A model generated the notes under the pieces. That model had not been told where the DNA came from and made no database searches. It was given only the letters and a program-made list of their open reading frames with translations. Below, in pieces: positions 1-64,000 of a stretch of 64,000 nucleotides of DNA (positions are counted from its first letter, which is position 1; each line of letters begins with the position of its first letter). The translations under genes and the position numbers were made by a program. Source of the stretch: Candidatus Cloacimonadales bacterium (GTDB lineage Bacteria > Cloacimonadota > Cloacimonadia > Cloacimonadales > JAFGVF01); contig CAXXOU010000003.1 in assembly GCA_963677495.2 (NCBI GenBank), forward strand, positions 224,001 to 288,000, given 5' to 3'.

Positions 1-432
1 AATCCTGTAAGCGGGATTCCATATTCATTGCAAAAGCCTGGTGTAGAACTTGTCTGGTCAGTCTCTAGTACGGCAATAAAGGTAATAACTGTGTTACTTT
101 TATCTAGATTTGGGTATCTAATCTCTATAGCAGGATTTGTTATTGCATCAATAGTATCTCAAATCACCTTTATTGCGATTGTACTTCGTCTACTGAACAT
201 TGATAACAGGCATTATTGGAATAAATTCTTCTTACAACTTATTCCAATGATAGTTATATCCCCAACTTTTATATTACTTTATAGATGGAATAGCTATATT
301 GCGCCTCTAGTTGCATTTGTAGTTTGTACAATTTACTATATAGTGTTAAATTATTGGATAGATTATGATATAGAATCCGTTATAAAAAGAATCCTAAAAC
401 CTAATCGAGAAATCCATCAGCAAAGTTCATAA
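1..432 (+). CDS. 3' end of a polysaccharide flippase-like (Wzx/MOP) membrane protein, truncated by window start
   Basis: Frame open from base 1 (NPVSGIPYSLQKPGVE...); several hydrophobic helices; family call by general resemblance only. Confidence 0.5.
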   Translation, partial: NPVSGIPYSLQKPGVELVWSVSSTAIKVITVLLLSRFGYLISIAGFVIASIVSQITFIAIVLRLLNIDNRHYWNKFFLQLIPMIVISPTFILLYRWNSYIAPLVAFVVCTIYYIVLNYWIDYDIESVIKRILKPNREIHQQSS

Positions 433-751
433 ATCGAGCAATTTCAGCTTCAAGTTCAGTAAAAATAGGCAAGAAATCATCTTTCCTAGACTCTTTTGCA
501 GCCATCTCTAAGCGTTTTGCAACATCTGAGGTTGCATCTAAGGATAAATTTGCTCCAGTACCCTTAATTGTGTGAGCAATAATTCTAACAGTATCGACAT
601 CATTAGAGACAATAGCCTTCTTCAAATTGTCGATATCAGATGGGATTTCATCATAAAAGTCATGTAACAATTCCTTGATAAATTCTAAGTCCCCAATTCG
701 CTCCATAGCTGTAGTTTCATTGAATACCATTGCACTCATATGTCTCTCCAT
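401..751 (-). CDS. Hpt (histidine phosphotransfer) domain protein
   Basis: 'AHTIKGTGANL...AKRLE' Hpt signature; ~110 aa. Confidence 0.9.
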   Translation of the reverse strand: MERHMSAMVFNETTAMERIGDLEFIKELLHDFYDEIPSDIDNLKKAIVSNDVDTVRIIAHTIKGTGANLSLDATSDVAKRLEMAAKESRKDDFLPIFTELEAEIARFMNFADGFLD

Positions 752-906
752 AGTATTGATTTTGGCATATAATAGATAATCACATTCATTTGTAAAGAAT
801 TTTCTCTATTAACTAACCCTAAAATGGTAATTATTTAAGTAAACAGCAACAATAACTGAAACAAGTTCAATCATCTTTATCAATATTACTTAATCTGTTT
901 ATTTTA

Positions 907-934
907 TTGACACAATGCGAACTATTATTAATAT
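907..934 (+). promoter_or_regulatory. Putative sigma70 promoter of hybrid kinase
   Basis: TTGACA at 907-912, AT-rich -10-like TAATAT at 929-934, AGAGG SD before ATG 955. Confidence 0.5.
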
Positions 935-954
935 AAATTCAAGAGGTATCATTA

Positions 955-2625
955 ATGAGTAAGAAGTTTTCACAAGTCAAATCTATTTTGCGAAAGAGCT
1001 CAAGTCCTGAGAGCAAGCTAGAAGAAATGATAAATCTTCTATTTTCTGAAGTAAGCAAAGAGGAAAGAGATCAACTTGTTTTACTTTCAAAAAGTAGTTT
1101 GCTACAAAGTAGCCCAACATCAAGTTTCCTTGAACGTATGAGCCATGAAATAAGGACTCCTCTACACAGTATACTTGGTTTCTTAGAGCTACTAAGAGAA
1201 GCATTAATTGATACTGCAAAACGAGAATATGTCAATGAAGCATATAAATCTGCTGAAGTATTGCATTCGACCATTGATGATATTCTATTCTATTCAAGAA
1301 TTGAGAGTGGTCAAATTATCATTAGGGAAACTGATTTTAACCTTTCAACTTTAGTAGATGACCTTATTGACGAATTCTTGCCAATAACTGTTCAAAACAA
1401 ACTTGAAATAGTCTCCTATATGCCTGCTAGTTTATACCGCAATTTTTATGCCGATTATGAGAAGATAAGAAAGATTCTTTTTAATCTTATCGAAAACTGT
1501 ATTGAATACTCTAACACAGGCTATATCTCTCTTGAGTTTGGTCTGTTAAGCGAGACCTCAGATGCAGTAGACCTGGAAATAGATGTTATTAGCACTGGTT
1601 TAGAATATGATAATAAAAGTCTGAGCAGTCTGTTTGAATCATTTACATACTTAGGGAACTCTGCTAACGGTTCCTCGTCCTCAGGATTGAGCCTGGTTAT
1701 AAGTAAGAAACTTACTGAAATCCTTCAGGGTACTTTAATGATACAAAAGAATGAGGAAAAGGGCTTTAGATTCAAACTTAATCTAAAGGTTAACAAAAGC
1801 CGAATCGAATCTGAAATTCTTGTAAACCCTAAGCTCAATGGATATGAGACCTTGATTTTATCGTATAGTTTTGCACAAAGAATGAGATTAAACAGATATT
1901 ACAAAGATATGCATTCTAAGGTTGAAACCTTCTCAAATGAAGTAGACTTGCTATCATATCTTAAAGAAGCAAAAGCTGATAAGAGTAAATATATAATAAT
2001 TTCTGATATTATATCGTTCCATTCTCCCAATATTGGTATCTCTCAAAACTGTATAGAATATATTCAGAAACATAATTTAATGACCATTTTTCTTAGACCT
2101 TTAGGTATTTCGTTCCCTTCTAACTATCCCATCGCAGATGCTATATATCTGCACCAACCATTAAAACTTACCGAGATTATCTCTTCAACCCACAAGCTTC
2201 TTAATAATAGTTATAGCATTCGTAGTACGGAAGATGCAATTACTTTTGTACCTGAAGAAGTTAAGATTCTTATTTGTGAAGACAATGCCATAAATCATAA
2301 GTTACTTGAGAACTATTTAAAAGGCACATACCAGAATGTTGATTTTGCTAGAAACGGAAGAGAAGGTATTCTTAAAGCAGAGAAGAACAAGTATGATATT
2401 ATTCTAATGGACTGTGAAATGCCAATAATGGATGGTTATGAGGCAACGAGACATATAAGAAATTCTTATGGGCTTAATGCAGGAGTCCCTATAATAGCTC
2501 TCACAGCTCATGTGACAAAAGAAGACAGAGAAAAGTGCTTCGCATGTGGTATGATTGAGTTTATTTCAAAACCTTTCCGTAAGGAAGGAGTTCTTAAAAC
2601 TATTCAAAAATATCTGTCCTATTAG
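955..2625 (+). CDS. Cytoplasmic hybrid histidine kinase/response regulator with degenerate ATP-binding boxes
   Basis: H-box 'MSHEIRTPL', HATPase-like region, C-terminal receiver 'ILICEDN...ILMDCEMP...IIALTA...ISKPF'. Confidence 0.85.
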   Translation: MSKKFSQVKSILRKSSSPESKLEEMINLLFSEVSKEERDQLVLLSKSSLLQSSPTSSFLERMSHEIRTPLHSILGFLELLREALIDTAKREYVNEAYKSAEVLHSTIDDILFYSRIESGQIIIRETDFNLSTLVDDLIDEFLPITVQNKLEIVSYMPASLYRNFYADYEKIRKILFNLIENCIEYSNTGYISLEFGLLSETSDAVDLEIDVISTGLEYDNKSLSSLFESFTYLGNSANGSSSSGLSLVISKKLTEILQGTLMIQKNEEKGFRFKLNLKVNKSRIESEILVNPKLNGYETLILSYSFAQRMRLNRYYKDMHSKVETFSNEVDLLSYLKEAKADKSKYIIISDIISFHSPNIGISQNCIEYIQKHNLMTIFLRPLGISFPSNYPIADAIYLHQPLKLTEIISSTHKLLNNSYSIRSTEDAITFVPEEVKILICEDNAINHKLLENYLKGTYQNVDFARNGREGILKAEKNKYDIILMDCEMPIMDGYEATRHIRNSYGLNAGVPIIALTAHVTKEDREKCFACGMIEFISKPFRKEGVLKTIQKYLSY

Positions 2626-2697
2626 TACTTTTAATTGACAGAAGACACTAGATGCATTGAAAATGTAGTTGTAGTTTAATTAACAGGGGAAAGAAAG

Positions 2698-3837
2698 ATG
2701 GAAATGAACGGATATGATTTGACTTTGAGAACGGATTACAATGAAATAAAGACATATTATGATATAATTAGTAATAATCAAGAAATTATCAATATTATTG
2801 ATTCTATACCCCTCTGGGTTTTACTACTCAATGAACACAGACAAGCAGTTTATTTCAACCAAAAGCTTTTTCATGATGTAAAAGCAGCTTCTATTGAAGA
2901 TATTATCGGGAAAAGACCAGGTGAAATCCTAAATTGTCAGTATTCAGAGCTAAATGAAGCTGGATGTGGAAACTCAGTTTTTTGCCAGTATTGTGGTGCT
3001 GTTACAGCTATCGTTAACTCATATGAAGGAAACACTCAGATTGAAGAATGTAGAATTATTCGTAACATAAACGGATTAAAGCATGCCTTAGATCTTGAAG
3101 TTACTGTTTCTTCACTTAATCTGGAGAATAAAGATTATACCCTATTTGTTATACAGGATATTAGTGATAAAAACAGAAGACAGTATTTAGAACGCATATT
3201 TCTTCACGACTTGGTGAACACAGCTTTTGCTATCAAAAGTAGTGCTGATTTAATGCTTACTGAAGATGACCCGGAACTAAAGGATGATTTGCTTAGAATA
3301 ATGTTGCCTGCTGCTAATCAACTTCTTGAGGAAATTTCAGCTCAAAGACAGATAATGAAGGCGGAGCTAAATGAATGGGAACCTGACAAGAAAGAATACT
3401 TCAGTACAATTCTAATGAAAGATTGTATCGATATTGCTCAAAACTACATACCTGATAATAGATTTGAGTTAATTGTTTCTGCAGACTCAGAGAGCTGTAA
3501 ACTATTTACTGAGGTTACATTATTAAAACGTGTGCTTATCAATATGTTAAAGAATGCTATTGAAGCTACTCAGGATAATTCACCAATAACAATTGGAGCA
3601 AAATGTCTTAACAATGAGTTTGTTCAATTTTCTGTTAACAATAATGTTTATTTGTCAGATGAAATTCGTTATCAACTTTTCCAGAGATCTTATTCAACAA
3701 AAGGTAAAGGAAGGGGTATAGGAACATATAGTATGAAGCTTTTGTCAGAACATTATTTAGGTGGTAAAGTCTCTGTTACTTCCACTAAGGAAGAAGGCAC
3801 TACATTCTATGTTACCATCCCTAAGAAATTGGATTAA
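2698..3837 (+). CDS. PAS-like sensor histidine kinase with Cys-rich motif
   Basis: 'FLHDLVN' H-box, 'NMLKNAIEA' N-box, 'STKGKGRGIG' G2; N-terminal RPGEILNC...CG...CxxC. Confidence 0.85.
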   Translation: MEMNGYDLTLRTDYNEIKTYYDIISNNQEIINIIDSIPLWVLLLNEHRQAVYFNQKLFHDVKAASIEDIIGKRPGEILNCQYSELNEAGCGNSVFCQYCGAVTAIVNSYEGNTQIEECRIIRNINGLKHALDLEVTVSSLNLENKDYTLFVIQDISDKNRRQYLERIFLHDLVNTAFAIKSSADLMLTEDDPELKDDLLRIMLPAANQLLEEISAQRQIMKAELNEWEPDKKEYFSTILMKDCIDIAQNYIPDNRFELIVSADSESCKLFTEVTLLKRVLINMLKNAIEATQDNSPITIGAKCLNNEFVQFSVNNNVYLSDEIRYQLFQRSYSTKGKGRGIGTYSMKLLSEHYLGGKVSVTSTKEEGTTFYVTIPKKLD

Positions 3838-4723
3838 TTACTTTTATTGGATGGTAATGTATATTAACTTTTCTCAAAGTATTTTTAAAATTCTCAAATA
3901 GCTTGTCTTCGAAGTTATCAGATATTTCATGCCCATGTTTGACACTTATAGAACCATCAACTTCAATGGTCAGGTTCAATATGAAATGAGTCCCGAATCT
4001 ATGCACACCAATATCAGTTACACCATATATTCCATCAATTGAGTTGGCAATATCAATAACTTCAGATTTAAAAACATCAGAAGGGATTGTATCAATTAAA
4101 TCATGAGTCGCGTCTGTGATTATTTCTATCCCTGTTCGAAGGATGAATATAGCCACTAACGCACCGGCAACTGGGTCGACCCAAGCATATTCCTGTCTGG
4201 CAAAATAGATACCAATCACTACTGCAGTTGTAGCAAACAGATCATTCAAATGGTCTGATTTCAAAGCTTTAATAGCTGGGTTTCCCGTTGTTTTAAAAAC
4301 TTTATTCGTAAATATGTATAATACTATCTTCAGAATCACAGTGAATAATGCTATGTAAATAGCCCATGATGAAATAGGTTCAAACCTAGTATGATTTAAT
4401 ACTGCTATAAATCTATCTATTGATTGCCAGGCTATTGCTAGTGCTGTTGTCACAATGAAAGCACCTATAACAATTGTAGCTATATTCTCAAACTGTTTGT
4501 GTCCGTAAGGATGCTCTTTATCAGCCGGTTTATTTGCTGCTACCAATAGTATTTTCACTGAAAGGTAATAGACTATATCTGCACCTGAATTGATACCATC
4601 AGCTATCAAAGAGTAACTATGCCCTAATATGCCACCTACCATCTTCAAAACAGTGAGGAGTATATTACTGAATAGTCCTAAATTTACTGCTAGATTGTTC
4701 TTTCTGTTTAAATGTTCCTGCAT
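3821..4723 (-). CDS. Cation diffusion facilitator (FieF-like) transporter
   Basis: 'SLIADG', 'KPADKEHPYGH', 'DHLND', 6 TM plus C-terminal dimerisation domain. Confidence 0.9.
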   Translation of the reverse strand: MQEHLNRKNNLAVNLGLFSNILLTVLKMVGGILGHSYSLIADGINSGADIVYYLSVKILLVAANKPADKEHPYGHKQFENIATIVIGAFIVTTALAIAWQSIDRFIAVLNHTRFEPISSWAIYIALFTVILKIVLYIFTNKVFKTTGNPAIKALKSDHLNDLFATTAVVIGIYFARQEYAWVDPVAGALVAIFILRTGIEIITDATHDLIDTIPSDVFKSEVIDIANSIDGIYGVTDIGVHRFGTHFILNLTIEVDGSISVKHGHEISDNFEDKLFENFKNTLRKVNIHYHPIKVINPIS

Positions 4724-4735
4724 ATAACCTGATAC

Positions 4736-5383
4736 CTATTTATTAAATAGATTATCAAGCTCCTCAATAGTGTCAACCATTATCTCAGGATGAAAACGTT
4801 CAAGAATCGCTTTTGTATTGTATCCCCAAGAAACTGCGATCATTGGAATCCCAAGTTTTCTTGCAGAAACTATGTCCCTTACCTCATCTCCTACGTAGAT
4901 AGAATTTGCTTTTGTGGCCCCTAAACGTTTGATGAATTGCTTAAGCTTTTTATGTTTATTGAAAACTCCACTACCACCATGAATATCAGTAAACAATTCT
5001 AAATTGTGATTCTTTAGAAATCGTTTTACATTCTCCTCAGAGTTACTCGTTAATATTGATAAACTATATCCCTGTTCTTTCAGCTCTCGTAAAAACTCAG
5101 GCATCCCCGGGAAAGGATGAACTGCATCAATCTCTCCCTTGATCAACATACGTATCTCTTTTATCAATATTGGGATTCTATAAAAAGGAATCTTCAATCT
5201 TTTCTTTAGAGCAAAAACACCTTCATTTCTAAACTGCTCGATATCTTCATCTGTGACAAACGGTAGTTTATATTTATGATGAATAGTGTTGAACAAATCT
5301 ATACCTGATCTCAGAGAATCAGCTATTGTTCCATCAAAATCAAATATTATGTTTTTCTTCTCTTTTAGGTTAATCTTTTTCAT
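4736..5383 (-). CDS. HAD-superfamily hydrolase (phosphoglycolate phosphatase-like)
   Basis: 'IIFDFDGTIADS', 'LTSN', 'YVGDEVRD'; start moved to ATG 5383 (MKKINL). Confidence 0.85.
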   Translation of the reverse strand: MKKINLKEKKNIIFDFDGTIADSLRSGIDLFNTIHHKYKLPFVTDEDIEQFRNEGVFALKKRLKIPFYRIPILIKEIRMLIKGEIDAVHPFPGMPEFLRELKEQGYSLSILTSNSEENVKRFLKNHNLELFTDIHGGSGVFNKHKKLKQFIKRLGATKANSIYVGDEVRDIVSARKLGIPMIAVSWGYNTKAILERFHPEIMVDTIEELDNLFNK

Positions 5384-5487
5384 TAATCCTTGCTCTTTTA
5401 TGCTTGTTAAGCCCCTTATTTTCAAAATTACTTTGACAATCAAATCGACATTGATTCATTTAAACAAAAGGTTTTAGGAAGGCGATT

Positions 5488-6108
5488 ATGTCAACATATT
5501 ACACAATATCGAATCCTGTTCAGTTTGAGCATAAGATAAACAGATCCCGTTTTATCGCATCTTTTAAATGTGTTAAATCAATCGAAGATGCAAAAAACTT
5601 CATCTCTGAAATTAGTCATGAGCACCAGTTAGCTAATCACAATTGCTGGGCTTATATTGTTGGATACAAAGGAGAAACATCCCATAGTTCAGATAATGGT
5701 GAACCTTCCGGTACTGCCGGCGTTCCAATGCTTAATGCTCTTAGAAAACATAATCTAACCAATATTGTTGTTGTTGTTACCAGGTATTTCGGTGGTGTTA
5801 AGCTTGGAATTCGAGGTCTGATTGAAGCATATAATTCTACCGTAGATTTAGGTGTTAATGCTAATAAAACCACTGCAATCGTACCTCATTCATATTATAA
5901 GCTAACTGTTCCCTATGATTTTTATGATACGCTAAAACATAGATTCAATGAGTTCAACCCGGTCTACGATAAACTGGAGTACTCTCAGAAGATTGACTTT
6001 GAAATGATAATAGAATCAAAAGCTAAGAAGGTAGTAGACACCTATCTTGATGAGTGGAACCGCTCTGGGAAAATCAGCTCGGAACATCTAAAAGATACAG
6101 AAGACTAG
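5488..6108 (+). CDS. yigZ: YigZ/IMPACT family protein
   Basis: 'HNCWAY', 'SDNGEPSGTAG', 'VTRYFGGVKLG'. Confidence 0.9.
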   Translation: MSTYYTISNPVQFEHKINRSRFIASFKCVKSIEDAKNFISEISHEHQLANHNCWAYIVGYKGETSHSSDNGEPSGTAGVPMLNALRKHNLTNIVVVVTRYFGGVKLGIRGLIEAYNSTVDLGVNANKTTAIVPHSYYKLTVPYDFYDTLKHRFNEFNPVYDKLEYSQKIDFEMIIESKAKKVVDTYLDEWNRSGKISSEHLKDTED

Positions 6109-6281
6109 CCACATTTCTATATATATCTACACAAATTTCTCTCTGATATTTGCGCCTGTTCTAATGATTTAGGGCTTTTCTTCATGTTTCATCCAATTTT
6201 TCTACACTAATCACAATATAAAGTAGCATTGTATTCGCACTCTCACTCTTCTGCATTAAAAAGCTGGTTTAACCCAGTATT

Positions 6282-6308
6282 AAGTTATACACATCATGTG
6301 GATAACTT
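6282..6308. promoter_or_regulatory. Opposed DnaA-box pair
   Basis: TTATACACA(6285-6293)-tca-TGTGGATAA(6297-6305); both fit TTATNCACA. Confidence 0.55.
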
Positions 6309-6319
6309 TTAGGGTTCAT

Positions 6320-6440
6320 AGGGAGGGTCTAGGGAGGCTAAAGGGAGGGACAAGCGAGATTCCAGGTTTTTGATGCAGGACATACCAGACTTGTAAAGGA
6401 CTTGTAAAGGAGGAGAAGGAGTATATTGGGAGTAAATTAG
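6320..6440. repeat. 11-bp phased degenerate repeat array
   Basis: AGGGAG at 6320, 6331, 6342, AGCGAG at 6353; GACTTGTAAAG at 6388 and 6399. Confidence 0.75.
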
Positions 6441-6523
6441 GTAACTAAAAGTACAATTTAGTGATTATTTTTCTAAAGAGTGAAACTGAGACTGCCTTAC
6501 TCTAAGTGTTATAAAGTTATTCA

Positions 6524-8629
6524 TTAATCAGTAATAATTGTGACTGGATTAGACAAAGGATGGCTTTTTAAAAGTTCAATACTCCTACTGTCTGGTTGAG
6601 AGCCACCAACAAAGATAAAATATTCTCCTGATACAAGTAGCTCCATACCTTTGTTGTCAAAACTACTTAGTTTTGAAGTAGGAATACGAAAATCCACTAA
6701 AGTAGTCTTGTTGGGGGACACATAGATTTTTTTAAAATCAATTAGTTTGAAATTGGGTGTTATGTATTTTGACTCATTGTTCTTCACATATACTTGAACT
6801 ACTTCTTGTTCCTCATTAAAAGAATCAGAAGAAACTTCTACAGACAACTGAATATTGTCTTTTTCTGTAAGTATAGCATTCTCTATCTTAAGATTTGAAT
6901 ATGTGAAATTGTGATATGAGAGTCCAAAACCAAATGAATAGAGTGGTTTTGACTCTATATACCTATATGTCCTGTTCTTCATAGAATAGTCGTCAAATGG
7001 GGGCAAATCATTCACGGAATTGACAAATGTGACCGGTAGTCTTCCGGAGGGAGAATAATCACCGAACAGAATCTCTGCAATTGCTCTACCACCCTCCGGT
7101 CCGGGATACCAGCATTGCATTATAGCATCGACATTCTCATCTGCCCACTTCACTGCTAGTGCACTACCACTTATAAGGTTTAGAATTACAGGTTTACCAA
7201 CTTTCACTACAGCTTCCAATAGTTGCTGTTGAAGACCAGGTAACTGTAAATCAATCTTATCCCCACCTGCATCTGAATTGTAGGCATCTCCAGCTTCACC
7301 TTCTATTTCGGCATCTAACCCGAGAAACATAACGACAACATCTGATTCTTGTGCAGCTATTATTGCTTCGGAAAAGTAAGTATCTTCTACGTCAAATTCA
7401 GGTTTATTGAAAAGATGGCACCCTTCTGCATAGTGTACATTCGTATTATCACTGACTACATTAATAATCCCCTGCAGTGGTGTTTCCCATCTATCAGGAG
7501 TTCCATGATAGTTTCCTATAAGAGCTTTTCGACTGTCTGCATTTGGTCCTATAACAGCGATTGATTTGATATCCTTTGAAAGAGGGAGCAAACTATCTTT
7601 GTTCTTAAGCAAGACGATTGACTCTCTGGCTGTTTGAATTGATAATTCATGGTGCTTTTCACAACTTACAACATCATATGGGATGTCGTCATACTCTGTG
7701 CTGTTCTTATCTAATATACCTAGTCTGTATCTTGCTTCAAGAAGACGCGCTACAGATTTATCAATGTTTTCCTCTTTTACTAAACCATGATGTACTGCCA
7801 TCAATAGACCTTGGTATGTATTCCCACAGTTCAGGTCACATCCATTGATTACTGCTAATGCTGCAGATTCTTCTTCTGAGTTTGTTATCTTATGAAACTG
7901 ATGGAAGTCACTAATCGCTCCACAGTCAGAAACTACATATCCTTCAAATCCCCAACACTTTCTAAGAATCTCTTCGAGAAGGAAGTTAGAGCCACATGCC
8001 GGCTCTCCATCTACTCTATTATATGCTCCCATCACAGAATAGGCTTTAGCATCTACAATGCACCTTTTAAAAGCCGGTAAATATGTTTCCCAAAGATCTT
8101 TGGGGTTAACATTAACATTGAAAGAGTGTCTATCTGCTTCTGGACCTGAGTGAACAGCAAAATGCTTGGGAGTAGCAATTGTCTTGAGATAATTGGGATT
8201 GTTTCCTTGTAATCCGGTCACGAAAGCATATCCCATTTCTCCGGTCAGATAAGGATCTTCTCCATAGGTCTCATGACCTCTACCCCACCTTGGATCTCTG
8301 AAGATATTGATATTGGGAGACCAAAAGGTTAGTCCTCTGTAAATTCCACTGTCCCCAATCTGTGAAAACTTGTTATATTTAGCCCTAGCTTCATCAGAGA
8401 TAGCTGTAGCAACTTTATACATAAGCTCTGAGTTGAAGGTTGCAGCCATTCCAATAGCTTGTGGGAAAACAGTTGCAGTGCCGGCACGTGCTACACCATG
8501 CAAGCATTCATTCCACCAGTTATATACAGGTATACCCAATCGCTCAATCGCAGGAGCTGCATGCAACATCTGAGAGATCTTTTCTTCAAGAGTCATTTGA
8601 GAGACAAGATTCTTGATTGCTTTATTCAT
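6524..8629 (-). CDS. Glycoside hydrolase family 3 (beta-xylosidase/beta-glucosidase), no signal peptide
   Basis: 'WWNECLHGVAR', 'WGRGHETYGEDP', 'KHF', nucleophile 'VVSDCGA', C-terminal FnIII-like domain. Confidence 0.93.
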   Translation of the reverse strand: MNKAIKNLVSQMTLEEKISQMLHAAPAIERLGIPVYNWWNECLHGVARAGTATVFPQAIGMAATFNSELMYKVATAISDEARAKYNKFSQIGDSGIYRGLTFWSPNINIFRDPRWGRGHETYGEDPYLTGEMGYAFVTGLQGNNPNYLKTIATPKHFAVHSGPEADRHSFNVNVNPKDLWETYLPAFKRCIVDAKAYSVMGAYNRVDGEPACGSNFLLEEILRKCWGFEGYVVSDCGAISDFHQFHKITNSEEESAALAVINGCDLNCGNTYQGLLMAVHHGLVKEENIDKSVARLLEARYRLGILDKNSTEYDDIPYDVVSCEKHHELSIQTARESIVLLKNKDSLLPLSKDIKSIAVIGPNADSRKALIGNYHGTPDRWETPLQGIINVVSDNTNVHYAEGCHLFNKPEFDVEDTYFSEAIIAAQESDVVVMFLGLDAEIEGEAGDAYNSDAGGDKIDLQLPGLQQQLLEAVVKVGKPVILNLISGSALAVKWADENVDAIMQCWYPGPEGGRAIAEILFGDYSPSGRLPVTFVNSVNDLPPFDDYSMKNRTYRYIESKPLYSFGFGLSYHNFTYSNLKIENAILTEKDNIQLSVEVSSDSFNEEQEVVQVYVKNNESKYITPNFKLIDFKKIYVSPNKTTLVDFRIPTSKLSSFDNKGMELLVSGEYFIFVGGSQPDSRSIELLKSHPLSNPVTIITD

Positions 8630-8631
8630 AA

Positions 8632-9246
8632 CTACATACTCATCATCAAGAAGCCTGAGAATCCGGCATTACTATCGGATAAAGATGCATCAACATGAGT
8701 CTTCATCTCATTTATATAGTCACGATAACGAGTGTAGAACTCATAAGTAGGAGTTGGTTTATATTTAATATCCTCTATCTCCATGAGCTTAAGAATACCT
8801 TTCACTGTAGTTGGCTTAATAAAAACGTCATACTGGGGATTGTAATAGGTAGGGATAACAGTTATAAGGGTCCATTTAGCTAGTTTATAATCTTTTAAAA
8901 TATCAACCAGTAGGTTAAATCCAATCTTTTCATTCCCATGTAGAAGCTCTTTCAGAGCAATTGATAACTCCATCTTTTGCCCCGGATCAAACATGTTAAC
9001 AGCATCCCTAAACTTTGGCTTCTCGAAGAGTGATACTAAAGAAGAACGACTCACAATCTTGATCATATTATCCACTATCACTGCCGGATTATCGAACTTA
9101 TCAAGTGCAAAGTTCTCGTGACAGAACTTAACTCTTAAGTCTAGCTTGTGCTTCTTTACTATCTCCACCATCTCAGGATGATTAAATCCACTCGGATACT
9201 TCTCTAAAAACTTCTTCTCCGCTTCTTTTAGTTTTGCAATGTTCAT
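8632..9246 (-). CDS. Hypothetical protein
   Basis: 204-aa ORF with GGAG SD, stop 2 nt before GH3 start; no motif recognised. Confidence 0.7.
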   Translation of the reverse strand: MNIAKLKEAEKKFLEKYPSGFNHPEMVEIVKKHKLDLRVKFCHENFALDKFDNPAVIVDNMIKIVSRSSLVSLFEKPKFRDAVNMFDPGQKMELSIALKELLHGNEKIGFNLLVDILKDYKLAKWTLITVIPTYYNPQYDVFIKPTTVKGILKLMEIEDIKYKPTPTYEFYTRYRDYINEMKTHVDASLSDSNAGFSGFLMMSM

Positions 9247-9257
9247 AGGTTCTCCTA

Positions 9258-10277
9258 TTATCTCGTTTTCTTAACTTGTGATTCTAGTTCCTCTATATCT
9301 TTTAAATCCTCTAAATCAGCTTGTGAAGCTTCGAATGCTCTTCGATTATCATCAAACACTTTGTAGATTTGTCTAACCTTTTCTTCCATCATTTTGTGTG
9401 TTATTGAGCCTTTGCCAACCAAAACTGGTTTTTCATTGAATTCAAGTAGTGAATCAATACTACTCTTCCAAAAGTCCAGTGTAATATCTTTTCTGTTTTT
9501 TACTCTTAACTCTGCTGTTTCCAAAAAGATAACAACTAATCTGTTTAGAGTATCAATTTCGTCTTTATTTAAGAAATTCTTTGCGATTGTAATATCTTGC
9601 TTTCTGACTCTTGTCCCTTTCCAAGAAGTTAATGCCATATTGGGCTTATTAAAATCTGCTCTTGCAACAACCAACTCTGCAGCTGTCTTTTCAGTTACTG
9701 CATATAACAGTTTTTTTTGAGTCTCAGCGAAAAACATTTGACAAGCTTTATCAGAAGTTTCATAGTCACTACTTAAGGCAAACAGATCTCTTACTTTCTG
9801 GTAGAATCTCTTTTCTGAAGCTCTTATCTCTCTTATTCGTTCTAGTAGCTCATCAAAGTAATCAGGACGACCATCAGGATTCTTTAACCTTTCATCATCC
9901 ATAACAAAGCCTTTGATAATGTATTCCCTTAGATTCTGATTAGCCCAGATTCTGAACTGGGTTCCTCTTTTACTTCTCACTCTGAACCCTATAGCTAGAA
10001 CCATCGCTAATGAATAGAAAGTTACATCGTATTTCTTATCATCCAGGGCAGTTGTTAAGTAATTCTTAACAACTGAAGCCCTATCTAATTCCCTATCCTT
10101 CAGTATATTAGATATGTGCATGCTAATATTTGGTATGGAGGTGGCAAAAAGTTCTGCAATCTGGTTTTGGTTCATCCAGACATCACCATCCTTTGCCATT
10201 AGGGCAATCTTAATTTGCCCATCTTGGGACTTGTAGATTATTAAATCTTGGGATTCATCTTTGTTTAATTCTTTCAT
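9258..10277 (-). CDS. RhuM-family (virulence RhuM-like) putative DNA-binding protein
   Basis: 'WMNQNQIAELF', 'GFRVRSKRGTQFRIWA', 'YFDELLERIREIRASEKRFYQKV'; start ATG 10277 after GGAG. Confidence 0.85.
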   Translation of the reverse strand: MKELNKDESQDLIIYKSQDGQIKIALMAKDGDVWMNQNQIAELFATSIPNISMHISNILKDRELDRASVVKNYLTTALDDKKYDVTFYSLAMVLAIGFRVRSKRGTQFRIWANQNLREYIIKGFVMDDERLKNPDGRPDYFDELLERIREIRASEKRFYQKVRDLFALSSDYETSDKACQMFFAETQKKLLYAVTEKTAAELVVARADFNKPNMALTSWKGTRVRKQDITIAKNFLNKDEIDTLNRLVVIFLETAELRVKNRKDITLDFWKSSIDSLLEFNEKPVLVGKGSITHKMMEEKVRQIYKVFDDNRRAFEASQADLEDLKDIEELESQVKKTR

Positions 10278-10356
10278 ACCTACTCCAGTTGGATTCATTA
10301 TATCTGAGAGAAGCTTAGTATTCAAGAAATATCTGTAGGAAAGATTAAGTCAAATG

Positions 10357-10392
10357 AAAAGGACTTATACTCTATCAAAGCATAAGTCCTTT
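10357..10392 (-). terminator. Putative intrinsic terminator after SDR gene
   Basis: AAAGGACTTAT...ATAAGTCCTTT inverted repeat. Confidence 0.55.
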
Positions 10393-10416
10393 AGTATCCA
10401 TCTATATTTTATTGAG

Positions 10417-11199
10417 CTAACTAAGCATCTCCTCAGTTATCTTTATCAGTTGTTCTATCTTTCTATGATTATAGGCATCAGGGTGTGCTTCTCCGAAGCC
10501 ACCTCTATCATTATCGAAGTATTTACCTGTCACACCTTTGAACTTCTCAGATGTACACAACCCTACCAAAAGGTCAGCACCTTTAGTTGCCGGAGACCAG
10601 TATTGTCCATACGCTTCATTAGCCATCTTAGTGTTTAACAAAGAGCCTGGATTAACTGCTATCACACTCACATTCTCAAGTTCTTTTGCTAATCTGAAAC
10701 TCCACATTGTAAGAGCTAACTTACTCTGTGCATATGATTCACTTTGTGAGACTTGCTTCTTACCTTTCAGTAGATCAATTGATACTTCTGATTGTGCTGC
10801 AGAACTAAGGTTAATGATTCTCGCATCACTCTTACTTTTCATTAAAGGTAGTAATGAGTTTGTCAGCAAGTACTGGGCAAAATAGTTGACTACTATTCTG
10901 ATGTCTAGACCTGTTGTATTAGCACTTTTAAAGACTCCGGCATTGTTTAATATAACATCTATGCACTTATAGTCAGCAGTTATTGCTTCTGCCATCTGTT
11001 TCACAGAGTCAAGCTTAGAGAAGTCTGCTACATATCCTTTAACATTAACATTAAGCTTCTTAACCTCATCAACAACTGTGCATAGTTTCTCTGAGTTGCG
11101 CCCATGAAGAATCAGTTTATGTCCTTGCTTTGCAAGCTCCAATGCCGAAAGTTTTCCGATTCCATCTGTAGCTCCGGTTACTAAAATGGTTTTAGACAT
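10417..11199 (-). CDS. Short-chain dehydrogenase/reductase
   Basis: 'TGATDGIG', 'NNAG', 'YAQSK' YxxxK. Confidence 0.92.
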   Translation of the reverse strand: MSKTILVTGATDGIGKLSALELAKQGHKLILHGRNSEKLCTVVDEVKKLNVNVKGYVADFSKLDSVKQMAEAITADYKCIDVILNNAGVFKSANTTGLDIRIVVNYFAQYLLTNSLLPLMKSKSDARIINLSSAAQSEVSIDLLKGKKQVSQSESYAQSKLALTMWSFRLAKELENVSVIAVNPGSLLNTKMANEAYGQYWSPATKGADLLVGLCTSEKFKGVTGKYFDNDRGGFGEAHPDAYNHRKIEQLIKITEEMLS

Positions 11200-11207
11200 T
11201 GTTAAAC

Positions 11208-11876
11208 CTATTTAACCCACTGAACTACTTCTGTTATAGCTCTTCGAGACTTAGGCCAATCCAAATCAGCTTTTTTGTAGCCAAATGCAACCATTGCAGA
11301 AAGTCCGAACACCTTTGAATCTATTAGTCCTTCAGCTTCAAGAATCTCTTCCACTTTCTCTCTACTAAAACCTTCTATCGGACAAGAATCAATACCTATC
11401 TGTGCAGCAGCAGTCATCATATTAGCAAATGATAAATAAGTCTGTTTGCAAGCCCAATCAAATATCTTTCTATCATCAGTAAGATCAAAATCGTTCTTCT
11501 GAAAGTTACCAAATGCACCCAAAATATTCTCTTCAACTTCTACAGAATATTGCTTTACTTCTTTAGAAATATATGAAAAATACTCTGAGCCTGGAACCAA
11601 TTCTGGTGCTTTCCTAGCCATGATTAAGACAAAATGACTTGCAGTTGGGAGTTGTTTCTGAGCTCCCCAGCTATATGGAGCAAGCTTTTCACGTAGTTCT
11701 TTGTTCTGTACAACTATAAATTTCCAAGGTTCCCAGCCAAATGAACTTGGAGATAATCTTCCTGTTTCTAGAATAAACTCAAAATCTTCATCCGGTATCT
11801 TTTTACCAACTTGAAACTCTTTAATTGCCTGTCTAAACTTATAAGCTTCAATTATTTCCTCTTTTCTCTTCTGCAT
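11208..11876 (-). CDS. NAD(P)H nitroreductase (NfsB-like)
   Basis: 'RLSPSSFGWEPWKFIVV', 'GIDSCPIEGF'. Confidence 0.92.
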   Translation of the reverse strand: MQKRKEEIIEAYKFRQAIKEFQVGKKIPDEDFEFILETGRLSPSSFGWEPWKFIVVQNKELREKLAPYSWGAQKQLPTASHFVLIMARKAPELVPGSEYFSYISKEVKQYSVEVEENILGAFGNFQKNDFDLTDDRKIFDWACKQTYLSFANMMTAAAQIGIDSCPIEGFSREKVEEILEAEGLIDSKVFGLSAMVAFGYKKADLDWPKSRRAITEVVQWVK

Positions 11877-12001
11877 AACAATACTCCTTAATTATCTATA
11901 CTTTCTTTCTTTACTATATTTAGTATAGTGTCATTTATGAGTATAGCAGTACTATGTCAATATTATTTTCTGTTTGGGACGTGAAGTATCTGATATCTTT
12001 C

Positions 12002-12784
12002 TTAGAAAGTTAGCAGTATTCCTCGATGATCAGAGGGGTTTAGGGAGTTGTCATAAGTTCTAGTATAACTACATTTTCCACGGATATGCATATTAAAACC
12101 GAAAATAAAATCAATCTCTTTATCCGGGAATGGATTTGGATATGTAGGTTTTGAATCAGAGAGTTTAACAAACCCCTTGGAATGGATTAGTTTTATAACT
12201 TCTGAATTAGGAGTCACATTGAAATCACCACAAAGAATATACTTTTTATAGTTTCTTTTAGTTGCGTAAGACATAATTTCTTTAGCATTTTGCATTGCTT
12301 GCAATGGAGCATAACTTAAGTGTGTGTTCAATATTGTAACATGTCCCGTTTCCACAACCTGTAGGTTACGAACATTAGAATCTTCTATGGGTGGATTGGG
12401 ATTCAAAATCAGATTCACATGTTCTTGAATCGGGTATTTACTAATGACGGTCAAGCCTTCCCAGATAACACTTTTCCCTTCATTCATTATTGCTTTACAT
12501 GGGAAGTTTCTTATTGTTGAAGCTTCATGATTGTAATACATTGCCGGAGCTATTGCTAAATGGTAGCCAATCCCAAATCCTCTTTGATTAAGTTCAAACA
12601 GTATTTGTTCAGCAGTGTTCAAACCAGTAAGTTTTGTTGATGGAGTTTCAAAGCAGAATCGAACTTCTTGAAGGGCTATAACATCAGGATTGAGCCTAAT
12701 AATCTCATCTACAATTAGACCAATCCGTTCCTCCCAGAACGGATGGTCATTGTAATTTGCAATATTCCAAGTTAGAATTTTCAC
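12002..12784 (-). CDS. Endonuclease/exonuclease/phosphatase (EEP) family protein
   Basis: 'LTWNI', 'ALQE', 'NTHL', 'GDFN', 'IDFIF', 'SDH'; GTG start overlaps upstream TAG. Confidence 0.9.
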   Translation of the reverse strand: MKILTWNIANYNDHPFWEERIGLIVDEIIRLNPDVIALQEVRFCFETPSTKLTGLNTAEQILFELNQRGFGIGYHLAIAPAMYYNHEASTIRNFPCKAIMNEGKSVIWEGLTVISKYPIQEHVNLILNPNPPIEDSNVRNLQVVETGHVTILNTHLSYAPLQAMQNAKEIMSYATKRNYKKYILCGDFNVTPNSEVIKLIHSKGFVKLSDSKPTYPNPFPDKEIDFIFGFNMHIRGKCSYTRTYDNSLNPSDHRGILLTF

Positions 12785-15654
12785 TATTGTATAATTAAAT
12801 AAGGACGCTTAACACCTGCTCTAATTTGAGTAGCAGGAGATATGTATCCAGTTTTGCCTATTGAGCTCTTAAACAGTGAGATTAGGTTTTCTCGCATTGT
12901 GAAATCACCGAATCCCTCAGTGATTATGAATCCGAAACCTATCTTCTCATTACCGGTAAGTGCCACTCCAATCTCATATCCGGAATACTTAACCCATTCT
13001 CTGTTATCAATGGAAGGAGCAATTAATCCTAAGACTCCTGCTTCTTTACATCCTTGAAGAACTGCACTGTCTACTGCTTCCGGACAAACAACAATCTTAT
13101 CTCGATTCTCTGCTTTTAAGATGTCTATTTTCTTTTCTACTAATGCAATCTTTCCTGAACGTTCTTCTCCAAATCCGATTACTCCATCAGCTTCGATACC
13201 ATGACATTTAATCTCTGCGAGTCTTATTGCATCTGAATAAATAACTTCACCGTTCACATATGCCAGCATCTCGTATGGTTTCTTATTGTAATGTATTGTT
13301 ATCGTACCTTTCTGAGTATCTATATCAGTTACAAATCCTGTTGCACTTGTTCTAATAAACTGCTGAACCTCCTTAGAGACTCTTTTTGCAATGATCTCAT
13401 GTCCATAGGCAAGATCTCCGACACGTTTTGTCAGATATCCCTTAATCTGATTTGGTTTAATTTTAAGTTTATTGGCAATATTAATTACAATAGGTTTAAC
13501 TGCATGTTTAACTTGCTCACGAATCAGCACTACTCCAGAATTACAGTTAACCTGCTCAATATACCCTGAAGTCGGCGAGTTGTAGTAATAAACAGATTTG
13601 GATATTCCCATTAATGCAGGCTCTGTATGTTGAAAGATTCTCTGGTCAAAGGAAACTTCATCACCTTGCTTAACTAACATTCCGGACTCCATTTTCTCAG
13701 GAGTAAACTCACTACCAAGCACCTTACTAATCGGTGCCATCATAAGCTTTGGAGGTTCTTTACGATTTAACCCAATAATAGTATCAGGTTTAACTACCGT
13801 CCCGGCTTCAACCTCTATTGTTCCATCGTAAGGTAGCTCTTTTCTTATAACAATATCGGTAGATTTTATATCGTTAGTATCCGGATGGGCAAACAAACTT
13901 TTTTGCGGAATGATATCTGTATGGTCACTATAAAGTTTCATTGTCTTATTGATTGACTTAAAGTCAACAAAGCATGAATCCATAGTGTTAATGACAATCG
14001 GTGTATCTGTTTCAAGCTTGATACTAGTTTCGTTTCCACTTAAGAAAACGTTCTTTTCAAGTTCAATCTCTAGCTCTACTTTACTTTCAACCGGGAAGAA
14101 GTAATATTCATTACTCATTATTTCCTGTGTTTTTCCACCTAGTTTAATGGTCATCAATTTGTACGCTTTACGTTTCTTTTTAAATATTGGCTTTAGATAG
14201 ATCCCTAATCTTTCAATTCCTTCTGTATTCAAAAGGGCATCAGCTTCTGTAGGCATAACTTCACTTAACTTACCAAGATGAGGTGATATAAAGTGCTTAT
14301 CACGCCATATTTCGGTAATACCTACAGGTCTGAAACCATGAATAACCATATGAAGAGCTTGCAGTTTACTAGGTGCATGAGAGATAACACCACCGGCACC
14401 GATTATAACATCCAGCTCTGAGAAGTTGAACTTCATGCCATCAACAACTTTCTCAACATATACATGATCCATAAACGGGTCACGTTGAACTGATTTAATA
14501 TTTGTAAATATGTTTCTTTGGTTCTCGCTGAAATGCATCTCCATATGTTGTCTAAAAGCAATATTGATTGCTTCTATCGCACAAGCCTGCTCTACGATAA
14601 GAGATGTCTGATCTTTTGGTACAAACTGTGGATAAAGCATTTTATTGCTAATATAATTACACACATATTCTGCACTAATTGAATCCGGTAACCAACGTTT
14701 TATATTCTCAATCCCTGTATCTGCCAGAACATTTGATATACTATAACTCATACCTGAGTTTGCTCTTACCGTACGATGATTGTTTCCATTAAGGTGAGAG
14801 AATATATCAGTAGTAGCACCACCAATATCAACTGTCATAAGGTTTAGCTTTTTCTCTCCACTAAGAATTTCCATTGATTTCAGCACAGCCTTTGGAGTTG
14901 GAATAATGTCATCATTAACTATCTTCTTCACACCTGAATATCCCGGAGCTTGCTCCATCACATTCTCCATGAATAATTCATGAACTTTATCCTGTGCCGG
15001 AACCAAGTTTTCATCTTCTGGAGTAGGACTGATATTTGGCACAATATGCATATCAAATTTGTCTTTAAAAACTCCGGCAATTGAATCTCTAATGCTCTTG
15101 TTTCCTGCATAAACAAGAGGTATTTTAGCTTTCCCGAATTTGGGTTCCGGATGTGCAACACTTAGAATCTCTGACAAGCGAATAATACCGGTAAATGCAC
15201 CCCCGTCATAGCCACCTGAGAAAAGGATTATATCGGGGTGAACTGCCTGCATAAGCTCCATCTGTTCTAATACAGATCGTTTATCATCTATAGCTATTGT
15301 TTCGAGAATAACTCCACCGGCTCCAAGAGCTGTTTTCTGAGCCCTGGCAGCTGATTCTACCTTGGTCAGCCCCACTACCAATATCTGAAGTCCACCACCG
15401 GCACTACTGGTTGTTAAGTATTTTATATCATCTGTGAACTGTAATGGTTCTTCACTCTGTATTAGCTTTGTATCAAGGTTCTTTTCAAGTTCTTTTACAG
15501 AATTTATTATACCATATTTAACATCTTCAAAAGGTTTCTCAACAGTTGTTGGGGAGTTGGATAATCCTGCAAGTTTTGCAGAGTCATTATCAAGTTCAAT
15601 CAAAATAGCTTTCGTCGTAGTACTTCCAATATCAGTTATAAGTACTCTTTCCAT
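12784..15654 (-). CDS. GlmL/MutL (glutamate mutase L-like, ASKHA ATPase) protein fused to a ~350-aa C-terminal domain
   Basis: 'TDIGSTTTK', 'SSAGGGL', 'ALGAGG', 'VDIGGATTD'; C-terminal part begins near 'RKELPYDGTIEVEAG'. Confidence 0.75.
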   Translation of the reverse strand: MERVLITDIGSTTTKAILIELDNDSAKLAGLSNSPTTVEKPFEDVKYGIINSVKELEKNLDTKLIQSEEPLQFTDDIKYLTTSSAGGGLQILVVGLTKVESAARAQKTALGAGGVILETIAIDDKRSVLEQMELMQAVHPDIILFSGGYDGGAFTGIIRLSEILSVAHPEPKFGKAKIPLVYAGNKSIRDSIAGVFKDKFDMHIVPNISPTPEDENLVPAQDKVHELFMENVMEQAPGYSGVKKIVNDDIIPTPKAVLKSMEILSGEKKLNLMTVDIGGATTDIFSHLNGNNHRTVRANSGMSYSISNVLADTGIENIKRWLPDSISAEYVCNYISNKMLYPQFVPKDQTSLIVEQACAIEAINIAFRQHMEMHFSENQRNIFTNIKSVQRDPFMDHVYVEKVVDGMKFNFSELDVIIGAGGVISHAPSKLQALHMVIHGFRPVGITEIWRDKHFISPHLGKLSEVMPTEADALLNTEGIERLGIYLKPIFKKKRKAYKLMTIKLGGKTQEIMSNEYYFFPVESKVELEIELEKNVFLSGNETSIKLETDTPIVINTMDSCFVDFKSINKTMKLYSDHTDIIPQKSLFAHPDTNDIKSTDIVIRKELPYDGTIEVEAGTVVKPDTIIGLNRKEPPKLMMAPISKVLGSEFTPEKMESGMLVKQGDEVSFDQRIFQHTEPALMGISKSVYYYNSPTSGYIEQVNCNSGVVLIREQVKHAVKPIVINIANKLKIKPNQIKGYLTKRVGDLAYGHEIIAKRVSKEVQQFIRTSATGFVTDIDTQKGTITIHYNKKPYEMLAYVNGEVIYSDAIRLAEIKCHGIEADGVIGFGEERSGKIALVEKKIDILKAENRDKIVVCPEAVDSAVLQGCKEAGVLGLIAPSIDNREWVKYSGYEIGVALTGNEKIGFGFIITEGFGDFTMRENLISLFKSSIGKTGYISPATQIRAGVKRPYLIIQ

Positions 15655-15759
15655 TATTCCTCCTAACTCGTCCCTATTTGTTTTCTGTATCTAAAGTCCT
15701 ACTAATATATGCGTCAAGTAAAAAGGAAGTTACATTAATTCTATATTCAGATCGATTCT

Positions 15760-15793
15760 ACCTTCTGAATGGTCCAGAGACCTTCAGAATGGT
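15760..15793 (+). repeat. REP-like palindrome, left member of an inverted pair
   Basis: ACCTTCTGAATGGTCCAGAGACCTTCAGAATGGT; hairpin; reverse complement of 16075-16108 with 3 mismatches. Confidence 0.75.
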
Positions 15794-15910
15794 ACTCTTG
15801 CAACTGTTCTTCGACGTTGAACGCCAATCTCATGAGAAATATTTAGAATCACTTGAATAATCAACCAATAGAAAGGAGCGCAAAGTCGTTATACATTCTA
15901 TGCTCTCTTT

Positions 15911-15980
15911 CAACACACGGGACACACTCGGGAATCTCTCGGGGCTCTCCCCGTGTAATTCCCATGAGATTCCTGAACAA
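15911..15980. repeat. 11-bp phased dyad array
   Basis: CGGG at 15918, 15929, 15940, then CCCG/CCCA/CCTG at 15950, 15961, 15972. Confidence 0.65.
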
Positions 15981-16017
15981 ATCGCACTTGGCTCCCGAGG
16001 ATTGAAAGGGGACAAAG

Positions 16018-16042
16018 AAAGTGGCATGCATGATGCCACTTT
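16018..16042. terminator. Hairpin, probable terminator of the lgt-lipoprotein operon
   Basis: AAAGTGGCAT-gcatg-ATGCCACTTT. Confidence 0.55.
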
Positions 16043-16074
16043 AAAAAACTTGAAAAAGGGTGTCTATCCGACTC

Positions 16075-16108
16075 ACCATTCTGAAGGTCTTAGGAGCATT
16101 CAGAAGGT
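16075..16108 (-). repeat. REP-like palindrome, right member of inverted pair
   Basis: ACCATTCTGAAGGTCTTAGGAGCATTCAGAAGGT. Confidence 0.75.
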
Positions 16109-16114
16109 GATTTG

Positions 16115-16675
16115 TTATATCCTCTTTATAGATCCAATAACACTCTCAATAATTGTGTTTTTTTCAACATAGAAATCCTTATCGATAAAGATATCAAACA
16201 TAGCGGTTTGCATCTCATTTAAAGGGATTAAGAGCTTGATGCTTACAAAGTTGTTTTCATTCGTAAACTTATATTGATAGAAATAAAGGTCATTGGCTTT
16301 ATACTCAGCAAAAGACATCTCCGGATACTTATCTTTAAGCTCATTCGTGAATCTTTCGTTTGCAACACCGGCATCATCAAGAATAACTGAACCTGCAATG
16401 AAACCTTTCTTCTCTGGAGCTATGAATACATTAAGATTGCGCAATAAGTTAGTATCCGACCTATTCATCTGAAACTTAATAGCTTCCATAATTACATTAT
16501 CTGCAATCTCCCAACCTAATGGAGGTTGATAGCTATAATTGTATGTTGAGTCAACTATAGCTGAAGCTAACAACTTCTGATTAACTCTAAAATCGATTTC
16601 AGGGACTTTAGGAGCTTTGTCACATGCTACCATCAATAGCGTGATTAGCAGTAATAGTATCAGTATCTTTCTCAT
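16115..16675 (-). CDS. Putative lipoprotein
   Basis: Signal peptide with lipobox LMVA|C; directly downstream of lgt. Confidence 0.75.
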   Translation of the reverse strand: MRKILILLLLITLLMVACDKAPKVPEIDFRVNQKLLASAIVDSTYNYSYQPPLGWEIADNVIMEAIKFQMNRSDTNLLRNLNVFIAPEKKGFIAGSVILDDAGVANERFTNELKDKYPEMSFAEYKANDLYFYQYKFTNENNFVSIKLLIPLNEMQTAMFDIFIDKDFYVEKNTIIESVIGSIKRI

Positions 16676-16679
16676 AATT

Positions 16680-17504
16680 CTAACTAACTTTCCTATTTTT
16701 TTTAAGTGAATAAACCAAACCAGTCACTCCAATAATAATCATTAAAGCACTCAGGAATTGTCCTTGGCTCATCGGTAATATACCCCAGAGTAATCCGTTG
16801 GGATATAATGTAGGGATGTTATCACGAACTCTAAAGAACTCAACGAATATTCTGAATATACCATACAGTGGGAAAAATGACCAGAAAACTGTCCCAATTG
16901 TCTTTGTCTTCTTCAATACAAACCACAGTATGAAGAACATTAGTATGCCTTCAAGGAACATCTCGTATAGCTGAGTTGGATGCCTTGGTACACCAGATGG
17001 ATCAGTAGGAAATATCATAGCCCATGGAACATTAGTCTGATGTCCATATAGTTCAGCATTTATGAAATTTCCAAAACGCCCCAATCCTAGTCCGACTGCT
17101 ACTAAAGGCATAGTTACATCACCGATCGCGATAAAATCGTATTTATACTTCTTACAGAAATGCCAGACCATCAGAATTACACCAAGTGCTCCTCCATGAA
17201 ACGACATACCACCGTTCCAGACTTGAAACAGAACTAACGGATTATGCGCAAAAGCGACAATGTCATAAAATAGTACATAGCCAATTCTTCCACCAAGTAT
17301 AACCCCTAGTGCAATATCAAAGATGAAGGTTTCATACTTCTCTTTGTCCATTTTGATGTTTCGGTATTTAAAGAAGCTTTTAGTTGCAAAGAAACCAATT
17401 ATAAAGCTGATAATATAAAGTAGACCATACCACCTTATCTGAACAGGGAAATTGCCAATATGAAATGATACGATATTGGGATTGAAATCAGGGAATTTTA
17501 TCAT
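16680..17504 (-). CDS. lgt: Prolipoprotein diacylglyceryl transferase
   Basis: 'IRWYG', 'GGRIGYVLFY', 'GGMSFHGG', 'GRFGNFINAELYG', 'RHPTQLYE'; start ATG 17504. Confidence 0.97.
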   Translation of the reverse strand: MIKFPDFNPNIVSFHIGNFPVQIRWYGLLYIISFIIGFFATKSFFKYRNIKMDKEKYETFIFDIALGVILGGRIGYVLFYDIVAFAHNPLVLFQVWNGGMSFHGGALGVILMVWHFCKKYKYDFIAIGDVTMPLVAVGLGLGRFGNFINAELYGHQTNVPWAMIFPTDPSGVPRHPTQLYEMFLEGILMFFILWFVLKKTKTIGTVFWSFFPLYGIFRIFVEFFRVRDNIPTLYPNGLLWGILPMSQGQFLSALMIIIGVTGLVYSLKKNRKVS

Positions 17505-17545
17505 ATTAAAACAATGGGACGGGCTAAGCCGTCCCAAATCCTTTA

Positions 17546-18328
17546 TTAGTTAGTGAGTTCTTTAAGTCGTTGAACAATCTTGTCCACAGCTTCTGCAGGT
17601 TCACCTTCAAACTTCTCAACTTTCTTCTCAAACTTCGGAGTAAAGATACCAACAACTTGGGTTGGAGAGCCGTTAAGCCCAATGTCTTTTTCATCTAATC
17701 CTAAGTCATCAGCGTTCCAAGTGATAAGTTCAGCTTTACGTGCATTTCTTTTACCACGAAGAGATGGTAATCTTGGTACATTAATCTCTTTCACAACTGT
17801 CATAACAGCCGGTAATGGCATCTCAACTCTATCATAACCATCTTCCATAAGTCTCTGAGCTACGAGTTTACTCCCTTCAACACTCTCAACCTTTCTTACA
17901 AAGCAAAGCTGAGGAATACCTAAATGAGCAGCTACACCTGGTCCAACTTGTGCAGTATCACCATCAATAGCTTGCTGTCCCATAAGGATAAGATCATAGC
18001 TCTCAAGTTTTTTTACTGCTGCAGCTAGTGTTAAACTAGTTGCCCAAGTGTCAGCACCTGCAAACTTGCGATCTGAAAGTAAGATTATCTCATCAATTCC
18101 AAGTGCAACAGCATCACGTAAAGCACTCTCAGCTTGTGGTGGTCCCATACTGATAGCTGTTATTTTTCCACCATGCTGTTCTTTGAGTTTGATTGCCTCT
18201 TCTATTGCATATAAATCGAATGGATTGATTATACTTTCAACTCCATCACGCATAAGTGTGTTTGTTTCCGGGTTAATTCTAATCTCAGTAGTATCCGGAA
18301 CCTGTTTAATACATACTATAATGTTCAT
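17546..18328 (-). CDS. etfB: Electron transfer flavoprotein beta subunit (EtfB/FixA)
   Basis: 'VCIKQVPDT', 'NPFDLYAIEEA', 'GADTWATS', 'DGDTAQVGP'. Confidence 0.95.
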   Translation of the reverse strand: MNIIVCIKQVPDTTEIRINPETNTLMRDGVESIINPFDLYAIEEAIKLKEQHGGKITAISMGPPQAESALRDAVALGIDEIILLSDRKFAGADTWATSLTLAAAVKKLESYDLILMGQQAIDGDTAQVGPGVAAHLGIPQLCFVRKVESVEGSKLVAQRLMEDGYDRVEMPLPAVMTVVKEINVPRLPSLRGKRNARKAELITWNADDLGLDEKDIGLNGSPTQVVGIFTPKFEKKVEKFEGEPAEAVDKIVQRLKELTN

Positions 18329-18343
18329 TTTAATACCTTATAT

Positions 18344-19447
18344 TTATTTATAAAATTCCTTAATCTTTTCGATTACGAAGTCCTGTTGCTCGCTAGAAAG
18401 CTCAGAGTAAATAGGGATAGAGATAACTTTCCGGGCCATCTCCTCTGCAACCGGCATATCACCTTCTTTATATCCAAGTTCAGCAAAACATTCTTGAAGA
18501 TGAAGTGGTAGTGGGTAATATACAGCACAGCCAATCTCATTAGATTGGAGGAACTTCAATAACTCATCTCTTCTTTCAGCTTGAAGAGTAAACTGGTTAT
18601 AAATTGATGTGCATTTCGGTGAAATAAATGGAAGCTTGATTCCCTTAACATCAGCAAGATTCTTATAGTAGTAGTCTGCATTAGCTCTGCGAGCATCTGA
18701 CCAACCTTCAAGGTAGTCAAGTTTCACTTTGAGTACTGCTGCGTGCAATGAGTCAAGACGACTATTGAGCCCTACCCATTTATGGAAATACTTAGGCTTT
18801 TCACCATGAACACGAAGCTGTCTTAGATTGTCAGCAACTTCCTCATTATTTGCTAAACACATTCCACCATCACCCATTGTTCCAAGATTCTTACTTGGGA
18901 AGAATGACAGAGTTCCAACATCACCGATCGTTCCGGCAGCTTTATCATTATATTTACAACCAATACCTTGGGCATTGTCTTCGATAACTTTGAGGTTGTG
19001 CTTCTTGGCAATTTCCATTATTGGGTCCATATCACTAGCTTGACCGAAAAGGTGAACCGGCATGATTGCTTTTGTTTTATCAGTAATCTTTGCTTCTATC
19101 AACTCAGGATTGATATTGAAAGTATCAGGACATATATCTACAAATACAGGGATAGCACCAACACGAGCTATAGAACCTGCTGTAGCGAAGAATGTAAATG
19201 GAGTTGTGATAACCTCATCTCCTTCACCAATATTCAATGCTTTTAGAGCAAGAATGAGAGCATCTGTACCGGAAGCACAGCCAATCGCATACTCTGCAGA
19301 TAGGTAACCTTGTACTTTTGCTTCAAACTCTTTAACACTTGGTCCGAGAATATACCAATGACTTTCAAAAACCTTATCCATCTCTTTTCTAATCTCACCC
19401 ATGATAGGCTCATATTGTGCGTGTAAATCAAGTAATGGGACTTTCAT
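18344..19447 (-). CDS. DegT/DnrJ/EryC1/StrS PLP-dependent sugar aminotransferase
   Basis: 'SGTDAL', 'TPFTFFAT', 'IEDNAQ', 'SFFPSKNLG'. Confidence 0.95.
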   Translation of the reverse strand: MKVPLLDLHAQYEPIMGEIRKEMDKVFESHWYILGPSVKEFEAKVQGYLSAEYAIGCASGTDALILALKALNIGEGDEVITTPFTFFATAGSIARVGAIPVFVDICPDTFNINPELIEAKITDKTKAIMPVHLFGQASDMDPIMEIAKKHNLKVIEDNAQGIGCKYNDKAAGTIGDVGTLSFFPSKNLGTMGDGGMCLANNEEVADNLRQLRVHGEKPKYFHKWVGLNSRLDSLHAAVLKVKLDYLEGWSDARRANADYYYKNLADVKGIKLPFISPKCTSIYNQFTLQAERRDELLKFLQSNEIGCAVYYPLPLHLQECFAELGYKEGDMPVAEEMARKVISIPIYSELSSEQQDFVIEKIKEFYK

Positions 19448-19469
19448 TTATGACTCCTAATAGAATGTT

Positions 19470-20915
19470 TTATTGTGTTGTTAGCGAATTTATTCCTAAG
19501 AATATTGTTATTATCTGTGATGTAAATGCTATTACTTTCTGTGTATCTGACCAGAGAGAACGTTCTTGTGCTTGCGGTACAAAGACCATATCACCGGCAT
19601 GAACAACAGTATCTTTCTTTGGTTTAATCCATTGTCCTGTTCTAGCATCAACTATTCTAGAACGTCTAAGCTTGCTATTTCTAATTTTGCCACCGGCTTT
19701 TTCAACCCATTCCTTCCAGGTTAAACCCTCTTCAAAATCGTATAAACCGGGATTCTTAACATGACCTGATACTATTACTTTATCCATCTTCTCCGGAACA
19801 TAGATATATGTGCCCGGCTTAATGTAAGTATTATATGCTTCATCTTTGGTTTCCCAAAGCTTGTTTAAATCTACTGAGTATTTACCCTTCATCTCACGAA
19901 GTCTTAAGATGTAATAACCGTATTCTGCATCTGTCATTGAACCGGTTGACATTCTTTTAAGACGCAAATAGTCTTCATCTTCTATTGTATTTAGATTGGG
20001 ATCTAATACATAAGCTAATTTCATATCACCACGTTCAGATGGACCACCACAAAGTTCTAGAACATCCAACAGACTAATCAAACCACCATTTATAGGGTAT
20101 TTTCCCGGATATTTCACTAATCCTTCAATTGTGATATATTCTCTTCCTACATAATTTGGACGTTTGAAAGCATAGATCTCATCACCATGCTTGATTTCTA
20201 TATCACTTGAGCTACCGGGGTTGTTAATCGCATCGACTAGATTAACAGGTAGTGTTTCTCTTGCTGTCATATCTTCTGTAAATCTATAGATAAATGATCT
20301 ATTGGGGTCAGCATCTAGACTCAAACCTAAACCAAGAGCAGCAATAGTTGAGAGTCTGTCACCTGGAAGTAATTCAAGCTTCTGAACCTGATTCCAGCTA
20401 CCATTAAGACTAACTTCCATCTCTTTACAAGGAACAAAAATCACATCACCATCCATTAAGTATGGATTCTGTTCAGTCTCACCCAAACGGAAATAACGCA
20501 TGAGATCAAGTGTCTCTTCACCACTAGCTCTTGTGAGTTTGATTCTTCTTAATGACATCTTACTTGGAAGATTATCAAAGTTAAGAACCTTTTGATCAAT
20601 AATGGTCTTACTATACGCTTGAGGAGCTTCTTCTTCATTTTGAATAGTCGCCATTACCTCTTCTTCTTGTGCATCAAGCAACTTCTCCATGTCCTGATCG
20701 GTATAGAGCTCATTATCTCTTTCACTAATCAAAGAAGCATTTGGAAGCTGGTTGACCATAAAGATTGCGTCAGAGACTCGATTATTATTATCCATAATAA
20801 CAACACCGGGTTGTCTAACATATCCCACAACATTCACTGTTATTGGTAAAGCTGAGAGCAGTGATACAGCTATTGCAAAAAGTAAAATAAGGTTGAGAAC
20901 TTTTCTATTTCTCAT
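19470..20915 (-). CDS. SLBB-repeat polysaccharide export protein (Wza/KpsD-like)
   Basis: Signal peptide; repeated 'VxGxVxxPGxY' and 'NPYLMDGDVIFVP' motifs; start ATG 20915. Confidence 0.8.
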   Translation of the reverse strand: MRNRKVLNLILLFAIAVSLLSALPITVNVVGYVRQPGVVIMDNNNRVSDAIFMVNQLPNASLISERDNELYTDQDMEKLLDAQEEEVMATIQNEEEAPQAYSKTIIDQKVLNFDNLPSKMSLRRIKLTRASGEETLDLMRYFRLGETEQNPYLMDGDVIFVPCKEMEVSLNGSWNQVQKLELLPGDRLSTIAALGLGLSLDADPNRSFIYRFTEDMTARETLPVNLVDAINNPGSSSDIEIKHGDEIYAFKRPNYVGREYITIEGLVKYPGKYPINGGLISLLDVLELCGGPSERGDMKLAYVLDPNLNTIEDEDYLRLKRMSTGSMTDAEYGYYILRLREMKGKYSVDLNKLWETKDEAYNTYIKPGTYIYVPEKMDKVIVSGHVKNPGLYDFEEGLTWKEWVEKAGGKIRNSKLRRSRIVDARTGQWIKPKKDTVVHAGDMVFVPQAQERSLWSDTQKVIAFTSQIITIFLGINSLTTQ

Positions 20916-21863
20916 AATATTCGATAATCCTCGTAATAATTGAATCCAAGTCATGTTTAGGTTCGTAACCTATGTATTCAGCAATCTTAGAGATATCCGG
21001 CATACGGTCACGCATATCTTCGAAACCCTCTTCAAAAACATCTTCATAAGCCATGTGCTCAATTTTAGAGTTACTGCCAACCATCTCTTTAACTTTATGA
21101 GCTAATGCCTCAATTGAGATTGGGTTTGTGCTACCAACATTAAAGATCTCACCTTCACATTCAGGAGTTTCCATCAATTTGATTAATGCACTACTTACAT
21201 CATCAACATCAGTGAAGCATCTTGATTGCTTGCCATCTCCATAAATAACCATTGGCTGTTCAAGAAGAGCTGCTTTGATAAACTTTGGTACTACCATACC
21301 ATACTGACCTGTCTGGCGTGGTCCAACTGTATTAAATAATCTAACGATAACAACAGGAAGCTTTTTTTCTCTGTGGTAAGCAAGAGCAAAGAATTCATCA
21401 ACAGCTTTTGCAGTACTGTAGCCCCATCTACTGATGTGAGTAGAACCTAGTAGTCTATCATCTTTCTCAGAAAAAGGTATCTTGTCACTTTTGCCATATA
21501 TTTCGCTTGTAGATGTTACGAGAACCTTGACTTTATACTTATTTGCAAGTTCAAGCACGTACTCACTACCACAACATTTGTCTGTAATGACAGAAGTGGA
21601 TTTTCAATAATATATTTTACTCCAACTGCTGCGGCCATATGATATACTTGATCACAACCATTCATAAGCTTATCCATAAGCTCTAAATTAAGAATAGTTC
21701 CAACTGTAATTGAGAAGTTAGGGTTTTTCTTTAAATGAGCAACGTTTTCAAGTCTACCGGTTGAAAGATTATCAAGCACATGCACTTTGTGTCCTTGTGC
21801 CAATAATTTTTCAGCTAAATGAGAACCAATAAATCCTGCTCCACCTGTAATTAATATCTTCAT
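20905..21863 (-). pseudogene. NAD-dependent nucleotide-sugar epimerase/dehydratase split by a 1-nt frameshift near 21572 (may be sequencing error)
   Basis: 'ITGGAGFIGSHL' in the 5' ORF; 'STSEIYGK','YSTAK','RLFNTVGPRQ' in the 3' ORF; junction aat gtt gt ggt agt gag needs one base. Confidence 0.85.
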
Positions 21864-22028
21864 AATAACTCCATTTATCAATATTACCAAGCAAATAAGC
21901 TTATATTAAGCCCAATTCTATAATTGGGAAGTATATATTCACTAAGAAAATAATAATTTTCCAGAGTATTCTATCTTGTCAAATGTTTTAGCTAATTTGG
22001 ACTTGCACCACAACGATAGTACCCCAAT

Positions 22029-22072
22029 CTATGGAGTGCACCATCTATGTTGGTGCGTCTTGTCCCGAAACT
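22029..22072 (+). repeat. REP-like element, GGAG-hairpin family (copy 1)
   Basis: CTATGGAGTGCACCATCTATGTTGGTGCGTCTTGTCCCGAAACT; other copies at 22129, 44744(-), 45372(-). Confidence 0.8.
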
Positions 22073-22128
22073 ATGAAGAGCACAATCATTAGCTCGAATT
22101 CATACTAATTAACGAGTTGAACGCAAAG

Positions 22129-22172
22129 CTATGGAGTGTATCAACTGTGTTGGTGCGTCTTGTCACACAACC
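22129..22172 (+). repeat. REP-like element, GGAG-hairpin family (copy 2, degenerate)
   Basis: CTATGGAGTGTATCAACTGTGTTGGTGCGTCTTGTCACACAACC, 100 bp after copy 1. Confidence 0.75.
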
Positions 22173-22291
22173 CTTAAAGGAGTTCTTCTGAATTTATACA
22201 ACTATCAACTATAAATATTCTCAACCTTTCAGCTCTCCCCACGACATTCTCTTTTCCGACACTAATTCGATTTTCCCAAAAATTAAGCTAC

Positions 22292-22370
22292 CTCCCTTGG
22301 GTTTCCCTTGCCTTTCCCTTGGTTCTCTCTTGCAAAACCAAGAAAAGAGCAAGGGAGGTGCAAGGGAGAG
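22292..22370. repeat. 11-bp phased dyad array (CCCTTG / CAAGGG)
   Basis: CCCTTG at 22294, 22305, 22316, CTCTTG 22327; CAAG(GG) at 22339, 22350, 22361. Confidence 0.8.
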
Positions 22371-22443
22371 TTGGGTGAGATTTCACCATTTATTCCAGAC
22401 TTCCATCAGACTAATTCTACTCCCACCCATCATTCTTCTCTCA

Positions 22444-22578
22444 GCAGTAATTAGTGATTCCAAACTGGTTTATGCTTGGTGATATGTTGGCAAATTCTTG
22501 GCAATTAGGCCAAGAATAGGCCAAGGGTTTACCAAGGGTTTACCAAGGGTTTACCAAGTGTTTACCAAGAATTACTGC
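22444..22578 (+). repeat. Family-1 phased element (GCAGTAAT...ATTACTGC), 6-unit copy
   Basis: Terminal inverted 9-mers; TGG every 11 bp in left arm; CCAAG x6 every 11 bp in right arm. Confidence 0.85.
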
Positions 22579-22739
22579 AGGGATTAGAGGGAGCATAAAA
22601 GGGAAGGAATAAACATGATAAAGAATTGAATCTCGAAATCTCAAATTTATCGAATGTGTTTTCATTCAGTACAGGACAATTTTCTTGTTGGCAATTCCTA
22701 TTAAAACTCTATACTATTTTTACAATAGGAGGAAAAGCG

Positions 22740-23150
22740 ATGGCAGAACTCAAGACTAAAGCAAACAGTGCTAGTGTGATAGAATTTATCGAATCAATTG
22801 AATCAGAGCAAAAGAAGCAGGATTCTTACAGATTACTTGAGCTAATGAAAGAGCTTAGTGGTGAAGAGCCAAAGATGTGGGGCGATAGCATAATAGGTTT
22901 TAGTGACGTACATCTCAAATACGCCAGTGGTAGAGAATTGGACTGGTTCAAAGTTGGTTTCTCTCCACGTAAAAAGGCGATCTCCTTCTACTCCATGCAT
23001 TATTATGACGAATCATCAGATTTACTGCAAAGGCTTGGTAAGCATAAACACGGTAAATCTTGTATATATATTAACAAATTATCAGACATCAATGAGGATG
23101 TTCTAAAAGAGTTGATACAAAACAGTTTAGATTGTAAGGATATGATATGA
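22740..23150 (+). CDS. DUF1801 (YdhG-like) protein
   Basis: 'MAELKT', 'PKMWGDSIIGF', 'GFSPRK', 'LGKHKHGKSCIYI'; AGGAGG SD before ATG 22740. Confidence 0.85.
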   Translation: MAELKTKANSASVIEFIESIESEQKKQDSYRLLELMKELSGEEPKMWGDSIIGFSDVHLKYASGRELDWFKVGFSPRKKAISFYSMHYYDESSDLLQRLGKHKHGKSCIYINKLSDINEDVLKELIQNSLDCKDMI

Positions 23151-23547
23151 AAGATCTATTCCCATACTTAATGTTTAAAGGCAATGCCGAAGAAGCAATG
23201 AACTTCTATAAGGATTGCTTCAACGGTGAAATACTCGGAATCGAAAGATATGATGGTGCTCCAATGCCTGTACCTGAAGAGTTTAAACAAAAGGTCATGC
23301 ATATGACTCTTAAACTTCCAAATGGTACAATCATGGCATCTGACACACATGAGAATATCGAAGATGTTAGTGCTAAAGTGCAATTCTGCGTAAATTTCGA
23401 CAGCCTCCCCGAAATGCAGAAAGCATTTGATAAGATGCTGACTAAAGGTAAAGAAACCATGAAAATCGAACCTCAGTTCTGGGTGACTACATGGGTGCAA
23501 TAGAAGATAACTATGGGATAAAATGGATGTTTATTTGTCCTCAATAA
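23147..23547 (+). pseudogene. VOC/PhnB glyoxalase-like protein with a 1-nt frameshift at GGG 23481-23483 (likely homopolymer error)
   Basis: 'PYLMFKGNAEEAMNFY', 'VMHMTL', 'MASD'; adding one G restores 'QFWGDYMGAIEDNYGIKWMF...' to TAA 23547. Confidence 0.85.
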
Positions 23548-23577
23548 GTAAACGCAATCCTCTTGCCATATAGACAC

Positions 23578-23609
23578 GAAGAGACGTTCTCATGAGCGTC
23601 TCTTCTTTT
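23578..23609 (+). terminator. Intrinsic terminator
   Basis: GAAGAGACG-ttctcatgag-CGTCTCTTC-TTTT. Confidence 0.75.
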
Positions 23610-23681
23610 ATCATTAATTGACAGAAATATAGGAGATAACTATTTAGGTATTAACTAATGTTTGGTGTGAAAGGAGCTATA

Positions 23682-23948
23682 ATGAAAAGAAATGTGTTTC
23701 AGATAGTTATCTCTTTGTTTATTGTAGTAAGAGCTATATCTAATATCACTTTAGGTTGGCACGTAACTTATGCATGGATTACCCTTGCTGTGCTGGCTGT
23801 AACCTTGGTGATAAGAATCAAATTCCCCCAGTTTAGGATAGTTTTTTTTGCTATACTTCTAATTGTAGGTGGCATTTACGTCGTCAAAGAGGGCAATAGA
23901 GTTTACAAAACTAATGGGCATGAGGTTAGTGAAAGTATAGAGGAATAA
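23682..23948 (+). CDS. Small 3-TM membrane protein
   Basis: AAGGAG SD before ATG 23682; TTGACA upstream at 23618; three hydrophobic segments. Confidence 0.65.
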   Translation: MKRNVFQIVISLFIVVRAISNITLGWHVTYAWITLAVLAVTLVIRIKFPQFRIVFFAILLIVGGIYVVKEGNRVYKTNGHEVSESIEE

Positions 23949-24013
23949 ATATACCTTTTATTTATTATAAGATTTAACTTTATTGAAACTCATAATCCTT
24001 ACTGGGTGCATGA

Positions 24014-24148
24014 AAACATCACTGAATTATCTGGACAGGATTAAATAGTTATGGGAACAAAGTTTCTTCAGGAGTTTATTTTTATCAATTGCAAACAGAT
24101 TCGGTTACTTTTATACAAAAGATAGTGTTAATTAAGTTGGAGGTATGA
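24014..24148 (+). pseudogene. Decayed remnant of a C-terminal sorting domain (CTD) gene end
   Basis: Reads KHH*IIWTGLNSYGNKVSSGVYFYQLQTDSVTFIQKIVLIK; in-frame stops upstream, no start. Confidence 0.8.
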
Positions 24149-24387
24149 TGGAAGATAAACAAAAAATAAGGTTTGTTGTTAATATAATTCTATTTTTCTG
24201 TTTTTCGATAGCTCTTTTCATGGGCAAACGTGACGTATTTACATATGTAATCATGGGTGGATTAACTTTAGAAATTGTACTATACTTTGTTACGAAGAAG
24301 TACCCAAAACTAAATCTTTTTTTTATATATTTCAATAGAGCTTTGATTATAGCTATGGCAGTATATGTTTTTAGAAGTATGAGTTAA
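24145..24387 (+). CDS. Small 3-TM membrane protein
   Basis: GGAGG SD; three hydrophobic segments. Confidence 0.6.
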   Translation: MMEDKQKIRFVVNIILFFCFSIALFMGKRDVFTYVIMGGLTLEIVLYFVTKKYPKLNLFFIYFNRALIIAMAVYVFRSMS

Positions 24388-24394
24388 TTAACTA

Positions 24395-24658
24395 ATGGAG
24401 AATAATATGAAACTACCTAATCCCGATAAATTCTATTTAGCTACCTCGATAATGATAGCTATTCTTTTAATTGTTAACATTATCTTTCTTCGATTTGAGG
24501 TATTACTATCTTCGATAATACTCATATTCATTCCGCTTCATATCTTCATAAGAGTTAAATATGGCCGCACTTCGTGGGCTTATTACATCTCTTTATCAGT
24601 AGAGAGTGCATTCACAATCATCTTTGCTTTAAAGCTTTATAGGTTTATTTATTCATAA
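24395..24658 (+). CDS. Small 3-TM membrane protein
   Basis: Follows previous ORF by 7 nt (alternative start MKLP after GGAG); ends at hairpin. Confidence 0.6.
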   Translation: MENNMKLPNPDKFYLATSIMIAILLIVNIIFLRFEVLLSSIILIFIPLHIFIRVKYGRTSWAYYISLSVESAFTIIFALKLYRFIYS

Positions 24659-24683
24659 AGGGCATAGATACTATGCCCTTATA
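24658..24683. terminator. Hairpin between convergent genes, same stem as 26401-26427
   Basis: AAGGGCATAG-ata-CTATGCCCTT-ATA. Confidence 0.65.
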
Positions 24684-24737
24684 ATCTATTAAATTCACTA
24701 GTTCTTATAAGAACTGTGGTGTAACTAAATCGAATAT

Positions 24738-26252
24738 TTACTTAATTTTCAACATCTTCTTTGAGTTACTAACACCATACTCAGAAATATTTCTATAAAA
24801 ATATATGCCTGCTGACATAGATTTACCTGATTTATCACAACCATCCCAATGAACATTACCTTTGCTAGTATCTAGAGTACGTACAAGTTCTCCTCTAATA
24901 TTGAATATTTGTATCTCTTTAAGCTGATTTATTGAACCATTGGTTTTAAAGACGGTTTGATAGTTAAATGGATTAGGATAGTTTGAAACTTCATTAACTA
25001 CTTGTTGCACATTTTCATTGTTTGAAACAGGCAAAAGAGACCAAATTTGCAAGATAGAGCTGTCTCCTCCATAGTTCAGAATAATATCATTATAACCGTC
25101 ACCATTCATATCTCCTGCATCCATACCAATTCCTCTGAAATATTCAATCTCATCTGACATAGGAATTGTATAATCGGGTTGATCATTAAGTTGGTTACCT
25201 CCAAGATAGATGAGAATGTTTTGGGATGACATATCTTCAACAACAATATCATCATAACCATCTGTGTTCACATCGGAGTAGAACATGTGGGTATATTGAT
25301 AGCGACTTTTGCTACTATTTGTACAAATAGTTTCACTTCTAAGAGTATTGTCCGGAGATCCATAATAGATTAACAAATCCATAGTCTGATTGTTGGCTAC
25401 AACGTCATTGAAACCATCACCATTGAAATCACCATCAGCCATACCATTCCATATATTTGATGTGAAGTCTATTTCATTTGCCCCAATATTGCTTCCCCCA
25501 AGTAGCAGTTTGTACTCCATAACTTGGTTAGTGAACTTTGAGTAAAACAGATCATTGATACCGTCTCCATTAACATCACCTGCAAAGACATGCCTTCCAA
25601 CACTGTAGTTGTTTTCCAGGATTTCCCAATCTTCGTTACCGGCAATATCAATGTCAACACCTGGAGAGATTGAATTAGACCCAAACTTAATCCAAACATG
25701 ACCAATATAGTCGTCTGTATTCTCACTATGAGCTACTATATCTTCAATTCCATCTCCGTTGATGTCTCCGGGAAGATATAAGTCATATCTATTGGTTGGA
25801 GAGAATGAAAATGTTTCATCATGCCCCATATCATTAGTAAAGATACCATAAGTAAAGAATGCAGTAGAGTGAACAGGAGTGTGCTTGTTAATAATCAAGT
25901 CACTAATGCTGTCACCATTAATATCTGATCTCCAACTTATTGCAGCTTGCATTGGGGGGTTGCTCTGGACATTGATGATTTCATCAGGTTCATTACTGAT
26001 TGTATGACCTCCATACCATACAGCAATATCGAAGCTGTTCCCATGAATGATTGGATAAAGAAAATCATCATACCCATCATTATTCACATCACCTAACTGG
26101 TCCAATCCCTTTATCAAGAGCCAATCTGCGAATGACGCCGCCCTATCTGATATTTGAGGGTAATTCATAGTGCCTACAAGTTGCAGTTCTTCTGTCGAAA
26201 ACAAAGCTCCCATTAATAGAGCTAAAATGACTAATACATAAATCTTATGCAT
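24738..26252 (-). CDS. Secreted FG-GAP/integrin-alpha-like repeat protein with CTD
   Basis: Signal peptide; ~7 'GDxNGDGxxD' repeats; 'NYPNPFN...WDG...GIYFY...KKMLKIK'. Confidence 0.85.
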   Translation of the reverse strand: MHKIYVLVILALLMGALFSTEELQLVGTMNYPQISDRAASFADWLLIKGLDQLGDVNNDGYDDFLYPIIHGNSFDIAVWYGGHTISNEPDEIINVQSNPPMQAAISWRSDINGDSISDLIINKHTPVHSTAFFTYGIFTNDMGHDETFSFSPTNRYDLYLPGDINGDGIEDIVAHSENTDDYIGHVWIKFGSNSISPGVDIDIAGNEDWEILENNYSVGRHVFAGDVNGDGINDLFYSKFTNQVMEYKLLLGGSNIGANEIDFTSNIWNGMADGDFNGDGFNDVVANNQTMDLLIYYGSPDNTLRSETICTNSSKSRYQYTHMFYSDVNTDGYDDIVVEDMSSQNILIYLGGNQLNDQPDYTIPMSDEIEYFRGIGMDAGDMNGDGYNDIILNYGGDSSILQIWSLLPVSNNENVQQVVNEVSNYPNPFNYQTVFKTNGSINQLKEIQIFNIRGELVRTLDTSKGNVHWDGCDKSGKSMSAGIYFYRNISEYGVSNSKKMLKIK

Positions 26253-26400
26253 ACTAAACCTCCGTAAGAATGATACAGTTATAATATGCTAATTTCGTTC
26301 CAAAGGCTCAGATGTAAGTTTGTAATTAGTTGATGACATGTTATTTCCAGTATTTGAAGTTCCAAGAGAAAAGGGAGTCTATTTATGTATCTATATAGAG

Positions 26401-26427
26401 AAGGGCATAGAAAACTATGCCCTTATA
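26401..26427 (-). terminator. Hairpin downstream of giant beta-helix gene
   Basis: AAGGGCATAG-aaaa-CTATGCCCTT-ATA. Confidence 0.65.
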
Positions 26428-26445
26428 CTTGCTGTAGGCTATAGA

Positions 26446-29400
26446 TTACCTACCTCTTCTGAACATTCGATTCCTGCTATTTCTAACAGCTCTAACCCTC
26501 CAGAACTTCTTGTCTTCGTTTGCCTGAGTAGTCCATTGTGTAGTGTTATAATTAGCCACTTCAGTTGTCCAAGGGCCATTTGGACTTGGAGCTGATTCTA
26601 TGTTATAAGAATCTGCTAATGCAACATTATCCCAATTTAGAGTAGCATTCCCATTTTCTATTGATAGTGTTAACAGAGGGACTCCGACACTTCCCGGTTG
26701 ATATGTAAATGCAACAGGAATAGTTATCAATGGGTTCCACTCATCGTTAGACTGAATGATAATGGATCCGTCATAACTACCCTCAACCAGATTCTCCGGA
26801 TTAATAGTAATGTTTAAATCCGCACTACTCTCTGGTGAGATTGTCCCTGAAGCAGGTGAAACAGAAAGCCATCCTGCATCTTGAGACTCAGTTAGTCCAT
26901 CATCGATTCTATACATTGCACTATCGAACTCAGCTATAAGCCATAGATCTGCTCCATCATGTGCAATAGCTCCTGCCAATGTTGAGAACTGTACATCCCA
27001 ACCGGATTGATAAGTTGCTTGTGTTCCGCTTATTTCCATACTGAAGATGTGACTACTGTAAGTGCCCATATTAGTTCCAACCGCCCATAATCTATTGTGT
27101 CCCTGTACCCATTCTAAACCTTTAATTGAGTGACCACTTGTAAGACTTGCTGACCATTGTTGAGCACCTGAGTTATCAAAGCCATAGATTGTTGGATTTG
27201 GGGCATCATAATCACAGGCAATGAACTCAGAACCTGTCCAGGTTATAGCAAAACTATATAGCTGACCTGAACCTAACTGCACTGCAGAACCACTACTAAC
27301 TCCATTTATGTCATATGGAAGGATTGAACCATTCTCGTTTCCTACCCAGAAGTTTGAGCCATCCCAGGCAAGGCCTTTGGGTACGAACTGGAAAAACTCA
27401 GCAATGATTGTCACCATCTGCGTGTCAGTATCTATTTTCATTAGTCCCCATGAATACATTGGTGTAAGACCAACAATATAGATATCACCCTCAGCGTAAG
27501 CCATACCGGTTTTACTGTTCCACATATCCATGAGATTAACAGTTTCAAGTAGTTCACCTTCTGTCCTTGTTGCTCTTACTGAGCCTGAGGATGCGATCAC
27601 TGTATAATCTAAATTGGCAGTACCATCATTGTCTATTTGGAAAGGTAAATTAAGCATTGAGTTCTCGTAATGAGCTTCTGTTATCGAACTAATCGGAATT
27701 TCAATGTCTGTGTAAGGCTCAACATTAAGTACTGCAGAGTTAATTGGTATAATCTGATCATTGTAATAGTACATCATATCCCAACCATTGGAGTTTGTAC
27801 CTCCATCTAGGTCAATCCCATCAGTCATGTTCAATGACTCAATCATACCTGAAGCATAAATGTTTCCATTATCATCGAAAGTATGCCAACGTACTTTTAG
27901 CTGGTTGTCAGTCCTAAGTACTTTCAGTTTAGCATATCTATTCTGATCTGTTTTACAGTATATGATTGTACCCTCTTCATACATTCCCGCATCATTACCT
28001 TCATTGATTGGGTTCGTTGTAAGATAGTTTTCATAAGCTATGATATCTGCCCTTGTGATGTTGTCAAATTCACTGTCTGCAACTACATTAACAGTTATTG
28101 TCTCAGTCTTAGAGACAGTATAAGTACCATCAGATATTGTAAGTCTTACAGTTCTTGATTGTTCACCTAATTCTGTGAAGATTGTTTCTGTTCCTGATCT
28201 ATCACCAAAGAATACCCACTCAAGTGATGTCGGATTACCAATTGATGTGTTTTGTAGATCAACAATTAAAGGTTGTACTCCATTATCAGGTGACCAGGTA
28301 AAATCAGCTCTTAGAGGAGTGCCATCAAACTCAACAGCTCCAATATCTATGTGGTTGTTTATTGTTCGGTTATTACCGTAAATATCACTTGTAAGAGGGA
28401 CCAAACCATTACGGCTACCTGCATCTATACATGGTGAAAGTCTTGTGAATGAAAAATCAATAGTCGTGTCAATGAACTCAGGGTCTTCTGAAATAGAACC
28501 GTAAAAATGACCTGTAGGATAATTCACTCCGGCACCGTTTCCACCAAACTCGCTTACACCACCTTGAACATTGCAATTAATGAAATAAGGATTCACACTG
28601 TCCGAAGCAATCCAAACTTCATCACCTGCAGTAGCTGTATTATCCCAAAGAATGGAGTTCCTGACAGTGGGTGAACCTGAATATGAAAATACTATTGCCC
28701 CACCATTAACACTACTGTTATTCCAATAGGTTTCATTTGCTAACTCAAAATCACAGGAAAGAACATAAACTGCTCCACCGTAGCTTGTTGCATAAGATGT
28801 TGAATTGCTATCATAGATGTTACCAAACATCTGTAAATCACCATTCGCAAAGCATTGATCAAGATAGATAGCACCGGCATATCGGGTAGCAGTATTACTA
28901 TCAAAGAAGTTGTTATAGACTACTGTGTCAGAGTTACCTGAAACCCAGATTGCACCACCTGCATCGTTTGTAGCTTCATTAGTGATAAACTCATTCGTTT
29001 GGATAGTGTTATCAGAAGCTTCAGATGCATAAGCACCACCTTTCTGGGCCCTATTACCTGTGAAAGTACTGCTTGTAATAGATGATATATCAGTATTAGT
29101 GTATATTGCACCACCATAACGAGTAGCAATATTACTATTGAATGTATTACTTGTTAAAGTAGCTTCACTATTAAATGATGCAATTGCACCACCTCGGAAA
29201 CCAACAAAGCCCTGATGGAAATGGGTACGATTAGAAGTGAAGGAACAATCCTGTATCGTAGGCATTCCACTATTGATATAGATAGCTCCGGCATCACTCA
29301 CACTTCGGTTATTCATAAATAGGCAGACACTTACATTTACAGAACTGTTTTCAAGAGCAATCGCACCACCTTTAAAGGCAAAGCAATACTCGAAAGTAGA

Positions 29401-32400
29401 TTCTGTTAAAGTTAGATTCGGAGTACCTGTAATGTATAGTGCACCACCGGTTTGCCCATCTTGCCAATCATAGTTATCGAAGTTAACTCTCTTTGCATAC
29501 TCAAATTGGCAGTGATTGAATACTGCTGAATCAGTGCTATTACTGAGATGTATACCACCCCATCCACCTGCTTCCGGTTGAGTATAGTCATGCCATCCTG
29601 TTGTGTCTGCAATTGTGAAAGTAATAGGGTATACAGTAGAACCTTCTGCAATCAACGAGCCTTCCACATCTATACTGTAGTTTCCTTGAAACTCAACAAT
29701 AACATTCTGTGGAATAGTAAGTGTTACACCATCATCAATAGTCATGTTGCTATTGATTCTTACAACATCAGCCTCCCAAATAGTATCTTCAGATATGTTT
29801 CCTGAATGCTCAACAACATAAAGATTCTTGGGCTCCCATAACACTTCACCCAAGGATGCAAACTCGTCATCATCAAGTATTCGAGCATCAAGATCCAGTT
29901 CATAACCCCATGTATTAAAATATGCTTGAATTATATTGGCAGTACTGTTTTCAAGGATATATCCGTTTTCACTTTCACGCATAAAGGTGTTGTCACCCTT
30001 CGCAAACTGACTGTTCTCTCCAAGGTTTGGCAAAGCAGAACCAGCAATAGTTAGGCAAGGCGCATCTGAGGTATAAATCTCAGTTCTTCTTAAAACAGGG
30101 AAACCATTGTTGATAGCTACTCCAGCGTTCTGACTATTTAAAACTGTACAGTCATGTAGATATGAGTTAAGAGTATTATTCAAAGTTATGTTGGTTTCAG
30201 CATAAGCGAGTTTCACGAAGCTCATATGAGCTTCTGTATTACCTGCAACATTATCCGGATTTATGATTATTCCACCCCAATCCCCTTCAGATGGATTCTG
30301 AGTTATTCCCAAAACATCGTTACCTACAGAGTCATCAAAAATAGAGGTAAAAGTAATTGGGGCGTTTATATCTCCAATTGCTGAAAGGTTTCCATCGCTA
30401 ATACTCAAGCTACTACCTGAATTAGCTTTGATTATCACATCAGGATTAATGTTTACATCATAAGCCATGACTGCTCCATTAAGGATATATTCAGTTCCAA
30501 CCACATCAAGCACAGCAGGATCAGCTAACCAACCCTGAACACCAATATAGTCTGTAGATGAGAACTGATTATCATTAACGGCTAAACCTGTGAGTTCACT
30601 ATCTTCAAGGAAGATACTATAGACATTATTATTGAAAGAACAGTCTATAATATTCTCTGTTGAACCTGAAAAGAGTTGAATAGCAGAAGTTCCATTGTTA
30701 GCAAACGAGCAGTTTTGCAGATTGGGTGCTTGGAAAGAAGCTTTGAGTCCAACAGTCGAGTTATTACTTATAGATGAATTAACCATATTAAGTGTAACAT
30801 TATTATTACACAGCAGTGCCTGCCCATCTGCTCCTGCAAAGTTGATTGAAGTATAAGCTATGTCTGCAGTTGCATCAGCTGATAGTTTCAGACCTTCCCA
30901 GTCACCGGGATTAGGAGTTCCATCCCAGGCTTCCAAACTTGAAAAGATTATTGGCTCTGTCTCTGTTCCAATTGCAGTTAGACTTGTAAGAACACTTAAA
31001 GATGCATTTGTACTGCTTTCTCCAAGAACAGTAACACCTGGTTCAATAGTCAATTCATCCGCATAAACATCTGACCACAGTTCATAGTAATCAATATTAT
31101 CGGCATACAGAACAGCATTGTCACCTATATCACCTATCAAAACTATGTTTGCCACACCTTCAGGAAAGCTGAAGTTAGTGGTAGGTGTTAGATCTGAGTA
31201 GTAAAGTTTCACTGCCATCTGATTATTATAGAAGTAAGGATTAGTTAAACAAGCCATTGTGCTACTTGATATAGAAACACCTAAATCGTTATCCCTAAAA
31301 ACACAGTCAACAACAGAAGGTTCCTCACCAATAATTTCAATCCCTGTAGAGTTATCATATAATGTACAAGTATTGAATACAGGATCCGGTGACTCAACTT
31401 TACAACCGGTACCTAATGCATGACTAATCTCAACATTATCAAAGTTAAATGATGTGAATCTATCATCTATATGAACAGCTGGAGTATTATTCAAACCTGC
31501 ATACTTAATTTTCACATGGTCCAGTTCCACACTTGCAATGAAGCTGTGCCCTGCAGGAAGACCATCAAAATGCAAGCCACTCCAATCTCCGGGAGCAGGA
31601 GAAGTTGCATCTCCATCATTGTTAGTATCTCCACCGACACTATCATCTTTTAAGCTTGTAATATTAACAAATGTATCACCGGTACTCCAACTCATATCTA
31701 CTTCACCCATTATATTTAATGGATTGCCCGGTTTTACCTTTATGATTGCTCCATCTTCAACATTGATATCTTCAAACTCTAAAGGAGATTCAAAGACCCA
31801 AACATGATATGGTCTTAACCGTGATGTACTGCGAAATTGACCTGTAAGCGTGACCCCGTTAACCCCATTATCCACAAAGGTATTATAATTCGAGTTAGTA
31901 ATAATACCATTACTGAGTTCAACGGCATCTTCTTGATTGTTATAAAAATAGCAGTATGTTATACTAGAAAGAGGATAGTGATACATTAGAGTACCATCTA
32001 TATTAATGCCATTAGTAAGGCTGTGTGAGAAACTGCAATGATTTACGATATTAATATCGAAATTCCACCATATTGCTAACATAGCGCTATTGTTATCTCC
32101 ACCACCATATTTAAAGTTTACATAATTAAGATCAACATCTTCTGAAGGATTATCTGATTCCTCACCAACTATATATACAGTACCCCAATCACCGGGAGCG
32201 GGAGAAGTTGTATTTCCATCACCGTTTGTGTCTCCACCAACAGTATCATCTTTTAGTGATGTGAATGTTATGTTAATGCTTGAGTCAAAAGGAGTAATTA
32301 AACCTCCGCTAAATTTGACGTTTGCTGAATCCCACATCTTCGCTATTGCACCCGAATCAAACTCAACCGGATAATGAAACTCTGTATTCTGGAAGAATAT

Positions 32401-32991
32401 CCAAGGGAAGCTATCTGTAAATACTGAAACACTGTTATAAATGTCTCCTGTTATTATTGGACCACCATAGTTTGCTGCAGAGAAATCACAACCGATTAAA
32501 CTGTTGAAACTACTATCTTCTAAATATAATGGTGCAACATCACAAGTCCCAAATGTTGTAGTTGTCAGGTGTACTGCACTATCAAGAGCTCTAATCCCTG
32601 AGTTACAATACCCAATCCAGGTATCATGAGCTTCAATACTCCCTTGAGTTACCAACACTCCATCCCAGTCACCTGCTACCGGGTTACCATTTGAAATAGG
32701 GATATAATCTCCAACACTATCGTCATTGATACTGGTCAGATGCACCTGATTCGAGGATGGGATGTATAGTGTACCTTCAACTATCATTTCAGTATTAGGT
32801 GTAAATTTCACATTCGATTCTATAGTTAGAGTAACACCTTGTGGAATCGTAACATCAGAGGTTACCCAATATGTATTGTTACTCCATGTAGTAGTTGAGC
32901 TTATTTCTCCACTAACCTGTACAACTGCTCCAAGAGAACATATATTAATTAGAAATAAAGTTATATAAATTAACCTTGCAGACTTTCGCAT
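26446..32991 (-). CDS. Giant secreted right-handed beta-helix repeat protein with PKD-like, propeller-like and Ig/FN3-like domains
   Basis: Signal peptide after GGAGG SD (ATG 32991); six 'FTSxxDD..PxxGDWxG' units; GGAI/FxxN repeats; 'SPCIDAG...IDIGAVE'; 'ADF..P..G..PL.V...NTS.G.PTS..W'. Confidence 0.8.
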   Translation of the reverse strand: MRKSARLIYITLFLINICSLGAVVQVSGEISSTTTWSNNTYWVTSDVTIPQGVTLTIESNVKFTPNTEMIVEGTLYIPSSNQVHLTSINDDSVGDYIPISNGNPVAGDWDGVLVTQGSIEAHDTWIGYCNSGIRALDSAVHLTTTTFGTCDVAPLYLEDSSFNSLIGCDFSAANYGGPIITGDIYNSVSVFTDSFPWIFFQNTEFHYPVEFDSGAIAKMWDSANVKFSGGLITPFDSSINITFTSLKDDTVGGDTNGDGNTTSPAPGDWGTVYIVGEESDNPSEDVDLNYVNFKYGGGDNNSAMLAIWWNFDINIVNHCSFSHSLTNGINIDGTLMYHYPLSSITYCYFYNNQEDAVELSNGIITNSNYNTFVDNGVNGVTLTGQFRSTSRLRPYHVWVFESPLEFEDINVEDGAIIKVKPGNPLNIMGEVDMSWSTGDTFVNITSLKDDSVGGDTNNDGDATSPAPGDWSGLHFDGLPAGHSFIASVELDHVKIKYAGLNNTPAVHIDDRFTSFNFDNVEISHALGTGCKVESPDPVFNTCTLYDNSTGIEIIGEEPSVVDCVFRDNDLGVSISSSTMACLTNPYFYNNQMAVKLYYSDLTPTTNFSFPEGVANIVLIGDIGDNAVLYADNIDYYELWSDVYADELTIEPGVTVLGESSTNASLSVLTSLTAIGTETEPIIFSSLEAWDGTPNPGDWEGLKLSADATADIAYTSINFAGADGQALLCNNNVTLNMVNSSISNNSTVGLKASFQAPNLQNCSFANNGTSAIQLFSGSTENIIDCSFNNNVYSIFLEDSELTGLAVNDNQFSSTDYIGVQGWLADPAVLDVVGTEYILNGAVMAYDVNINPDVIIKANSGSSLSISDGNLSAIGDINAPITFTSIFDDSVGNDVLGITQNPSEGDWGGIIINPDNVAGNTEAHMSFVKLAYAETNITLNNTLNSYLHDCTVLNSQNAGVAINNGFPVLRRTEIYTSDAPCLTIAGSALPNLGENSQFAKGDNTFMRESENGYILENSTANIIQAYFNTWGYELDLDARILDDDEFASLGEVLWEPKNLYVVEHSGNISEDTIWEADVVRINSNMTIDDGVTLTIPQNVIVEFQGNYSIDVEGSLIAEGSTVYPITFTIADTTGWHDYTQPEAGGWGGIHLSNSTDSAVFNHCQFEYAKRVNFDNYDWQDGQTGGALYITGTPNLTLTESTFEYCFAFKGGAIALENSSVNVSVCLFMNNRSVSDAGAIYINSGMPTIQDCSFTSNRTHFHQGFVGFRGGAIASFNSEATLTSNTFNSNIATRYGGAIYTNTDISSITSSTFTGNRAQKGGAYASEASDNTIQTNEFITNEATNDAGGAIWVSGNSDTVVYNNFFDSNTATRYAGAIYLDQCFANGDLQMFGNIYDSNSTSYATSYGGAVYVLSCDFELANETYWNNSSVNGGAIVFSYSGSPTVRNSILWDNTATAGDEVWIASDSVNPYFINCNVQGGVSEFGGNGAGVNYPTGHFYGSISEDPEFIDTTIDFSFTRLSPCIDAGSRNGLVPLTSDIYGNNRTINNHIDIGAVEFDGTPLRADFTWSPDNGVQPLIVDLQNTSIGNPTSLEWVFFGDRSGTETIFTELGEQSRTVRLTISDGTYTVSKTETITVNVVADSEFDNITRADIIAYENYLTTNPINEGNDAGMYEEGTIIYCKTDQNRYAKLKVLRTDNQLKVRWHTFDDNGNIYASGMIESLNMTDGIDLDGGTNSNGWDMMYYYNDQIIPINSAVLNVEPYTDIEIPISSITEAHYENSMLNLPFQIDNDGTANLDYTVIASSGSVRATRTEGELLETVNLMDMWNSKTGMAYAEGDIYIVGLTPMYSWGLMKIDTDTQMVTIIAEFFQFVPKGLAWDGSNFWVGNENGSILPYDINGVSSGSAVQLGSGQLYSFAITWTGSEFIACDYDAPNPTIYGFDNSGAQQWSASLTSGHSIKGLEWVQGHNRLWAVGTNMGTYSSHIFSMEISGTQATYQSGWDVQFSTLAGAIAHDGADLWLIAEFDSAMYRIDDGLTESQDAGWLSVSPASGTISPESSADLNITINPENLVEGSYDGSIIIQSNDEWNPLITIPVAFTYQPGSVGVPLLTLSIENGNATLNWDNVALADSYNIESAPSPNGPWTTEVANYNTTQWTTQANEDKKFWRVRAVRNSRNRMFRRGR

Positions 32992-33094
32992 TCTTCCTCC
33001 TAAAAATAACATTTAATAATCAAAATTTCCCAATAAATGTCAAGTTCTATATGGTTAAATCTTTAGAGACATGTATTAAACTTATCTATCATTG

Positions 33095-33226
33095 CTCCTT
33101 CATAATTCAGCACCAATTTGTATCAATTTCTACTCAGAATCTTATCACTCTCTTATGCTCTACCCCCAGAAAGGCCCAAGAGACTCTCAAAATTCGGTCT
33201 ACTTTTAATCACTTATTATGATGGAG
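33095..33226 (+). repeat. Family-2 132-bp element with 12-bp terminal inverted repeats
   Basis: CTCCTTCATAAT...ATTATGATGGAG; gap-free homologue of 45148-45279 (opposite strand). Confidence 0.8.
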
Positions 33227-33295
33227 GAATGAAAGAACATAGAGTCTAAATCTTCTGAAACGAGAATCAGAACTCAGAATAATATTAAAAAAGAT

Positions 33296-33375
33296 TGACA
33301 TAATACAGAATGTATGTAAAGTTTTGTATGTTAGGATTTAATCTGAAGGATTCATAGTCTTTCTGATTAAATCCT
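33296..33375 (+). promoter_or_regulatory. Putative promoter plus 5'-leader hairpin of PilX-like gene
   Basis: TTGACA 33296-33301, TG-TAAAGT -10-like; AGGATTTAATC(33333-43)...GATTAAATCCT(33365-75). Confidence 0.5.
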
Positions 33376-33422
33376 GCAAAAGAAAACAGTGTTAAAACTG
33401 TATATTATCTTTTGGAGGAATC

Positions 33423-35321
33423 ATGCAACATTTGTCAAATGAGCAAGGCTCTATCTCTTTAGCTATTATTGTAGCTATAATCGCAATCATCTCAGCTACA
33501 TCATTAGCTCTTATTGCAAAAACTGACCATGCACATCTTGGTTTAACTATTTCAAATGAACAGGAACGGATATTACTACGTTCTGAGATTGAAAGGTGCT
33601 ACACTGTTCTTAGTAATACAGACACAATTAGTGGAATGGTTTTACCTGAACGACGCGTTAACATCAAAGCAAAGAACTATGACAGGACTTACTATACTAA
33701 CTCAGAGATAAAACCTAAAACATCCACTGCTCAAGGTGTGATGAGTTATGAACTTAAATGTGGAATTAGCAACTCAAAAGGAGTTTTCAATAGGCTAAGA
33801 ACACGTGTGGATAGATATAGTTATGCCGAAGTTGGACGTCTGAATCTTGCCGGGATTCATTACTTTACAGATTCTGAGTTAACAGTAAACAACACTCAAG
33901 CTTGTTTCTGGGGAAATGATGTTGTCTATGGAGAATTACACACTAATGGTGATATTGCTGTTCAGAATGGTGGTAATAACCAATACAATGGTCCATGGCC
34001 CTGTTTCTTTAGTAAGGTGTCTATGGCAGGTGATTTAAATTGGTATAATGGTGCCGGTCCTATGGATCAAATCTTTAGAGACGGGTATCAGGAAAATGCG
34101 GAAGTTATCCCTTTCCCGAATAGTGCAGATGATATTAGAATGCTTGGAACTGTAATTGATATTTCCGGGGATATATTATATATTAGATCATTTGGAGCAT
34201 CTACAGAAGGTTATATGGGGACAATAGTTTACGCTGGAATAGATACTTTGTTTAATCTGGTACCTGAAGTTGGCACATGGACAGCATCAGATGGAGTTCA
34301 GAACCCGTATCAATACGTTCGAGACCGTTCTGCGTTTAATAGAATGACTCATAAGGATACTATTTGGAGTTCATGTTCTGTAACATGTCCGAATGGTGGA
34401 GGAGTTTTGATAGAAAATGCACAGTTATGGATAGATGGCACTTTCTCTGGTGCACAGACTTGGGCTTGTACTGACACTTTGTTTATCGCAGGAGATATCC
34501 TTTTAGATGGAACAGCAATGGGAGAGTTTCCGGACGATGTTATGCATCATAATGATAGCGACAGAGTTGGTTTGATATCAGAGGAGAGTATCGTTATCAA
34601 ATATGGCATGCCGGATTTATTAGCGGGAATAGATGGTGGGATATATCATCGCTTACACCCTAACAGTGATGATATTTACATCTATGCTGCTTTATGTGCT
34701 CTTGGAGATGGGAATAGTAACCCTAACTATGATGGAAGATTTACATTTGAGTATCAACACCCACATGCTTCAACGCCTTCTATCGGCTTTACTGAAATCT
34801 ATGATCCCGAGATGGATACTGTATTCACTAAGAACGTTGCATATCCCGACCTTCAGGGCTTATCGAACGTCAACGGCTACACTCCTACAGGATATGGAGA
34901 TATAATTGATTATAGTAGCTCAACAATAAACAATAACTGGCCCGGAGATTTGGACTTCCCGTTCTATAATCCACTATATCCCGAAGGACCTAATGACATA
35001 AATCAATATGCCGGTGAACGAGGAACTATTCACCTTTTTGGTTCAGTTGCTCAAAGAAGAAAAGGCTATGTACATCGCTCGAATTACCAGAATCTCAATA
35101 GAACCCAAAATGTTTGGATGTTCAATGATGAAGATTTCACAGGAATTGCCCAATATGGTGGAAACTGTACATCAGCAGGAGAAGGTTATGATACATATTA
35201 TATGTTCGACTCGAGATTCATTTCAACCCCTCCTCCCTTATTCCCTTTAACAAATAAACTGATATTTGTGGACCATAGTAAGATGACTAGCTCGCAAGCA
35301 GGGAGCCATGCTGACTTCTAA
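33423..35321 (+). CDS. PilX-like (class III signal peptide) minor pilin/pseudopilin-type protein
   Basis: 'NEQG|SISLAIIVAIIAIIS' N-terminus; 'GELHTNGDI'; 'FGSVAQRRKG...GY...Y.FD.R...PPPLFP' C-terminus. Confidence 0.6.
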   Translation: MQHLSNEQGSISLAIIVAIIAIISATSLALIAKTDHAHLGLTISNEQERILLRSEIERCYTVLSNTDTISGMVLPERRVNIKAKNYDRTYYTNSEIKPKTSTAQGVMSYELKCGISNSKGVFNRLRTRVDRYSYAEVGRLNLAGIHYFTDSELTVNNTQACFWGNDVVYGELHTNGDIAVQNGGNNQYNGPWPCFFSKVSMAGDLNWYNGAGPMDQIFRDGYQENAEVIPFPNSADDIRMLGTVIDISGDILYIRSFGASTEGYMGTIVYAGIDTLFNLVPEVGTWTASDGVQNPYQYVRDRSAFNRMTHKDTIWSSCSVTCPNGGGVLIENAQLWIDGTFSGAQTWACTDTLFIAGDILLDGTAMGEFPDDVMHHNDSDRVGLISEESIVIKYGMPDLLAGIDGGIYHRLHPNSDDIYIYAALCALGDGNSNPNYDGRFTFEYQHPHASTPSIGFTEIYDPEMDTVFTKNVAYPDLQGLSNVNGYTPTGYGDIIDYSSSTINNNWPGDLDFPFYNPLYPEGPNDINQYAGERGTIHLFGSVAQRRKGYVHRSNYQNLNRTQNVWMFNDEDFTGIAQYGGNCTSAGEGYDTYYMFDSRFISTPPPLFPLTNKLIFVDHSKMTSSQAGSHADF

Positions 35322-35340
35322 TTTAAGTGTCTTAATATTT

Positions 35341-35369
35341 AGGGTAGACAATGTCTGCCCTTTTTCTTT
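35341..35369 (+). terminator. Intrinsic terminator
   Basis: AGGGTAGACA-a-TGTCTGCCCT followed by T-tract. Confidence 0.75.
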
Positions 35370-35389
35370 ACTCAATCATAGGAGTTAAA

Positions 35390-35950
35390 ATGACTATTAG
35401 TGAAAGACCAATATCGGATGTTATGCACATACATGAAGTTTCTATTGCCTTTGAGGTAAAGTCTGTGTGCAGATTCAAACTTACAACTGATGAATATTGC
35501 TTCATTGAAGAGTCGATAGAAAAACCATATATCAAAGACTATGATTCTATCCCAGATAATCATCCTATGGATTGGGCAAAAGAATTTGATATGCAGAATT
35601 GGGGATTACTATTCGCTCACGAAGATGATAAGATAATAGGTTCAGCTTTAATCGCATACAATACTAATGGTGTGAATATGCTGGAAGGTAGCAGTGAATT
35701 AGCTGTACTCTGGGACTTACGAGTAGCACCTAAACATAGAGGGAAAGGGGTTGGGAGAGCACTATTTGATGCTGCGAAAGCTTGGGCAAAAGCAAAAGGT
35801 TGCAAAGAGCTTAAGATTGAGACGCAGAACAACAATGTGGGAGCTCTGAAATTCTATTTCAAACAGGGAGCTGAATTAAGAAAGGTAGTTACCAATGCCT
35901 ATGATGCTGTTCCGGGTGAGGATATGCTTCTATTCTATGTGAAAATTTGA
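35390..35950 (+). CDS. GNAT acetyltransferase (streptothricin acetyltransferase-like)
   Basis: 'HRGKGVGRAL', 'IETQNNNVGA'; AGGAG SD before ATG 35390. Confidence 0.85.
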   Translation: MTISERPISDVMHIHEVSIAFEVKSVCRFKLTTDEYCFIEESIEKPYIKDYDSIPDNHPMDWAKEFDMQNWGLLFAHEDDKIIGSALIAYNTNGVNMLEGSSELAVLWDLRVAPKHRGKGVGRALFDAAKAWAKAKGCKELKIETQNNNVGALKFYFKQGAELRKVVTNAYDAVPGEDMLLFYVKI

Positions 35951-36106
35951 GAGAAAGCATTATAAGTAACGACACGTGTATTTATTGCATAATCTCTAGT
36001 TTCAAACTCTTTAGAATCTTAAACTCTTTTTTAACACTAAGAGACTAACTTACAACTGTCTATCATAAGAAGTTAAGTAAATCATTTGCTACACTTCTCG
36101 TTCTAG

Positions 36107-36240
36107 TCCCAGCAGTAATAATTACCGTTATGATAGCGATATCTCAGTAATAACTTACCAATTACTTAGTAATTAGGCCAAGGATTGGCCAAGAATTGGC
36201 CAAGAGTTGCCTAAGGGTTTGCTAAGAATTACTGCTGGGA
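36107..36240 (+). repeat. Family-1 phased element, 5-unit copy with perfect 13-bp terminal inverted repeat
   Basis: TCCCAGCAGTAAT(36107-19)...ATTACTGCTGGGA(36228-40); CCAAG/CTAAG every 11 bp. Confidence 0.85.
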
Positions 36241-36523
36241 AATGAGAGAGAAACAAGGGTCAAGTCATAACAACTACGGATTTAAAGGTTCCCACTATTG
36301 CAAGTTTAAGTGTAAGGAGGGACAAGGAACATCATGATCAGTTCGTAAGCTAAAGGTGAACATCTGTATGCTAAAAAGATATATATATTATAGCTAAGTC
36401 TCATTACTTCGAAATTAAGATGACCGTAATGGTGGTAACTAACAATAATTTCTTGACATCAATGCATACATTATATGTAATTAGATGTTAATTTAAAACT
36501 TATACGAAAAATTGGGAGGAAAA

Positions 36524-38791
36524 ATGAAGAAGTTTACTCTATTCGTTTTATTATTTACTCTCATCCTGACTCTGACCGCAGACAGAATGAGTGCAGACAA
36601 CAATCTTAAACCATTACCTGATGGTAAACCACTTTTCCAAGCTAGTCGTCCAATGGCAAGAGACAATGCCAGTGGAATTACTTGGGAGATGCCTTTTAAC
36701 CCTGTTGCAATTCATGGATCTAATTATTATGATTACATGATTGCCGGATATAGCAATATCCCTATCCGCAGACAAGAAGATAGTGTTGCCGGTGGTGGTT
36801 GGTTCTACAATTTTATGTCAAAACCATCTGCATCAGGCAATAGACGTGTTTATTACGGCTGGATGGATGACAATGGTCCGACTACTGATCCGCTTTTATT
36901 CACAGGTGTTGACCAATGGGAAGGTTATCCATCAATGGATCTTGATGAAGCTGGTCACATGATTATGAGCTGGCACTCAATCGGTGCTGATGATGTTGCT
37001 GATGTTAAAGTTGGTTATGACCCTTACTTTGCAGGTATCCCAGGAATTCCAAGTGATGCTTTCATGGTAATGGATAACCCAACAAACACTAATGGTTTTG
37101 ATGATAATGAATTTATCTGGCCTGGTGTACAGGTTGGTGCATCACCATTAGGTGGAGGCTATAACCGTGCTTATATAATGGCAAAGAACACAGTTTCACA
37201 TTCAGTTATTAGCGAAACAAGTGGTGAAGCGCAAGCAGTTGAGAATGTTTATATTGCTTTTGCTGACTATACTTCTGATGACATTGACTTCGGTCTTGAG
37301 CTAACCTGGAACTATACAAGTATCCCTACTATCGATGCTTGGAATGTTGATACAAACGAATGGCGTCGCCCTAACTACTCTTTCATCATTGGTGAAGGTG
37401 AAAACGAAGGGAAAATCTTCTACATAGGAACTCACCTTGGTGATCTTGCTCCTGAAGAAGCATCATTTGATGTATTTATTCATGATGATTATTGTAACCC
37501 GGAAACAGAATGGCGTACAGTTAGCTTTGACATTGAAATGCCTTTAGCAAATCCTCAGAATGCAAACAATGAATACCTCTTCATGGATGATGAAAATAAT
37601 GTACCTTATGACTTGCATTGGGATATCGTAAATAGCTCACACAACAATGCAGCTTTTGATAATATGGGTAGAATCCATTTACCTGTAACCTATTGTATCG
37701 TAACTTCAGAAGATAGTTATTATTACTATTTCCACAACCTTAAAGACATGATTTTTGATCCAATGAATGAAACACTTGAAATTGTAGATATTTTCCCACA
37801 AAGTCTTGCAGAAGGTGAACATTATGTACCTTGGGACATGGATGCAGATGGTGCTTATGACGCATACTGGGATGACGGAACATACGATGGTGTAGATGAT
37901 GGTATAACTCCGGATGTTGAAGGATATGGTAATCTTAAATATGATACAATCTGGCCTTTCCAACATTGGGATAGTGATAGTCATGAAGAAGCTATGTTCT
38001 TTAACTTAAATCACCTCAAGATGACTTATGCTAATGACGACAATGTTATGGCTGCACTATGGTTAGATTCAACAGCAGGAAGAGACTTTCTTGGTGACAA
38101 CTTAACATATTGGGAGCCTTACCAATCTACTCCTGAAATCTATGTTGCTATTTCCGGAGACAATGGTGAGACATGGACTGAGCCTTTTGCTTTCAGTGGT
38201 GTTAATGTAGAAGAAGATTTCTGGTTTGATGATGATGGTGCTTATCTTGGATTCACAGAGACTCATGAATATGTTCCTGCATGGGATGGTATGACTACAA
38301 TGTATGCTTATCCATCAGAAGAGCTTATTCATATCGGTACAGATGATGATGGTAATGAGATTTACAGACTCTTCATTATGTTCCATGATGATGATGACTG
38401 GGGTTCATCAGTTGTAGGTGAAGGTCAAGCAGGACCGGGACAGGTTCTTATGAATGCAATTGACTTCCATATCCCTGCCTCAGTATCTAACGATACAAAC
38501 TCACAACCTGTTGTTAACAGCATGCTTCAACAGAACTATCCTAATCCATTTAGCTCAACTTCTACTTTCGAATATGACCTTAAGAACTCAGGTGATGTAA
38601 GCCTTAAAGTTTACAACATTAAAGGTCAGTTAGTGAGAACACTTGTAGATAACCATCAAACTGCTTCAATGCATCAGATAAACTGGAATGGCATGAGCGA
38701 TTCAGGTGATGTTGTACCAAGTGGTATTTACTTCTATAAGTTAGAAGCTAATGGACATACAGAAACAAGAAAGATGATAAAAATCAAATAA
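36524..38791 (+). CDS. Secreted acidic protein with CTD (BNR/propeller-like core, function unknown)
   Basis: GGAGG SD, signal peptide, 'SGDNGETW' Asp-box-like, 'QNYPNPF...WNG...SGIYFYKL...RKMIKIK'. Confidence 0.8.
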   Translation: MKKFTLFVLLFTLILTLTADRMSADNNLKPLPDGKPLFQASRPMARDNASGITWEMPFNPVAIHGSNYYDYMIAGYSNIPIRRQEDSVAGGGWFYNFMSKPSASGNRRVYYGWMDDNGPTTDPLLFTGVDQWEGYPSMDLDEAGHMIMSWHSIGADDVADVKVGYDPYFAGIPGIPSDAFMVMDNPTNTNGFDDNEFIWPGVQVGASPLGGGYNRAYIMAKNTVSHSVISETSGEAQAVENVYIAFADYTSDDIDFGLELTWNYTSIPTIDAWNVDTNEWRRPNYSFIIGEGENEGKIFYIGTHLGDLAPEEASFDVFIHDDYCNPETEWRTVSFDIEMPLANPQNANNEYLFMDDENNVPYDLHWDIVNSSHNNAAFDNMGRIHLPVTYCIVTSEDSYYYYFHNLKDMIFDPMNETLEIVDIFPQSLAEGEHYVPWDMDADGAYDAYWDDGTYDGVDDGITPDVEGYGNLKYDTIWPFQHWDSDSHEEAMFFNLNHLKMTYANDDNVMAALWLDSTAGRDFLGDNLTYWEPYQSTPEIYVAISGDNGETWTEPFAFSGVNVEEDFWFDDDGAYLGFTETHEYVPAWDGMTTMYAYPSEELIHIGTDDDGNEIYRLFIMFHDDDDWGSSVVGEGQAGPGQVLMNAIDFHIPASVSNDTNSQPVVNSMLQQNYPNPFSSTSTFEYDLKNSGDVSLKVYNIKGQLVRTLVDNHQTASMHQINWNGMSDSGDVVPSGIYFYKLEANGHTETRKMIKIK

Positions 38792-38814
38792 ACTATTAAC
38801 CCTTAAAAAGATAG

Positions 38815-38842
38815 AAAGCCCTGATTATATCAGGGCTTTATT
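38815..38842 (+). terminator. Intrinsic terminator
   Basis: AAAGCCCTGA-ttata-TCAGGGCTTT. Confidence 0.75.
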
Positions 38843-39009
38843 AATTATTGGCAGATAAAATAAAAAGCATTTGACAGCATTTTACCGTTTTCGAAATTTA
38901 TGCAGAGGTTAGGAGATTATAGTTAGTTTTGGAATAATGCATAGGGAGATTCAAACCAAATGAATATTATGCATTTAATTAATAATTTCATAAAAATAAG
39001 GAGGATCTA

Positions 39010-42000
39010 ATGAGTAAGAAATTGCTATTAGTTCTTGTTGTTGCAATCATGGTATTTAGCTTACTGGCAGATGGTACAAACACTGAAGCCGGAGCTCCAT
39101 TAGTTAACGCGTTACCGTATACTGATACCGGAGACTTAAGTGATAATACTGATGACAATGCACAAAGAGGAAGAGACGAGTGGTGGGAAATCACTCCGAC
39201 TATTGATTTAACAAATGTGGACATTCATCCTGTATACGACGGTTGGGATGGATATCTTTATATTTATGATTCTAATTTAACTCAAATTGCCTATGATGAT
39301 GATGGTCCTGGTGGAACAGCTGACTCTCAAGTAATCATGGATATAGCAGCAGGTACAACTGTATACGTATGTATTGATGAATATTCAGCAAGCACAGATC
39401 AGAGAACTTTCACTCTCAATATCTCTGCTGATCAAACAGGTACTATCGTTGATGCAGATGCTCCTGATATGATTACAAACGTTAATCCTGCAAGTGGTGC
39501 CATTGATGTAGCTCTTATGCCTACATTAACTTGGGATTTCGGTGCAAACACAGAGACTTATGACATCTTGTTTGATACAGTTAATCCACCTGTCAACCAA
39601 GTTGTAACAGGTGCTACAGCCGGAGCTACAGGTTCTTATACACCAGCTGCTGATTTAGTAGAGTTTACAACATATTATTGGCAAGTTGTTTGTCATAATT
39701 CTATTACGACTACAGCTACTGTAAACAGTATGAATTTCACTACTGTTGACATGTCTGCAGGACATATTGAGAATGCAGATCCAGCTAACGCAGCTCTTAA
39801 TGTACCACTTGATCAAGTTATCACTTGGGACTTTGCAGCAAATGCTGAAACTTATGACTTATACTTCGATACAGTAAACCCTCCTGTAAACCAGATCGTT
39901 ACTGATGCTGCTGTTGCAGGCCAAGGTTCTTATACACCAACAGGTTTACAGACTGCTACTACATATTACTGGAAAGTTGTTTCTAAAAACTCAACTTCTT
40001 TACGAGACACTGAAGACTTAATGTCTTTCCAGACTACTCTTGGAACTGATGTTCTTACAATTGGTAATGGTACTGAGATTAACCATCACCTTCCAATCGA
40101 ACCTTATTATGGTTACTCTTACTCACAAACTATCTATCTTCAGAGTGAAATAAACACTCCAGGTAGAAGAATTGAGAAAGTGTATTATCAGTATAATAAT
40201 GCTGCTACACTTAATAACTGTAACGAATGGGTTATTTACATGGGACATACTGCGAACAGCAGTTTTGCAAACAATGATGATTGGACTCCTGTTGCTCAGT
40301 TAACAGAAGTATATAATGGACCACTTCCTACTATCCCTGCTGATGGTTGGATTGAGTTTATTTTAACAACTCCATTTGTATATAACAACACTGATAATCT
40401 TATAATTGCTGTTGAAGAAAACCAACCTTCATATGGTAGTAGTTCAGAAGAGTTCTTTGGTACTGCTGTTACAGACCCACGTTCTATCTACTATTATACT
40501 GATAGTGCAGCAAACAATCCTGATCCTAATGCTCCACCGACAGCTCAAGGTACTCCAAGTGTTATTCCTAACACAAGATTATACTTCGGTGATATCCCAG
40601 CTGGTGCTCAGATGATGATCAACCCTGAAACTCATGACTTCGGTACATTATACACTAACACTGCTTCTGCTCCTATAACAATTTCAATGCAGAATACAGG
40701 TTCAGGTGTATTGAATGTTCAGTCTGTTGTTCTTGATGATACAGCTAACTATACATTAACTGATAATAATGTGTATCCTTTAGCTCTTAATACTGCTGAA
40801 AGTGCAACATTTGATGTTACATTCAATCCTGTAAATGACGGTCCTTTACCTGCTACTATCACTGTAACAGATGATATTACACGTCAAACTTACACTATCA
40901 ACCTTACAGGTGAAGGTTTCAATAATACAGTTTCTGTCTTCCCATATACTCAGAACTTTGATTTAGGTGCTGACCTTCCTATCGGTTGGGAACAGGGAAC
41001 AGAAGATGACAATGATTGGAGTGTAGGTTCTTCTACACCTTCATCTAGTACAGGTCCACAAGCCGGTGACCATACATCAGGTGCTGGGAACTTCGTTTTC
41101 ACTGAAGCTTCAGGTAACTTAAACCAACGTTTTGACCTGCTTGCTCCTCCTGTTGATATTACAACACTTGCAAATCCATTCTGTTCATTCTGGTATCACA
41201 TGCTTGGTGAATCAATGGGTACACTTCACGTGGATATCTGGGATGGTACTCAGTGGAATGAAGATGTAATGACACCAATCACCGGAGATCAAGGTGACAA
41301 CTGGCTTACAATGGATGTTCCATTAGCTGGTTTTGGTGATATTGTTCAAGTTAGATTCCGTGGTGTAACAGGTGATAACTATTACAGTGACATCGCTATT
41401 GATGACATCTCTTTCTGGGATAATGGAACTGCCCCTGGTGTTGCTACATTAGTAGCTCCAACTGATGGAGAAACAGGTGTTGCTATGACTGGTACTCTTG
41501 AGTGGGATTTCGTTATGGGTGCTTCAGGTTACTATGTAAACCTTGGTACAGATAATCCACCTACAGATGTATATAACATGTCTGATGCAGGTAATAGCTT
41601 AACATTTGATTATACAGGTCTTACTGCCGGTACTACTTACTATTGGCAGGTTGTTCCTTATAATGCTATTGGTAATGCTACTAATGCTCCAGTATGGTCA
41701 TTCACAACATTTAATGACCTTCCACTAGCGACTACTGTAGTTGCTCCAGCTGATGCAGCTATTCACCAGAGTATTACTCCTGTTCTTGAATGGGATGCTG
41801 CTGCTAACTTCCCTGATGGTTATAGAGTATCTCTCGGTACTGATAACCCTCCAACTGATGTTCTTAACGCTGAAGATGCTGGCTTCGTTACTTCTTATGC
41901 AGTAACTGGTCCTTTAGCTTTCGAAACAACATATTACTGGCAGGTTGTACCTTACAACTTCGTTGGTGATGCAGTTAACTGTCCTGTTTGGTCTTTCACA

Positions 42001-44487
42001 ACTAGACCTGAAGGTATGGTAATTGTTGGTGATGGTGCTGAAACTAATCACCACCTTCCAATCGAACCTTACTATGGTTACTCATATTCACAGACTATTT
42101 ATACTGCTGCTGATATGGGTTCTGCAGGTTTCTTAAACACAATCTCTTACTATTATAATGGTGCAGGTACTCTTAGTAACTCAACTGATTGGGTTATTTA
42201 CATGGGTACTACAACTAATGATTCATATGCTGATGGAGACTCTTGGGTTCCTTTAACAGACCTTACAATGGTTTATAATGCAACTATCGCTGCTCCTGCA
42301 GGTGAAGGCTGGATTGACTTCCCATTAGACAACATGTTCTTCTATGACGGAATGTCAAACCTTGTTGTCGCTGTTGAAGAAAATGCTCCTCAATATGGTT
42401 CAAGTAACGAAGAGTTCTTAGGAACTGCTGTTGCAACTCCAAGAAGTATCTACTATTATAATGATAGTACCGATCCTGATCCAAATGCTCCACCTTCAGG
42501 TACAGTATCTTCAAATATTCCAAACACTAGATTCTTCATGATCCCTCCAAGTGATGGACCATATGTAATCATTAGTGCTCTTGATATTGAATTTGGTGTT
42601 GAAACAATTGGTTCAACTTCAGCTGCTTACAATGTAAGAATCGCTAACTTTGGTAACCAGGATGCAATTATTGATCCTGCTATCGTTATTAGTGGTGATG
42701 ATGCTGATCAGTTCACATTAAGTGATAATAACACTTATCCTATAACAATCGCTCAGTTCAATGAAGTTAACTTTGATGTTTACTTCAACCCAACAACTGA
42801 AGGTCATAAAGAAGCAATGTTAACAATCGTTGACAATGTTACTGATACAAGAGAAACACATGAGATTCCATTACACGGCTATGCATATGCAGCTGATAAC
42901 AATGACGAATCTGATGATGCTACTGAAGTAGTTCCTACTCTTGATGGTATTGAAGTTGCAGCTATTATTGAACCTGAAGATGATGTTGACTGGTATGCTT
43001 TCTGGCAAGCCGGTCCTGCTGATCTTGAAATTCATACTGAAAACCTTTATGGTTCAACTATCGATTTATCTGCAATTCTTTATGGTCCTTTCAACGACTT
43101 AGGTGAAGATGTAGATGAGTTTGCTCAATTCGCATTTGATGATGACAGCTGGACAGATGGACGTAACCCATATATTGATGCTAACATCACTGACTCAGGT
43201 TTCTATTATCTTAGAATCTCAAGATTCGATAATATTCCTATCGCAGAAAGAGAAAGAAAACTTGCTAGAACTGACCGTTGGGATACAGGCGATTATGCTC
43301 TTCATATAATCACTGATAATATCAACCCTCCTGCAGGTTTCGATCCTGTTACTAACCTTACTGCTAATATCACATACCAAGGTATTGATTTAGCATGGGA
43401 TGTTCCGGTTCCTGCAACCAGAGACCTTGTTGGTTATAATGTGTATAGAGATGATGTAGTAATCAATACAGAAGCAGTTCCTACTCCTATGTATCTTGAT
43501 ACTACAGTTGTTACTGATGTTACTTATGAATACAAAGTAACTGCTCTTTATGCTGGTCCTACAGGTGAATCACCTGCTTGTGACTCAATCATGGTTACAT
43601 TCATTGGTGTTGACCCTCCAATCATTGGTGAAGACTTCGAAAGCTATGCTGACTTCGCTACTGAAATGGCTGACTGGACACTTCTCGATGAAGATGGTGA
43701 AGGTACATATGGTTTCAATAATGGAATCGACTTCCCAGGCGAGCACAGTGCTATGTCTTATGTTATCTTCAACCCAAGTGCTACAGTACCACCTCTTCAG
43801 TTTGCTGATGCATTCAGTGGAGATAAATATGCAGCATGTTTCGCAGCTGATTCAGGTTCTAATGATGACTGGATGATTACACCAAGAATCCAAGTATCAT
43901 TAAATGATGCGACACTTTCATTCAAAGGTCGTTCATATACTACTCAGTTCGGTCCTGAACTTGTTGAAGTATTAATCTCTTCAGGTAGTGCTGATCCTGC
44001 TGACTTTACTGTTATCTCAGGTGACACTCCTCTTGAGTTACCTCTTGAATGGACTAACTTCTCATTTGATCTTAATGCATATCAAGATCAGTTAATTAGA
44101 GTTGCTTTCCGTTGCACATCAAGTCAGACATTCTTCGCAATGATTGACGATATCATGATTATGAATGATGGTGCGGTTCTCGAAGGTGAAGAACAGGTAT
44201 TCGTACCTACTACTACTACACTTCGTGGCAACTATCCTAACCCATTCAACCCAACTACTTCTATCAGCTTCGATATGAAAGAGAATGGCCCTGTAACCAT
44301 AGACGTTTACAATGTCTTAGGTCAGAAAGTTGCTCGTATCGCTGAAGGCGATTACAGTGCTGGAAGACATTCAGTAGTATGGAATGGTGATGATGCTAAC
44401 GGTACTCAAGTATCTAGTGGTGTTTACTTCTACAAGATGCAGAGCGGTACTTACACTAAATCTAAGAAAATGATTCTGATGAAATAA
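39010..44487 (+). CDS. Large modular surface adhesin-like protein A (PPC-like, FN3-like, ASH, MAM, cleaved-adhesin, CTD)
   Basis: Signal peptide; MAM 'TGP..DHT.G.G.F...EAS...FWYHM.G..MGTL...DIAIDDI'; cleaved adhesin 'EDFE...WT..D.DG...DDWMITP'; CTD. Confidence 0.85.
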   Translation: MSKKLLLVLVVAIMVFSLLADGTNTEAGAPLVNALPYTDTGDLSDNTDDNAQRGRDEWWEITPTIDLTNVDIHPVYDGWDGYLYIYDSNLTQIAYDDDGPGGTADSQVIMDIAAGTTVYVCIDEYSASTDQRTFTLNISADQTGTIVDADAPDMITNVNPASGAIDVALMPTLTWDFGANTETYDILFDTVNPPVNQVVTGATAGATGSYTPAADLVEFTTYYWQVVCHNSITTTATVNSMNFTTVDMSAGHIENADPANAALNVPLDQVITWDFAANAETYDLYFDTVNPPVNQIVTDAAVAGQGSYTPTGLQTATTYYWKVVSKNSTSLRDTEDLMSFQTTLGTDVLTIGNGTEINHHLPIEPYYGYSYSQTIYLQSEINTPGRRIEKVYYQYNNAATLNNCNEWVIYMGHTANSSFANNDDWTPVAQLTEVYNGPLPTIPADGWIEFILTTPFVYNNTDNLIIAVEENQPSYGSSSEEFFGTAVTDPRSIYYYTDSAANNPDPNAPPTAQGTPSVIPNTRLYFGDIPAGAQMMINPETHDFGTLYTNTASAPITISMQNTGSGVLNVQSVVLDDTANYTLTDNNVYPLALNTAESATFDVTFNPVNDGPLPATITVTDDITRQTYTINLTGEGFNNTVSVFPYTQNFDLGADLPIGWEQGTEDDNDWSVGSSTPSSSTGPQAGDHTSGAGNFVFTEASGNLNQRFDLLAPPVDITTLANPFCSFWYHMLGESMGTLHVDIWDGTQWNEDVMTPITGDQGDNWLTMDVPLAGFGDIVQVRFRGVTGDNYYSDIAIDDISFWDNGTAPGVATLVAPTDGETGVAMTGTLEWDFVMGASGYYVNLGTDNPPTDVYNMSDAGNSLTFDYTGLTAGTTYYWQVVPYNAIGNATNAPVWSFTTFNDLPLATTVVAPADAAIHQSITPVLEWDAAANFPDGYRVSLGTDNPPTDVLNAEDAGFVTSYAVTGPLAFETTYYWQVVPYNFVGDAVNCPVWSFTTRPEGMVIVGDGAETNHHLPIEPYYGYSYSQTIYTAADMGSAGFLNTISYYYNGAGTLSNSTDWVIYMGTTTNDSYADGDSWVPLTDLTMVYNATIAAPAGEGWIDFPLDNMFFYDGMSNLVVAVEENAPQYGSSNEEFLGTAVATPRSIYYYNDSTDPDPNAPPSGTVSSNIPNTRFFMIPPSDGPYVIISALDIEFGVETIGSTSAAYNVRIANFGNQDAIIDPAIVISGDDADQFTLSDNNTYPITIAQFNEVNFDVYFNPTTEGHKEAMLTIVDNVTDTRETHEIPLHGYAYAADNNDESDDATEVVPTLDGIEVAAIIEPEDDVDWYAFWQAGPADLEIHTENLYGSTIDLSAILYGPFNDLGEDVDEFAQFAFDDDSWTDGRNPYIDANITDSGFYYLRISRFDNIPIAERERKLARTDRWDTGDYALHIITDNINPPAGFDPVTNLTANITYQGIDLAWDVPVPATRDLVGYNVYRDDVVINTEAVPTPMYLDTTVVTDVTYEYKVTALYAGPTGESPACDSIMVTFIGVDPPIIGEDFESYADFATEMADWTLLDEDGEGTYGFNNGIDFPGEHSAMSYVIFNPSATVPPLQFADAFSGDKYAACFAADSGSNDDWMITPRIQVSLNDATLSFKGRSYTTQFGPELVEVLISSGSADPADFTVISGDTPLELPLEWTNFSFDLNAYQDQLIRVAFRCTSSQTFFAMIDDIMIMNDGAVLEGEEQVFVPTTTTLRGNYPNPFNPTTSISFDMKENGPVTIDVYNVLGQKVARIAEGDYSAGRHSVVWNGDDANGTQVSSGVYFYKMQSGTYTKSKKMILMK

Positions 44488-44509
44488 TTCAGAGTTATAT
44501 AGATAACTT

Positions 44510-44542
44510 AAAAGGCCTGCCGGAAACGGTAGGCCTTTTTTT
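44510..44542 (+). terminator. Intrinsic terminator
   Basis: AAAAGGCCTGCCG-gaaa-CGGTAGGCCTTTTTTT. Confidence 0.9.
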
Positions 44543-44544
44543 GT

Positions 44545-44569
44545 GTAGTGCGAGTGTCCCCACTTGCAC
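44545..44569 (+). repeat. GTAG-type REP-like hairpin
   Basis: GTAGTGCGAGTG-tccc-CACTTGCAC. Confidence 0.6.
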
Positions 44570-44685
44570 ATAGCTCGATAGAGCTATAACCGGGAAGCAA
44601 GTCGTGCTCAAAACTAGTATTGACTATATAATCATATGCTTAGTTCTAACTTCAAACATATGATTTCTTAGTTTCGGTCAGTCGT

Positions 44686-44810
44686 AAGCTGTCACCATAG
44701 CGACCAAAGTGAATTGGGTGAATAGCGGTTTATTGCATGATTTAGTTTCGTGACAAGATGCACCTGCATAGAAGGTGCGCTCCATAGTCCAACTCGTAAT
44801 CAACAAAAAG
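44686..44810 (+). repeat. 125-bp direct repeat copy 1 (contains GGAG-family REP at 44744-44787 on - strand)
   Basis: Gap-free match to 45314-45438, about 90% identical by eye. Confidence 0.9.
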
Positions 44811-44880
44811 CGGAAGTCCATTTCCCCTAATTTTGCTATCTATCTCCCCCCACTCAATAACAAATACTCAAAAATATCTC

Positions 44881-44905
44881 AGTTATCCACAGGATGTGAC
44901 TAACT
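44881..44905. promoter_or_regulatory. Opposed DnaA-box pair (second box degenerate)
   Basis: TTATCCACA(44883-91)-gga-TGTGACTAA(44895-903). Confidence 0.5.
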
Positions 44906-44915
44906 TGATGCTTTG

Positions 44916-44965
44916 ATCAAGTGAGTATCAAGAGAGTATCAGGTGTGTATCAAGTGTCTATCAAG
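44916..44965. repeat. 11-bp phased array (ATCAAG x5)
   Basis: ATCA(A/G)G at 44916, 44927, 44938, 44949, 44960. Confidence 0.85.
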
Positions 44966-45014
44966 TATTTAATGGGGGAAAATGGGGTTCGAACCTGCCG
45001 GAAATCGTACAAAT

Positions 45015-45098
45015 AACCACAGATGAACCACGGGTAAACCACGCCCAAACAACGGGAGCCGTGGTTAACCCGCGGTTAAGGCGTGGTCAACCCGTGGT
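45015..45098. repeat. 11-bp phased dyad array (AACCAC / CGTGGT)
   Basis: AACCAC at 45015, 45026, 45037, AACAAC 45048; CG(T/C)GGT at 45060, 45071, 45082, 45093. Confidence 0.9.
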
Positions 45099-45147
45099 AA
45101 AGTATGCCACATATGTGTATCGTCCGGGGTAGATTAAACTCTTATCC

Positions 45148-45279
45148 CTCTATCATAATAGGTGAGTGAAAGTTGGCTCATTTTTGGGAGTCTCTTGGGC
45201 CTTCCTGGGAATGGAGCACAAGAAAGTGCTAAGATTTTGGGTAGGAAAGCAACTAAATTCATGTCTAATTATGATGGAG
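45148..45279 (-). repeat. Family-2 132-bp element (copy 2)
   Basis: CTCTATCATAAT...ATTATGATGGAG; reverse complement aligns to 33095-33226. Confidence 0.8.
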
Positions 45280-45313
45280 CAATGATAGGGATGTGAATTA
45301 GATTTGAATACGC

Positions 45314-45438
45314 AAGCTGTCACCATAGCGACCAACGGGAGTTGGGTGAATAGCGGTTTATTGCAAGATTAAGTTTCGTGACAAGATGCACCTACATAGA
45401 AGGTGCACTCCATAATCCAATTCGTATTCAACTAAAAG
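45314..45438 (+). repeat. 125-bp direct repeat copy 2 (REP at 45372-45415 on - strand)
   Basis: 628 bp downstream of copy 1. Confidence 0.9.
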
Positions 45439-45463
45439 AGCCCCTGCTTTCACAGGGGCTTCT
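45434..45463 (-). terminator. Intrinsic terminator of adhesin B (identical to that of adhesin C)
   Basis: AAAAGAGCCCCTG-ctttca-CAGGGGCTTCT. Confidence 0.85.
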
Positions 45464-45477
45464 ATTATGGGAATATA

Positions 45478-48400
45478 CTATTTCATTAGCATCATTTTCT
45501 TAGTCTGACTATAGTCACCTGATGTCATTCTATAGAAATAAACACCACTGGCTACACTCTGACCTGATTCGTCATTACCATTCCATACAACAGAATGTCT
45601 GCCTGCGTTAAAGTTAGCTTTAACAACGCGAGACACTCTCTGACCTAAGACATTGTAAACATCAATAGTCACATCAGCGTTCTTCTGAAGGTCGAAGCTG
45701 ATAGAAGTAGTTGGGTTGAATGGGTTAGGATAGTTGCCTCTTAGAACAGTCTTCTCAGGCATGTTTAACTGATTTTCAAGCTCTACTGTTCCGCCAACAT
45801 TATTAATCTTAATATCATCAATCATCAGCATGTAGGTTTGGTTAGAAACACAATGAAATCCAACTCGGATAAATTCATTCATATATCCGTAAATATCATA
45901 GCTATAAGAAGTCCATGAAGTTGGTGCATTAACTGGGTTTCCTCCAGTCAAAGATATAAAGTCATTAGGATCAGCACTTCCATCGGAAATTGCCACATCA
46001 TAAGACTCTGCTCCAAAAACAGTAGTGTAAGACTTTATCATGAACTCTATACTGACAAAATCACTTGAAACCTCAATTTGAGGTGAAATAAGCCAGTCAT
46101 CATTTTGAATCTCATTATTTGTGATACAAGTTGCGTATTTATCTCCACTATAAGCTTCAGCAAACTGAAGTGGAGGAGTAGTACTTGAAGGATTAAAAGT
46201 GATGAAGGACATAGGATCTCCTTCTCCGAGAAAATCGATCCCATTGTCAAAAGTAATAGTGTTACCTCCATCAACGTCAATTGTAGTCCAATATCCTAAA
46301 TCAGAGGAGAAATCTTGATATCCTTCAAAATCTTCCCAAAGGATAGGTGGTGCAATATCCTCAAAAGTCACTGTAACTGAATCTGAAAATTCAGATTCAA
46401 ACAATGGGTCATCATATAATGCGGTGACCTTGTAAACGTAATCTTGTTCTGCATTCAAATTGTCAGAACTATCTAGGTAATAAATATCGGTTATTGGGTT
46501 TTGATTGATTACCTGATCGTCTCGATAAACATTATATCCGGATAAATGACTGAAAGAGTCTATTGGCTCATCCCAAACTAAAGTAATCCCTTGGAAATCA
46601 ATTTCGGTTCCTAAATCATCAGGTGGTAGGAATCCGGGTTCCTCACCATTATTTGTAGTTGAAACAAATAATTGATAATCACCGGTATTCCATCTATGAG
46701 ATTGTCTATTAAACGTAGTGGTTGCAGAATGTCTGCTTGAAAGAGAAGTATTAGTTTCCGGTTGATTGTTTCTATTTGCAATGCGTAAGAAATAATAACC
46801 TGAGTTATCCAAATCAATGTCAATTAATGGGTTTTGATTATCAACCCAACTACTGTCATTATATGCTGTAAAATTTATCAAATCAATAGGATGCTCATGA
46901 GGTGGATAAGGTCCATAAAGATATGCATCTAAGTTAATTGATGAGTCATTTGTGTTTTCAGTGTGGATAGACAAAGAAGTGGGAGCAGATTGCCAAAAAA
47001 CATACCAGTCTATGTCTGTTTCCGGTTCAATGATAGCATCAAGACCTTCTATATCCGGTTGAATCACTAAAGCGTTTGCAGGTATATCGTTTGAATCTAT
47101 CACTGACGAATAACCATGTAACTGAACAGCATGTTGCTCTCTAGACTCGACAAAGTCATCATGGAAAACTACTTCTGAGAATTTATGTCCCTCCGTTACA
47201 GGTTCGAAGTAAACTTCTACAAAAGCATCAGTTCCACTTGGAATAACTAAAGGATAAATGTTGTTATCTGTTAGAGAGAATTGATCAGCATCATCACCAG
47301 TTATTGAAATTGGATTAGTTATTGTGATAGAGTTAGGGTTGAGATTCCTAATTCTTAGATTGTATGGAGCTGATGTAGTATTGTTAGGCACAACATCAAA
47401 GTCATATGCATCATAAACTATCAATCCATATATTGGTTCAGCTAATTCTTCAGGTGTGGTAGCATATGCTAGTGCAACACCATTACAAACGGGTCCACCT
47501 ACACCATCTAAAGAATATTGGTGCCCTATAGTTCCATCTATGTTTTCAATTCCAATGCATGCATCCCCAATCAAAGAGTCATCACCAAACTCATTATTTG
47601 GGTTTTCAAGGTTATTGTATTGAAGCTTGATTCTACCCGATTCATAAAGGATTGCCTGAACATCAATGTATTCATTTGGATCTCCATAACTACACCAAGC
47701 TTGTACACTATAAACGAAGTTTCCAACTTCATCATGACCAAATCGAGCTGTAGAAGGGATTAATCCGGTATGTAAGTCTTGAGCAAACATTGCAATACAG
47801 TCATTGGGAGATGATGTACTTGGTATTGTCATATTAGAAGCTAAAGTACCGGATGGATTAGAGAACATCATTAGTCCATTTGTGTTTAGTGATACTTGAG
47901 AGTAGTCATTACCAAAGAAATTAAAGTCAAAACCAATATCTACAGTAACAAATCCATCATCAAGATCTGAGTATTGAGGTACTTGTCCAGAAGAAGTAAT
48001 ATCAACCCAATGATAAGTTGGCTGGAAACCCAGTCCATTACCACTTGATATGTTATTGGCAAAGTAATATCCTCCATAAAGTGAACCATCTCCCCCATAA
48101 CTGTTATTGCTATTAGTGCTAAATGACCAAACATTGCAATTGTTAGCATCACCAACACTATTATAAGGAACTATTTTCCAGTAATACGTTGATGAAAAGC
48201 TGAGAGGATTTGAAATTTGATACTCTTCCACATATCCAAGATCTAATCCATCAATAAAATTAGATGGTGGATTATCAGTACCCATGTACAATCTATAACC
48301 ATCAGCAGCAATACCACTACTTTCCCATTGTAGTTTTGGTATTTCATGAATCAAACTTGAGCCATTCAATGGATAGATATTAATAGCATGGCCGGGAGTT

Positions 48401-50784
48401 TGTGTAGTAGTTGTAAAAGACCAAGCCGGACAATTCTCTGCGACTCCGGATTCATTGTAGGGCAGAACTTGCCAGAAATGGGTTAATCCTGGTGTTAAAT
48501 TAGTATAATCAAAAACATTGGTATCACCTAAATCCATTTCATCGTAAAGGACTTGATGAGGATTGACCGAAGCCATGTTAAGTAAATATCCTGTTGCACC
48601 GGGAGTTGCATTCCAAACTAATTGCCCTGTTGTAGCAACATCAATAGCATTGTTTGCAGGTGAAATTAGAGTAGGGGCATCAGGAGGTAATACATTATTG
48701 AAGAAAGAAACATCATCAATTGCCATGTCAGAATAATAACTTGAGCCGTTGATACCCCTGAATCGTAATTGAATCATATCTGAATATCCACTAATCGGAA
48801 ATTCTAACTGGAGCCAGTTATCTCCTGAATTACCGGAAAGTGAAGGAGTTACATCTAGATTCCACTGTGTACCATCCCATATATCAAAATGAAGAGTTCC
48901 CATTGTTGCACCATTAAGGCAATAGTATAATGAGCAATATGGATTATCAAGGTTTGTGAGATCAATTTCAGGGGTGATTACATCAAATCTCAAGTTAAAG
49001 TTATATGAGGACTCGGTATACATAAAATAACCATCTCCGGAAGTATGATCAGCTGAAGGTCCAGTGTTTGAAGTATCTGTTTCTTGTCCGAACTGCCAGT
49101 TACGGTCATCTTCGTCTCCATATTGCCAACCAACAGGAATCAATCCGTTGTTTTCAAAATCTTCATTAAATGGGAAAGTATGAATAACACCCCCAAAACC
49201 TTCACCAGTCAAAACTATTGTATGGGTTTGTCTTAAATCATCAGTGATAGTAATTTCCCCATCAATCACACCCTCATCTACTGGATTGAAATGAATACCC
49301 AACTGAATACTTTCGTTTGCGTTTAGTAGTACTGGATATGCATTATCATCAACGAGTGTAAAGTTGTTTGGATCGTTCATAGTGACAGAGTTCACAGAAA
49401 GAACTCCTATCCCAGAGTTAGAAACCGAAATAGTTTCCATTACAGATGAAGTGTTACAGAGCCTGGTTCCAAAGTCAAATGAATCTCTATTTATGTAAAC
49501 TTCGGGAGATGTTGGTATAGTATCAAACTGTAAGCGTGTTTCCGGTATATAGGTTGAACGTATCCCAACCCAAGGGGATGTAGGGTCCGGATTAAACTGA
49601 TCGTTTACATAATGTATACTTCTGTAGCTTGATGTGTCTTCGCAGTAAAACTCTTCTCCATCTTGACTACTAAGTGGGTCATTTTCATCTATTGCAATTA
49701 CTAGGTTATCTGTGTTGTTATATTCGAAAGGAGTCTGAAGTACAAGCTCAATCCAACCATTTTCACTCAAACTTATGTTTCCATTAAAAACCTCTGTTAA
49801 CTGATCGAATGGAACCCAATCATCATTTGTTTCGAATGCTGTTTGAGTAGTATGTCCCATATAAACAACCCAGTTGTTACTATGAATCAAGTTACTAAAG
49901 CCATTATGATGATAATATAATCTTTCAACTCGTTGATTTGGAATGTTTATCTCACTTTGGTAGTATAGAGTCTGGGTGTAACTAAAATCACTTAACGGGT
50001 CAATTGGTAAACTCTGTTCTACAGATGTTCCATTTCCAATCTGAATTGTACTTTGCCCCACCTCGGTATGGAAACTCCATTCGGCACTTATCTCATATAT
50101 ACTATTTGTGTTCTTTGCGACTACTTTCCAAATATATTGACTGTCCAACGCCAAAATCCCGGGGTTAAATGTATTCCCTACTAATGTATCTGCAACTGCA
50201 TCACTAACAATTGGTGTTTCAGGTAAAGAGTCCATACCAAAGTATATATCATATGTTTCTGTGTTGCTACCCCATTGCCATGATAGAATGCAGTTACTAT
50301 GAGTCACTCCAATCACTCCATCATTTGGTATTGGTGAGTTTGGTACACCTGGAGCTACCCCTCCTAATCCTGTTGAGCCAGTTAATTCAAGTAAGTAATC
50401 ACCTTGAGTACCTGAATGAAAACCTTGTATCTTGATGTAATACCAATCTGAGTTTTGGACAGTGTACTCAATGCGTGATTGAGTTGTACCTGCATAGGCA
50501 TCATCATTAAAAGCTAATTCTGTTGAACCTGTACTATCAAATAGATATAAATATGAGTCGAATGTGGTTTGGTTGTTTACACAGTTAATCCACAAATCAT
50601 CTCCGCTTTCTGCCCAGATTTTCCAGTAGTCCATGTCATTTTGTGTTATGCTTCCAGTCATATCACCATTCCCAACTAGTTGCACTCCAGTTGCATCCCA
50701 AGTATTGTTAGGTTCTACTTCATGAATAGAAAAAAGTTGTAACATAAAAAATAAACAAAACAACATTAATGCTAATCTTTTCAT
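45478..50784 (-). CDS. Large modular surface adhesin-like protein B (PPC, FN3-like, ASH, MAM, nidogen-like, cleaved-adhesin, CTD)
   Basis: 'HEVEPNN' PPC start; MAM; 'DDGFVTVDIGFDFNFFG'; cleaved adhesin; CTD 'KKMMLMK'. Confidence 0.85.
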   Translation of the reverse strand: MKRLALMLFCLFFMLQLFSIHEVEPNNTWDATGVQLVGNGDMTGSITQNDMDYWKIWAESGDDLWINCVNNQTTFDSYLYLFDSTGSTELAFNDDAYAGTTQSRIEYTVQNSDWYYIKIQGFHSGTQGDYLLELTGSTGLGGVAPGVPNSPIPNDGVIGVTHSNCILSWQWGSNTETYDIYFGMDSLPETPIVSDAVADTLVGNTFNPGILALDSQYIWKVVAKNTNSIYEISAEWSFHTEVGQSTIQIGNGTSVEQSLPIDPLSDFSYTQTLYYQSEINIPNQRVERLYYHHNGFSNLIHSNNWVVYMGHTTQTAFETNDDWVPFDQLTEVFNGNISLSENGWIELVLQTPFEYNNTDNLVIAIDENDPLSSQDGEEFYCEDTSSYRSIHYVNDQFNPDPTSPWVGIRSTYIPETRLQFDTIPTSPEVYINRDSFDFGTRLCNTSSVMETISVSNSGIGVLSVNSVTMNDPNNFTLVDDNAYPVLLNANESIQLGIHFNPVDEGVIDGEITITDDLRQTHTIVLTGEGFGGVIHTFPFNEDFENNGLIPVGWQYGDEDDRNWQFGQETDTSNTGPSADHTSGDGYFMYTESSYNFNLRFDVITPEIDLTNLDNPYCSLYYCLNGATMGTLHFDIWDGTQWNLDVTPSLSGNSGDNWLQLEFPISGYSDMIQLRFRGINGSSYYSDMAIDDVSFFNNVLPPDAPTLISPANNAIDVATTGQLVWNATPGATGYLLNMASVNPHQVLYDEMDLGDTNVFDYTNLTPGLTHFWQVLPYNESGVAENCPAWSFTTTTQTPGHAINIYPLNGSSLIHEIPKLQWESSGIAADGYRLYMGTDNPPSNFIDGLDLGYVEEYQISNPLSFSSTYYWKIVPYNSVGDANNCNVWSFSTNSNNSYGGDGSLYGGYYFANNISSGNGLGFQPTYHWVDITSSGQVPQYSDLDDGFVTVDIGFDFNFFGNDYSQVSLNTNGLMMFSNPSGTLASNMTIPSTSSPNDCIAMFAQDLHTGLIPSTARFGHDEVGNFVYSVQAWCSYGDPNEYIDVQAILYESGRIKLQYNNLENPNNEFGDDSLIGDACIGIENIDGTIGHQYSLDGVGGPVCNGVALAYATTPEELAEPIYGLIVYDAYDFDVVPNNTTSAPYNLRIRNLNPNSITITNPISITGDDADQFSLTDNNIYPLVIPSGTDAFVEVYFEPVTEGHKFSEVVFHDDFVESREQHAVQLHGYSSVIDSNDIPANALVIQPDIEGLDAIIEPETDIDWYVFWQSAPTSLSIHTENTNDSSINLDAYLYGPYPPHEHPIDLINFTAYNDSSWVDNQNPLIDIDLDNSGYYFLRIANRNNQPETNTSLSSRHSATTTFNRQSHRWNTGDYQLFVSTTNNGEEPGFLPPDDLGTEIDFQGITLVWDEPIDSFSHLSGYNVYRDDQVINQNPITDIYYLDSSDNLNAEQDYVYKVTALYDDPLFESEFSDSVTVTFEDIAPPILWEDFEGYQDFSSDLGYWTTIDVDGGNTITFDNGIDFLGEGDPMSFITFNPSSTTPPLQFAEAYSGDKYATCITNNEIQNDDWLISPQIEVSSDFVSIEFMIKSYTTVFGAESYDVAISDGSADPNDFISLTGGNPVNAPTSWTSYSYDIYGYMNEFIRVGFHCVSNQTYMLMIDDIKINNVGGTVELENQLNMPEKTVLRGNYPNPFNPTTSISFDLQKNADVTIDVYNVLGQRVSRVVKANFNAGRHSVVWNGNDESGQSVASGVYFYRMTSGDYSQTKKMMLMK

Positions 50785-50910
50785 AATTTCCCCACTTAAG
50801 TTATTTTTGCTCCTACATTATATTCTGTGAATTAGCGTATAATGTAGTCTCAATATAAAATGATATTTATCATACAATATTTACTTTTGTCAACTATTTA
50901 TTCTTCAACA

Positions 50911-50940
50911 AAAAGAGCCCCTGCTTTCACAGGGGCTTCT
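50911..50940 (-). terminator. Intrinsic terminator of adhesin C
   Basis: AAAAGAGCCCCTG-ctttca-CAGGGGCTTCT. Confidence 0.85.
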
Positions 50941-50955
50941 ATTATGAGAAATATA

Positions 50956-53900
50956 CTATTTCATTAGCATCATTTTCTTAGTCTGACTATAGTCACCTGA
51001 TGTCATTTTATAGAAATAAACACCACTTGCTACACTCTGACCTGATTCATCATCACCATTCCATACTACTGAATGTCTGCCTGCGTTAAAGTTAGCTTTA
51101 ACAACGCGAGACACTCTTTGACCAAGAAGGTTATATATATCAATTGTGACGTCAGAATTCTTCTGAAGGTCGAAGCTGATAGAAGTAGTTGGGTTGAATG
51201 GGTTAGGATAGTTACCACGAAGAGTTGTGGTTTCAGGGATTATTACCTGATCATTTGCATCAACTGTAGCACCATTATTAACAACCATAATATCATCAAA
51301 CAGAGCAAAGAAAGTCTGTTGTGATACAGTATGTATAGCAACTCTGATAACCTGTCCTGCATAATCATTTAACTGATAAGAATATTGTGTCCACTCACCA
51401 GGTAACTGGATTGGCTCATCACCGGAAATAACAGTGAAGTCATCCGGATCTGCACTTCCTGCTGAGATAGCCACTTCCACGAGTTCTGAGCCAAACTGTG
51501 TTGTGTAAGAACGAGCCATGAACTGCAAGGTAGCTTCTTCATCGCTTAACTGGATTTGAGGAGTCATTAACCAGTCATCATTAGCGTTTGTATCTGCTGC
51601 AAAACAAGCCGCATATTTACTACCGGTATAAGCATCAGCACCTTGAACAGGAGGAGTAGTTGCTAATGGATTGAAAACGATATAAGCCATAGGATTGTTT
51701 TCATTAGGGAAATCTATTCCATTATTGAAACCGTATGTATCTTCACCATCGTTATCAAGATTAACCATCAATCCCATCTCAGTTGAGAAATCATCATAGC
51801 TTTCAAAACCTTCAGCGATAACAGGAGCATCAACATGTACATGTGTTACTTGAATTGAACTACTTGGTTCAGATTCACCTGTAGGAGCACGATAAAGGGC
51901 AGTAATTTTGTATTGGTAAGTTGTACCCACTACAACATCAGTATCGAGGAAGAACTCACCTGAAACAGCTTCTGTGTTAACAACAACATCATCTCTATAT
52001 ACATTGTATCCAACAATGTCACGTGAATCAGCAGTTGGAGCAAGCCAACTAAGTTCAACACCTTGATAAGTGATGTTATGTGTTAATCCGGTTGGAGGTG
52101 TAAGTCCGGCAGGAGGTACAGGATTATCAGTTGAAAGCCATAAAGCATAATCACCTGTAGTCCAACGCATGTTTCTAGCTTCATCAGCTGCAGGAGAATT
52201 ATCTGCTCTTGCAATTCTTACATAATAGAAACCTGAAGCATCAGCAGGGATATCATATGTGATAGCAGGATTAACACCATCAGTATGCTCATTATCACCG
52301 AATGCAACAGATGTAGCTTCATCTATAGTTACGTTTATATCATCGTATGGTCCGTAAACAAACGCAGCTAAATCAATGTTTGAATCATAGATATTCTCAG
52401 TATGCAACTGGATTTGAGCAGGAGCTTCTTGCCAGAAAACATACCAGTCAATATCAGTTTCAGGTTGGATAATAGCTTCCATTCCTTCGATGTTGCCATC
52501 ATATAGAGCAATCTCAGTTGCATCAGAAGAAGCATCATTATCATCAGCTAAGAAACCATAACCGTGAAGAGGTATTTCATATACATTTCTTTCTTCTACA
52601 GTATAATCATCTTCAATTGTAAGTACAGCGTTTTTGTGACCAATAGTAGTTGGGTTGAACTGAACGCTAATTATAGCTTCACTACCTGATGCAATTGTTA
52701 AAGGATATGTATTATTATCTGTTAAAGCGAACTGATCTGCATTATCACCTGAAACAGCAGGTGCAGATGCAAGAACTATATCGTCAGTAGTGAAGTTACG
52801 TAATCTAACTTCTGTATCAACAGAGTTTTCATCTACAGTAACAATATCAAAATCTATTTCTGATGGTAAGTAGAGACCATCACCTGCATCGGAAAGTTCA
52901 GATGTTGTTGTTGCAAATGCAATAGCCATATCATCTTCTAAAGGACCGCCAACACCATCTTTTCTGTATTGAACACCAACTGTACCGGCTGCGTTTTCAA
53001 TACCGATTACAGCATCACCAAGGATTGATGAAGAACCTGTATCTCCACCAGGATTAGTGTAGTTTCTGTATTGAATTTTAATCTTACCGGTTGGATAAAG
53101 AATGAGCTGTGCATCAATATATTCGTCACTATCACCGAAATCATTCCACATCTCCACTGTATAAACAAAGTTACCCATCTCATCAGCACCATAGTAGCAG
53201 TTTGATGGAACGTTAGTGGTATGCAAATCCATTGCAACCATAGCTATAATATTGTTTGGATTGCCATCATTAGGAATACTCATGCTACCACCTGTGATTG
53301 TTGAAGTAGTTCCAAATGTTGCATATCCGTTTGTTCCTAAATGAATCTGATCATAATCTACACCAAAGTAGTTGAATGTGAAGCCTAAATCAACAGTAGC
53401 AAAACCATCATCTTCACTAGAATAAGTAACTGTTTGGCCTGTAGTTGAAATATCAATCCATTCAAAGATAGGTTGAGAACCAAGTCCATTACCATTATCA
53501 GTACTATTAGCAAAGTAATAGCCACCATAGAGGTTACCGTCACCTCCGAAGTTTGGATCAGACATTACTGTGAATGACCAAACAGGACAATCAGTAGCAT
53601 CACCGGCAAAGTTATATGGAACAACCTGCCAGTAATATGTAGCTTCATAAGTTAAAGCAGTAGTTACGGTATATGATGTCACATCACCTAAGTCATCACC
53701 ATTAATAATATCTGTTGGTGGGTTATCAGAACCAAGATAGAGTTTGTACCCTTCAGGATAGTTTCCACCATCTTCCCAAGAGAGTTCAGGTGTATCTAAA
53801 ACTGAGATTGCTCCATCAGTTGGCTCATCAATATTAGCTGGATTTGGCACTTCATTAAATGTAGTAAATGACCAAACAGGACAGTTCTCAGCACTTCCAT

Positions 53901-56541
53901 TTACATTGTAAGGTACAACTTGCCAGTAATAGTCTACTCCATGCTGAAGGTCGCTATATGCTAATTCAAGAGCGTCAACATCTTCCGCATTGTAAACATC
54001 TGTTGGTGGGTTATCTGTTCCGAGTGAAACATAGTAACCTGATGCACCCATTGCAGTATTCCATTCTAACGTACCATCTGAAAGGATGCCGGTTGCTGTA
54101 TCTACAGGTGCTACTAATGTAGTAGGTGCAGGCACAGTTGAATTATCATAGATGGAAATATCGTCGATACAGATGTCACCATAGAAACTATCAGATTCCA
54201 TCGCACGGAAATCAAACGATACGTTCTGACCAGCAAAATCTGCTAAAGCAACTTCCACATAAGCCCATCCTGTTGCACCATCTGCATCAGTTATAACTAC
54301 CACATCTGTTGTAGTTTCTGTACCAATCAGTGCATCAATATGCAGTTCTGATGTATTATCATTATCACCAATCCAGTAGTTAAACGTAAGAACGGGATTA
54401 GTTAAATCAGTAAGATTGAATACAGGTGTGTAAAGATGTGAAGGAATAGTATCAGGACTTGAGTCATCAACACCCATGTAGTAACCACCATTTCCGGTTG
54501 CTTCGTTATCTGCTCCATGATCATCAAGCTGAGTCTGGTAAAGTTCCCAACTGTCACCACTAACAACCGGATCCACAACCCAACCCATTGGTAAAGCGTC
54601 AGTATCGAAGCTCTGTGTATATGGGAATGAACTGATAGTAGCATTGAAGCCTTCACCTGTAAGGGTGATTTGATGTGTTTGTCTTAAATCATCAGTGACT
54701 GTAATAACACCGGAAATAGCACCTTCTGTTGTTGGGTTGAAAACAACTTCAAGTGACATGTTTTCTGCACTACCAAGAGTGTTAGGATAAGTGTTTGCAT
54801 CGTTTAAAGTAAAATTCACATCATCATCTACAACAACAGATTGGATATTCATAGCACTTCCACCTGTATTCATAAGAGAAATGTTAACAGGTGCTGTTGC
54901 AGTATCCATGAATACTGTTCCAAACTCTATAGATTCAGGATTAATAGTTAACTCAGCTTGAGCTGCAATATCACCGAATGTTAATCTTGTATTTGGCACG
55001 TATGCCTTCAATGTACCTGTTGGAGGTGCATTCGGATCGGGATTGTTTGAATCGTTTCTTGCGACAATACTTCTGTCTCCGGTTACATCAGTTGCATAGA
55101 AATCATCTGAACCTGAAGCATACTCAGGTTGGTTCTCTTCGACAGCAACAACCAAGTTATCAGTGTTATTGTAAACAAACGGAGTAGTAAGCGTGAACTC
55201 TACCCAACCATCAGTTCCGATAGTTGGTAAGGGACCGTTATATACTTCTGTAAATTGATCAATTGGTAACCAAGAAGTAGTTGAACTATATTCTGTCTCA
55301 GAAGTATGAGCCATATAGATAACCCATTCATTATTGTTAACCATTGCTGAGTGTTGATTATAAAGATATGAAATCTTCTCGACTCTACGTCCTGTTACAT
55401 CAATCTCAGATTGAAGATAGATTGTTTGTGAATATGTATAACCAAAGAAAGGATCAATAGGAAGACCTTGATTGAGATAACGGTCGTTACCTATAGCAAC
55501 GCCATCCGCTCCTAAGAAAGTATCAAAGTACATCTCATCTTCTGTATGTCTGATTGATTGTGAATTCTTAGATACAACCTTCCAGTAATATGTCACTCCT
55601 TCAACCATAGAAGTTGGAGTGTAAGAACCTTGTCCTGACACAACACCATCAGTAATAACTTGAGTAACCGGTGGAGTTACAGTATCAAAGAAAAGGTCAT
55701 AGGTTTCAGCATTATCAGCAAAATCCCAAGTTAGTACCTGATCTAAAGCAACGTTATATGCTGCATCTTCAGGAGTTGGGTTCGTAATATGCCCTGTTGA
55801 AAGGTCTTCAGTTGTAAAGCTTAAACTTGACTCAGAACTGTTGGGACTTGTTGAGTTATGGCAAACAACTTTCCAATAATATGTTGTAAACTCAATCAGA
55901 GCAGTATCAGGGGTATAAGAACCGGAAACATCAGCTACACCATCTGTAACAACTTGGTTAACCGGAGGGTTTACTGTATCAAAATAAAGGTCATAAGTCT
56001 CAGTGTTTGCTCCGAAATCCCATGTAAGTGTTGGATTTATGGATACGTCAGATGAACCTGAAGCAGGTACAGCATTTGTAATCATAGTAGGTGCTGATTC
56101 ATCATTAATGCTACCTGTCTGATCAGCAGATACATTCAAAGTATAGGTTGAACCTGTTGTTCCGGTTCCATACTCATCTACACAGATGTAGATAGTAGAG
56201 CCTGCAGCTAAATCCATTATTACCTGAGAATCTCCACCACCGGCAGGACCATCATCGTCAAACTGCAATACGTTAAGATCTGTGTCATAAATGTAAAGAT
56301 AGCCATCCCAACCGTCATATACAGGATGTATATCTAAATTTGTTAAACTAATTGTGGTTGTTAATACCCACCATTCATCTTCTCCTCTCAAGCCATTACC
56401 ATCTGTGTCATCAGATACATCACCTGTATCTGTGAATGGTAAGGTTGCTATTTGAGGAGCTCCGTCCTGGGTATCTGCACCATCTGCAAAAAGACTCATA
56501 GTACATAGTAATACTATAAGAACTAATACCATTTTTCTCAT
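50956..56541 (-). CDS. Large modular surface adhesin-like protein C
   Basis: N-terminus paralogous to A ('HPVYDGWDGYLYIYD'), variant MAM-like domain, nidogen-like domain and CTD shared with B. Confidence 0.85.
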   Translation of the reverse strand: MRKMVLVLIVLLCTMSLFADGADTQDGAPQIATLPFTDTGDVSDDTDGNGLRGEDEWWVLTTTISLTNLDIHPVYDGWDGYLYIYDTDLNVLQFDDDGPAGGGDSQVIMDLAAGSTIYICVDEYGTGTTGSTYTLNVSADQTGSINDESAPTMITNAVPASGSSDVSINPTLTWDFGANTETYDLYFDTVNPPVNQVVTDGVADVSGSYTPDTALIEFTTYYWKVVCHNSTSPNSSESSLSFTTEDLSTGHITNPTPEDAAYNVALDQVLTWDFADNAETYDLFFDTVTPPVTQVITDGVVSGQGSYTPTSMVEGVTYYWKVVSKNSQSIRHTEDEMYFDTFLGADGVAIGNDRYLNQGLPIDPFFGYTYSQTIYLQSEIDVTGRRVEKISYLYNQHSAMVNNNEWVIYMAHTSETEYSSTTSWLPIDQFTEVYNGPLPTIGTDGWVEFTLTTPFVYNNTDNLVVAVEENQPEYASGSDDFYATDVTGDRSIVARNDSNNPDPNAPPTGTLKAYVPNTRLTFGDIAAQAELTINPESIEFGTVFMDTATAPVNISLMNTGGSAMNIQSVVVDDDVNFTLNDANTYPNTLGSAENMSLEVVFNPTTEGAISGVITVTDDLRQTHQITLTGEGFNATISSFPYTQSFDTDALPMGWVVDPVVSGDSWELYQTQLDDHGADNEATGNGGYYMGVDDSSPDTIPSHLYTPVFNLTDLTNPVLTFNYWIGDNDNTSELHIDALIGTETTTDVVVITDADGATGWAYVEVALADFAGQNVSFDFRAMESDSFYGDICIDDISIYDNSTVPAPTTLVAPVDTATGILSDGTLEWNTAMGASGYYVSLGTDNPPTDVYNAEDVDALELAYSDLQHGVDYYWQVVPYNVNGSAENCPVWSFTTFNEVPNPANIDEPTDGAISVLDTPELSWEDGGNYPEGYKLYLGSDNPPTDIINGDDLGDVTSYTVTTALTYEATYYWQVVPYNFAGDATDCPVWSFTVMSDPNFGGDGNLYGGYYFANSTDNGNGLGSQPIFEWIDISTTGQTVTYSSEDDGFATVDLGFTFNYFGVDYDQIHLGTNGYATFGTTSTITGGSMSIPNDGNPNNIIAMVAMDLHTTNVPSNCYYGADEMGNFVYTVEMWNDFGDSDEYIDAQLILYPTGKIKIQYRNYTNPGGDTGSSSILGDAVIGIENAAGTVGVQYRKDGVGGPLEDDMAIAFATTTSELSDAGDGLYLPSEIDFDIVTVDENSVDTEVRLRNFTTDDIVLASAPAVSGDNADQFALTDNNTYPLTIASGSEAIISVQFNPTTIGHKNAVLTIEDDYTVEERNVYEIPLHGYGFLADDNDASSDATEIALYDGNIEGMEAIIQPETDIDWYVFWQEAPAQIQLHTENIYDSNIDLAAFVYGPYDDINVTIDEATSVAFGDNEHTDGVNPAITYDIPADASGFYYVRIARADNSPAADEARNMRWTTGDYALWLSTDNPVPPAGLTPPTGLTHNITYQGVELSWLAPTADSRDIVGYNVYRDDVVVNTEAVSGEFFLDTDVVVGTTYQYKITALYRAPTGESEPSSSIQVTHVHVDAPVIAEGFESYDDFSTEMGLMVNLDNDGEDTYGFNNGIDFPNENNPMAYIVFNPLATTPPVQGADAYTGSKYAACFAADTNANDDWLMTPQIQLSDEEATLQFMARSYTTQFGSELVEVAISAGSADPDDFTVISGDEPIQLPGEWTQYSYQLNDYAGQVIRVAIHTVSQQTFFALFDDIMVVNNGATVDANDQVIIPETTTLRGNYPNPFNPTTSISFDLQKNSDVTIDIYNLLGQRVSRVVKANFNAGRHSVVWNGDDESGQSVASGVYFYKMTSGDYSQTKKMMLMK

Positions 56542-56571
56542 AATGATCTCCTTATTATTCTAAACTAACCA

Positions 56572-56588
56572 TTTTTTTTTGGGGGGGG
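56572..56588 (-). promoter_or_regulatory. C8-A9 homopolymer tract in leader of adhesin C
   Basis: + strand T9 (56572-80) then G8 (56581-88), 31-47 nt upstream of ATG. Confidence 0.45.
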
Positions 56589-56642
56589 ATAGAGGAATTG
56601 TATATGCGTAATAATCCTATAACTACCATATAGATATTTTTT

Positions 56643-56672
56643 AAGAGGATAACACTTCGGCGTTATCCTCTT
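56643..56672. other. Strong hairpin with C-TTCG-G loop in adhesin C upstream region
   Basis: AAGAGGATAAC-acttcggc-GTTATCCTCTT. Confidence 0.6.
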
Positions 56673-56994
56673 TATATGTACAACAATCTCTCTGTGGGGA
56701 AGCTTGTAAATTGAATGTAAACTTGTTTACTACGTGTCAACGTAGTTTACAAAATCAACCTCAAAATCAAGTGGATCTCCCTAACTATCAAGGATTCGAC
56801 CTACCAAAATCGAACCTTGCACTATATTAATACAATTATCGTTCCAATTATCACTACTTCTATGGAAATATTTTTATCTACTTGTTAATGTATAATGGCT
56901 AAGACTTGATATGTAATAACTTACCCGAAGAAGATGAGAAATAATTATAAACAAAAAAAGACTTAGGAGTTTGTGATTCAAGCCTAATCTTGGA

Positions 56995-57891
56995 TTATAT
57001 CTGCTCCTTATCTCTGTTCAACCACTTCTTAAGGATATTTGTTTTCTTCTCCCCGAAGACTTCCGGTCGTTTGAATAGGTCCATAGAACCTTTGACAATG
57101 CTCTTTGTGGTGTCGATGATAGTCTTGGTTCCAGGGAAGAGGTCACGGTCACGATCTATGTAAATCATTTTACAGTAGTTTTCTGTGATAAGCGCAACTC
57201 GGGTCAAGAGAACTGCATTCACAAATCCATCAGTTAATGATGCTGAAACTACATTGACGAAAGGAATGCTTTTTATAGTATCAGAGCCAAGCTTAGTCAT
57301 GAGCTCGTTTACCGCATATTCAACCCCTTCAGAACCTCCGATGGCAACTGAAAGATAAACTTTGCGTAGAATCACAAAAAGGTAGCGATTACTAACTCTT
57401 CCATTATAAGTAGAGAATATATCCTTGATCATGTTAACGGACGCAGAGAGTATCAAAACTGCATCAAGGAAACCATTTTGTGACACACTGGTACTAATGA
57501 AAAGCTGAGAAACATATCGCTTTCTAATCTCATTCAGACTAGGTTGGATTTTTGTGAGAAGATACTTATATTCTTCATCAGGTTCTGAGCGAGGTTCCAG
57601 CTCAACATCCCGAGCAGTAAGAAGTAATCTTAGATGTTTATTTCGCCTTTCCATGCTTTTCTGTATCTGAGTTTGTTTATCCACAGGAGAGAAGATTGCT
57701 CTAAATGTAAACATTCTAATCATTGGCAATATCACGAACCAGATTAGGACAAATGCTAGCACTCCAATCATACTATATGCAAAGTATTCGTTTATGTTAA
57801 GTAGAGCTGAGTACAGCATTACTGCTTCCTTCACTATCAGATAAACAAAAAATAGTGAAGCAATCCACAAAATTCGTTTCAATGTTTTCAT
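56995..57891 (-). CDS. YcjF/DUF697-like membrane protein
   Basis: Two N-terminal TMs; 'TSVSQNGFLDAVLIL...MIKDIFSTYNGR'; family call from memory. Confidence 0.55.
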   Translation of the reverse strand: MKTLKRILWIASLFFVYLIVKEAVMLYSALLNINEYFAYSMIGVLAFVLIWFVILPMIRMFTFRAIFSPVDKQTQIQKSMERRNKHLRLLLTARDVELEPRSEPDEEYKYLLTKIQPSLNEIRKRYVSQLFISTSVSQNGFLDAVLILSASVNMIKDIFSTYNGRVSNRYLFVILRKVYLSVAIGGSEGVEYAVNELMTKLGSDTIKSIPFVNVVSASLTDGFVNAVLLTRVALITENYCKMIYIDRDRDLFPGTKTIIDTTKSIVKGSMDLFKRPEVFGEKKTNILKKWLNRDKEQI

Positions 57892-58115
57892 GATAACCTC
57901 GTTACATATACTGTATTAGGTTTGTACCAGTGATGAACAAGAATATAAACCTATCTTTATAATTAGGCTACCCTTTCTATGTTCATGGTAATCAGTCCCA
58001 AACTGTTTAAGAATCATATCGTTATTGTTATATCAGTTTTTTATTTAGTCAAGTTTTAATGATATCACGCTGATCTTTAGTGAACTTAACCAACAGTTAA
58101 TGGGATTGCATGATA

Positions 58116-59306
58116 CTATTTCATCAAAACCATTTTTTCAGATATAAAGTCACTTCCAATACTTAGTTTGTAGAAGTAAACGCCACTTGGAAGACTACAT
58201 TTTTTGCTATCCTTCCCGTCCCATACAACTGAGTGAGTACCAGCTGGGAATATTCTATCAAACAATCTACGTACATGTCTTCCTTTTAAACTGTAAATAT
58301 CTAGAGTAGCTGTACCTTTTTTATTTGATGTAAAGCTAATCGTGGTAGTTGGATTAAAGGGGTTAGGGTAATTTTTGAGTTCTAGGTAGGCTAATTCTGT
58401 GTTATTCTCATCAACAGCTGTAGTATTATGCAATTTCAAAGCAACTGGATAGTGGTCAGATACAAATGTATCATACGCAGTGAAACCTCCAGCCATATAG
58501 TCCCCTACTCTAATAGTTTGAATAACTGAATTATCTGCAATAAACTCTTCAAACAACTCATTAGTAATAAAAATATGATCTATATGTGATGGATACCCCG
58601 GATACGACCATCCATTAGAAGGGCCATTAGCAATATCTAAATCAGCAAACAGGAAGTTCTCTGTATCATCTAATACTTCCTGAAACACATTGTTTGGATA
58701 GTTATCAGTGATTACATCATTCATGTCCCCAAGTACAATCACCTTCTCGTTAGGTAGTGCAGTTTCAATATATTGCCTTAGATAATTGCAAGCATCATAT
58801 CTACGCATCTCCTCATCCCACGGGTCACTGTAGTTGATTGTTCCATCACCAAATGCTTTAAAATGATTATTGATTACATAGTACGACTCTCCATTGTAGG
58901 TTATATCCATAACCATAGGTGAACGCGGAAAAGGACGCCAATATGGTTCTGTTGTATATATCTCAAAGATATTATTCACAATTATTGCATCTGTTTTATA
59001 GACATAAGCAAGTCCTGCAAACCAACGGGAATAGAAGTAGTATTCATAGTTATCAATTCCATCTACCATCTGTTTAAATGCAGTAGTATCGCTGACTTCT
59101 TGAATCGCATAAATATCGAGATCAAGGCTCTGTATTATCGTTGCAACAGAGTCCATTGTCGCACTACCACATTTGGGGAACCACTCTATGTTCCAAGTCA
59201 TAATTTCTAATGCAGTATCCTCACCAAAACTCATGTCCCCTAAACTATAAGCAAACAATCCGCTTAAAACAATCAATGCAATCAGCATCAGCAATATCTT
59301 CTTCAT
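58116..59306 (-). CDS. Secreted EEP-family nuclease/phosphatase with CTD
   Basis: Signal peptide (ATG 59306); 'MTWNIEWF', 'AIQE', 'GDMND', 'HIDHI', 'SDHYPV'; CTD 'NYPNPFNP...EKMVLMK'. Confidence 0.9.
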   Translation of the reverse strand: MKKILLMLIALIVLSGLFAYSLGDMSFGEDTALEIMTWNIEWFPKCGSATMDSVATIIQSLDLDIYAIQEVSDTTAFKQMVDGIDNYEYYFYSRWFAGLAYVYKTDAIIVNNIFEIYTTEPYWRPFPRSPMVMDITYNGESYYVINNHFKAFGDGTINYSDPWDEEMRRYDACNYLRQYIETALPNEKVIVLGDMNDVITDNYPNNVFQEVLDDTENFLFADLDIANGPSNGWSYPGYPSHIDHIFITNELFEEFIADNSVIQTIRVGDYMAGGFTAYDTFVSDHYPVALKLHNTTAVDENNTELAYLELKNYPNPFNPTTTISFTSNKKGTATLDIYSLKGRHVRRLFDRIFPAGTHSVVWDGKDSKKCSLPSGVYFYKLSIGSDFISEKMVLMK

Positions 59307-59567
59307 ATTATTCCTTTTCCAATTGACTTGGTAACCCTTCATTTTTTTACTTCCATTAATTATGTCAAGGTACACTCACATTTACAAGTGCAAATTTTAT
59401 CACTCTTTCACCATAAACAAGTAACACAATGTTTGTTTGTACTTCTTATTCCTCATGTAAAACCGTTGTATACTCACAAAGTTGCCCAGTTAAAAGATTA
59501 TGGCTTACTAATTGCATATGTGTAGTTCTGTTATGTAGTTACAAATTAGGATCTATTTATTTAGGAG

Positions 59568-62500
59568 ATGACTATGACTTTTTTGAAGGGATTTTTTGTA
59601 TTTCTATTCATCTGCACAGCATTTGTGCTTTGTGCTGTTAACGAAGTTGAACCAAACAACGCATACAATGACTTTGGAGTTCAAACAATCATCGATGGTG
59701 ACCATACGGGAACTGTTAATCCCGGTGAGTTAGACTTTTGGAAATTCTGGTCTGTTTCGGGAGATTTTGTAACAATTAGTTGCGTTAATAACCAGACAAA
59801 TTTCGATTCATATTTATATTTATACGACACTTCAGGGATAAATCAATTAGCTTCTAATGATGATGCAAATGGTACTGTACAATCTGAGATTCAATATCAG
59901 ATGACTACAACAGGATATCATTATTTCGCTATGGCAGGATTCGGACAATCTTCCGGTAATTATTTAGTTTCTCTATCAGGTTCTTCTCCCAACGATCCTG
60001 ACATGCCGGGAGATCTACTTAACCCAAGCCCTTATGATGGAGCTCTCAACCTTGACCCTAGCAACATAACTCTCTCATGGGATTTTGGAGCTAACACAGA
60101 AACTTACGACCTGTATATAGGTACTGTGGCCAATCCAAATATTCTCGTCTTACAAGATGAGCCGGCAGGGCTAACTGCAAGCTATACTCCAACTAACTTG
60201 CAACTTGATACTCTGTATCTTTGGCGAGTTGTTGCAAAAAACTCAATTAGTCAATATGATAATGAGGTAACATGGAGTTTCCGTACCCAAACAGCAGCAA
60301 ATATTGTACAAGTCGGTGACGATGACAATATGCAAACTACCGATCTTCCCATTGTTTCCTACGGTTACAGCTCATTCACTCAAACTATTTATACATCTGA
60401 TGAGTTAGGAGATCCCGGTTTAGTAGCTGCAATTGGCTATCAATATTCCGGGAATATGGGTATGACCAACTGTGAAGATTGGACTATCTATATTGGACAC
60501 ACAACAGTCAATGGTTATACTAGTGAGAGTAGTTGGATACCTGTAAATACCTTGCAGGAAGTATTTTCCGGTGTTGTATCTCCAACTACTAATGAAGGTT
60601 GGGTCACTATTGACCTTGATAATGCTTTCTTCTATAATGGAGTAGACAATCTGGTAGTTAGTGTATATGAGGACACACCCGGATCAGGCCAAGCTCAAGA
60701 TCGTTTCTATAAAAGCGACAGCAATATGACTAAATCAATGGTAAAAGTTTCTGTTTCTGAACCAATGTTAGACCCGTTTAATCTTGGTAGTGCTGATTAC
60801 TACCAAACCTTCTTCCCTAATACAAGATTTACTATTAACAGGGACATCGCCGGAGCCTATGTCTTAGCTTTCCCATTCGAACATGATTGGGGACTGGTTG
60901 ACGTTGGAACCACAACACAAGCCGAAACAGTTACGATCACAAACTATGGGGAAACAACAGCAACTATTAACAACCCTCCAACTCTTTTAGGTGATTTTGT
61001 CGATCAATTTACACTAACTGACAGCAATGTTTACCCTATAGCATTAGAAACTCTTGACTCAATAACATTAGATGTGTGCTTCAACCCTACTTCCGGAGGT
61101 TATAAAAGCACCGAATTATCACTTTCTCATGATTGGCAGGGAAGCACTGAAATCATTGTTCCTTTCCAAGGTAGAGGTTTAGTTTATGATTCGAATAACA
61201 CTCCTTCAAATGCTACTGAGTTGCAATTAGTCGTAGAGGATATGCTTTGTGCTATCGAACCTGCAGGAGATATTGACTTCTATTCTTTCTTCCAGACAGC
61301 TCCTGCTGAAATTTCAATATTCACTGAAGCAAACGACTTTAGTGGTATTAATCCGGAGATGTATCTATATGGGCCTTTTAATAGCATTCCCAATAGTGTT
61401 ACAGCTGAAGATTGTATAATGGCATGTGATGATTTTAATGGTTCTTTACATCCAAGAATAGACATGAATATTAATGATAGTGGTTTTTATATTGTAAGAA
61501 TTGCCAGTTACGATAACTTCCCTGACTCGAGGACATCTCATATTGGTGAATATTTACTGACTGTTTTAAGCGACAATATACAACCACCGGGTTATCTTGA
61601 ACCTCCAACAAACATAACAGCTATGAATCAAACTGATTGCATACAGCTTAATTGGGAGTTACCTCTTAACGGAAATCCTAGCGGATATTATGTGTTTAGA
61701 GATGGGGTAAGGCTCAACAATGATCTGATCACTACTTTGAGTTATTCTGACTACAACGTTAATAATAATGTTGAGTATGAGTATTATCTAACAGCCTTCT
61801 ATAACAGTTACTATGCTGAATCCATCCCAAGTGATACTCTTGCAGTAACATTTATCCCGGGTGGTGCAGGCTATCTATCAGATAATTTCGAAGGGTATGA
61901 GAACTTCCTGCTGCAGTTTGGCAACTGGATTACTGTCGATGGTGATGGTGAAAATACCTTAGGATTTACAAATGGTGTAGATTTTGCCTCAGAAGAACAA
62001 CCTATGGCATTCACTGTCTTTAATCAGTTAGCTACAACTCCACCTATCAGCTTTGCCCCAGCTTATTCAGGAGATAAAGCCCTAGCCTCTTTCGCTCCTC
62101 AAAACGGTGCAAGAAATGATTGGCTTATCTCTGAAGAGATTGCACTCTCTGATACTTCTGCCTTTGTTTCATTTTACGGACGCACAGTTTTCCCACAATA
62201 TGGTGCTGAGCAATTCAAAGCCTATGTTATTACAGATTACACTAATCCAGATAACCCTATTATGGATTGTATAAGTGGTAACACTTCAATAGAACTTCCT
62301 GCTGATTGGTGTTATTACGGTTTTGATCTTGATGAATATTTAGGTCAGAATATTCGTATAGCTCTCCTTTTAAACACTGAGTCTGGGTTCATGGCTATGC
62401 TTGATGACTTCCGAGTAACTGTTGAAGGTGTCGCAACCGAAACAGTGGAAGCTGTGCAATCTACATCGATTGTAAAGAATCTATCTAGTTATCCAAATCC

Positions 62501-62744
62501 GTTCAATCCAACTACAACCATTAAATTTGAACTCAATAAGGGTTCAGTAGTTAGTTTAGATATATATAATATTAAAGGACAGAGAATTAGCTCTTTAACT
62601 CAGAAGTATCATATCCCCGGCACACATAATTACACCTGGAATGGTATTGATAACAGCAATAAAGCTGTTCCAAGCGGTATATACTTCTACAAACTAAAAG
62701 CCGGAACATACACCAAAACAAGAAAGATTGTACTAATCAAATAG
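59568..62744 (+). CDS. Modular surface adhesin-like protein D (short paralogue lacking MAM block)
   Basis: 'NEVEPNN' PPC start like B; ASH, second PPC, FN3, cleaved adhesin, CTD 'RKIVLIK'. Confidence 0.85.
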   Translation: MTMTFLKGFFVFLFICTAFVLCAVNEVEPNNAYNDFGVQTIIDGDHTGTVNPGELDFWKFWSVSGDFVTISCVNNQTNFDSYLYLYDTSGINQLASNDDANGTVQSEIQYQMTTTGYHYFAMAGFGQSSGNYLVSLSGSSPNDPDMPGDLLNPSPYDGALNLDPSNITLSWDFGANTETYDLYIGTVANPNILVLQDEPAGLTASYTPTNLQLDTLYLWRVVAKNSISQYDNEVTWSFRTQTAANIVQVGDDDNMQTTDLPIVSYGYSSFTQTIYTSDELGDPGLVAAIGYQYSGNMGMTNCEDWTIYIGHTTVNGYTSESSWIPVNTLQEVFSGVVSPTTNEGWVTIDLDNAFFYNGVDNLVVSVYEDTPGSGQAQDRFYKSDSNMTKSMVKVSVSEPMLDPFNLGSADYYQTFFPNTRFTINRDIAGAYVLAFPFEHDWGLVDVGTTTQAETVTITNYGETTATINNPPTLLGDFVDQFTLTDSNVYPIALETLDSITLDVCFNPTSGGYKSTELSLSHDWQGSTEIIVPFQGRGLVYDSNNTPSNATELQLVVEDMLCAIEPAGDIDFYSFFQTAPAEISIFTEANDFSGINPEMYLYGPFNSIPNSVTAEDCIMACDDFNGSLHPRIDMNINDSGFYIVRIASYDNFPDSRTSHIGEYLLTVLSDNIQPPGYLEPPTNITAMNQTDCIQLNWELPLNGNPSGYYVFRDGVRLNNDLITTLSYSDYNVNNNVEYEYYLTAFYNSYYAESIPSDTLAVTFIPGGAGYLSDNFEGYENFLLQFGNWITVDGDGENTLGFTNGVDFASEEQPMAFTVFNQLATTPPISFAPAYSGDKALASFAPQNGARNDWLISEEIALSDTSAFVSFYGRTVFPQYGAEQFKAYVITDYTNPDNPIMDCISGNTSIELPADWCYYGFDLDEYLGQNIRIALLLNTESGFMAMLDDFRVTVEGVATETVEAVQSTSIVKNLSSYPNPFNPTTTIKFELNKGSVVSLDIYNIKGQRISSLTQKYHIPGTHNYTWNGIDNSNKAVPSGIYFYKLKAGTYTKTRKIVLIK

Positions 62745-62772
62745 ATTTCCGCCTTCCTTATATGTCACACTT

Positions 62773-62801
62773 AACCCGGAGCTGAATGGCTCCGGGTTTT
62801 G
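62773..62801 (+). terminator. Intrinsic terminator
   Basis: AACCCGGAGC-tgaatg-GCTCCGGGTT-TT. Confidence 0.85.
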
Positions 62802-62837
62802 TAGTTATTTACTAATTCACCACTCTCTTAGTGCTCC

Positions 62838-62964
62838 CGAATAATTCCTGGTAGACACTTGGCAAACCCTTGGTAAACACTTGGCCTATCCTTGGCCTAA
62901 TTACCAAGAATGTTACAGGTTAATGCCAGGGTTTTGCTAGCTTGAGATCAATTATTACTGCTGA
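62838..62964 (-). repeat. Family-1 phased element, 5-unit copy
   Basis: Minus strand TCAGCAGTAATAATT...CTTGGTAATTAGGCCAAGGATAGGCCAAGTGTTTACCAAGGGTTTGCCAAGTGTCTACCAGGAATTATTCG. Confidence 0.85.
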
Positions 62965-63252
62965 CACAAGAAAGGAAAGGGAAGTGAAGTATCTATAACA
63001 AACTAGTTTTAGTTAGAGAATACATTTCATGAGACTAGTGGCTCTGTAGGCTAGTGTTAAATCAAACACACTCCTTACTGAGCTCCTACATACTTCTTAT
63101 TTATTCTCCTAATTGCTAGCAACTTAGCTTAACAACAGCATCAAGCTTGATACAGGAAAGATTGTTGTTGGCATGAAATAATTATTATATTGACACAAAA
63201 ACTTACAGTGTTAAATAATGTAGTGTTAATGTAATTAACTATGGAGGTTCTT

Positions 63253-64000
63253 ATGAAAAAGATTGCTTTTGTTTGTCTAATACTACTTCCCATTGCATTA
63301 TTTGCAATTACATTGGAAGTATCATTAGATAATACAACATTTTTCTCTCGCATCCAAAATGCTGTTTCCATTGCAACAAATGGAGACACTATCCTTGTCC
63401 ATCCCGGTGTTTATTACGAAAACATTAGCTTGGAAGGAAAACATGGAATTACACTCGTTTCGTCCGGTGACGAATTTGACACAGTGATAGATGGTTCTAA
63501 TGGTAACCGTGGTTGTATTGGTTTGCTTAGTGGAGAAGAAAACATAATAATTTCAGGTTTTGAAATCCGTAATGGCTCAATTCCAGCAGATTATTCTTTG
63601 CCTTCAGGTGGCATTATGATGTCTGATGCAGATAATATAACCTTACAAAATTTAGTTATTCATCACAACTATAGCACTATAGGTGGTGGGTTATGTATTA
63701 CAGATTCTGAGTTTATAGCTTTATCAAATGTTGTAGTTAGGGATAACACTGCAATCTTAAGAGGTGGTGGAGTTTACCAATCTGACAACACCAATATTCA
63801 ATATGACATGATGAATAGATGCAGTATTTATGATAATTATTCTGTGCTTGGAATGGATATCTACAGTAGAGATGTTTGTAATCTATATCTTGATACATTC
63901 TCATATCCTTACTACGGGGAAAATAATGCTTATGTCCAATATTATAACAACGATGCCAATGGTTTATCAGAAATCTTTATACAGAGCCCATTATATCAAT
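63253..64000 (+). CDS. Secreted right-handed beta-helix (DUF1565/pectin-lyase-like fold) protein, truncated by window end; absent from ORF track
   Basis: GGAGG SD, TTGACA at 63190; MKKIAFVCLILLPIALFA...IQNAV..A.NGDTILVHPGVYYENI...IDG...GGG; open to 64000. Confidence 0.85.
   Translation, partial: MKKIAFVCLILLPIALFAITLEVSLDNTTFFSRIQNAVSIATNGDTILVHPGVYYENISLEGKHGITLVSSGDEFDTVIDGSNGNRGCIGLLSGEENIIISGFEIRNGSIPADYSLPSGGIMMSDADNITLQNLVIHHNYSTIGGGLCITDSEFIALSNVVVRDNTAILRGGGVYQSDNTNIQYDMMNRCSIYDNYSVLGMDIYSRDVCNLYLDTFSYPYYGENNAYVQYYNNDANGLSEIFIQSPLYQ

Follow-up and report, generated by a model that had tools for sequence, protein, structure and literature searches.

The window, the whole 64,000-nucleotide stretch analysed here, belongs to the 3.4-Mb genome of an uncultured bacterium of the Cloacimonadota and carries eight intergenic arrays in which a short core recurs at exact 11-bp spacing. 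The sequence was read at all eight positions reported in a first-pass annotation, and every array was present with the cores and the spacing described there. In six of the eight (15918, 22294, 22444, 36112, 45015 and 62838) the core gives way to its reverse complement at a dyad. Each array had 6 to 45 matches elsewhere in the genome, and six families are represented in the window. The elements, in window coordinates, are as follows.

6250..6400, + strand: family A element, about 150 bp; a DnaA-box-like palindrome (6284-6306) is followed by a direct array of AGGGAGG units (about 6311-6354)
6388..6438, + strand: two short period-11 tandem duplications (Tandem Repeats Finder: GACTTGTAAAG x2.2, GGAGTAAATTG x1.9)
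15900..16010, + strand: family B foldback element, direct CTCGGGA-type units followed by inverted TCCCGAG-type units
22283..22378, + strand: family C foldback element, TCCCTTG units followed by CAAGGGA units; 6 genome matches
22436..22596, + strand: family D element, copy 1, with terminal inverted repeats GCAGTAATT...AATTACTGC and CTTGG / CCAAG arms at 11 bp
36104..36250, + strand: family D element, copy 2; 36 genome matches, ends paired in the fold (z -3.65)
44845..44979, + strand: family G1 element, about 130 bp, with terminal inverted repeats CCCCCAyTCAAT...ATTkAATGGGGG and a box palindrome at 44882-44904
45012..45103, + strand: foldback element of family H, about 90 bp long; four ACCACGG units and, past a 3-nt centre, four CCGTGGT units account for nearly all of it
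62828..62975, + strand: third copy of the family D element, oppositely oriented and with a degraded right arm; 40 genome matches

Family A ends in imperfect inverted repeats, the left of which has diverged in the window copy. It had 36 genome matches over window positions 6290-6380, and a consensus was drawn from an alignment of 35 copies. The duplications at 6388..6438 sit just beyond the right end of this copy as variable tails outside the consensus, and other aligned copies carry different short tandem repeats on the same side. Family B gave 25-26 genome matches over 15920-15950 and a consensus from 11 copies; the right arm of its window copy is degraded, and congener G001 has the family too, there with 4-7 units. 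Family D accounts for the arrays at 22444, 36112 and 62838 (consensus from 23 copies, up to 40 genome matches for copy 1). The first-pass annotation had stated that the core differs between arrays; the cores do differ, but what separates them is membership of distinct repeat families, and these three arrays share one. In family G1 (13 genome matches, aligned with the sister subfamilies G2 and G3), the array at 44905-44966 consists of one inverted core (CTTGAT) and then five direct ATCAAG units. The G1/G2 termini CCCCCATTCAAT...ATTGAATGGGGG were paired about 128 bp apart in 7 loci. Family H had 45 genome matches, and its 40 aligned copies lie in unrelated flanks. Four sequencing runs of one sample and one study contain the stretch, with no RNA data set listed among them. 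Contigs from these runs that cover window positions 6000-23000 end inside family A and D copies, and their joints are repeat cross-matches.

Tandem Repeats Finder (TRF) returned 32 rows for the window, 14 of period 11 and one of period 22; among them were rows at 6318, 15913, 22293, 22521, 36146/36171, 44916, 45015/45059 and 62849. With coding DNA masked crudely as ORFs of at least 100 aa, the intergenic DNA of the window (6,565 bases) held 122 identical 5-mers at distance 11 and 7-16 at the other distances from 7 to 14. By the ORF map and the TRF rows, an array lies in six of the nine intergenic gaps of at least 400 bp. Rfam found 0 families in the window at gathering score. Folded as single-stranded DNA, the six dyad arrays gave z values from -2.05 to -5.81: -3.36 for family B, -4.22 for family C (-23.7 kcal/mol), -4.48 for family D copy 1, whose ends pair, and -5.81 for family H, the consensus of which folds at -37.8 kcal/mol. 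None of 200 shuffles folded as well for five of these arrays, and 5/200 did so for the degraded copy at 62838 (z -2.05). The direct arrays did not fold, with z +1.45 at 6312-6372 and a non-significant z of -0.62 at 44905-44968 in family G1.

Genome-wide, 554/2,012 TRF rows had period 11 and 78/2,012 had period 22. Compared with one mononucleotide shuffle, 5-mer identity in intergenic DNA, under the crude coding mask, was raised 8.33x at a distance of 11 bp, 4.64x at 22 and 2.48x at 33, and it was near background at the neighbouring distances of 10 (1.59x) and 12 (1.37x). Coding DNA showed period 3 only. These results bear out the expected excess of period 11 over shuffled intergenic DNA, with a sharp peak exactly at 11 and harmonics at 22 and 33 bp.

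The excess was confined to repeated sequence. Of the fully intergenic period-11 TRF rows, 399/441 lay in sequence with at least three further copies. Among unique rows period 11 was at background (n = 28, against 31 for period 10 and 28 for period 9). In unique intergenic DNA identical 5-mers occurred at 2.69 per 1000 at distances 11 and 10 alike, and in dispersed DNA at 21.4 per 1000 at distance 11 and 2.1 at distance 10. No general bias towards 11-bp duplication was seen in the unique DNA of the genome, about a third of whose intergenic DNA is repeated. Merging the period-11/22 rows gave 406 loci, of which 272 fell into 12 clusters of at least five loci; a crude test classed 291 loci as direct-only, 61 of them adjoining a box palindrome. 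The family cores (CACTG, CCACGG, CCAAG, CTCGGGA, AGGGAGG, TAACGGG and CCTATA) are unrelated. The arrays thus almost certainly form the interior of dispersed, non-coding elements of MITE/REP type, each about 90-180 bp long, and there are almost certainly at least 12 such array families in the genome, common within one genus of Cloacimonadota. The proposal of dedicated host sites in most long gaps fails on this evidence, since the arrays are copies of these families and the period-11 excess is absent from unique intergenic DNA.

In size, lack of coding capacity and copy number (6 to 45 copies per window family) the elements agree with MITEs. Terminal inverted repeats were found in family D, where they pair in the fold, and in G1/G2; for G3 and A the alignments were judged by eye. 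In the foldback families H and B the arms extend to the ends. Dispersal and sharp borders, as read from the sequence, suggest that the elements have been mobile. By eye, no clear target-site duplication was present in the flanks of G1/G2 and D copies, and the orthologous gaps of congeners G001-G003, whose genes are 65-78% identical, could not be aligned for an empty-site comparison. A search for a parent insertion sequence found no G1/G2 termini 150-6000 bp apart, and no split arrays enclosed a gene except at one locus interrupted by an IS21-type element. The ends of the IS3-type and IS21-type elements differ from those of the array families; an IS3-type element was considered as the parent of family D and rejected, agreement being limited to the outer 6-7 end bases.

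What the families have in common is geometry. Period 11 unites families with unrelated cores and is kept in congeners with partly different cores, as the first-pass annotation had supposed in placing geometry above sequence. The arrays have at least three cores at whole helical turns, exact 11-bp spacing and 3-5 units per arm, as in iterons and phased arrays. Among copies of the older families (H, D and B), cores are better conserved than spacers. Cores have also changed in concert, with the frame kept, in two family pairs. G1 and G2 (5 and 5 copies) have termini, box palindrome and frame in common, but their cores read ATCAAG/CTTGAT in the one and AGTAAG/CTTACT in the other, a change that runs through all five direct units and the inverted one; and family A has TAGGGAGG in this genome where congener G001 has CAAGGAGG in both leading units.

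A core of 5-8 bp repeated once per helical turn would set all cores on one face of double-stranded DNA, a layout also seen where proteins bind cooperatively, iterons included. The core could then act as the specificity word for a sequence-specific DNA-binding protein, to which the spacers would matter less. The foldback families would present two opposed arrays, and in four families a direct array joined to a palindromic DnaA-box pair may resemble an iteron-type origin or operator. The candidate reader would most likely be a protein responsible for moving or maintaining the element. We infer, with a probability of about one half, that the arrays are iteron-like, same-face candidate protein-binding arrays inside MITE/REP-like selfish elements. 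This reading is favoured because direct-only arrays share the period without a hairpin, compensatory changes are few and cores switch in concert with the frame kept. Of the earlier proposal, which offered sites for DNA wrapping or loading or else hairpins, same-face protein binding is the form that fits best, but its dedicated host sites and its hairpin are not supported. Some points count against our preferred reading. At least 12 core types would demand many readers or one adaptable reader, and neither was found; hairpins, which a single-strand step could use, can form in six of the eight window arrays. No gene-bearing parent element was found in this genome for any family, and no conserved gene was found adjoining the arrays.

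That folding is the basis of a different account, in which the foldbacks are REP/REPIN-like single-stranded substrates of Y1 (RAYT/IS200-type) transposases and the 11-nt period is the pattern of stem and internal loop that the enzyme recognises. The genome would have paralogs enough for many families, with 14 matches to Pfam Y1_Tnp, 13 of them above the cut-off, and the box palindrome is itself a 10-bp stem with a 3-nt loop. Yet the repeats flanking 8/14 Y1 genes, within 58-272 bp, are REP-type clusters of long period (48-347 bp) rather than period-11 arrays, whose density near Y1 genes is no higher than the genome-wide expectation. Terminal inverted repeats occur in families D, G1/G2, G3 and A, whereas elements moved by Y1 enzymes lack them, and no GTAG/CGTC tag was seen by eye at the consensus ends. 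The hairpin is not maintained either: across 40 family H copies, 225 of 1,303 pair cells were broken and 14 were compensated by a double change, and the period is the same in direct-only families, which do not fold. On the same evidence a transcribed long hairpin gains no support. The arrays do not have these features of REP/REPIN elements, whose repeats flank the cognate Y1 (RAYT) gene, and we regard a Y1 substrate as a possible but unlikely explanation.

A period without function, produced by minisatellites growing through slippage in decaying selfish repeats with the 11 bp inherited from one or a few ancestral elements, would account for the confinement of the entire signal to repeat families. 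Whole units do vary, with 11-bp gaps in at least 4/40 H copies besides the 4-7 units of family B in G001. Four families share the box module and are on that ground related, several share CTTGG-like cores, and the period could be partly shared by descent. However, different families have unrelated cores, slippage should have made the spacers uniform as well when only cores switched, congeners retain the period with partly new cores, and no other period is comparably enriched among dispersed arrays (period 7 alone, about 2.4x); we consider this account rather improbable. Enterobacterial REP/BIME elements are reported to bind gyrase and IHF, and the arrays might likewise serve the host: selfish elements would have spread places where gyrase or a nucleoid protein wraps DNA or is loaded, as with the BIME-2 gyrase sites of E. 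coli. From DNA geometry, a size of about 90-160 bp, dyad symmetry and a period just above the 10.5-bp twist would suit DNA wrapped on a protein surface, and families D, G3 and B lie mostly in promoter-bearing gaps, D between divergent genes in 12/25 copies. Such a reading by shape leaves the exact cores and their concerted, frame-keeping switches unexplained; families A and H show no bias of position or orientation relative to genes, and individual copies decay. Among the relatives surveyed, the period-11 signal, strongest in this genome, was present though weaker in three congeners and weak to absent in two sister genera, from which three genomes gave ratios of 0.76-1.47. The lack of signal in the sampled sister genera makes a housekeeping function unlikely, and we judge host topology sites to be improbable.

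The box palindrome points in a further direction. Palindromic pairs of the 9-mer TTATNCACA, which agrees with the DnaA-box consensus, numbered 58, all 58 intergenic, and four array families carry such a pair. Five perfect DnaA boxes lie within about 220 bp at C1:766,199-766,420, and a sister-genus genome (G011) carries a box pair of this kind upstream of dnaA (Pfam Bac_DnaA), at a distance of about 28 bp. The palindrome also occurred in 73 viral contigs, amid other DnaA boxes and without the period-11 type of array. An ACCACGG array with 11-bp spacing, located in viral contigs within a replication-initiator gene (L134, phrog_270), accords with the iteron-like reading. The idea that the arrays are degenerate DnaA boxes phased with the strong box was rejected, the best 6-8/9 positions being within estimated chance and the registers differing (3, 5 mod 11). 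The phage protein GP88/phrog_1392, encoded beside ACCACGGG arrays in two viral contigs, was discarded as a reader, its family having no match in this genome. Separately, the ACCACGG x3 pattern was found at more than 114 loci in many phyla (genome_contigs, 596 Gb), a recurrence compatible with chance given the abundance of tandem repeats in 596 Gb. It is conceivable, as a long shot, that the elements are "iteron MITEs", a genus-specific mobile class spread and kept up through an origin-like grammar of a DnaA-box pair and phased iterons with fast-switching words, whose hundreds of copies titrate DnaA and/or the plasmid and phage initiators that share those words and so act as a buffer of replication timing or as incompatibility decoys against invading replicons.

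A single exact rule of geometry holds across the most abundant repeat families of this genome. Should the cores prove to be docking words for proteins, the families would form a natural library of phased binding arrays in which specificity switches are legible in sequence, and this could be tested with cloned DNA and candidate proteins although the organism is uncultured. Potential recruitment of DnaA would concern about 60 extra sites. For annotators there is also a caution, in that strong 11-bp periodicity can stem wholly from a few repeat families and not from chromosome-wide supercoiling signals.

Within limited coverage of the literature, no published description of such elements was found. 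Cyanobacterial repeats, which the base composition had at first suggested, were dismissed, as HIP1 occurs twice and type IX secretion sorting domains are present in proteins encoded by the window. Strong gyrase sites are about 130 bp long, symmetric and helically periodic, and in these respects the arrays are like them and the E. coli gyrase motif; that motif, however, is a weak composition pattern, whereas the period-11 arrays are exact repeated words. REP/BIME/REPIN elements with RAYT (Y1) transposases are described in E. coli and Pseudomonas in the available parts of three reports (PMC3333891, PMC3337134, PMC3733652), and REP elements as targets of insertion sequences in those of a fourth (PMC1525189). 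Like them, the period-11 elements are high-copy, intergenic, palindromic, non-coding, mosaic-forming and targets of insertion sequences. They differ in having 11-bp word units rather than palindromes of 20-40 bp, in the terminal inverted repeats of several families, in the absence from some families of any palindrome beyond the box pair, and in showing by eye no GTAG/CGTC tag; the Y1 transposase genes of this genome have REP clusters of their own, and the period-11 families are not those flanking repeats. Foldback elements of Drosophila have inverted ends built from short tandem units. A MITE of P. gingivalis holds a minisatellite, according to the accessible text of its description (PMC4596501). 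Small size, terminal inverted repeats, intergenic dispersal, tandem units in the interior and repeat-built foldback arms link our elements to MITEs and Foldback elements. Unlike MITEs, they have no parent insertion sequence with the same ends found in this genome, and they show one exact period across many families and DnaA-box pairs in four. Iteron plasmid origins combine DnaA boxes, direct iterons and one inverted copy. Operator arrays offer a parallel in the SARP regulators, which bind a heptamer plus a 4-nt spacer as an 11-bp same-face array, and in the tandem sites of the OmpR/PhoB type (both from the available part of PMC5930380); at R1 parC, 11-bp iterons stand in two sets of five, and each iteron binds one ParR dimer (available part of PMC2241845). 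Iteron and operator arrays are single-copy and stand beside the gene of their binder, whereas the period-11 arrays, as candidate binding sites, are scattered over the genome in tens of copies that have no cognate gene close by. The two nevertheless resemble each other in having 3 to 5 or more direct repeats at exactly 11 bp, each a core of about 7 bp and a spacer of about 4 bp, in unit sets paired around a centre, in an inverted core beside direct units (G1/G2), in adjoining DnaA boxes, and in core changes that look like specificity switches.

Reading of all eight window sequences confirmed what the first-pass annotation had described, namely intergenic arrays in which a short core recurs at exact 11-bp spacing, six of which continue with the inverse core beyond a dyad. 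The six dyad arrays folded as single-stranded DNA (z -2.05 to -5.81), and no such fold was obtained for the direct arrays at 6312-6372 (z +1.45) and 44905-44968 (z -0.62). TRF returned 32 rows for the window, 14 with period 11 and one with period 22. The window spans C3:224001-288000 of the genome G000 (3.41 Mb, four contigs, 37% G+C). Across this genome, 554 of 2,012 rows had period 11 and 78 had period 22, and the next commonest periods were 9 (322 rows) and 12 (195 rows). In crude intergenic DNA genome-wide (all sequence outside ORFs of at least 100 aa; 426 kb in total), identical 5-mers were counted at given distances, and their rate was compared with that in one mononucleotide shuffle. 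Results showed that the predicted period-11 excess over shuffled intergenic DNA was present, with ratios of 1.59, 8.33, 1.37, 4.64, and 2.48 at distances 10, 11, 12, 22, and 33, respectively. Such a narrow peak at exactly 11 differs from the broad 10-11 bp periodicity related to supercoiling. Coding DNA of G000 exhibited period 3 alone in the 5-mer distance analysis.

The period-11 arrays represent copies of repeat families of the MITE/REP-like kind from a single genus.

Repeat families of the window arrays (window position; genome hits)
Family A: 6320; 36
Family B: 15918; 26
Family C: 22294; 6
Family D (single family): 22444, 36112, and 62838; 36-40
Family G1: 44916; 13
Family H: 45015; 45

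When aligned, family copies had sharp borders and unrelated flanks. Intergenic rows were scored as dispersed or unique after local self-matches had been set aside, and the sequence of 399 of the 441 fully intergenic period-11 TRF rows had at least three copies elsewhere; the unique rows numbered 28, 31, and 28 for periods 11, 10, and 9, respectively. Unique intergenic DNA (228 kb) gave 2.69 matches per 1000 at distance 11 and the same at distance 10, with no general bias towards 11-bp duplications, whereas dispersed intergenic DNA (191 kb) gave 21.4 at distance 11 against 2.1 at distance 10. The whole excess therefore belongs to the dispersed repeat families, in which period 7 was the sole other enriched period (~2.4-fold). 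The 406 merged period-11/22 loci included 125 singletons, and another 272 fell into 12 clusters of at least five loci (67, 41, 39, 29, 24, 22, 18, 8, 7, 6, 6, and 5). The large clusters have mutually unrelated cores (CACTG, CCACGG, CCAAG, AGGGAGG, CACGAGAGGG, TAACGGG, and CTCGGGA). All arrays being copies of such families, the proposal that they are dedicated host sites was not upheld.

Two architectures were found. In the foldback form (families H, B, C, D, and CACTG), n direct units are followed by a short centre and n inverted units, with additional terminal inverted repeats in family D. In the second form (families A, G1, G2, and G3), a direct array adjoins two DnaA-box-like 9-mers that form a palindrome, GTTATCCACA-N3-TGTGGATAAC, with 20-22 bases from TGTG to the start of the first full unit, as counted on the printed sequences. 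All 58 box pairs in G000 are intergenic, and a looser pattern allowing one mismatch gave 66 forward matches. The box of these families is the organism's own DnaA word, because five perfect DnaA boxes are clustered in an intergenic gap of G000 (C1:766,199-766,420), a similar pair in a sister-genus genome (G011) precedes, by ~28 bp, a gene with Pfam DnaA_N, Bac_DnaA, and Bac_DnaA_C domains, and the pair is found alongside further DnaA boxes in 73 viral contigs. The C1 cluster, ~100 kb from dnaA (C1:868,295-869,623), may be a replication origin or a site that titrates DnaA.

The box module occurred in all four genomes of the genus (66, 12, 44, and 11 forward matches), and the 37 other genomes of the order had at most one match each. 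Relatives had been named as a further check, and there the signal was confined to the genus. The rate at distance 11 relative to neighbouring distances (samples of 60-208 kb each) was 10.5 in the window, 2.0 in the congener G001, and 2.8 and 5.1 in the congeners G002 and G003, in which repeats are probably undercounted because the assemblies are fragmented, but only 1.5, 0.9, and 0.8 in three genomes of two sister genera. In G001, families A, B, D, and G2 recur with unchanged ends and cores, and G002 and G003 also contain period-11 units with other cores; thus, the geometry persists and the words change within the genus.

Positions relative to genes, scored on crude gene calls, showed no bias for family A (35 copies) or family H (40 copies). 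Of the 25 family D copies, 12 separated a divergent gene pair and 2 a convergent pair, and the downstream gene was co-directional in 50 of 65 CACTG copies. Many A and D copies genome-wide carry short variable tandem repeats on one end (window 6388-6438), including heptamers (AAATGCA/GCATTCA) and 11-mers. Type IX secretion sorting domains were found in proteins encoded by the window, and proteins with such sorting tails neighbour four very large ORFs of 1,768-2,188 aa (26446-33012, 39010-44487, 45478-50784, and 50956-56541). Elsewhere in G000, a CRISPR-like array with a 36-bp repeat and unique spacers of ~30 bp was seen at C4:295,810-296,902.

We infer that the period-11 elements are mobile. 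Genes are 65-78% identical between G000 and its congeners, and orthologous gaps do not align; a gene-bearing parent element of any period-11 family was not found in the G000 genome. The sequencing runs that contain the window DNA are all contig sets from a single sample. G000 has 14 matches to Y1 transposases, and other, long-period REP clusters lie within 58-272 bp of 8 of these genes, but the density of period-11 families near Y1 genes equals background, which sets them apart from RAYT-linked repeats. The family B element lies between two copies of another hairpin repeat that has ACCTTCnGAATGGT-type words (window 15757-15800 and 16074-16112), and such words also build long-period tandem clusters beside Y1 (RAYT) genes, e.g., C2:153,404-154,480. 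An IS3-type element (Pfam HTH_Tnp_1 and rve; six copies, 99.8-100% identical, one at C2:359326-360836) lay in all six cases immediately beyond one particular end of a family D copy, always in the same orientation, and the six D copies were 52-86% alike. This suggests targeted insertion beside family D elements; insertion sequences targeting REP elements are described in PMC1525189. Several of the ~17 copies of an IS21-type element (IstB domain; ~2.37 kb, one at C1:126464-128830) adjoin CACTG elements, and one interrupts an array of that family; in the copy examined, the IstA reading frame is in three pieces and IstB is intact.

Arrays of 11-bp units were also found in phage contigs. One contig (L134) has an ACCACGG array inside a replication-initiator gene, and two unrelated ones (L140 and L141) carry 4 and 10 units of the 11-mer ACCACGGG upstream of a GP88 (phrog_1392) gene, possibly as an array-and-reader pair; this Pfam GP88 family had no match in the G000 genome. 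Among other genome contigs (L206-L285), ACCACGG arrays at 11 bp are dispersed, with several loci per genome, in two MAGs of Vicinamibacterales and one of Acidobacteria, take the dyad form in one Dadabacteria MAG, and are long in Hymenobacter and Pseudoflavitalea. It may be that dispersed arrays of this period are a more widespread class, or that the ACCACGG core is common to them by chance.

Transcribed hairpins had been offered as an alternative to protein-bound DNA. The family H hairpin is 82.7% paired by descent over 40 copies. The covariation check went against the hairpin reading: among 1,303 cells, changes broke the pair in 225, were one-sided in 36, and were double in only 14. Four observations, of which this excess of broken pairs is one, favour reading of the arrays on double-stranded DNA. 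Direct-only arrays keep period 11 without any fold, and they make up 291 of the 406 loci by a crude test that undercounts dyads, because TRF often reports one arm alone. Among copies of families H, D, and B, which are older, cores are more conserved than spacers. Moreover, cores switch in concert. G1 and G2 (five copies each) have termini, box palindrome, and frame in common, and the first two spacers are common to G1 and two of the five G2 copies; all five direct units are ATCAAG in G1 and AGTAAG in G2, and the single inverted unit tracks the direct core (CTTGAT in G1, CTTACT or close variants in G2). The family A core is TAGGGAGG in G000; in G001 the two leading units both read CAAGGAGG, and the third has turned into the inverse, CCTTGG. 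With slippage, the spacers would have become uniform too. The earlier interpretation as DNA-wrapping or loading sites was thus partly right, in that the array geometry suggests reading by a protein, but wrong as to dedicated host sites. The 11-bp unit resembles the sites of SARP regulators, which classically combine a heptamer with a four-base spacer so that all lie on the same face (PMC5930380), and the phased units are like the iterons of the R1 centromere, for which PMC2241845 describes two sets of five 11-bp iterons with one ParR dimer bound per iteron.

Follow-up and report, generated by a model that had tools for sequence, protein, structure and literature searches.

The window analysed here is a stretch of 64,000 nucleotides on contig CAXXOU010000003.1 of a Candidatus Cloacimonadales bacterium, the genome of which (G000) comprises 3.41 Mb in four contigs and was compared with that of a congener (G001). 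The window carries three copies of a non-coding element, designated family 1, all of the GGCCAAG subtype. Copy 1 (22444..22578, plus strand) is 135 bp long and consists of a 53-bp left arm, a centre at 22497-22514 and a right arm which, as read from the assembly, has one additional 11-bp unit; contigs of the source runs do not extend across this copy. Copy 2 (36112..36235, plus strand) spans 124 bp, and copy 3 (62838..62961, minus strand), the right end of which is worn, spans 124 bp as judged from its register. These coordinates and spans, the third by register, agree with those given by a preceding reading of the bare letters of the window (the sequence-only reading). Its count of six versus five CCAAG words proved accurate for copy 1, which has six exact words, but not for the others, since copy 2 carries three CCAAG and two CTAAG words and copy 3 four CCAAG words and one CCAGG. 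The perfect 13-bp terminal inverted repeat that it had ascribed to copy 2 was located at 36107-36119 and 36228-36240, giving outer limits of 36107..36240 with no strand assigned; the complementarity of the flanks fades gradually over about 15 bp and has no sharp end. Its description of the left arms as nearly unalignable was contradicted, as the three copies match ungapped at 18, 24 and 23 of 45 bases.

A second mirrored 11-bp array, built on a CTTG/CAAG word, was found at 22294..22378 (plus strand) at a fixed distance to the left of copy 1. The composite of this array and a family-1 copy aligned without gaps at five loci with 71-82% identity, and the linker and pyrimidine-rich flank between the two parts (22379..22443, plus strand) were likewise gap-free and common to the composite subfamily. 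Just to the left of the composite, a gene for an NAD-dependent epimerase/dehydratase (20905-21890, minus strand) is split into overlapping reading frames of 124 and 217 aa by a frameshift or an assembly error. At 45156-45239 the window additionally has a mirrored array, now worn, that represents another family of the CTTG type, and in the gap at 15654-16115 a mirrored CTCGG/CCGAG-type 11-bp array that is missing in the matching gap of G001.

Copies and geometry across the genome

Family 1 was represented in G000 by 38 near-full copies together with a few partial or chimeric ones. All copies were intergenic and of mixed orientation, with one overlapped by an 84-codon reading frame, and their orientation classes relative to the neighbouring genes were mixed as well (10/9/5/14). 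The layout is an exact dyad around the centre CTTGG-N8-CCAAG, with ends at -53 and +70; the right arm holds five CCAAG words in 11-bp steps, the left arm is a worn mirror of the right, and pyrimidine-rich and purine-rich flanks prolong the symmetry for about 15 bp before fading. Among the 34 copies with both ends readable, the span was 124 bp in 31, 135 bp in two and 113 bp in one; the spacing in whole 11-bp steps noticed within the window thus extends to the genome. The distance from the left end to the centre was 53 bp in all 37 readable copies of the 38, and the equal left-arm length of the sequence-only reading is thereby generalised, while the right end lay at 71 in 32 copies, at 82 in two and at 60 in one, and was unreadable in three. 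The eight copies of G001 had the right end at 71 (8/8) and the left end at 53 (6/6 readable). Near-identical pairs exist among the copies of G000. A chimeric element at C2:143060-143260, with an IS3 copy adjoining, combines a CTTG-family left arm with a right arm of family 1, the two being in phase.

Arrays of four phased tetramers were counted in G000 at several periods. Period 11 yielded 155, of which 154 were non-coding, and periods 8, 9, 10, 12 and 13 yielded 0, 7, 1, 3 and 0, respectively; set beside the counts for the neighbouring periods 10 and 12, the number at period 11 is not a chance result. About a dozen words are in use among them, and two detectors put the array total at 198 and 281. 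In the metagenome scan, a 23-letter pattern gave no match.

The sequence-only reading had derived selection on helical phase from the occurrence of indels as whole turns. Selection on the geometry was upheld, but this argument was not: all three 11-bp length changes fall in the right arm, which is tandem-like; slippage by whole units there yields multiples of 11 by itself, so that such steps need no selection. Constraint is supported mainly by the divergent left arm of constant 53 bp. Among the 35 standard-length copies, left arms shared a mean identity of 58%, and this non-repetitive arm had accumulated approximately 250 parsimony substitutions (467 over the entire element) with zero change in length. 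In a rough control, in which alignment pairs are non-independent, BLAST gap openings per mismatch were 0.026 for family 1 including its flanks (464 pairs) versus 0.126 for non-phased intergenic repeats of G000 (2530 pairs), and a gap length of 11 was over-represented in phased families only. Within the right arm, the second C, the first A and the G of CCAAG showed 1.0, 0.0 and 0.2 changes per column, versus up to 7.6 in the spacer columns. Based on the consistency index (0.38), there is either sequence exchange between copies or recurrent mutation of individual sites, and gene conversion may help to hold the length of family 1. The family-1 element is real and constrained.

Genes and insertion sequences beside the arrays

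An all-against-all search of G000 revealed 22 paralogues of an orphan protein family of about 150 residues. The family occurs in 135 of the 232 genomes of the phylum, mostly in several copies, with 376 representatives at E ≤ 0.001 (50% library), and gave no match above noise in Pfam, PHROG, NCBIfam or PDB. In G000, an array occupies the upstream gap of 14 of the 22 paralogues, compared with about 6.4 expected from gap-matched genes, and is lacking there in eight. In other genomes, strict mirrored period-11 arrays were found upstream of 14 of 66 orphan genes, downstream of 0 of 65 and in 0 of 125 control windows (upstream versus downstream, Fisher p=6e-5, a statistic that ignores kinship), and none was found near these genes at periods 9, 10, 12 or 13. 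A relaxed detector, applied to a set including G000 in which two loci were omitted and the wrong gene was picked at one, gave 28/87 upstream versus 1/86 downstream. By the same detector, one clade of 22 rows in the orphan-protein tree had an array at one locus only. A conserved reading frame of about 50-60 aa follows the genes of the array-less clade of the family (L262, L266, L268, L273, L276-L278 and L318).

In the predicted structure of the orphan protein (pLDDT 87), a three-stranded sheet forms the N-terminal part and helices come after it. Fold searches of PDB and viral libraries returned nothing at E ≤ 0.001 (Z ≤ 3.8) and lent no support to a nucleocapsid-like fold; weakly scoring proteins of the ribbon-helix-helix (RHH) type made up 9 of the 50 fold-search rows (Z ≤ 3.8, over 43-72 residues). 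The family is mostly basic, with a median pI of 9.1 and a mean net charge of +5.3 over the first 60 residues; the paralogue linked to the GGCCAAG subtype of the window has a pI of 5.8 and its sister one of 7.7. The genes of the family-1-linked paralogues, with dN/dS of about 0.04-0.09, are under purifying selection. Across 69 orphan loci of other genomes, no conserved ATPase neighbour was found within 1.5 kb. Several arrays upstream of orphan genes are abutted by a DnaA-box-like 9-mer, often as an inverted pair (C2:33661, C3:24324 and C4:777579 in G000; L251 and L289). A separate orphan family of six members, 192-201 aa in length (G000 C1:784049, C3:297731, C4:1047341, C4:1464981, C4:1491765 and C4:775143), has its genes in the vicinity of Y1 transposases, of four-helix-bundle genes or of the 150-aa paralogues.

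Two paralogues of G000 have a family-1 copy upstream with its left arm towards the gene, namely one linked to the GGCCAAG subtype (C4:946147-946602) and one linked to the ACCCAAG subtype (C4:1498355-1498855). Both start with MKSYL, and a promoter-like stretch after the array is common to both. The GGCCAAG subtype accounts for 30 copies of G000, including all three in the window, and the ACCCAAG subtype for eight. G001 has a single such gene, the product of which is identical to that of C4:1498355 at 142 of 151 residues (next match, 48%); this orthologue has an ACCCAAG copy upstream, and all eight family-1 copies of G001 belong to the ACCCAAG clade. In G002 and G003 (83% and 72% complete), neither a close paralogue nor a family-1 copy was found. 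The subtypes therefore follow the paralogues across four genomes of the genus, two of them incomplete, and the CACTG word has the same paralogue partner in G000 (C4:1447755-1448207) and G001. No orphan-family gene lies beside 36 of the 38 family-1 copies. The pairing is accounted for without any binding by common descent of the gene together with the DNA upstream of it.

The arrays are also marked by an insertion sequence. An IS3-family element of 1357 bp with an HTH orfA and an rve orfB (NF033516, 214.7 bits, cut-off 160) occurs in six copies in G000, with left ends at C2:359475, C2:235670, C2:143089, C3:93959, C4:220988 and C4:1237819. All six lie in one orientation and begin outside the right end of a family-1 copy, at distances of 4, 13, 14, 15, 16 and 38 bp; in one case this copy is a chimeric one. 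The cognate gene and the IS3 insertions are located outside the window. Their target triplets differ and are duplicated in four of the six; in two of the six, a CACTG array follows shortly past the other IS end. Helical phasing of the insertion was considered and set aside, the offsets being too few and too clustered. No such placement rule was found for IS21 (17 copies in G000). As read by eye, both close IS3 relatives with a readable left end (one in G002, 79% identical, and a broken one in G001) sit just past a CACTG array, on its right-hand side. Of six loci that are more distant, also read by eye, two (G009) adjoin an 11-bp CTAAT array, three are not so placed, and the sixth falls at a contig end. 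This targeting indicates that something biological distinguishes these arrays. It is paralleled by IS1397 and ISKpn1, which use different REP types and for which the choice of target is reportedly determined by the transposase (PMC1525189).

In the wider species collection, runs of four CCAAG words at 11-bp spacing were estimated to occur in 1300 stretches, a figure obtained from 6 of its 64 parts without a control period, and mirrored words lay nearby at 11 of 118 CCAAG-array loci. At two Bacteroidota loci, arrays lie upstream of small genes with a product N-terminus resembling that of the orphan family. Alignment of the two profiles gave a weak match (hhalign probability 33%, E 4.6e-4, 37 N-terminal columns) and ESM a lead of 0.80 for 18% of members, and PF19781 matched neither family. 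Among relatives, arrays were found upstream of 13 of 32 and downstream of 5 of 31, compared with 10 of 514 background windows. The link between array-gene pairs of the two phyla is accordingly a lead. Unmirrored 11-bp CCAAG arrays were separately observed inside genes that combine Schlafen AlbA_2 and HATPase_c_4 domains with Fic-like_C or HTH_24, where they occupy the linker preceding the winged helix, in 12 of 85 proteins scanned (L037, L040, L061, L064, L070, L075, L106, L108, L109, L144, L148 and L154), with two more adjacent.

Mobility and comparison with known systems

In a scan of symmetric boundaries 0-44 bp outside the element, a duplication of 3-9 bp was present in at most 5 of the 38 copies at any boundary, in accordance with the sequence-only reading, which had seen no clear target-site duplication. 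No longer element with family-1 ends was found in G000, and the end motif matched at 77 sites other than the copies themselves, of which 69 were in coding DNA and none led into an array. The MITE-like spread entertained by that reading is thus borne out as regards dispersal, but not as regards target duplication or a longer element with the same ends. The objection it had raised against itself, a match to known IS ends, did not materialise among the IS3 and IS21 elements of G000, the ends of which differ from those of family 1. Candidate partners were likewise discarded: the 14 Y1 loci carry other repeats within 400 bp on each side, PF00589 (tyrosine recombinases) has just two matches in G000 of about 310 aa each, PF00239 (serine recombinases) has none in G000 or G001, and Pfam scans of 85 neighbours revealed no common family beyond secreted FlgD-tail proteins. 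The Y1 genes (e.g., C2:350304, C2:265272 and C4:1452046) have long tandem or inverted repeats of their own, unrelated to the 11-bp arrays.

Sister-family arrays were absent from all three syntenic gaps comparable in G001, where nested repeats blur the array boundaries, and the array class therefore comes and goes. For family 1, no empty site was found in G001 at the eight loci tried, because the flanking genes are non-adjacent there at every one. In a comparison based on 800 kb (26%) of G001, adjacency of the genes was kept at 0/8 family-1 gaps, 3/46 other array gaps and 43/116 array-free gaps (p=5e-6), that is, at 3/54 array-bearing versus 43/116 array-free gaps. Arrays may cause the gene-order breaks or may merely collect in plastic regions.

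Family 1 does not belong, on the features tested, to MITEs, REP-RAYT systems, type II partition systems or IS607 ends. Bacterial MITEs such as ERIC, Correia and RUP are small, dispersed, non-coding and bounded by terminal inverted repeats. Family 1 shares similar size, terminal repeats, dispersal and lack of coding capacity, but differs in its strict internal geometry, its linked orphan gene and the lack of a target duplication or matching transposase. With REP/REPIN/BIME-RAYT systems, as described in the available parts of PMC1525189 and PMC5581495, it shares dispersed intergenic palindromes paired with one gene, and the IS3 targeting resembles that of the REP-targeting IS1397, ISKpn1 and ISPsy8, in that IS3 inserts at repeats and its relatives use another repeat type. 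However, no Y1 transposase is encoded by the paired gene, phased words form a 124-bp lattice where REP systems have a short stem-loop, and the IS3 inserts 4-38 bp outside the array end rather than within the repeat. On plasmid R1, parC is bound cooperatively by approximately one ParR dimer per iteron, with autoregulation (PMC2241845, available part), and family 1 resembles this site in having two rows of five 11-bp units near a small-protein gene. Nevertheless, parC is a single site at which direct repeats surround a promoter, and it is accompanied by a ParM ATPase, whereas family 1 is mirrored and chromosomal, with 38 dispersed copies; only two of these show two 11-bp sets adjoining an orphan gene, with rows mirrored rather than direct, and the 69 orphan loci have no conserved ATPase neighbour. 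At IS607-family ends, according to the available part of PMC6188088, helically phased short motifs nucleate a cooperative TnpA filament, with no target-site duplication. Phased short motifs and the lack of a target-site duplication recur in family 1, but IS607 has a serine transposase and no terminal inverted repeats. By analogy, the layout would be most like parC-ParR, and the pairing and IS targeting most like REP-RAYT. No description of such arrays and nothing on DUF6266 was found in the literature searched, with subscription journals and supplements outside the search, and the available parts of PMC5581495 and PMC6749651 hold no passage on tandem inverted repeats and on 11-nt units, respectively.

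Readings of the element

The element could be an ordinary MITE of a lost transposase, with 11-bp steps produced by neutral slippage and words left as relic transposase-binding sites. Terminal inverted repeats, dispersal, near-identical pairs and the sister arrays missing from G001 agree with this, as do the phased motifs at IS607-family ends (PMC6188088, available part); but the ends fade gradually, neither target duplication nor a long element with these ends was found, recombinases amount to two of the tyrosine type and none of the serine type, a relic would gather the small indels that family 1 lacks, and the link to the orphan gene is left unexplained. This explanation, already weakened, is improbable. 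Just as improbable, in our estimate, is an element acting as a single-stranded hairpin, either as RNA or, in the manner of REPINs, as ssDNA on which a Y1 transposase would act; in this view the 11-nt period would reflect an A-form helix with regular internal loops. The dyad is indeed exact in 124-bp copies, the predicted folding energy is -41 to -65 kcal/mol per 170 nt (raw values without a shuffle control), 13 Y1 transposase matches lie above cut-off in G000, and arms pair slightly better with their own partners than with shuffled ones (33.0 versus 32.2 of 62; 4/2000 shuffles, in statistics that ignore relatedness). Against this, only 33 of 62 mirror positions are able to pair, the word positions show one pair type in nearly all columns and no compensatory change, G-T and A-C mismatches (152 versus 128) favour no strand, the window has no Rfam match, none of the 14 Y1 loci is directly flanked by a family-1 element, and copies with unequal arms persist. 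To judge from the letters, the pattern is more in keeping with recognition of the sites in double-stranded DNA than with folding of one strand.

A lattice read by a protein, be it the cognate paralogue or another host factor, is probable. As to the reader, we give the predicted cognate paralogue slightly better than an even chance, the element then being a putative docking platform for the small orphan protein. In such a mechanism, two facing rows of a 5-bp word, 11 bp apart in a dispersed non-coding dsDNA array, would be coated cooperatively by the paralogue whose gene follows the master copy, one unit per turn; whole-unit slippage would be tolerated because phase is kept, and small indels would not. 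Both binding and cooperativity are predicted here, and by analogy with ParR on parC the protein may control the promoter of its own gene. The most tenuous step is that gene-less copies might spread without target duplication and provide further sites for the protein to bind. The acidic pI of 5.8 of the cognate paralogue, the lack of a DNA-binding fold match, the 36 gene-less copies of 38, the eight array-free paralogues of G000 and the 22-row clade with a single array speak against this reading. The first two of these would suit a lattice read by a different host factor, such as a regulator or nucleoid protein, with the small gene as a co-duplicating regulated passenger. Linkage by descent yields the same pairing, the DnaA-box-like 9-mer stands beside several sister arrays, and unmirrored CCAAG arrays lie in or beside unrelated Schlafen-AlbA_2/HATPase_c_4/wHTH genes. 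Nonetheless, about a dozen words in one genome would need as many readers, the words track the paralogue across species, each subtype occurring only where its paralogue does, and the Schlafen-AlbA_2/HATPase_c_4/wHTH protein was rejected as reader, since G000 has no HATPase_c_4 or Fic-like_C match. We consider a reader of this kind rather unlikely; were it the case, the lattice and its IS targeting would still be undescribed.

Should the cognate paralogues be the readers, a wider picture may be sketched, though we regard it as doubtful: an undescribed address system of Cloacimonadota, and probably Bacteroidota, in which each paralogue would polymerise on its own mirrored 11-bp lattices, the pairing or moving of lattices would seed copies and mark rearrangement junctions, and an IS3 lineage specialised on lattices would switch family as its transposase diverges. 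The IS3 element provides an independent biological readout of the arrays, from a small transposase family whose target differs from one array family to the next. Word-specific reading by each paralogue would account for some 200-300 arrays in G000 and would amount to natural orthogonal protein-DNA pairs on one lattice, with subtype and paralogue co-diverging.
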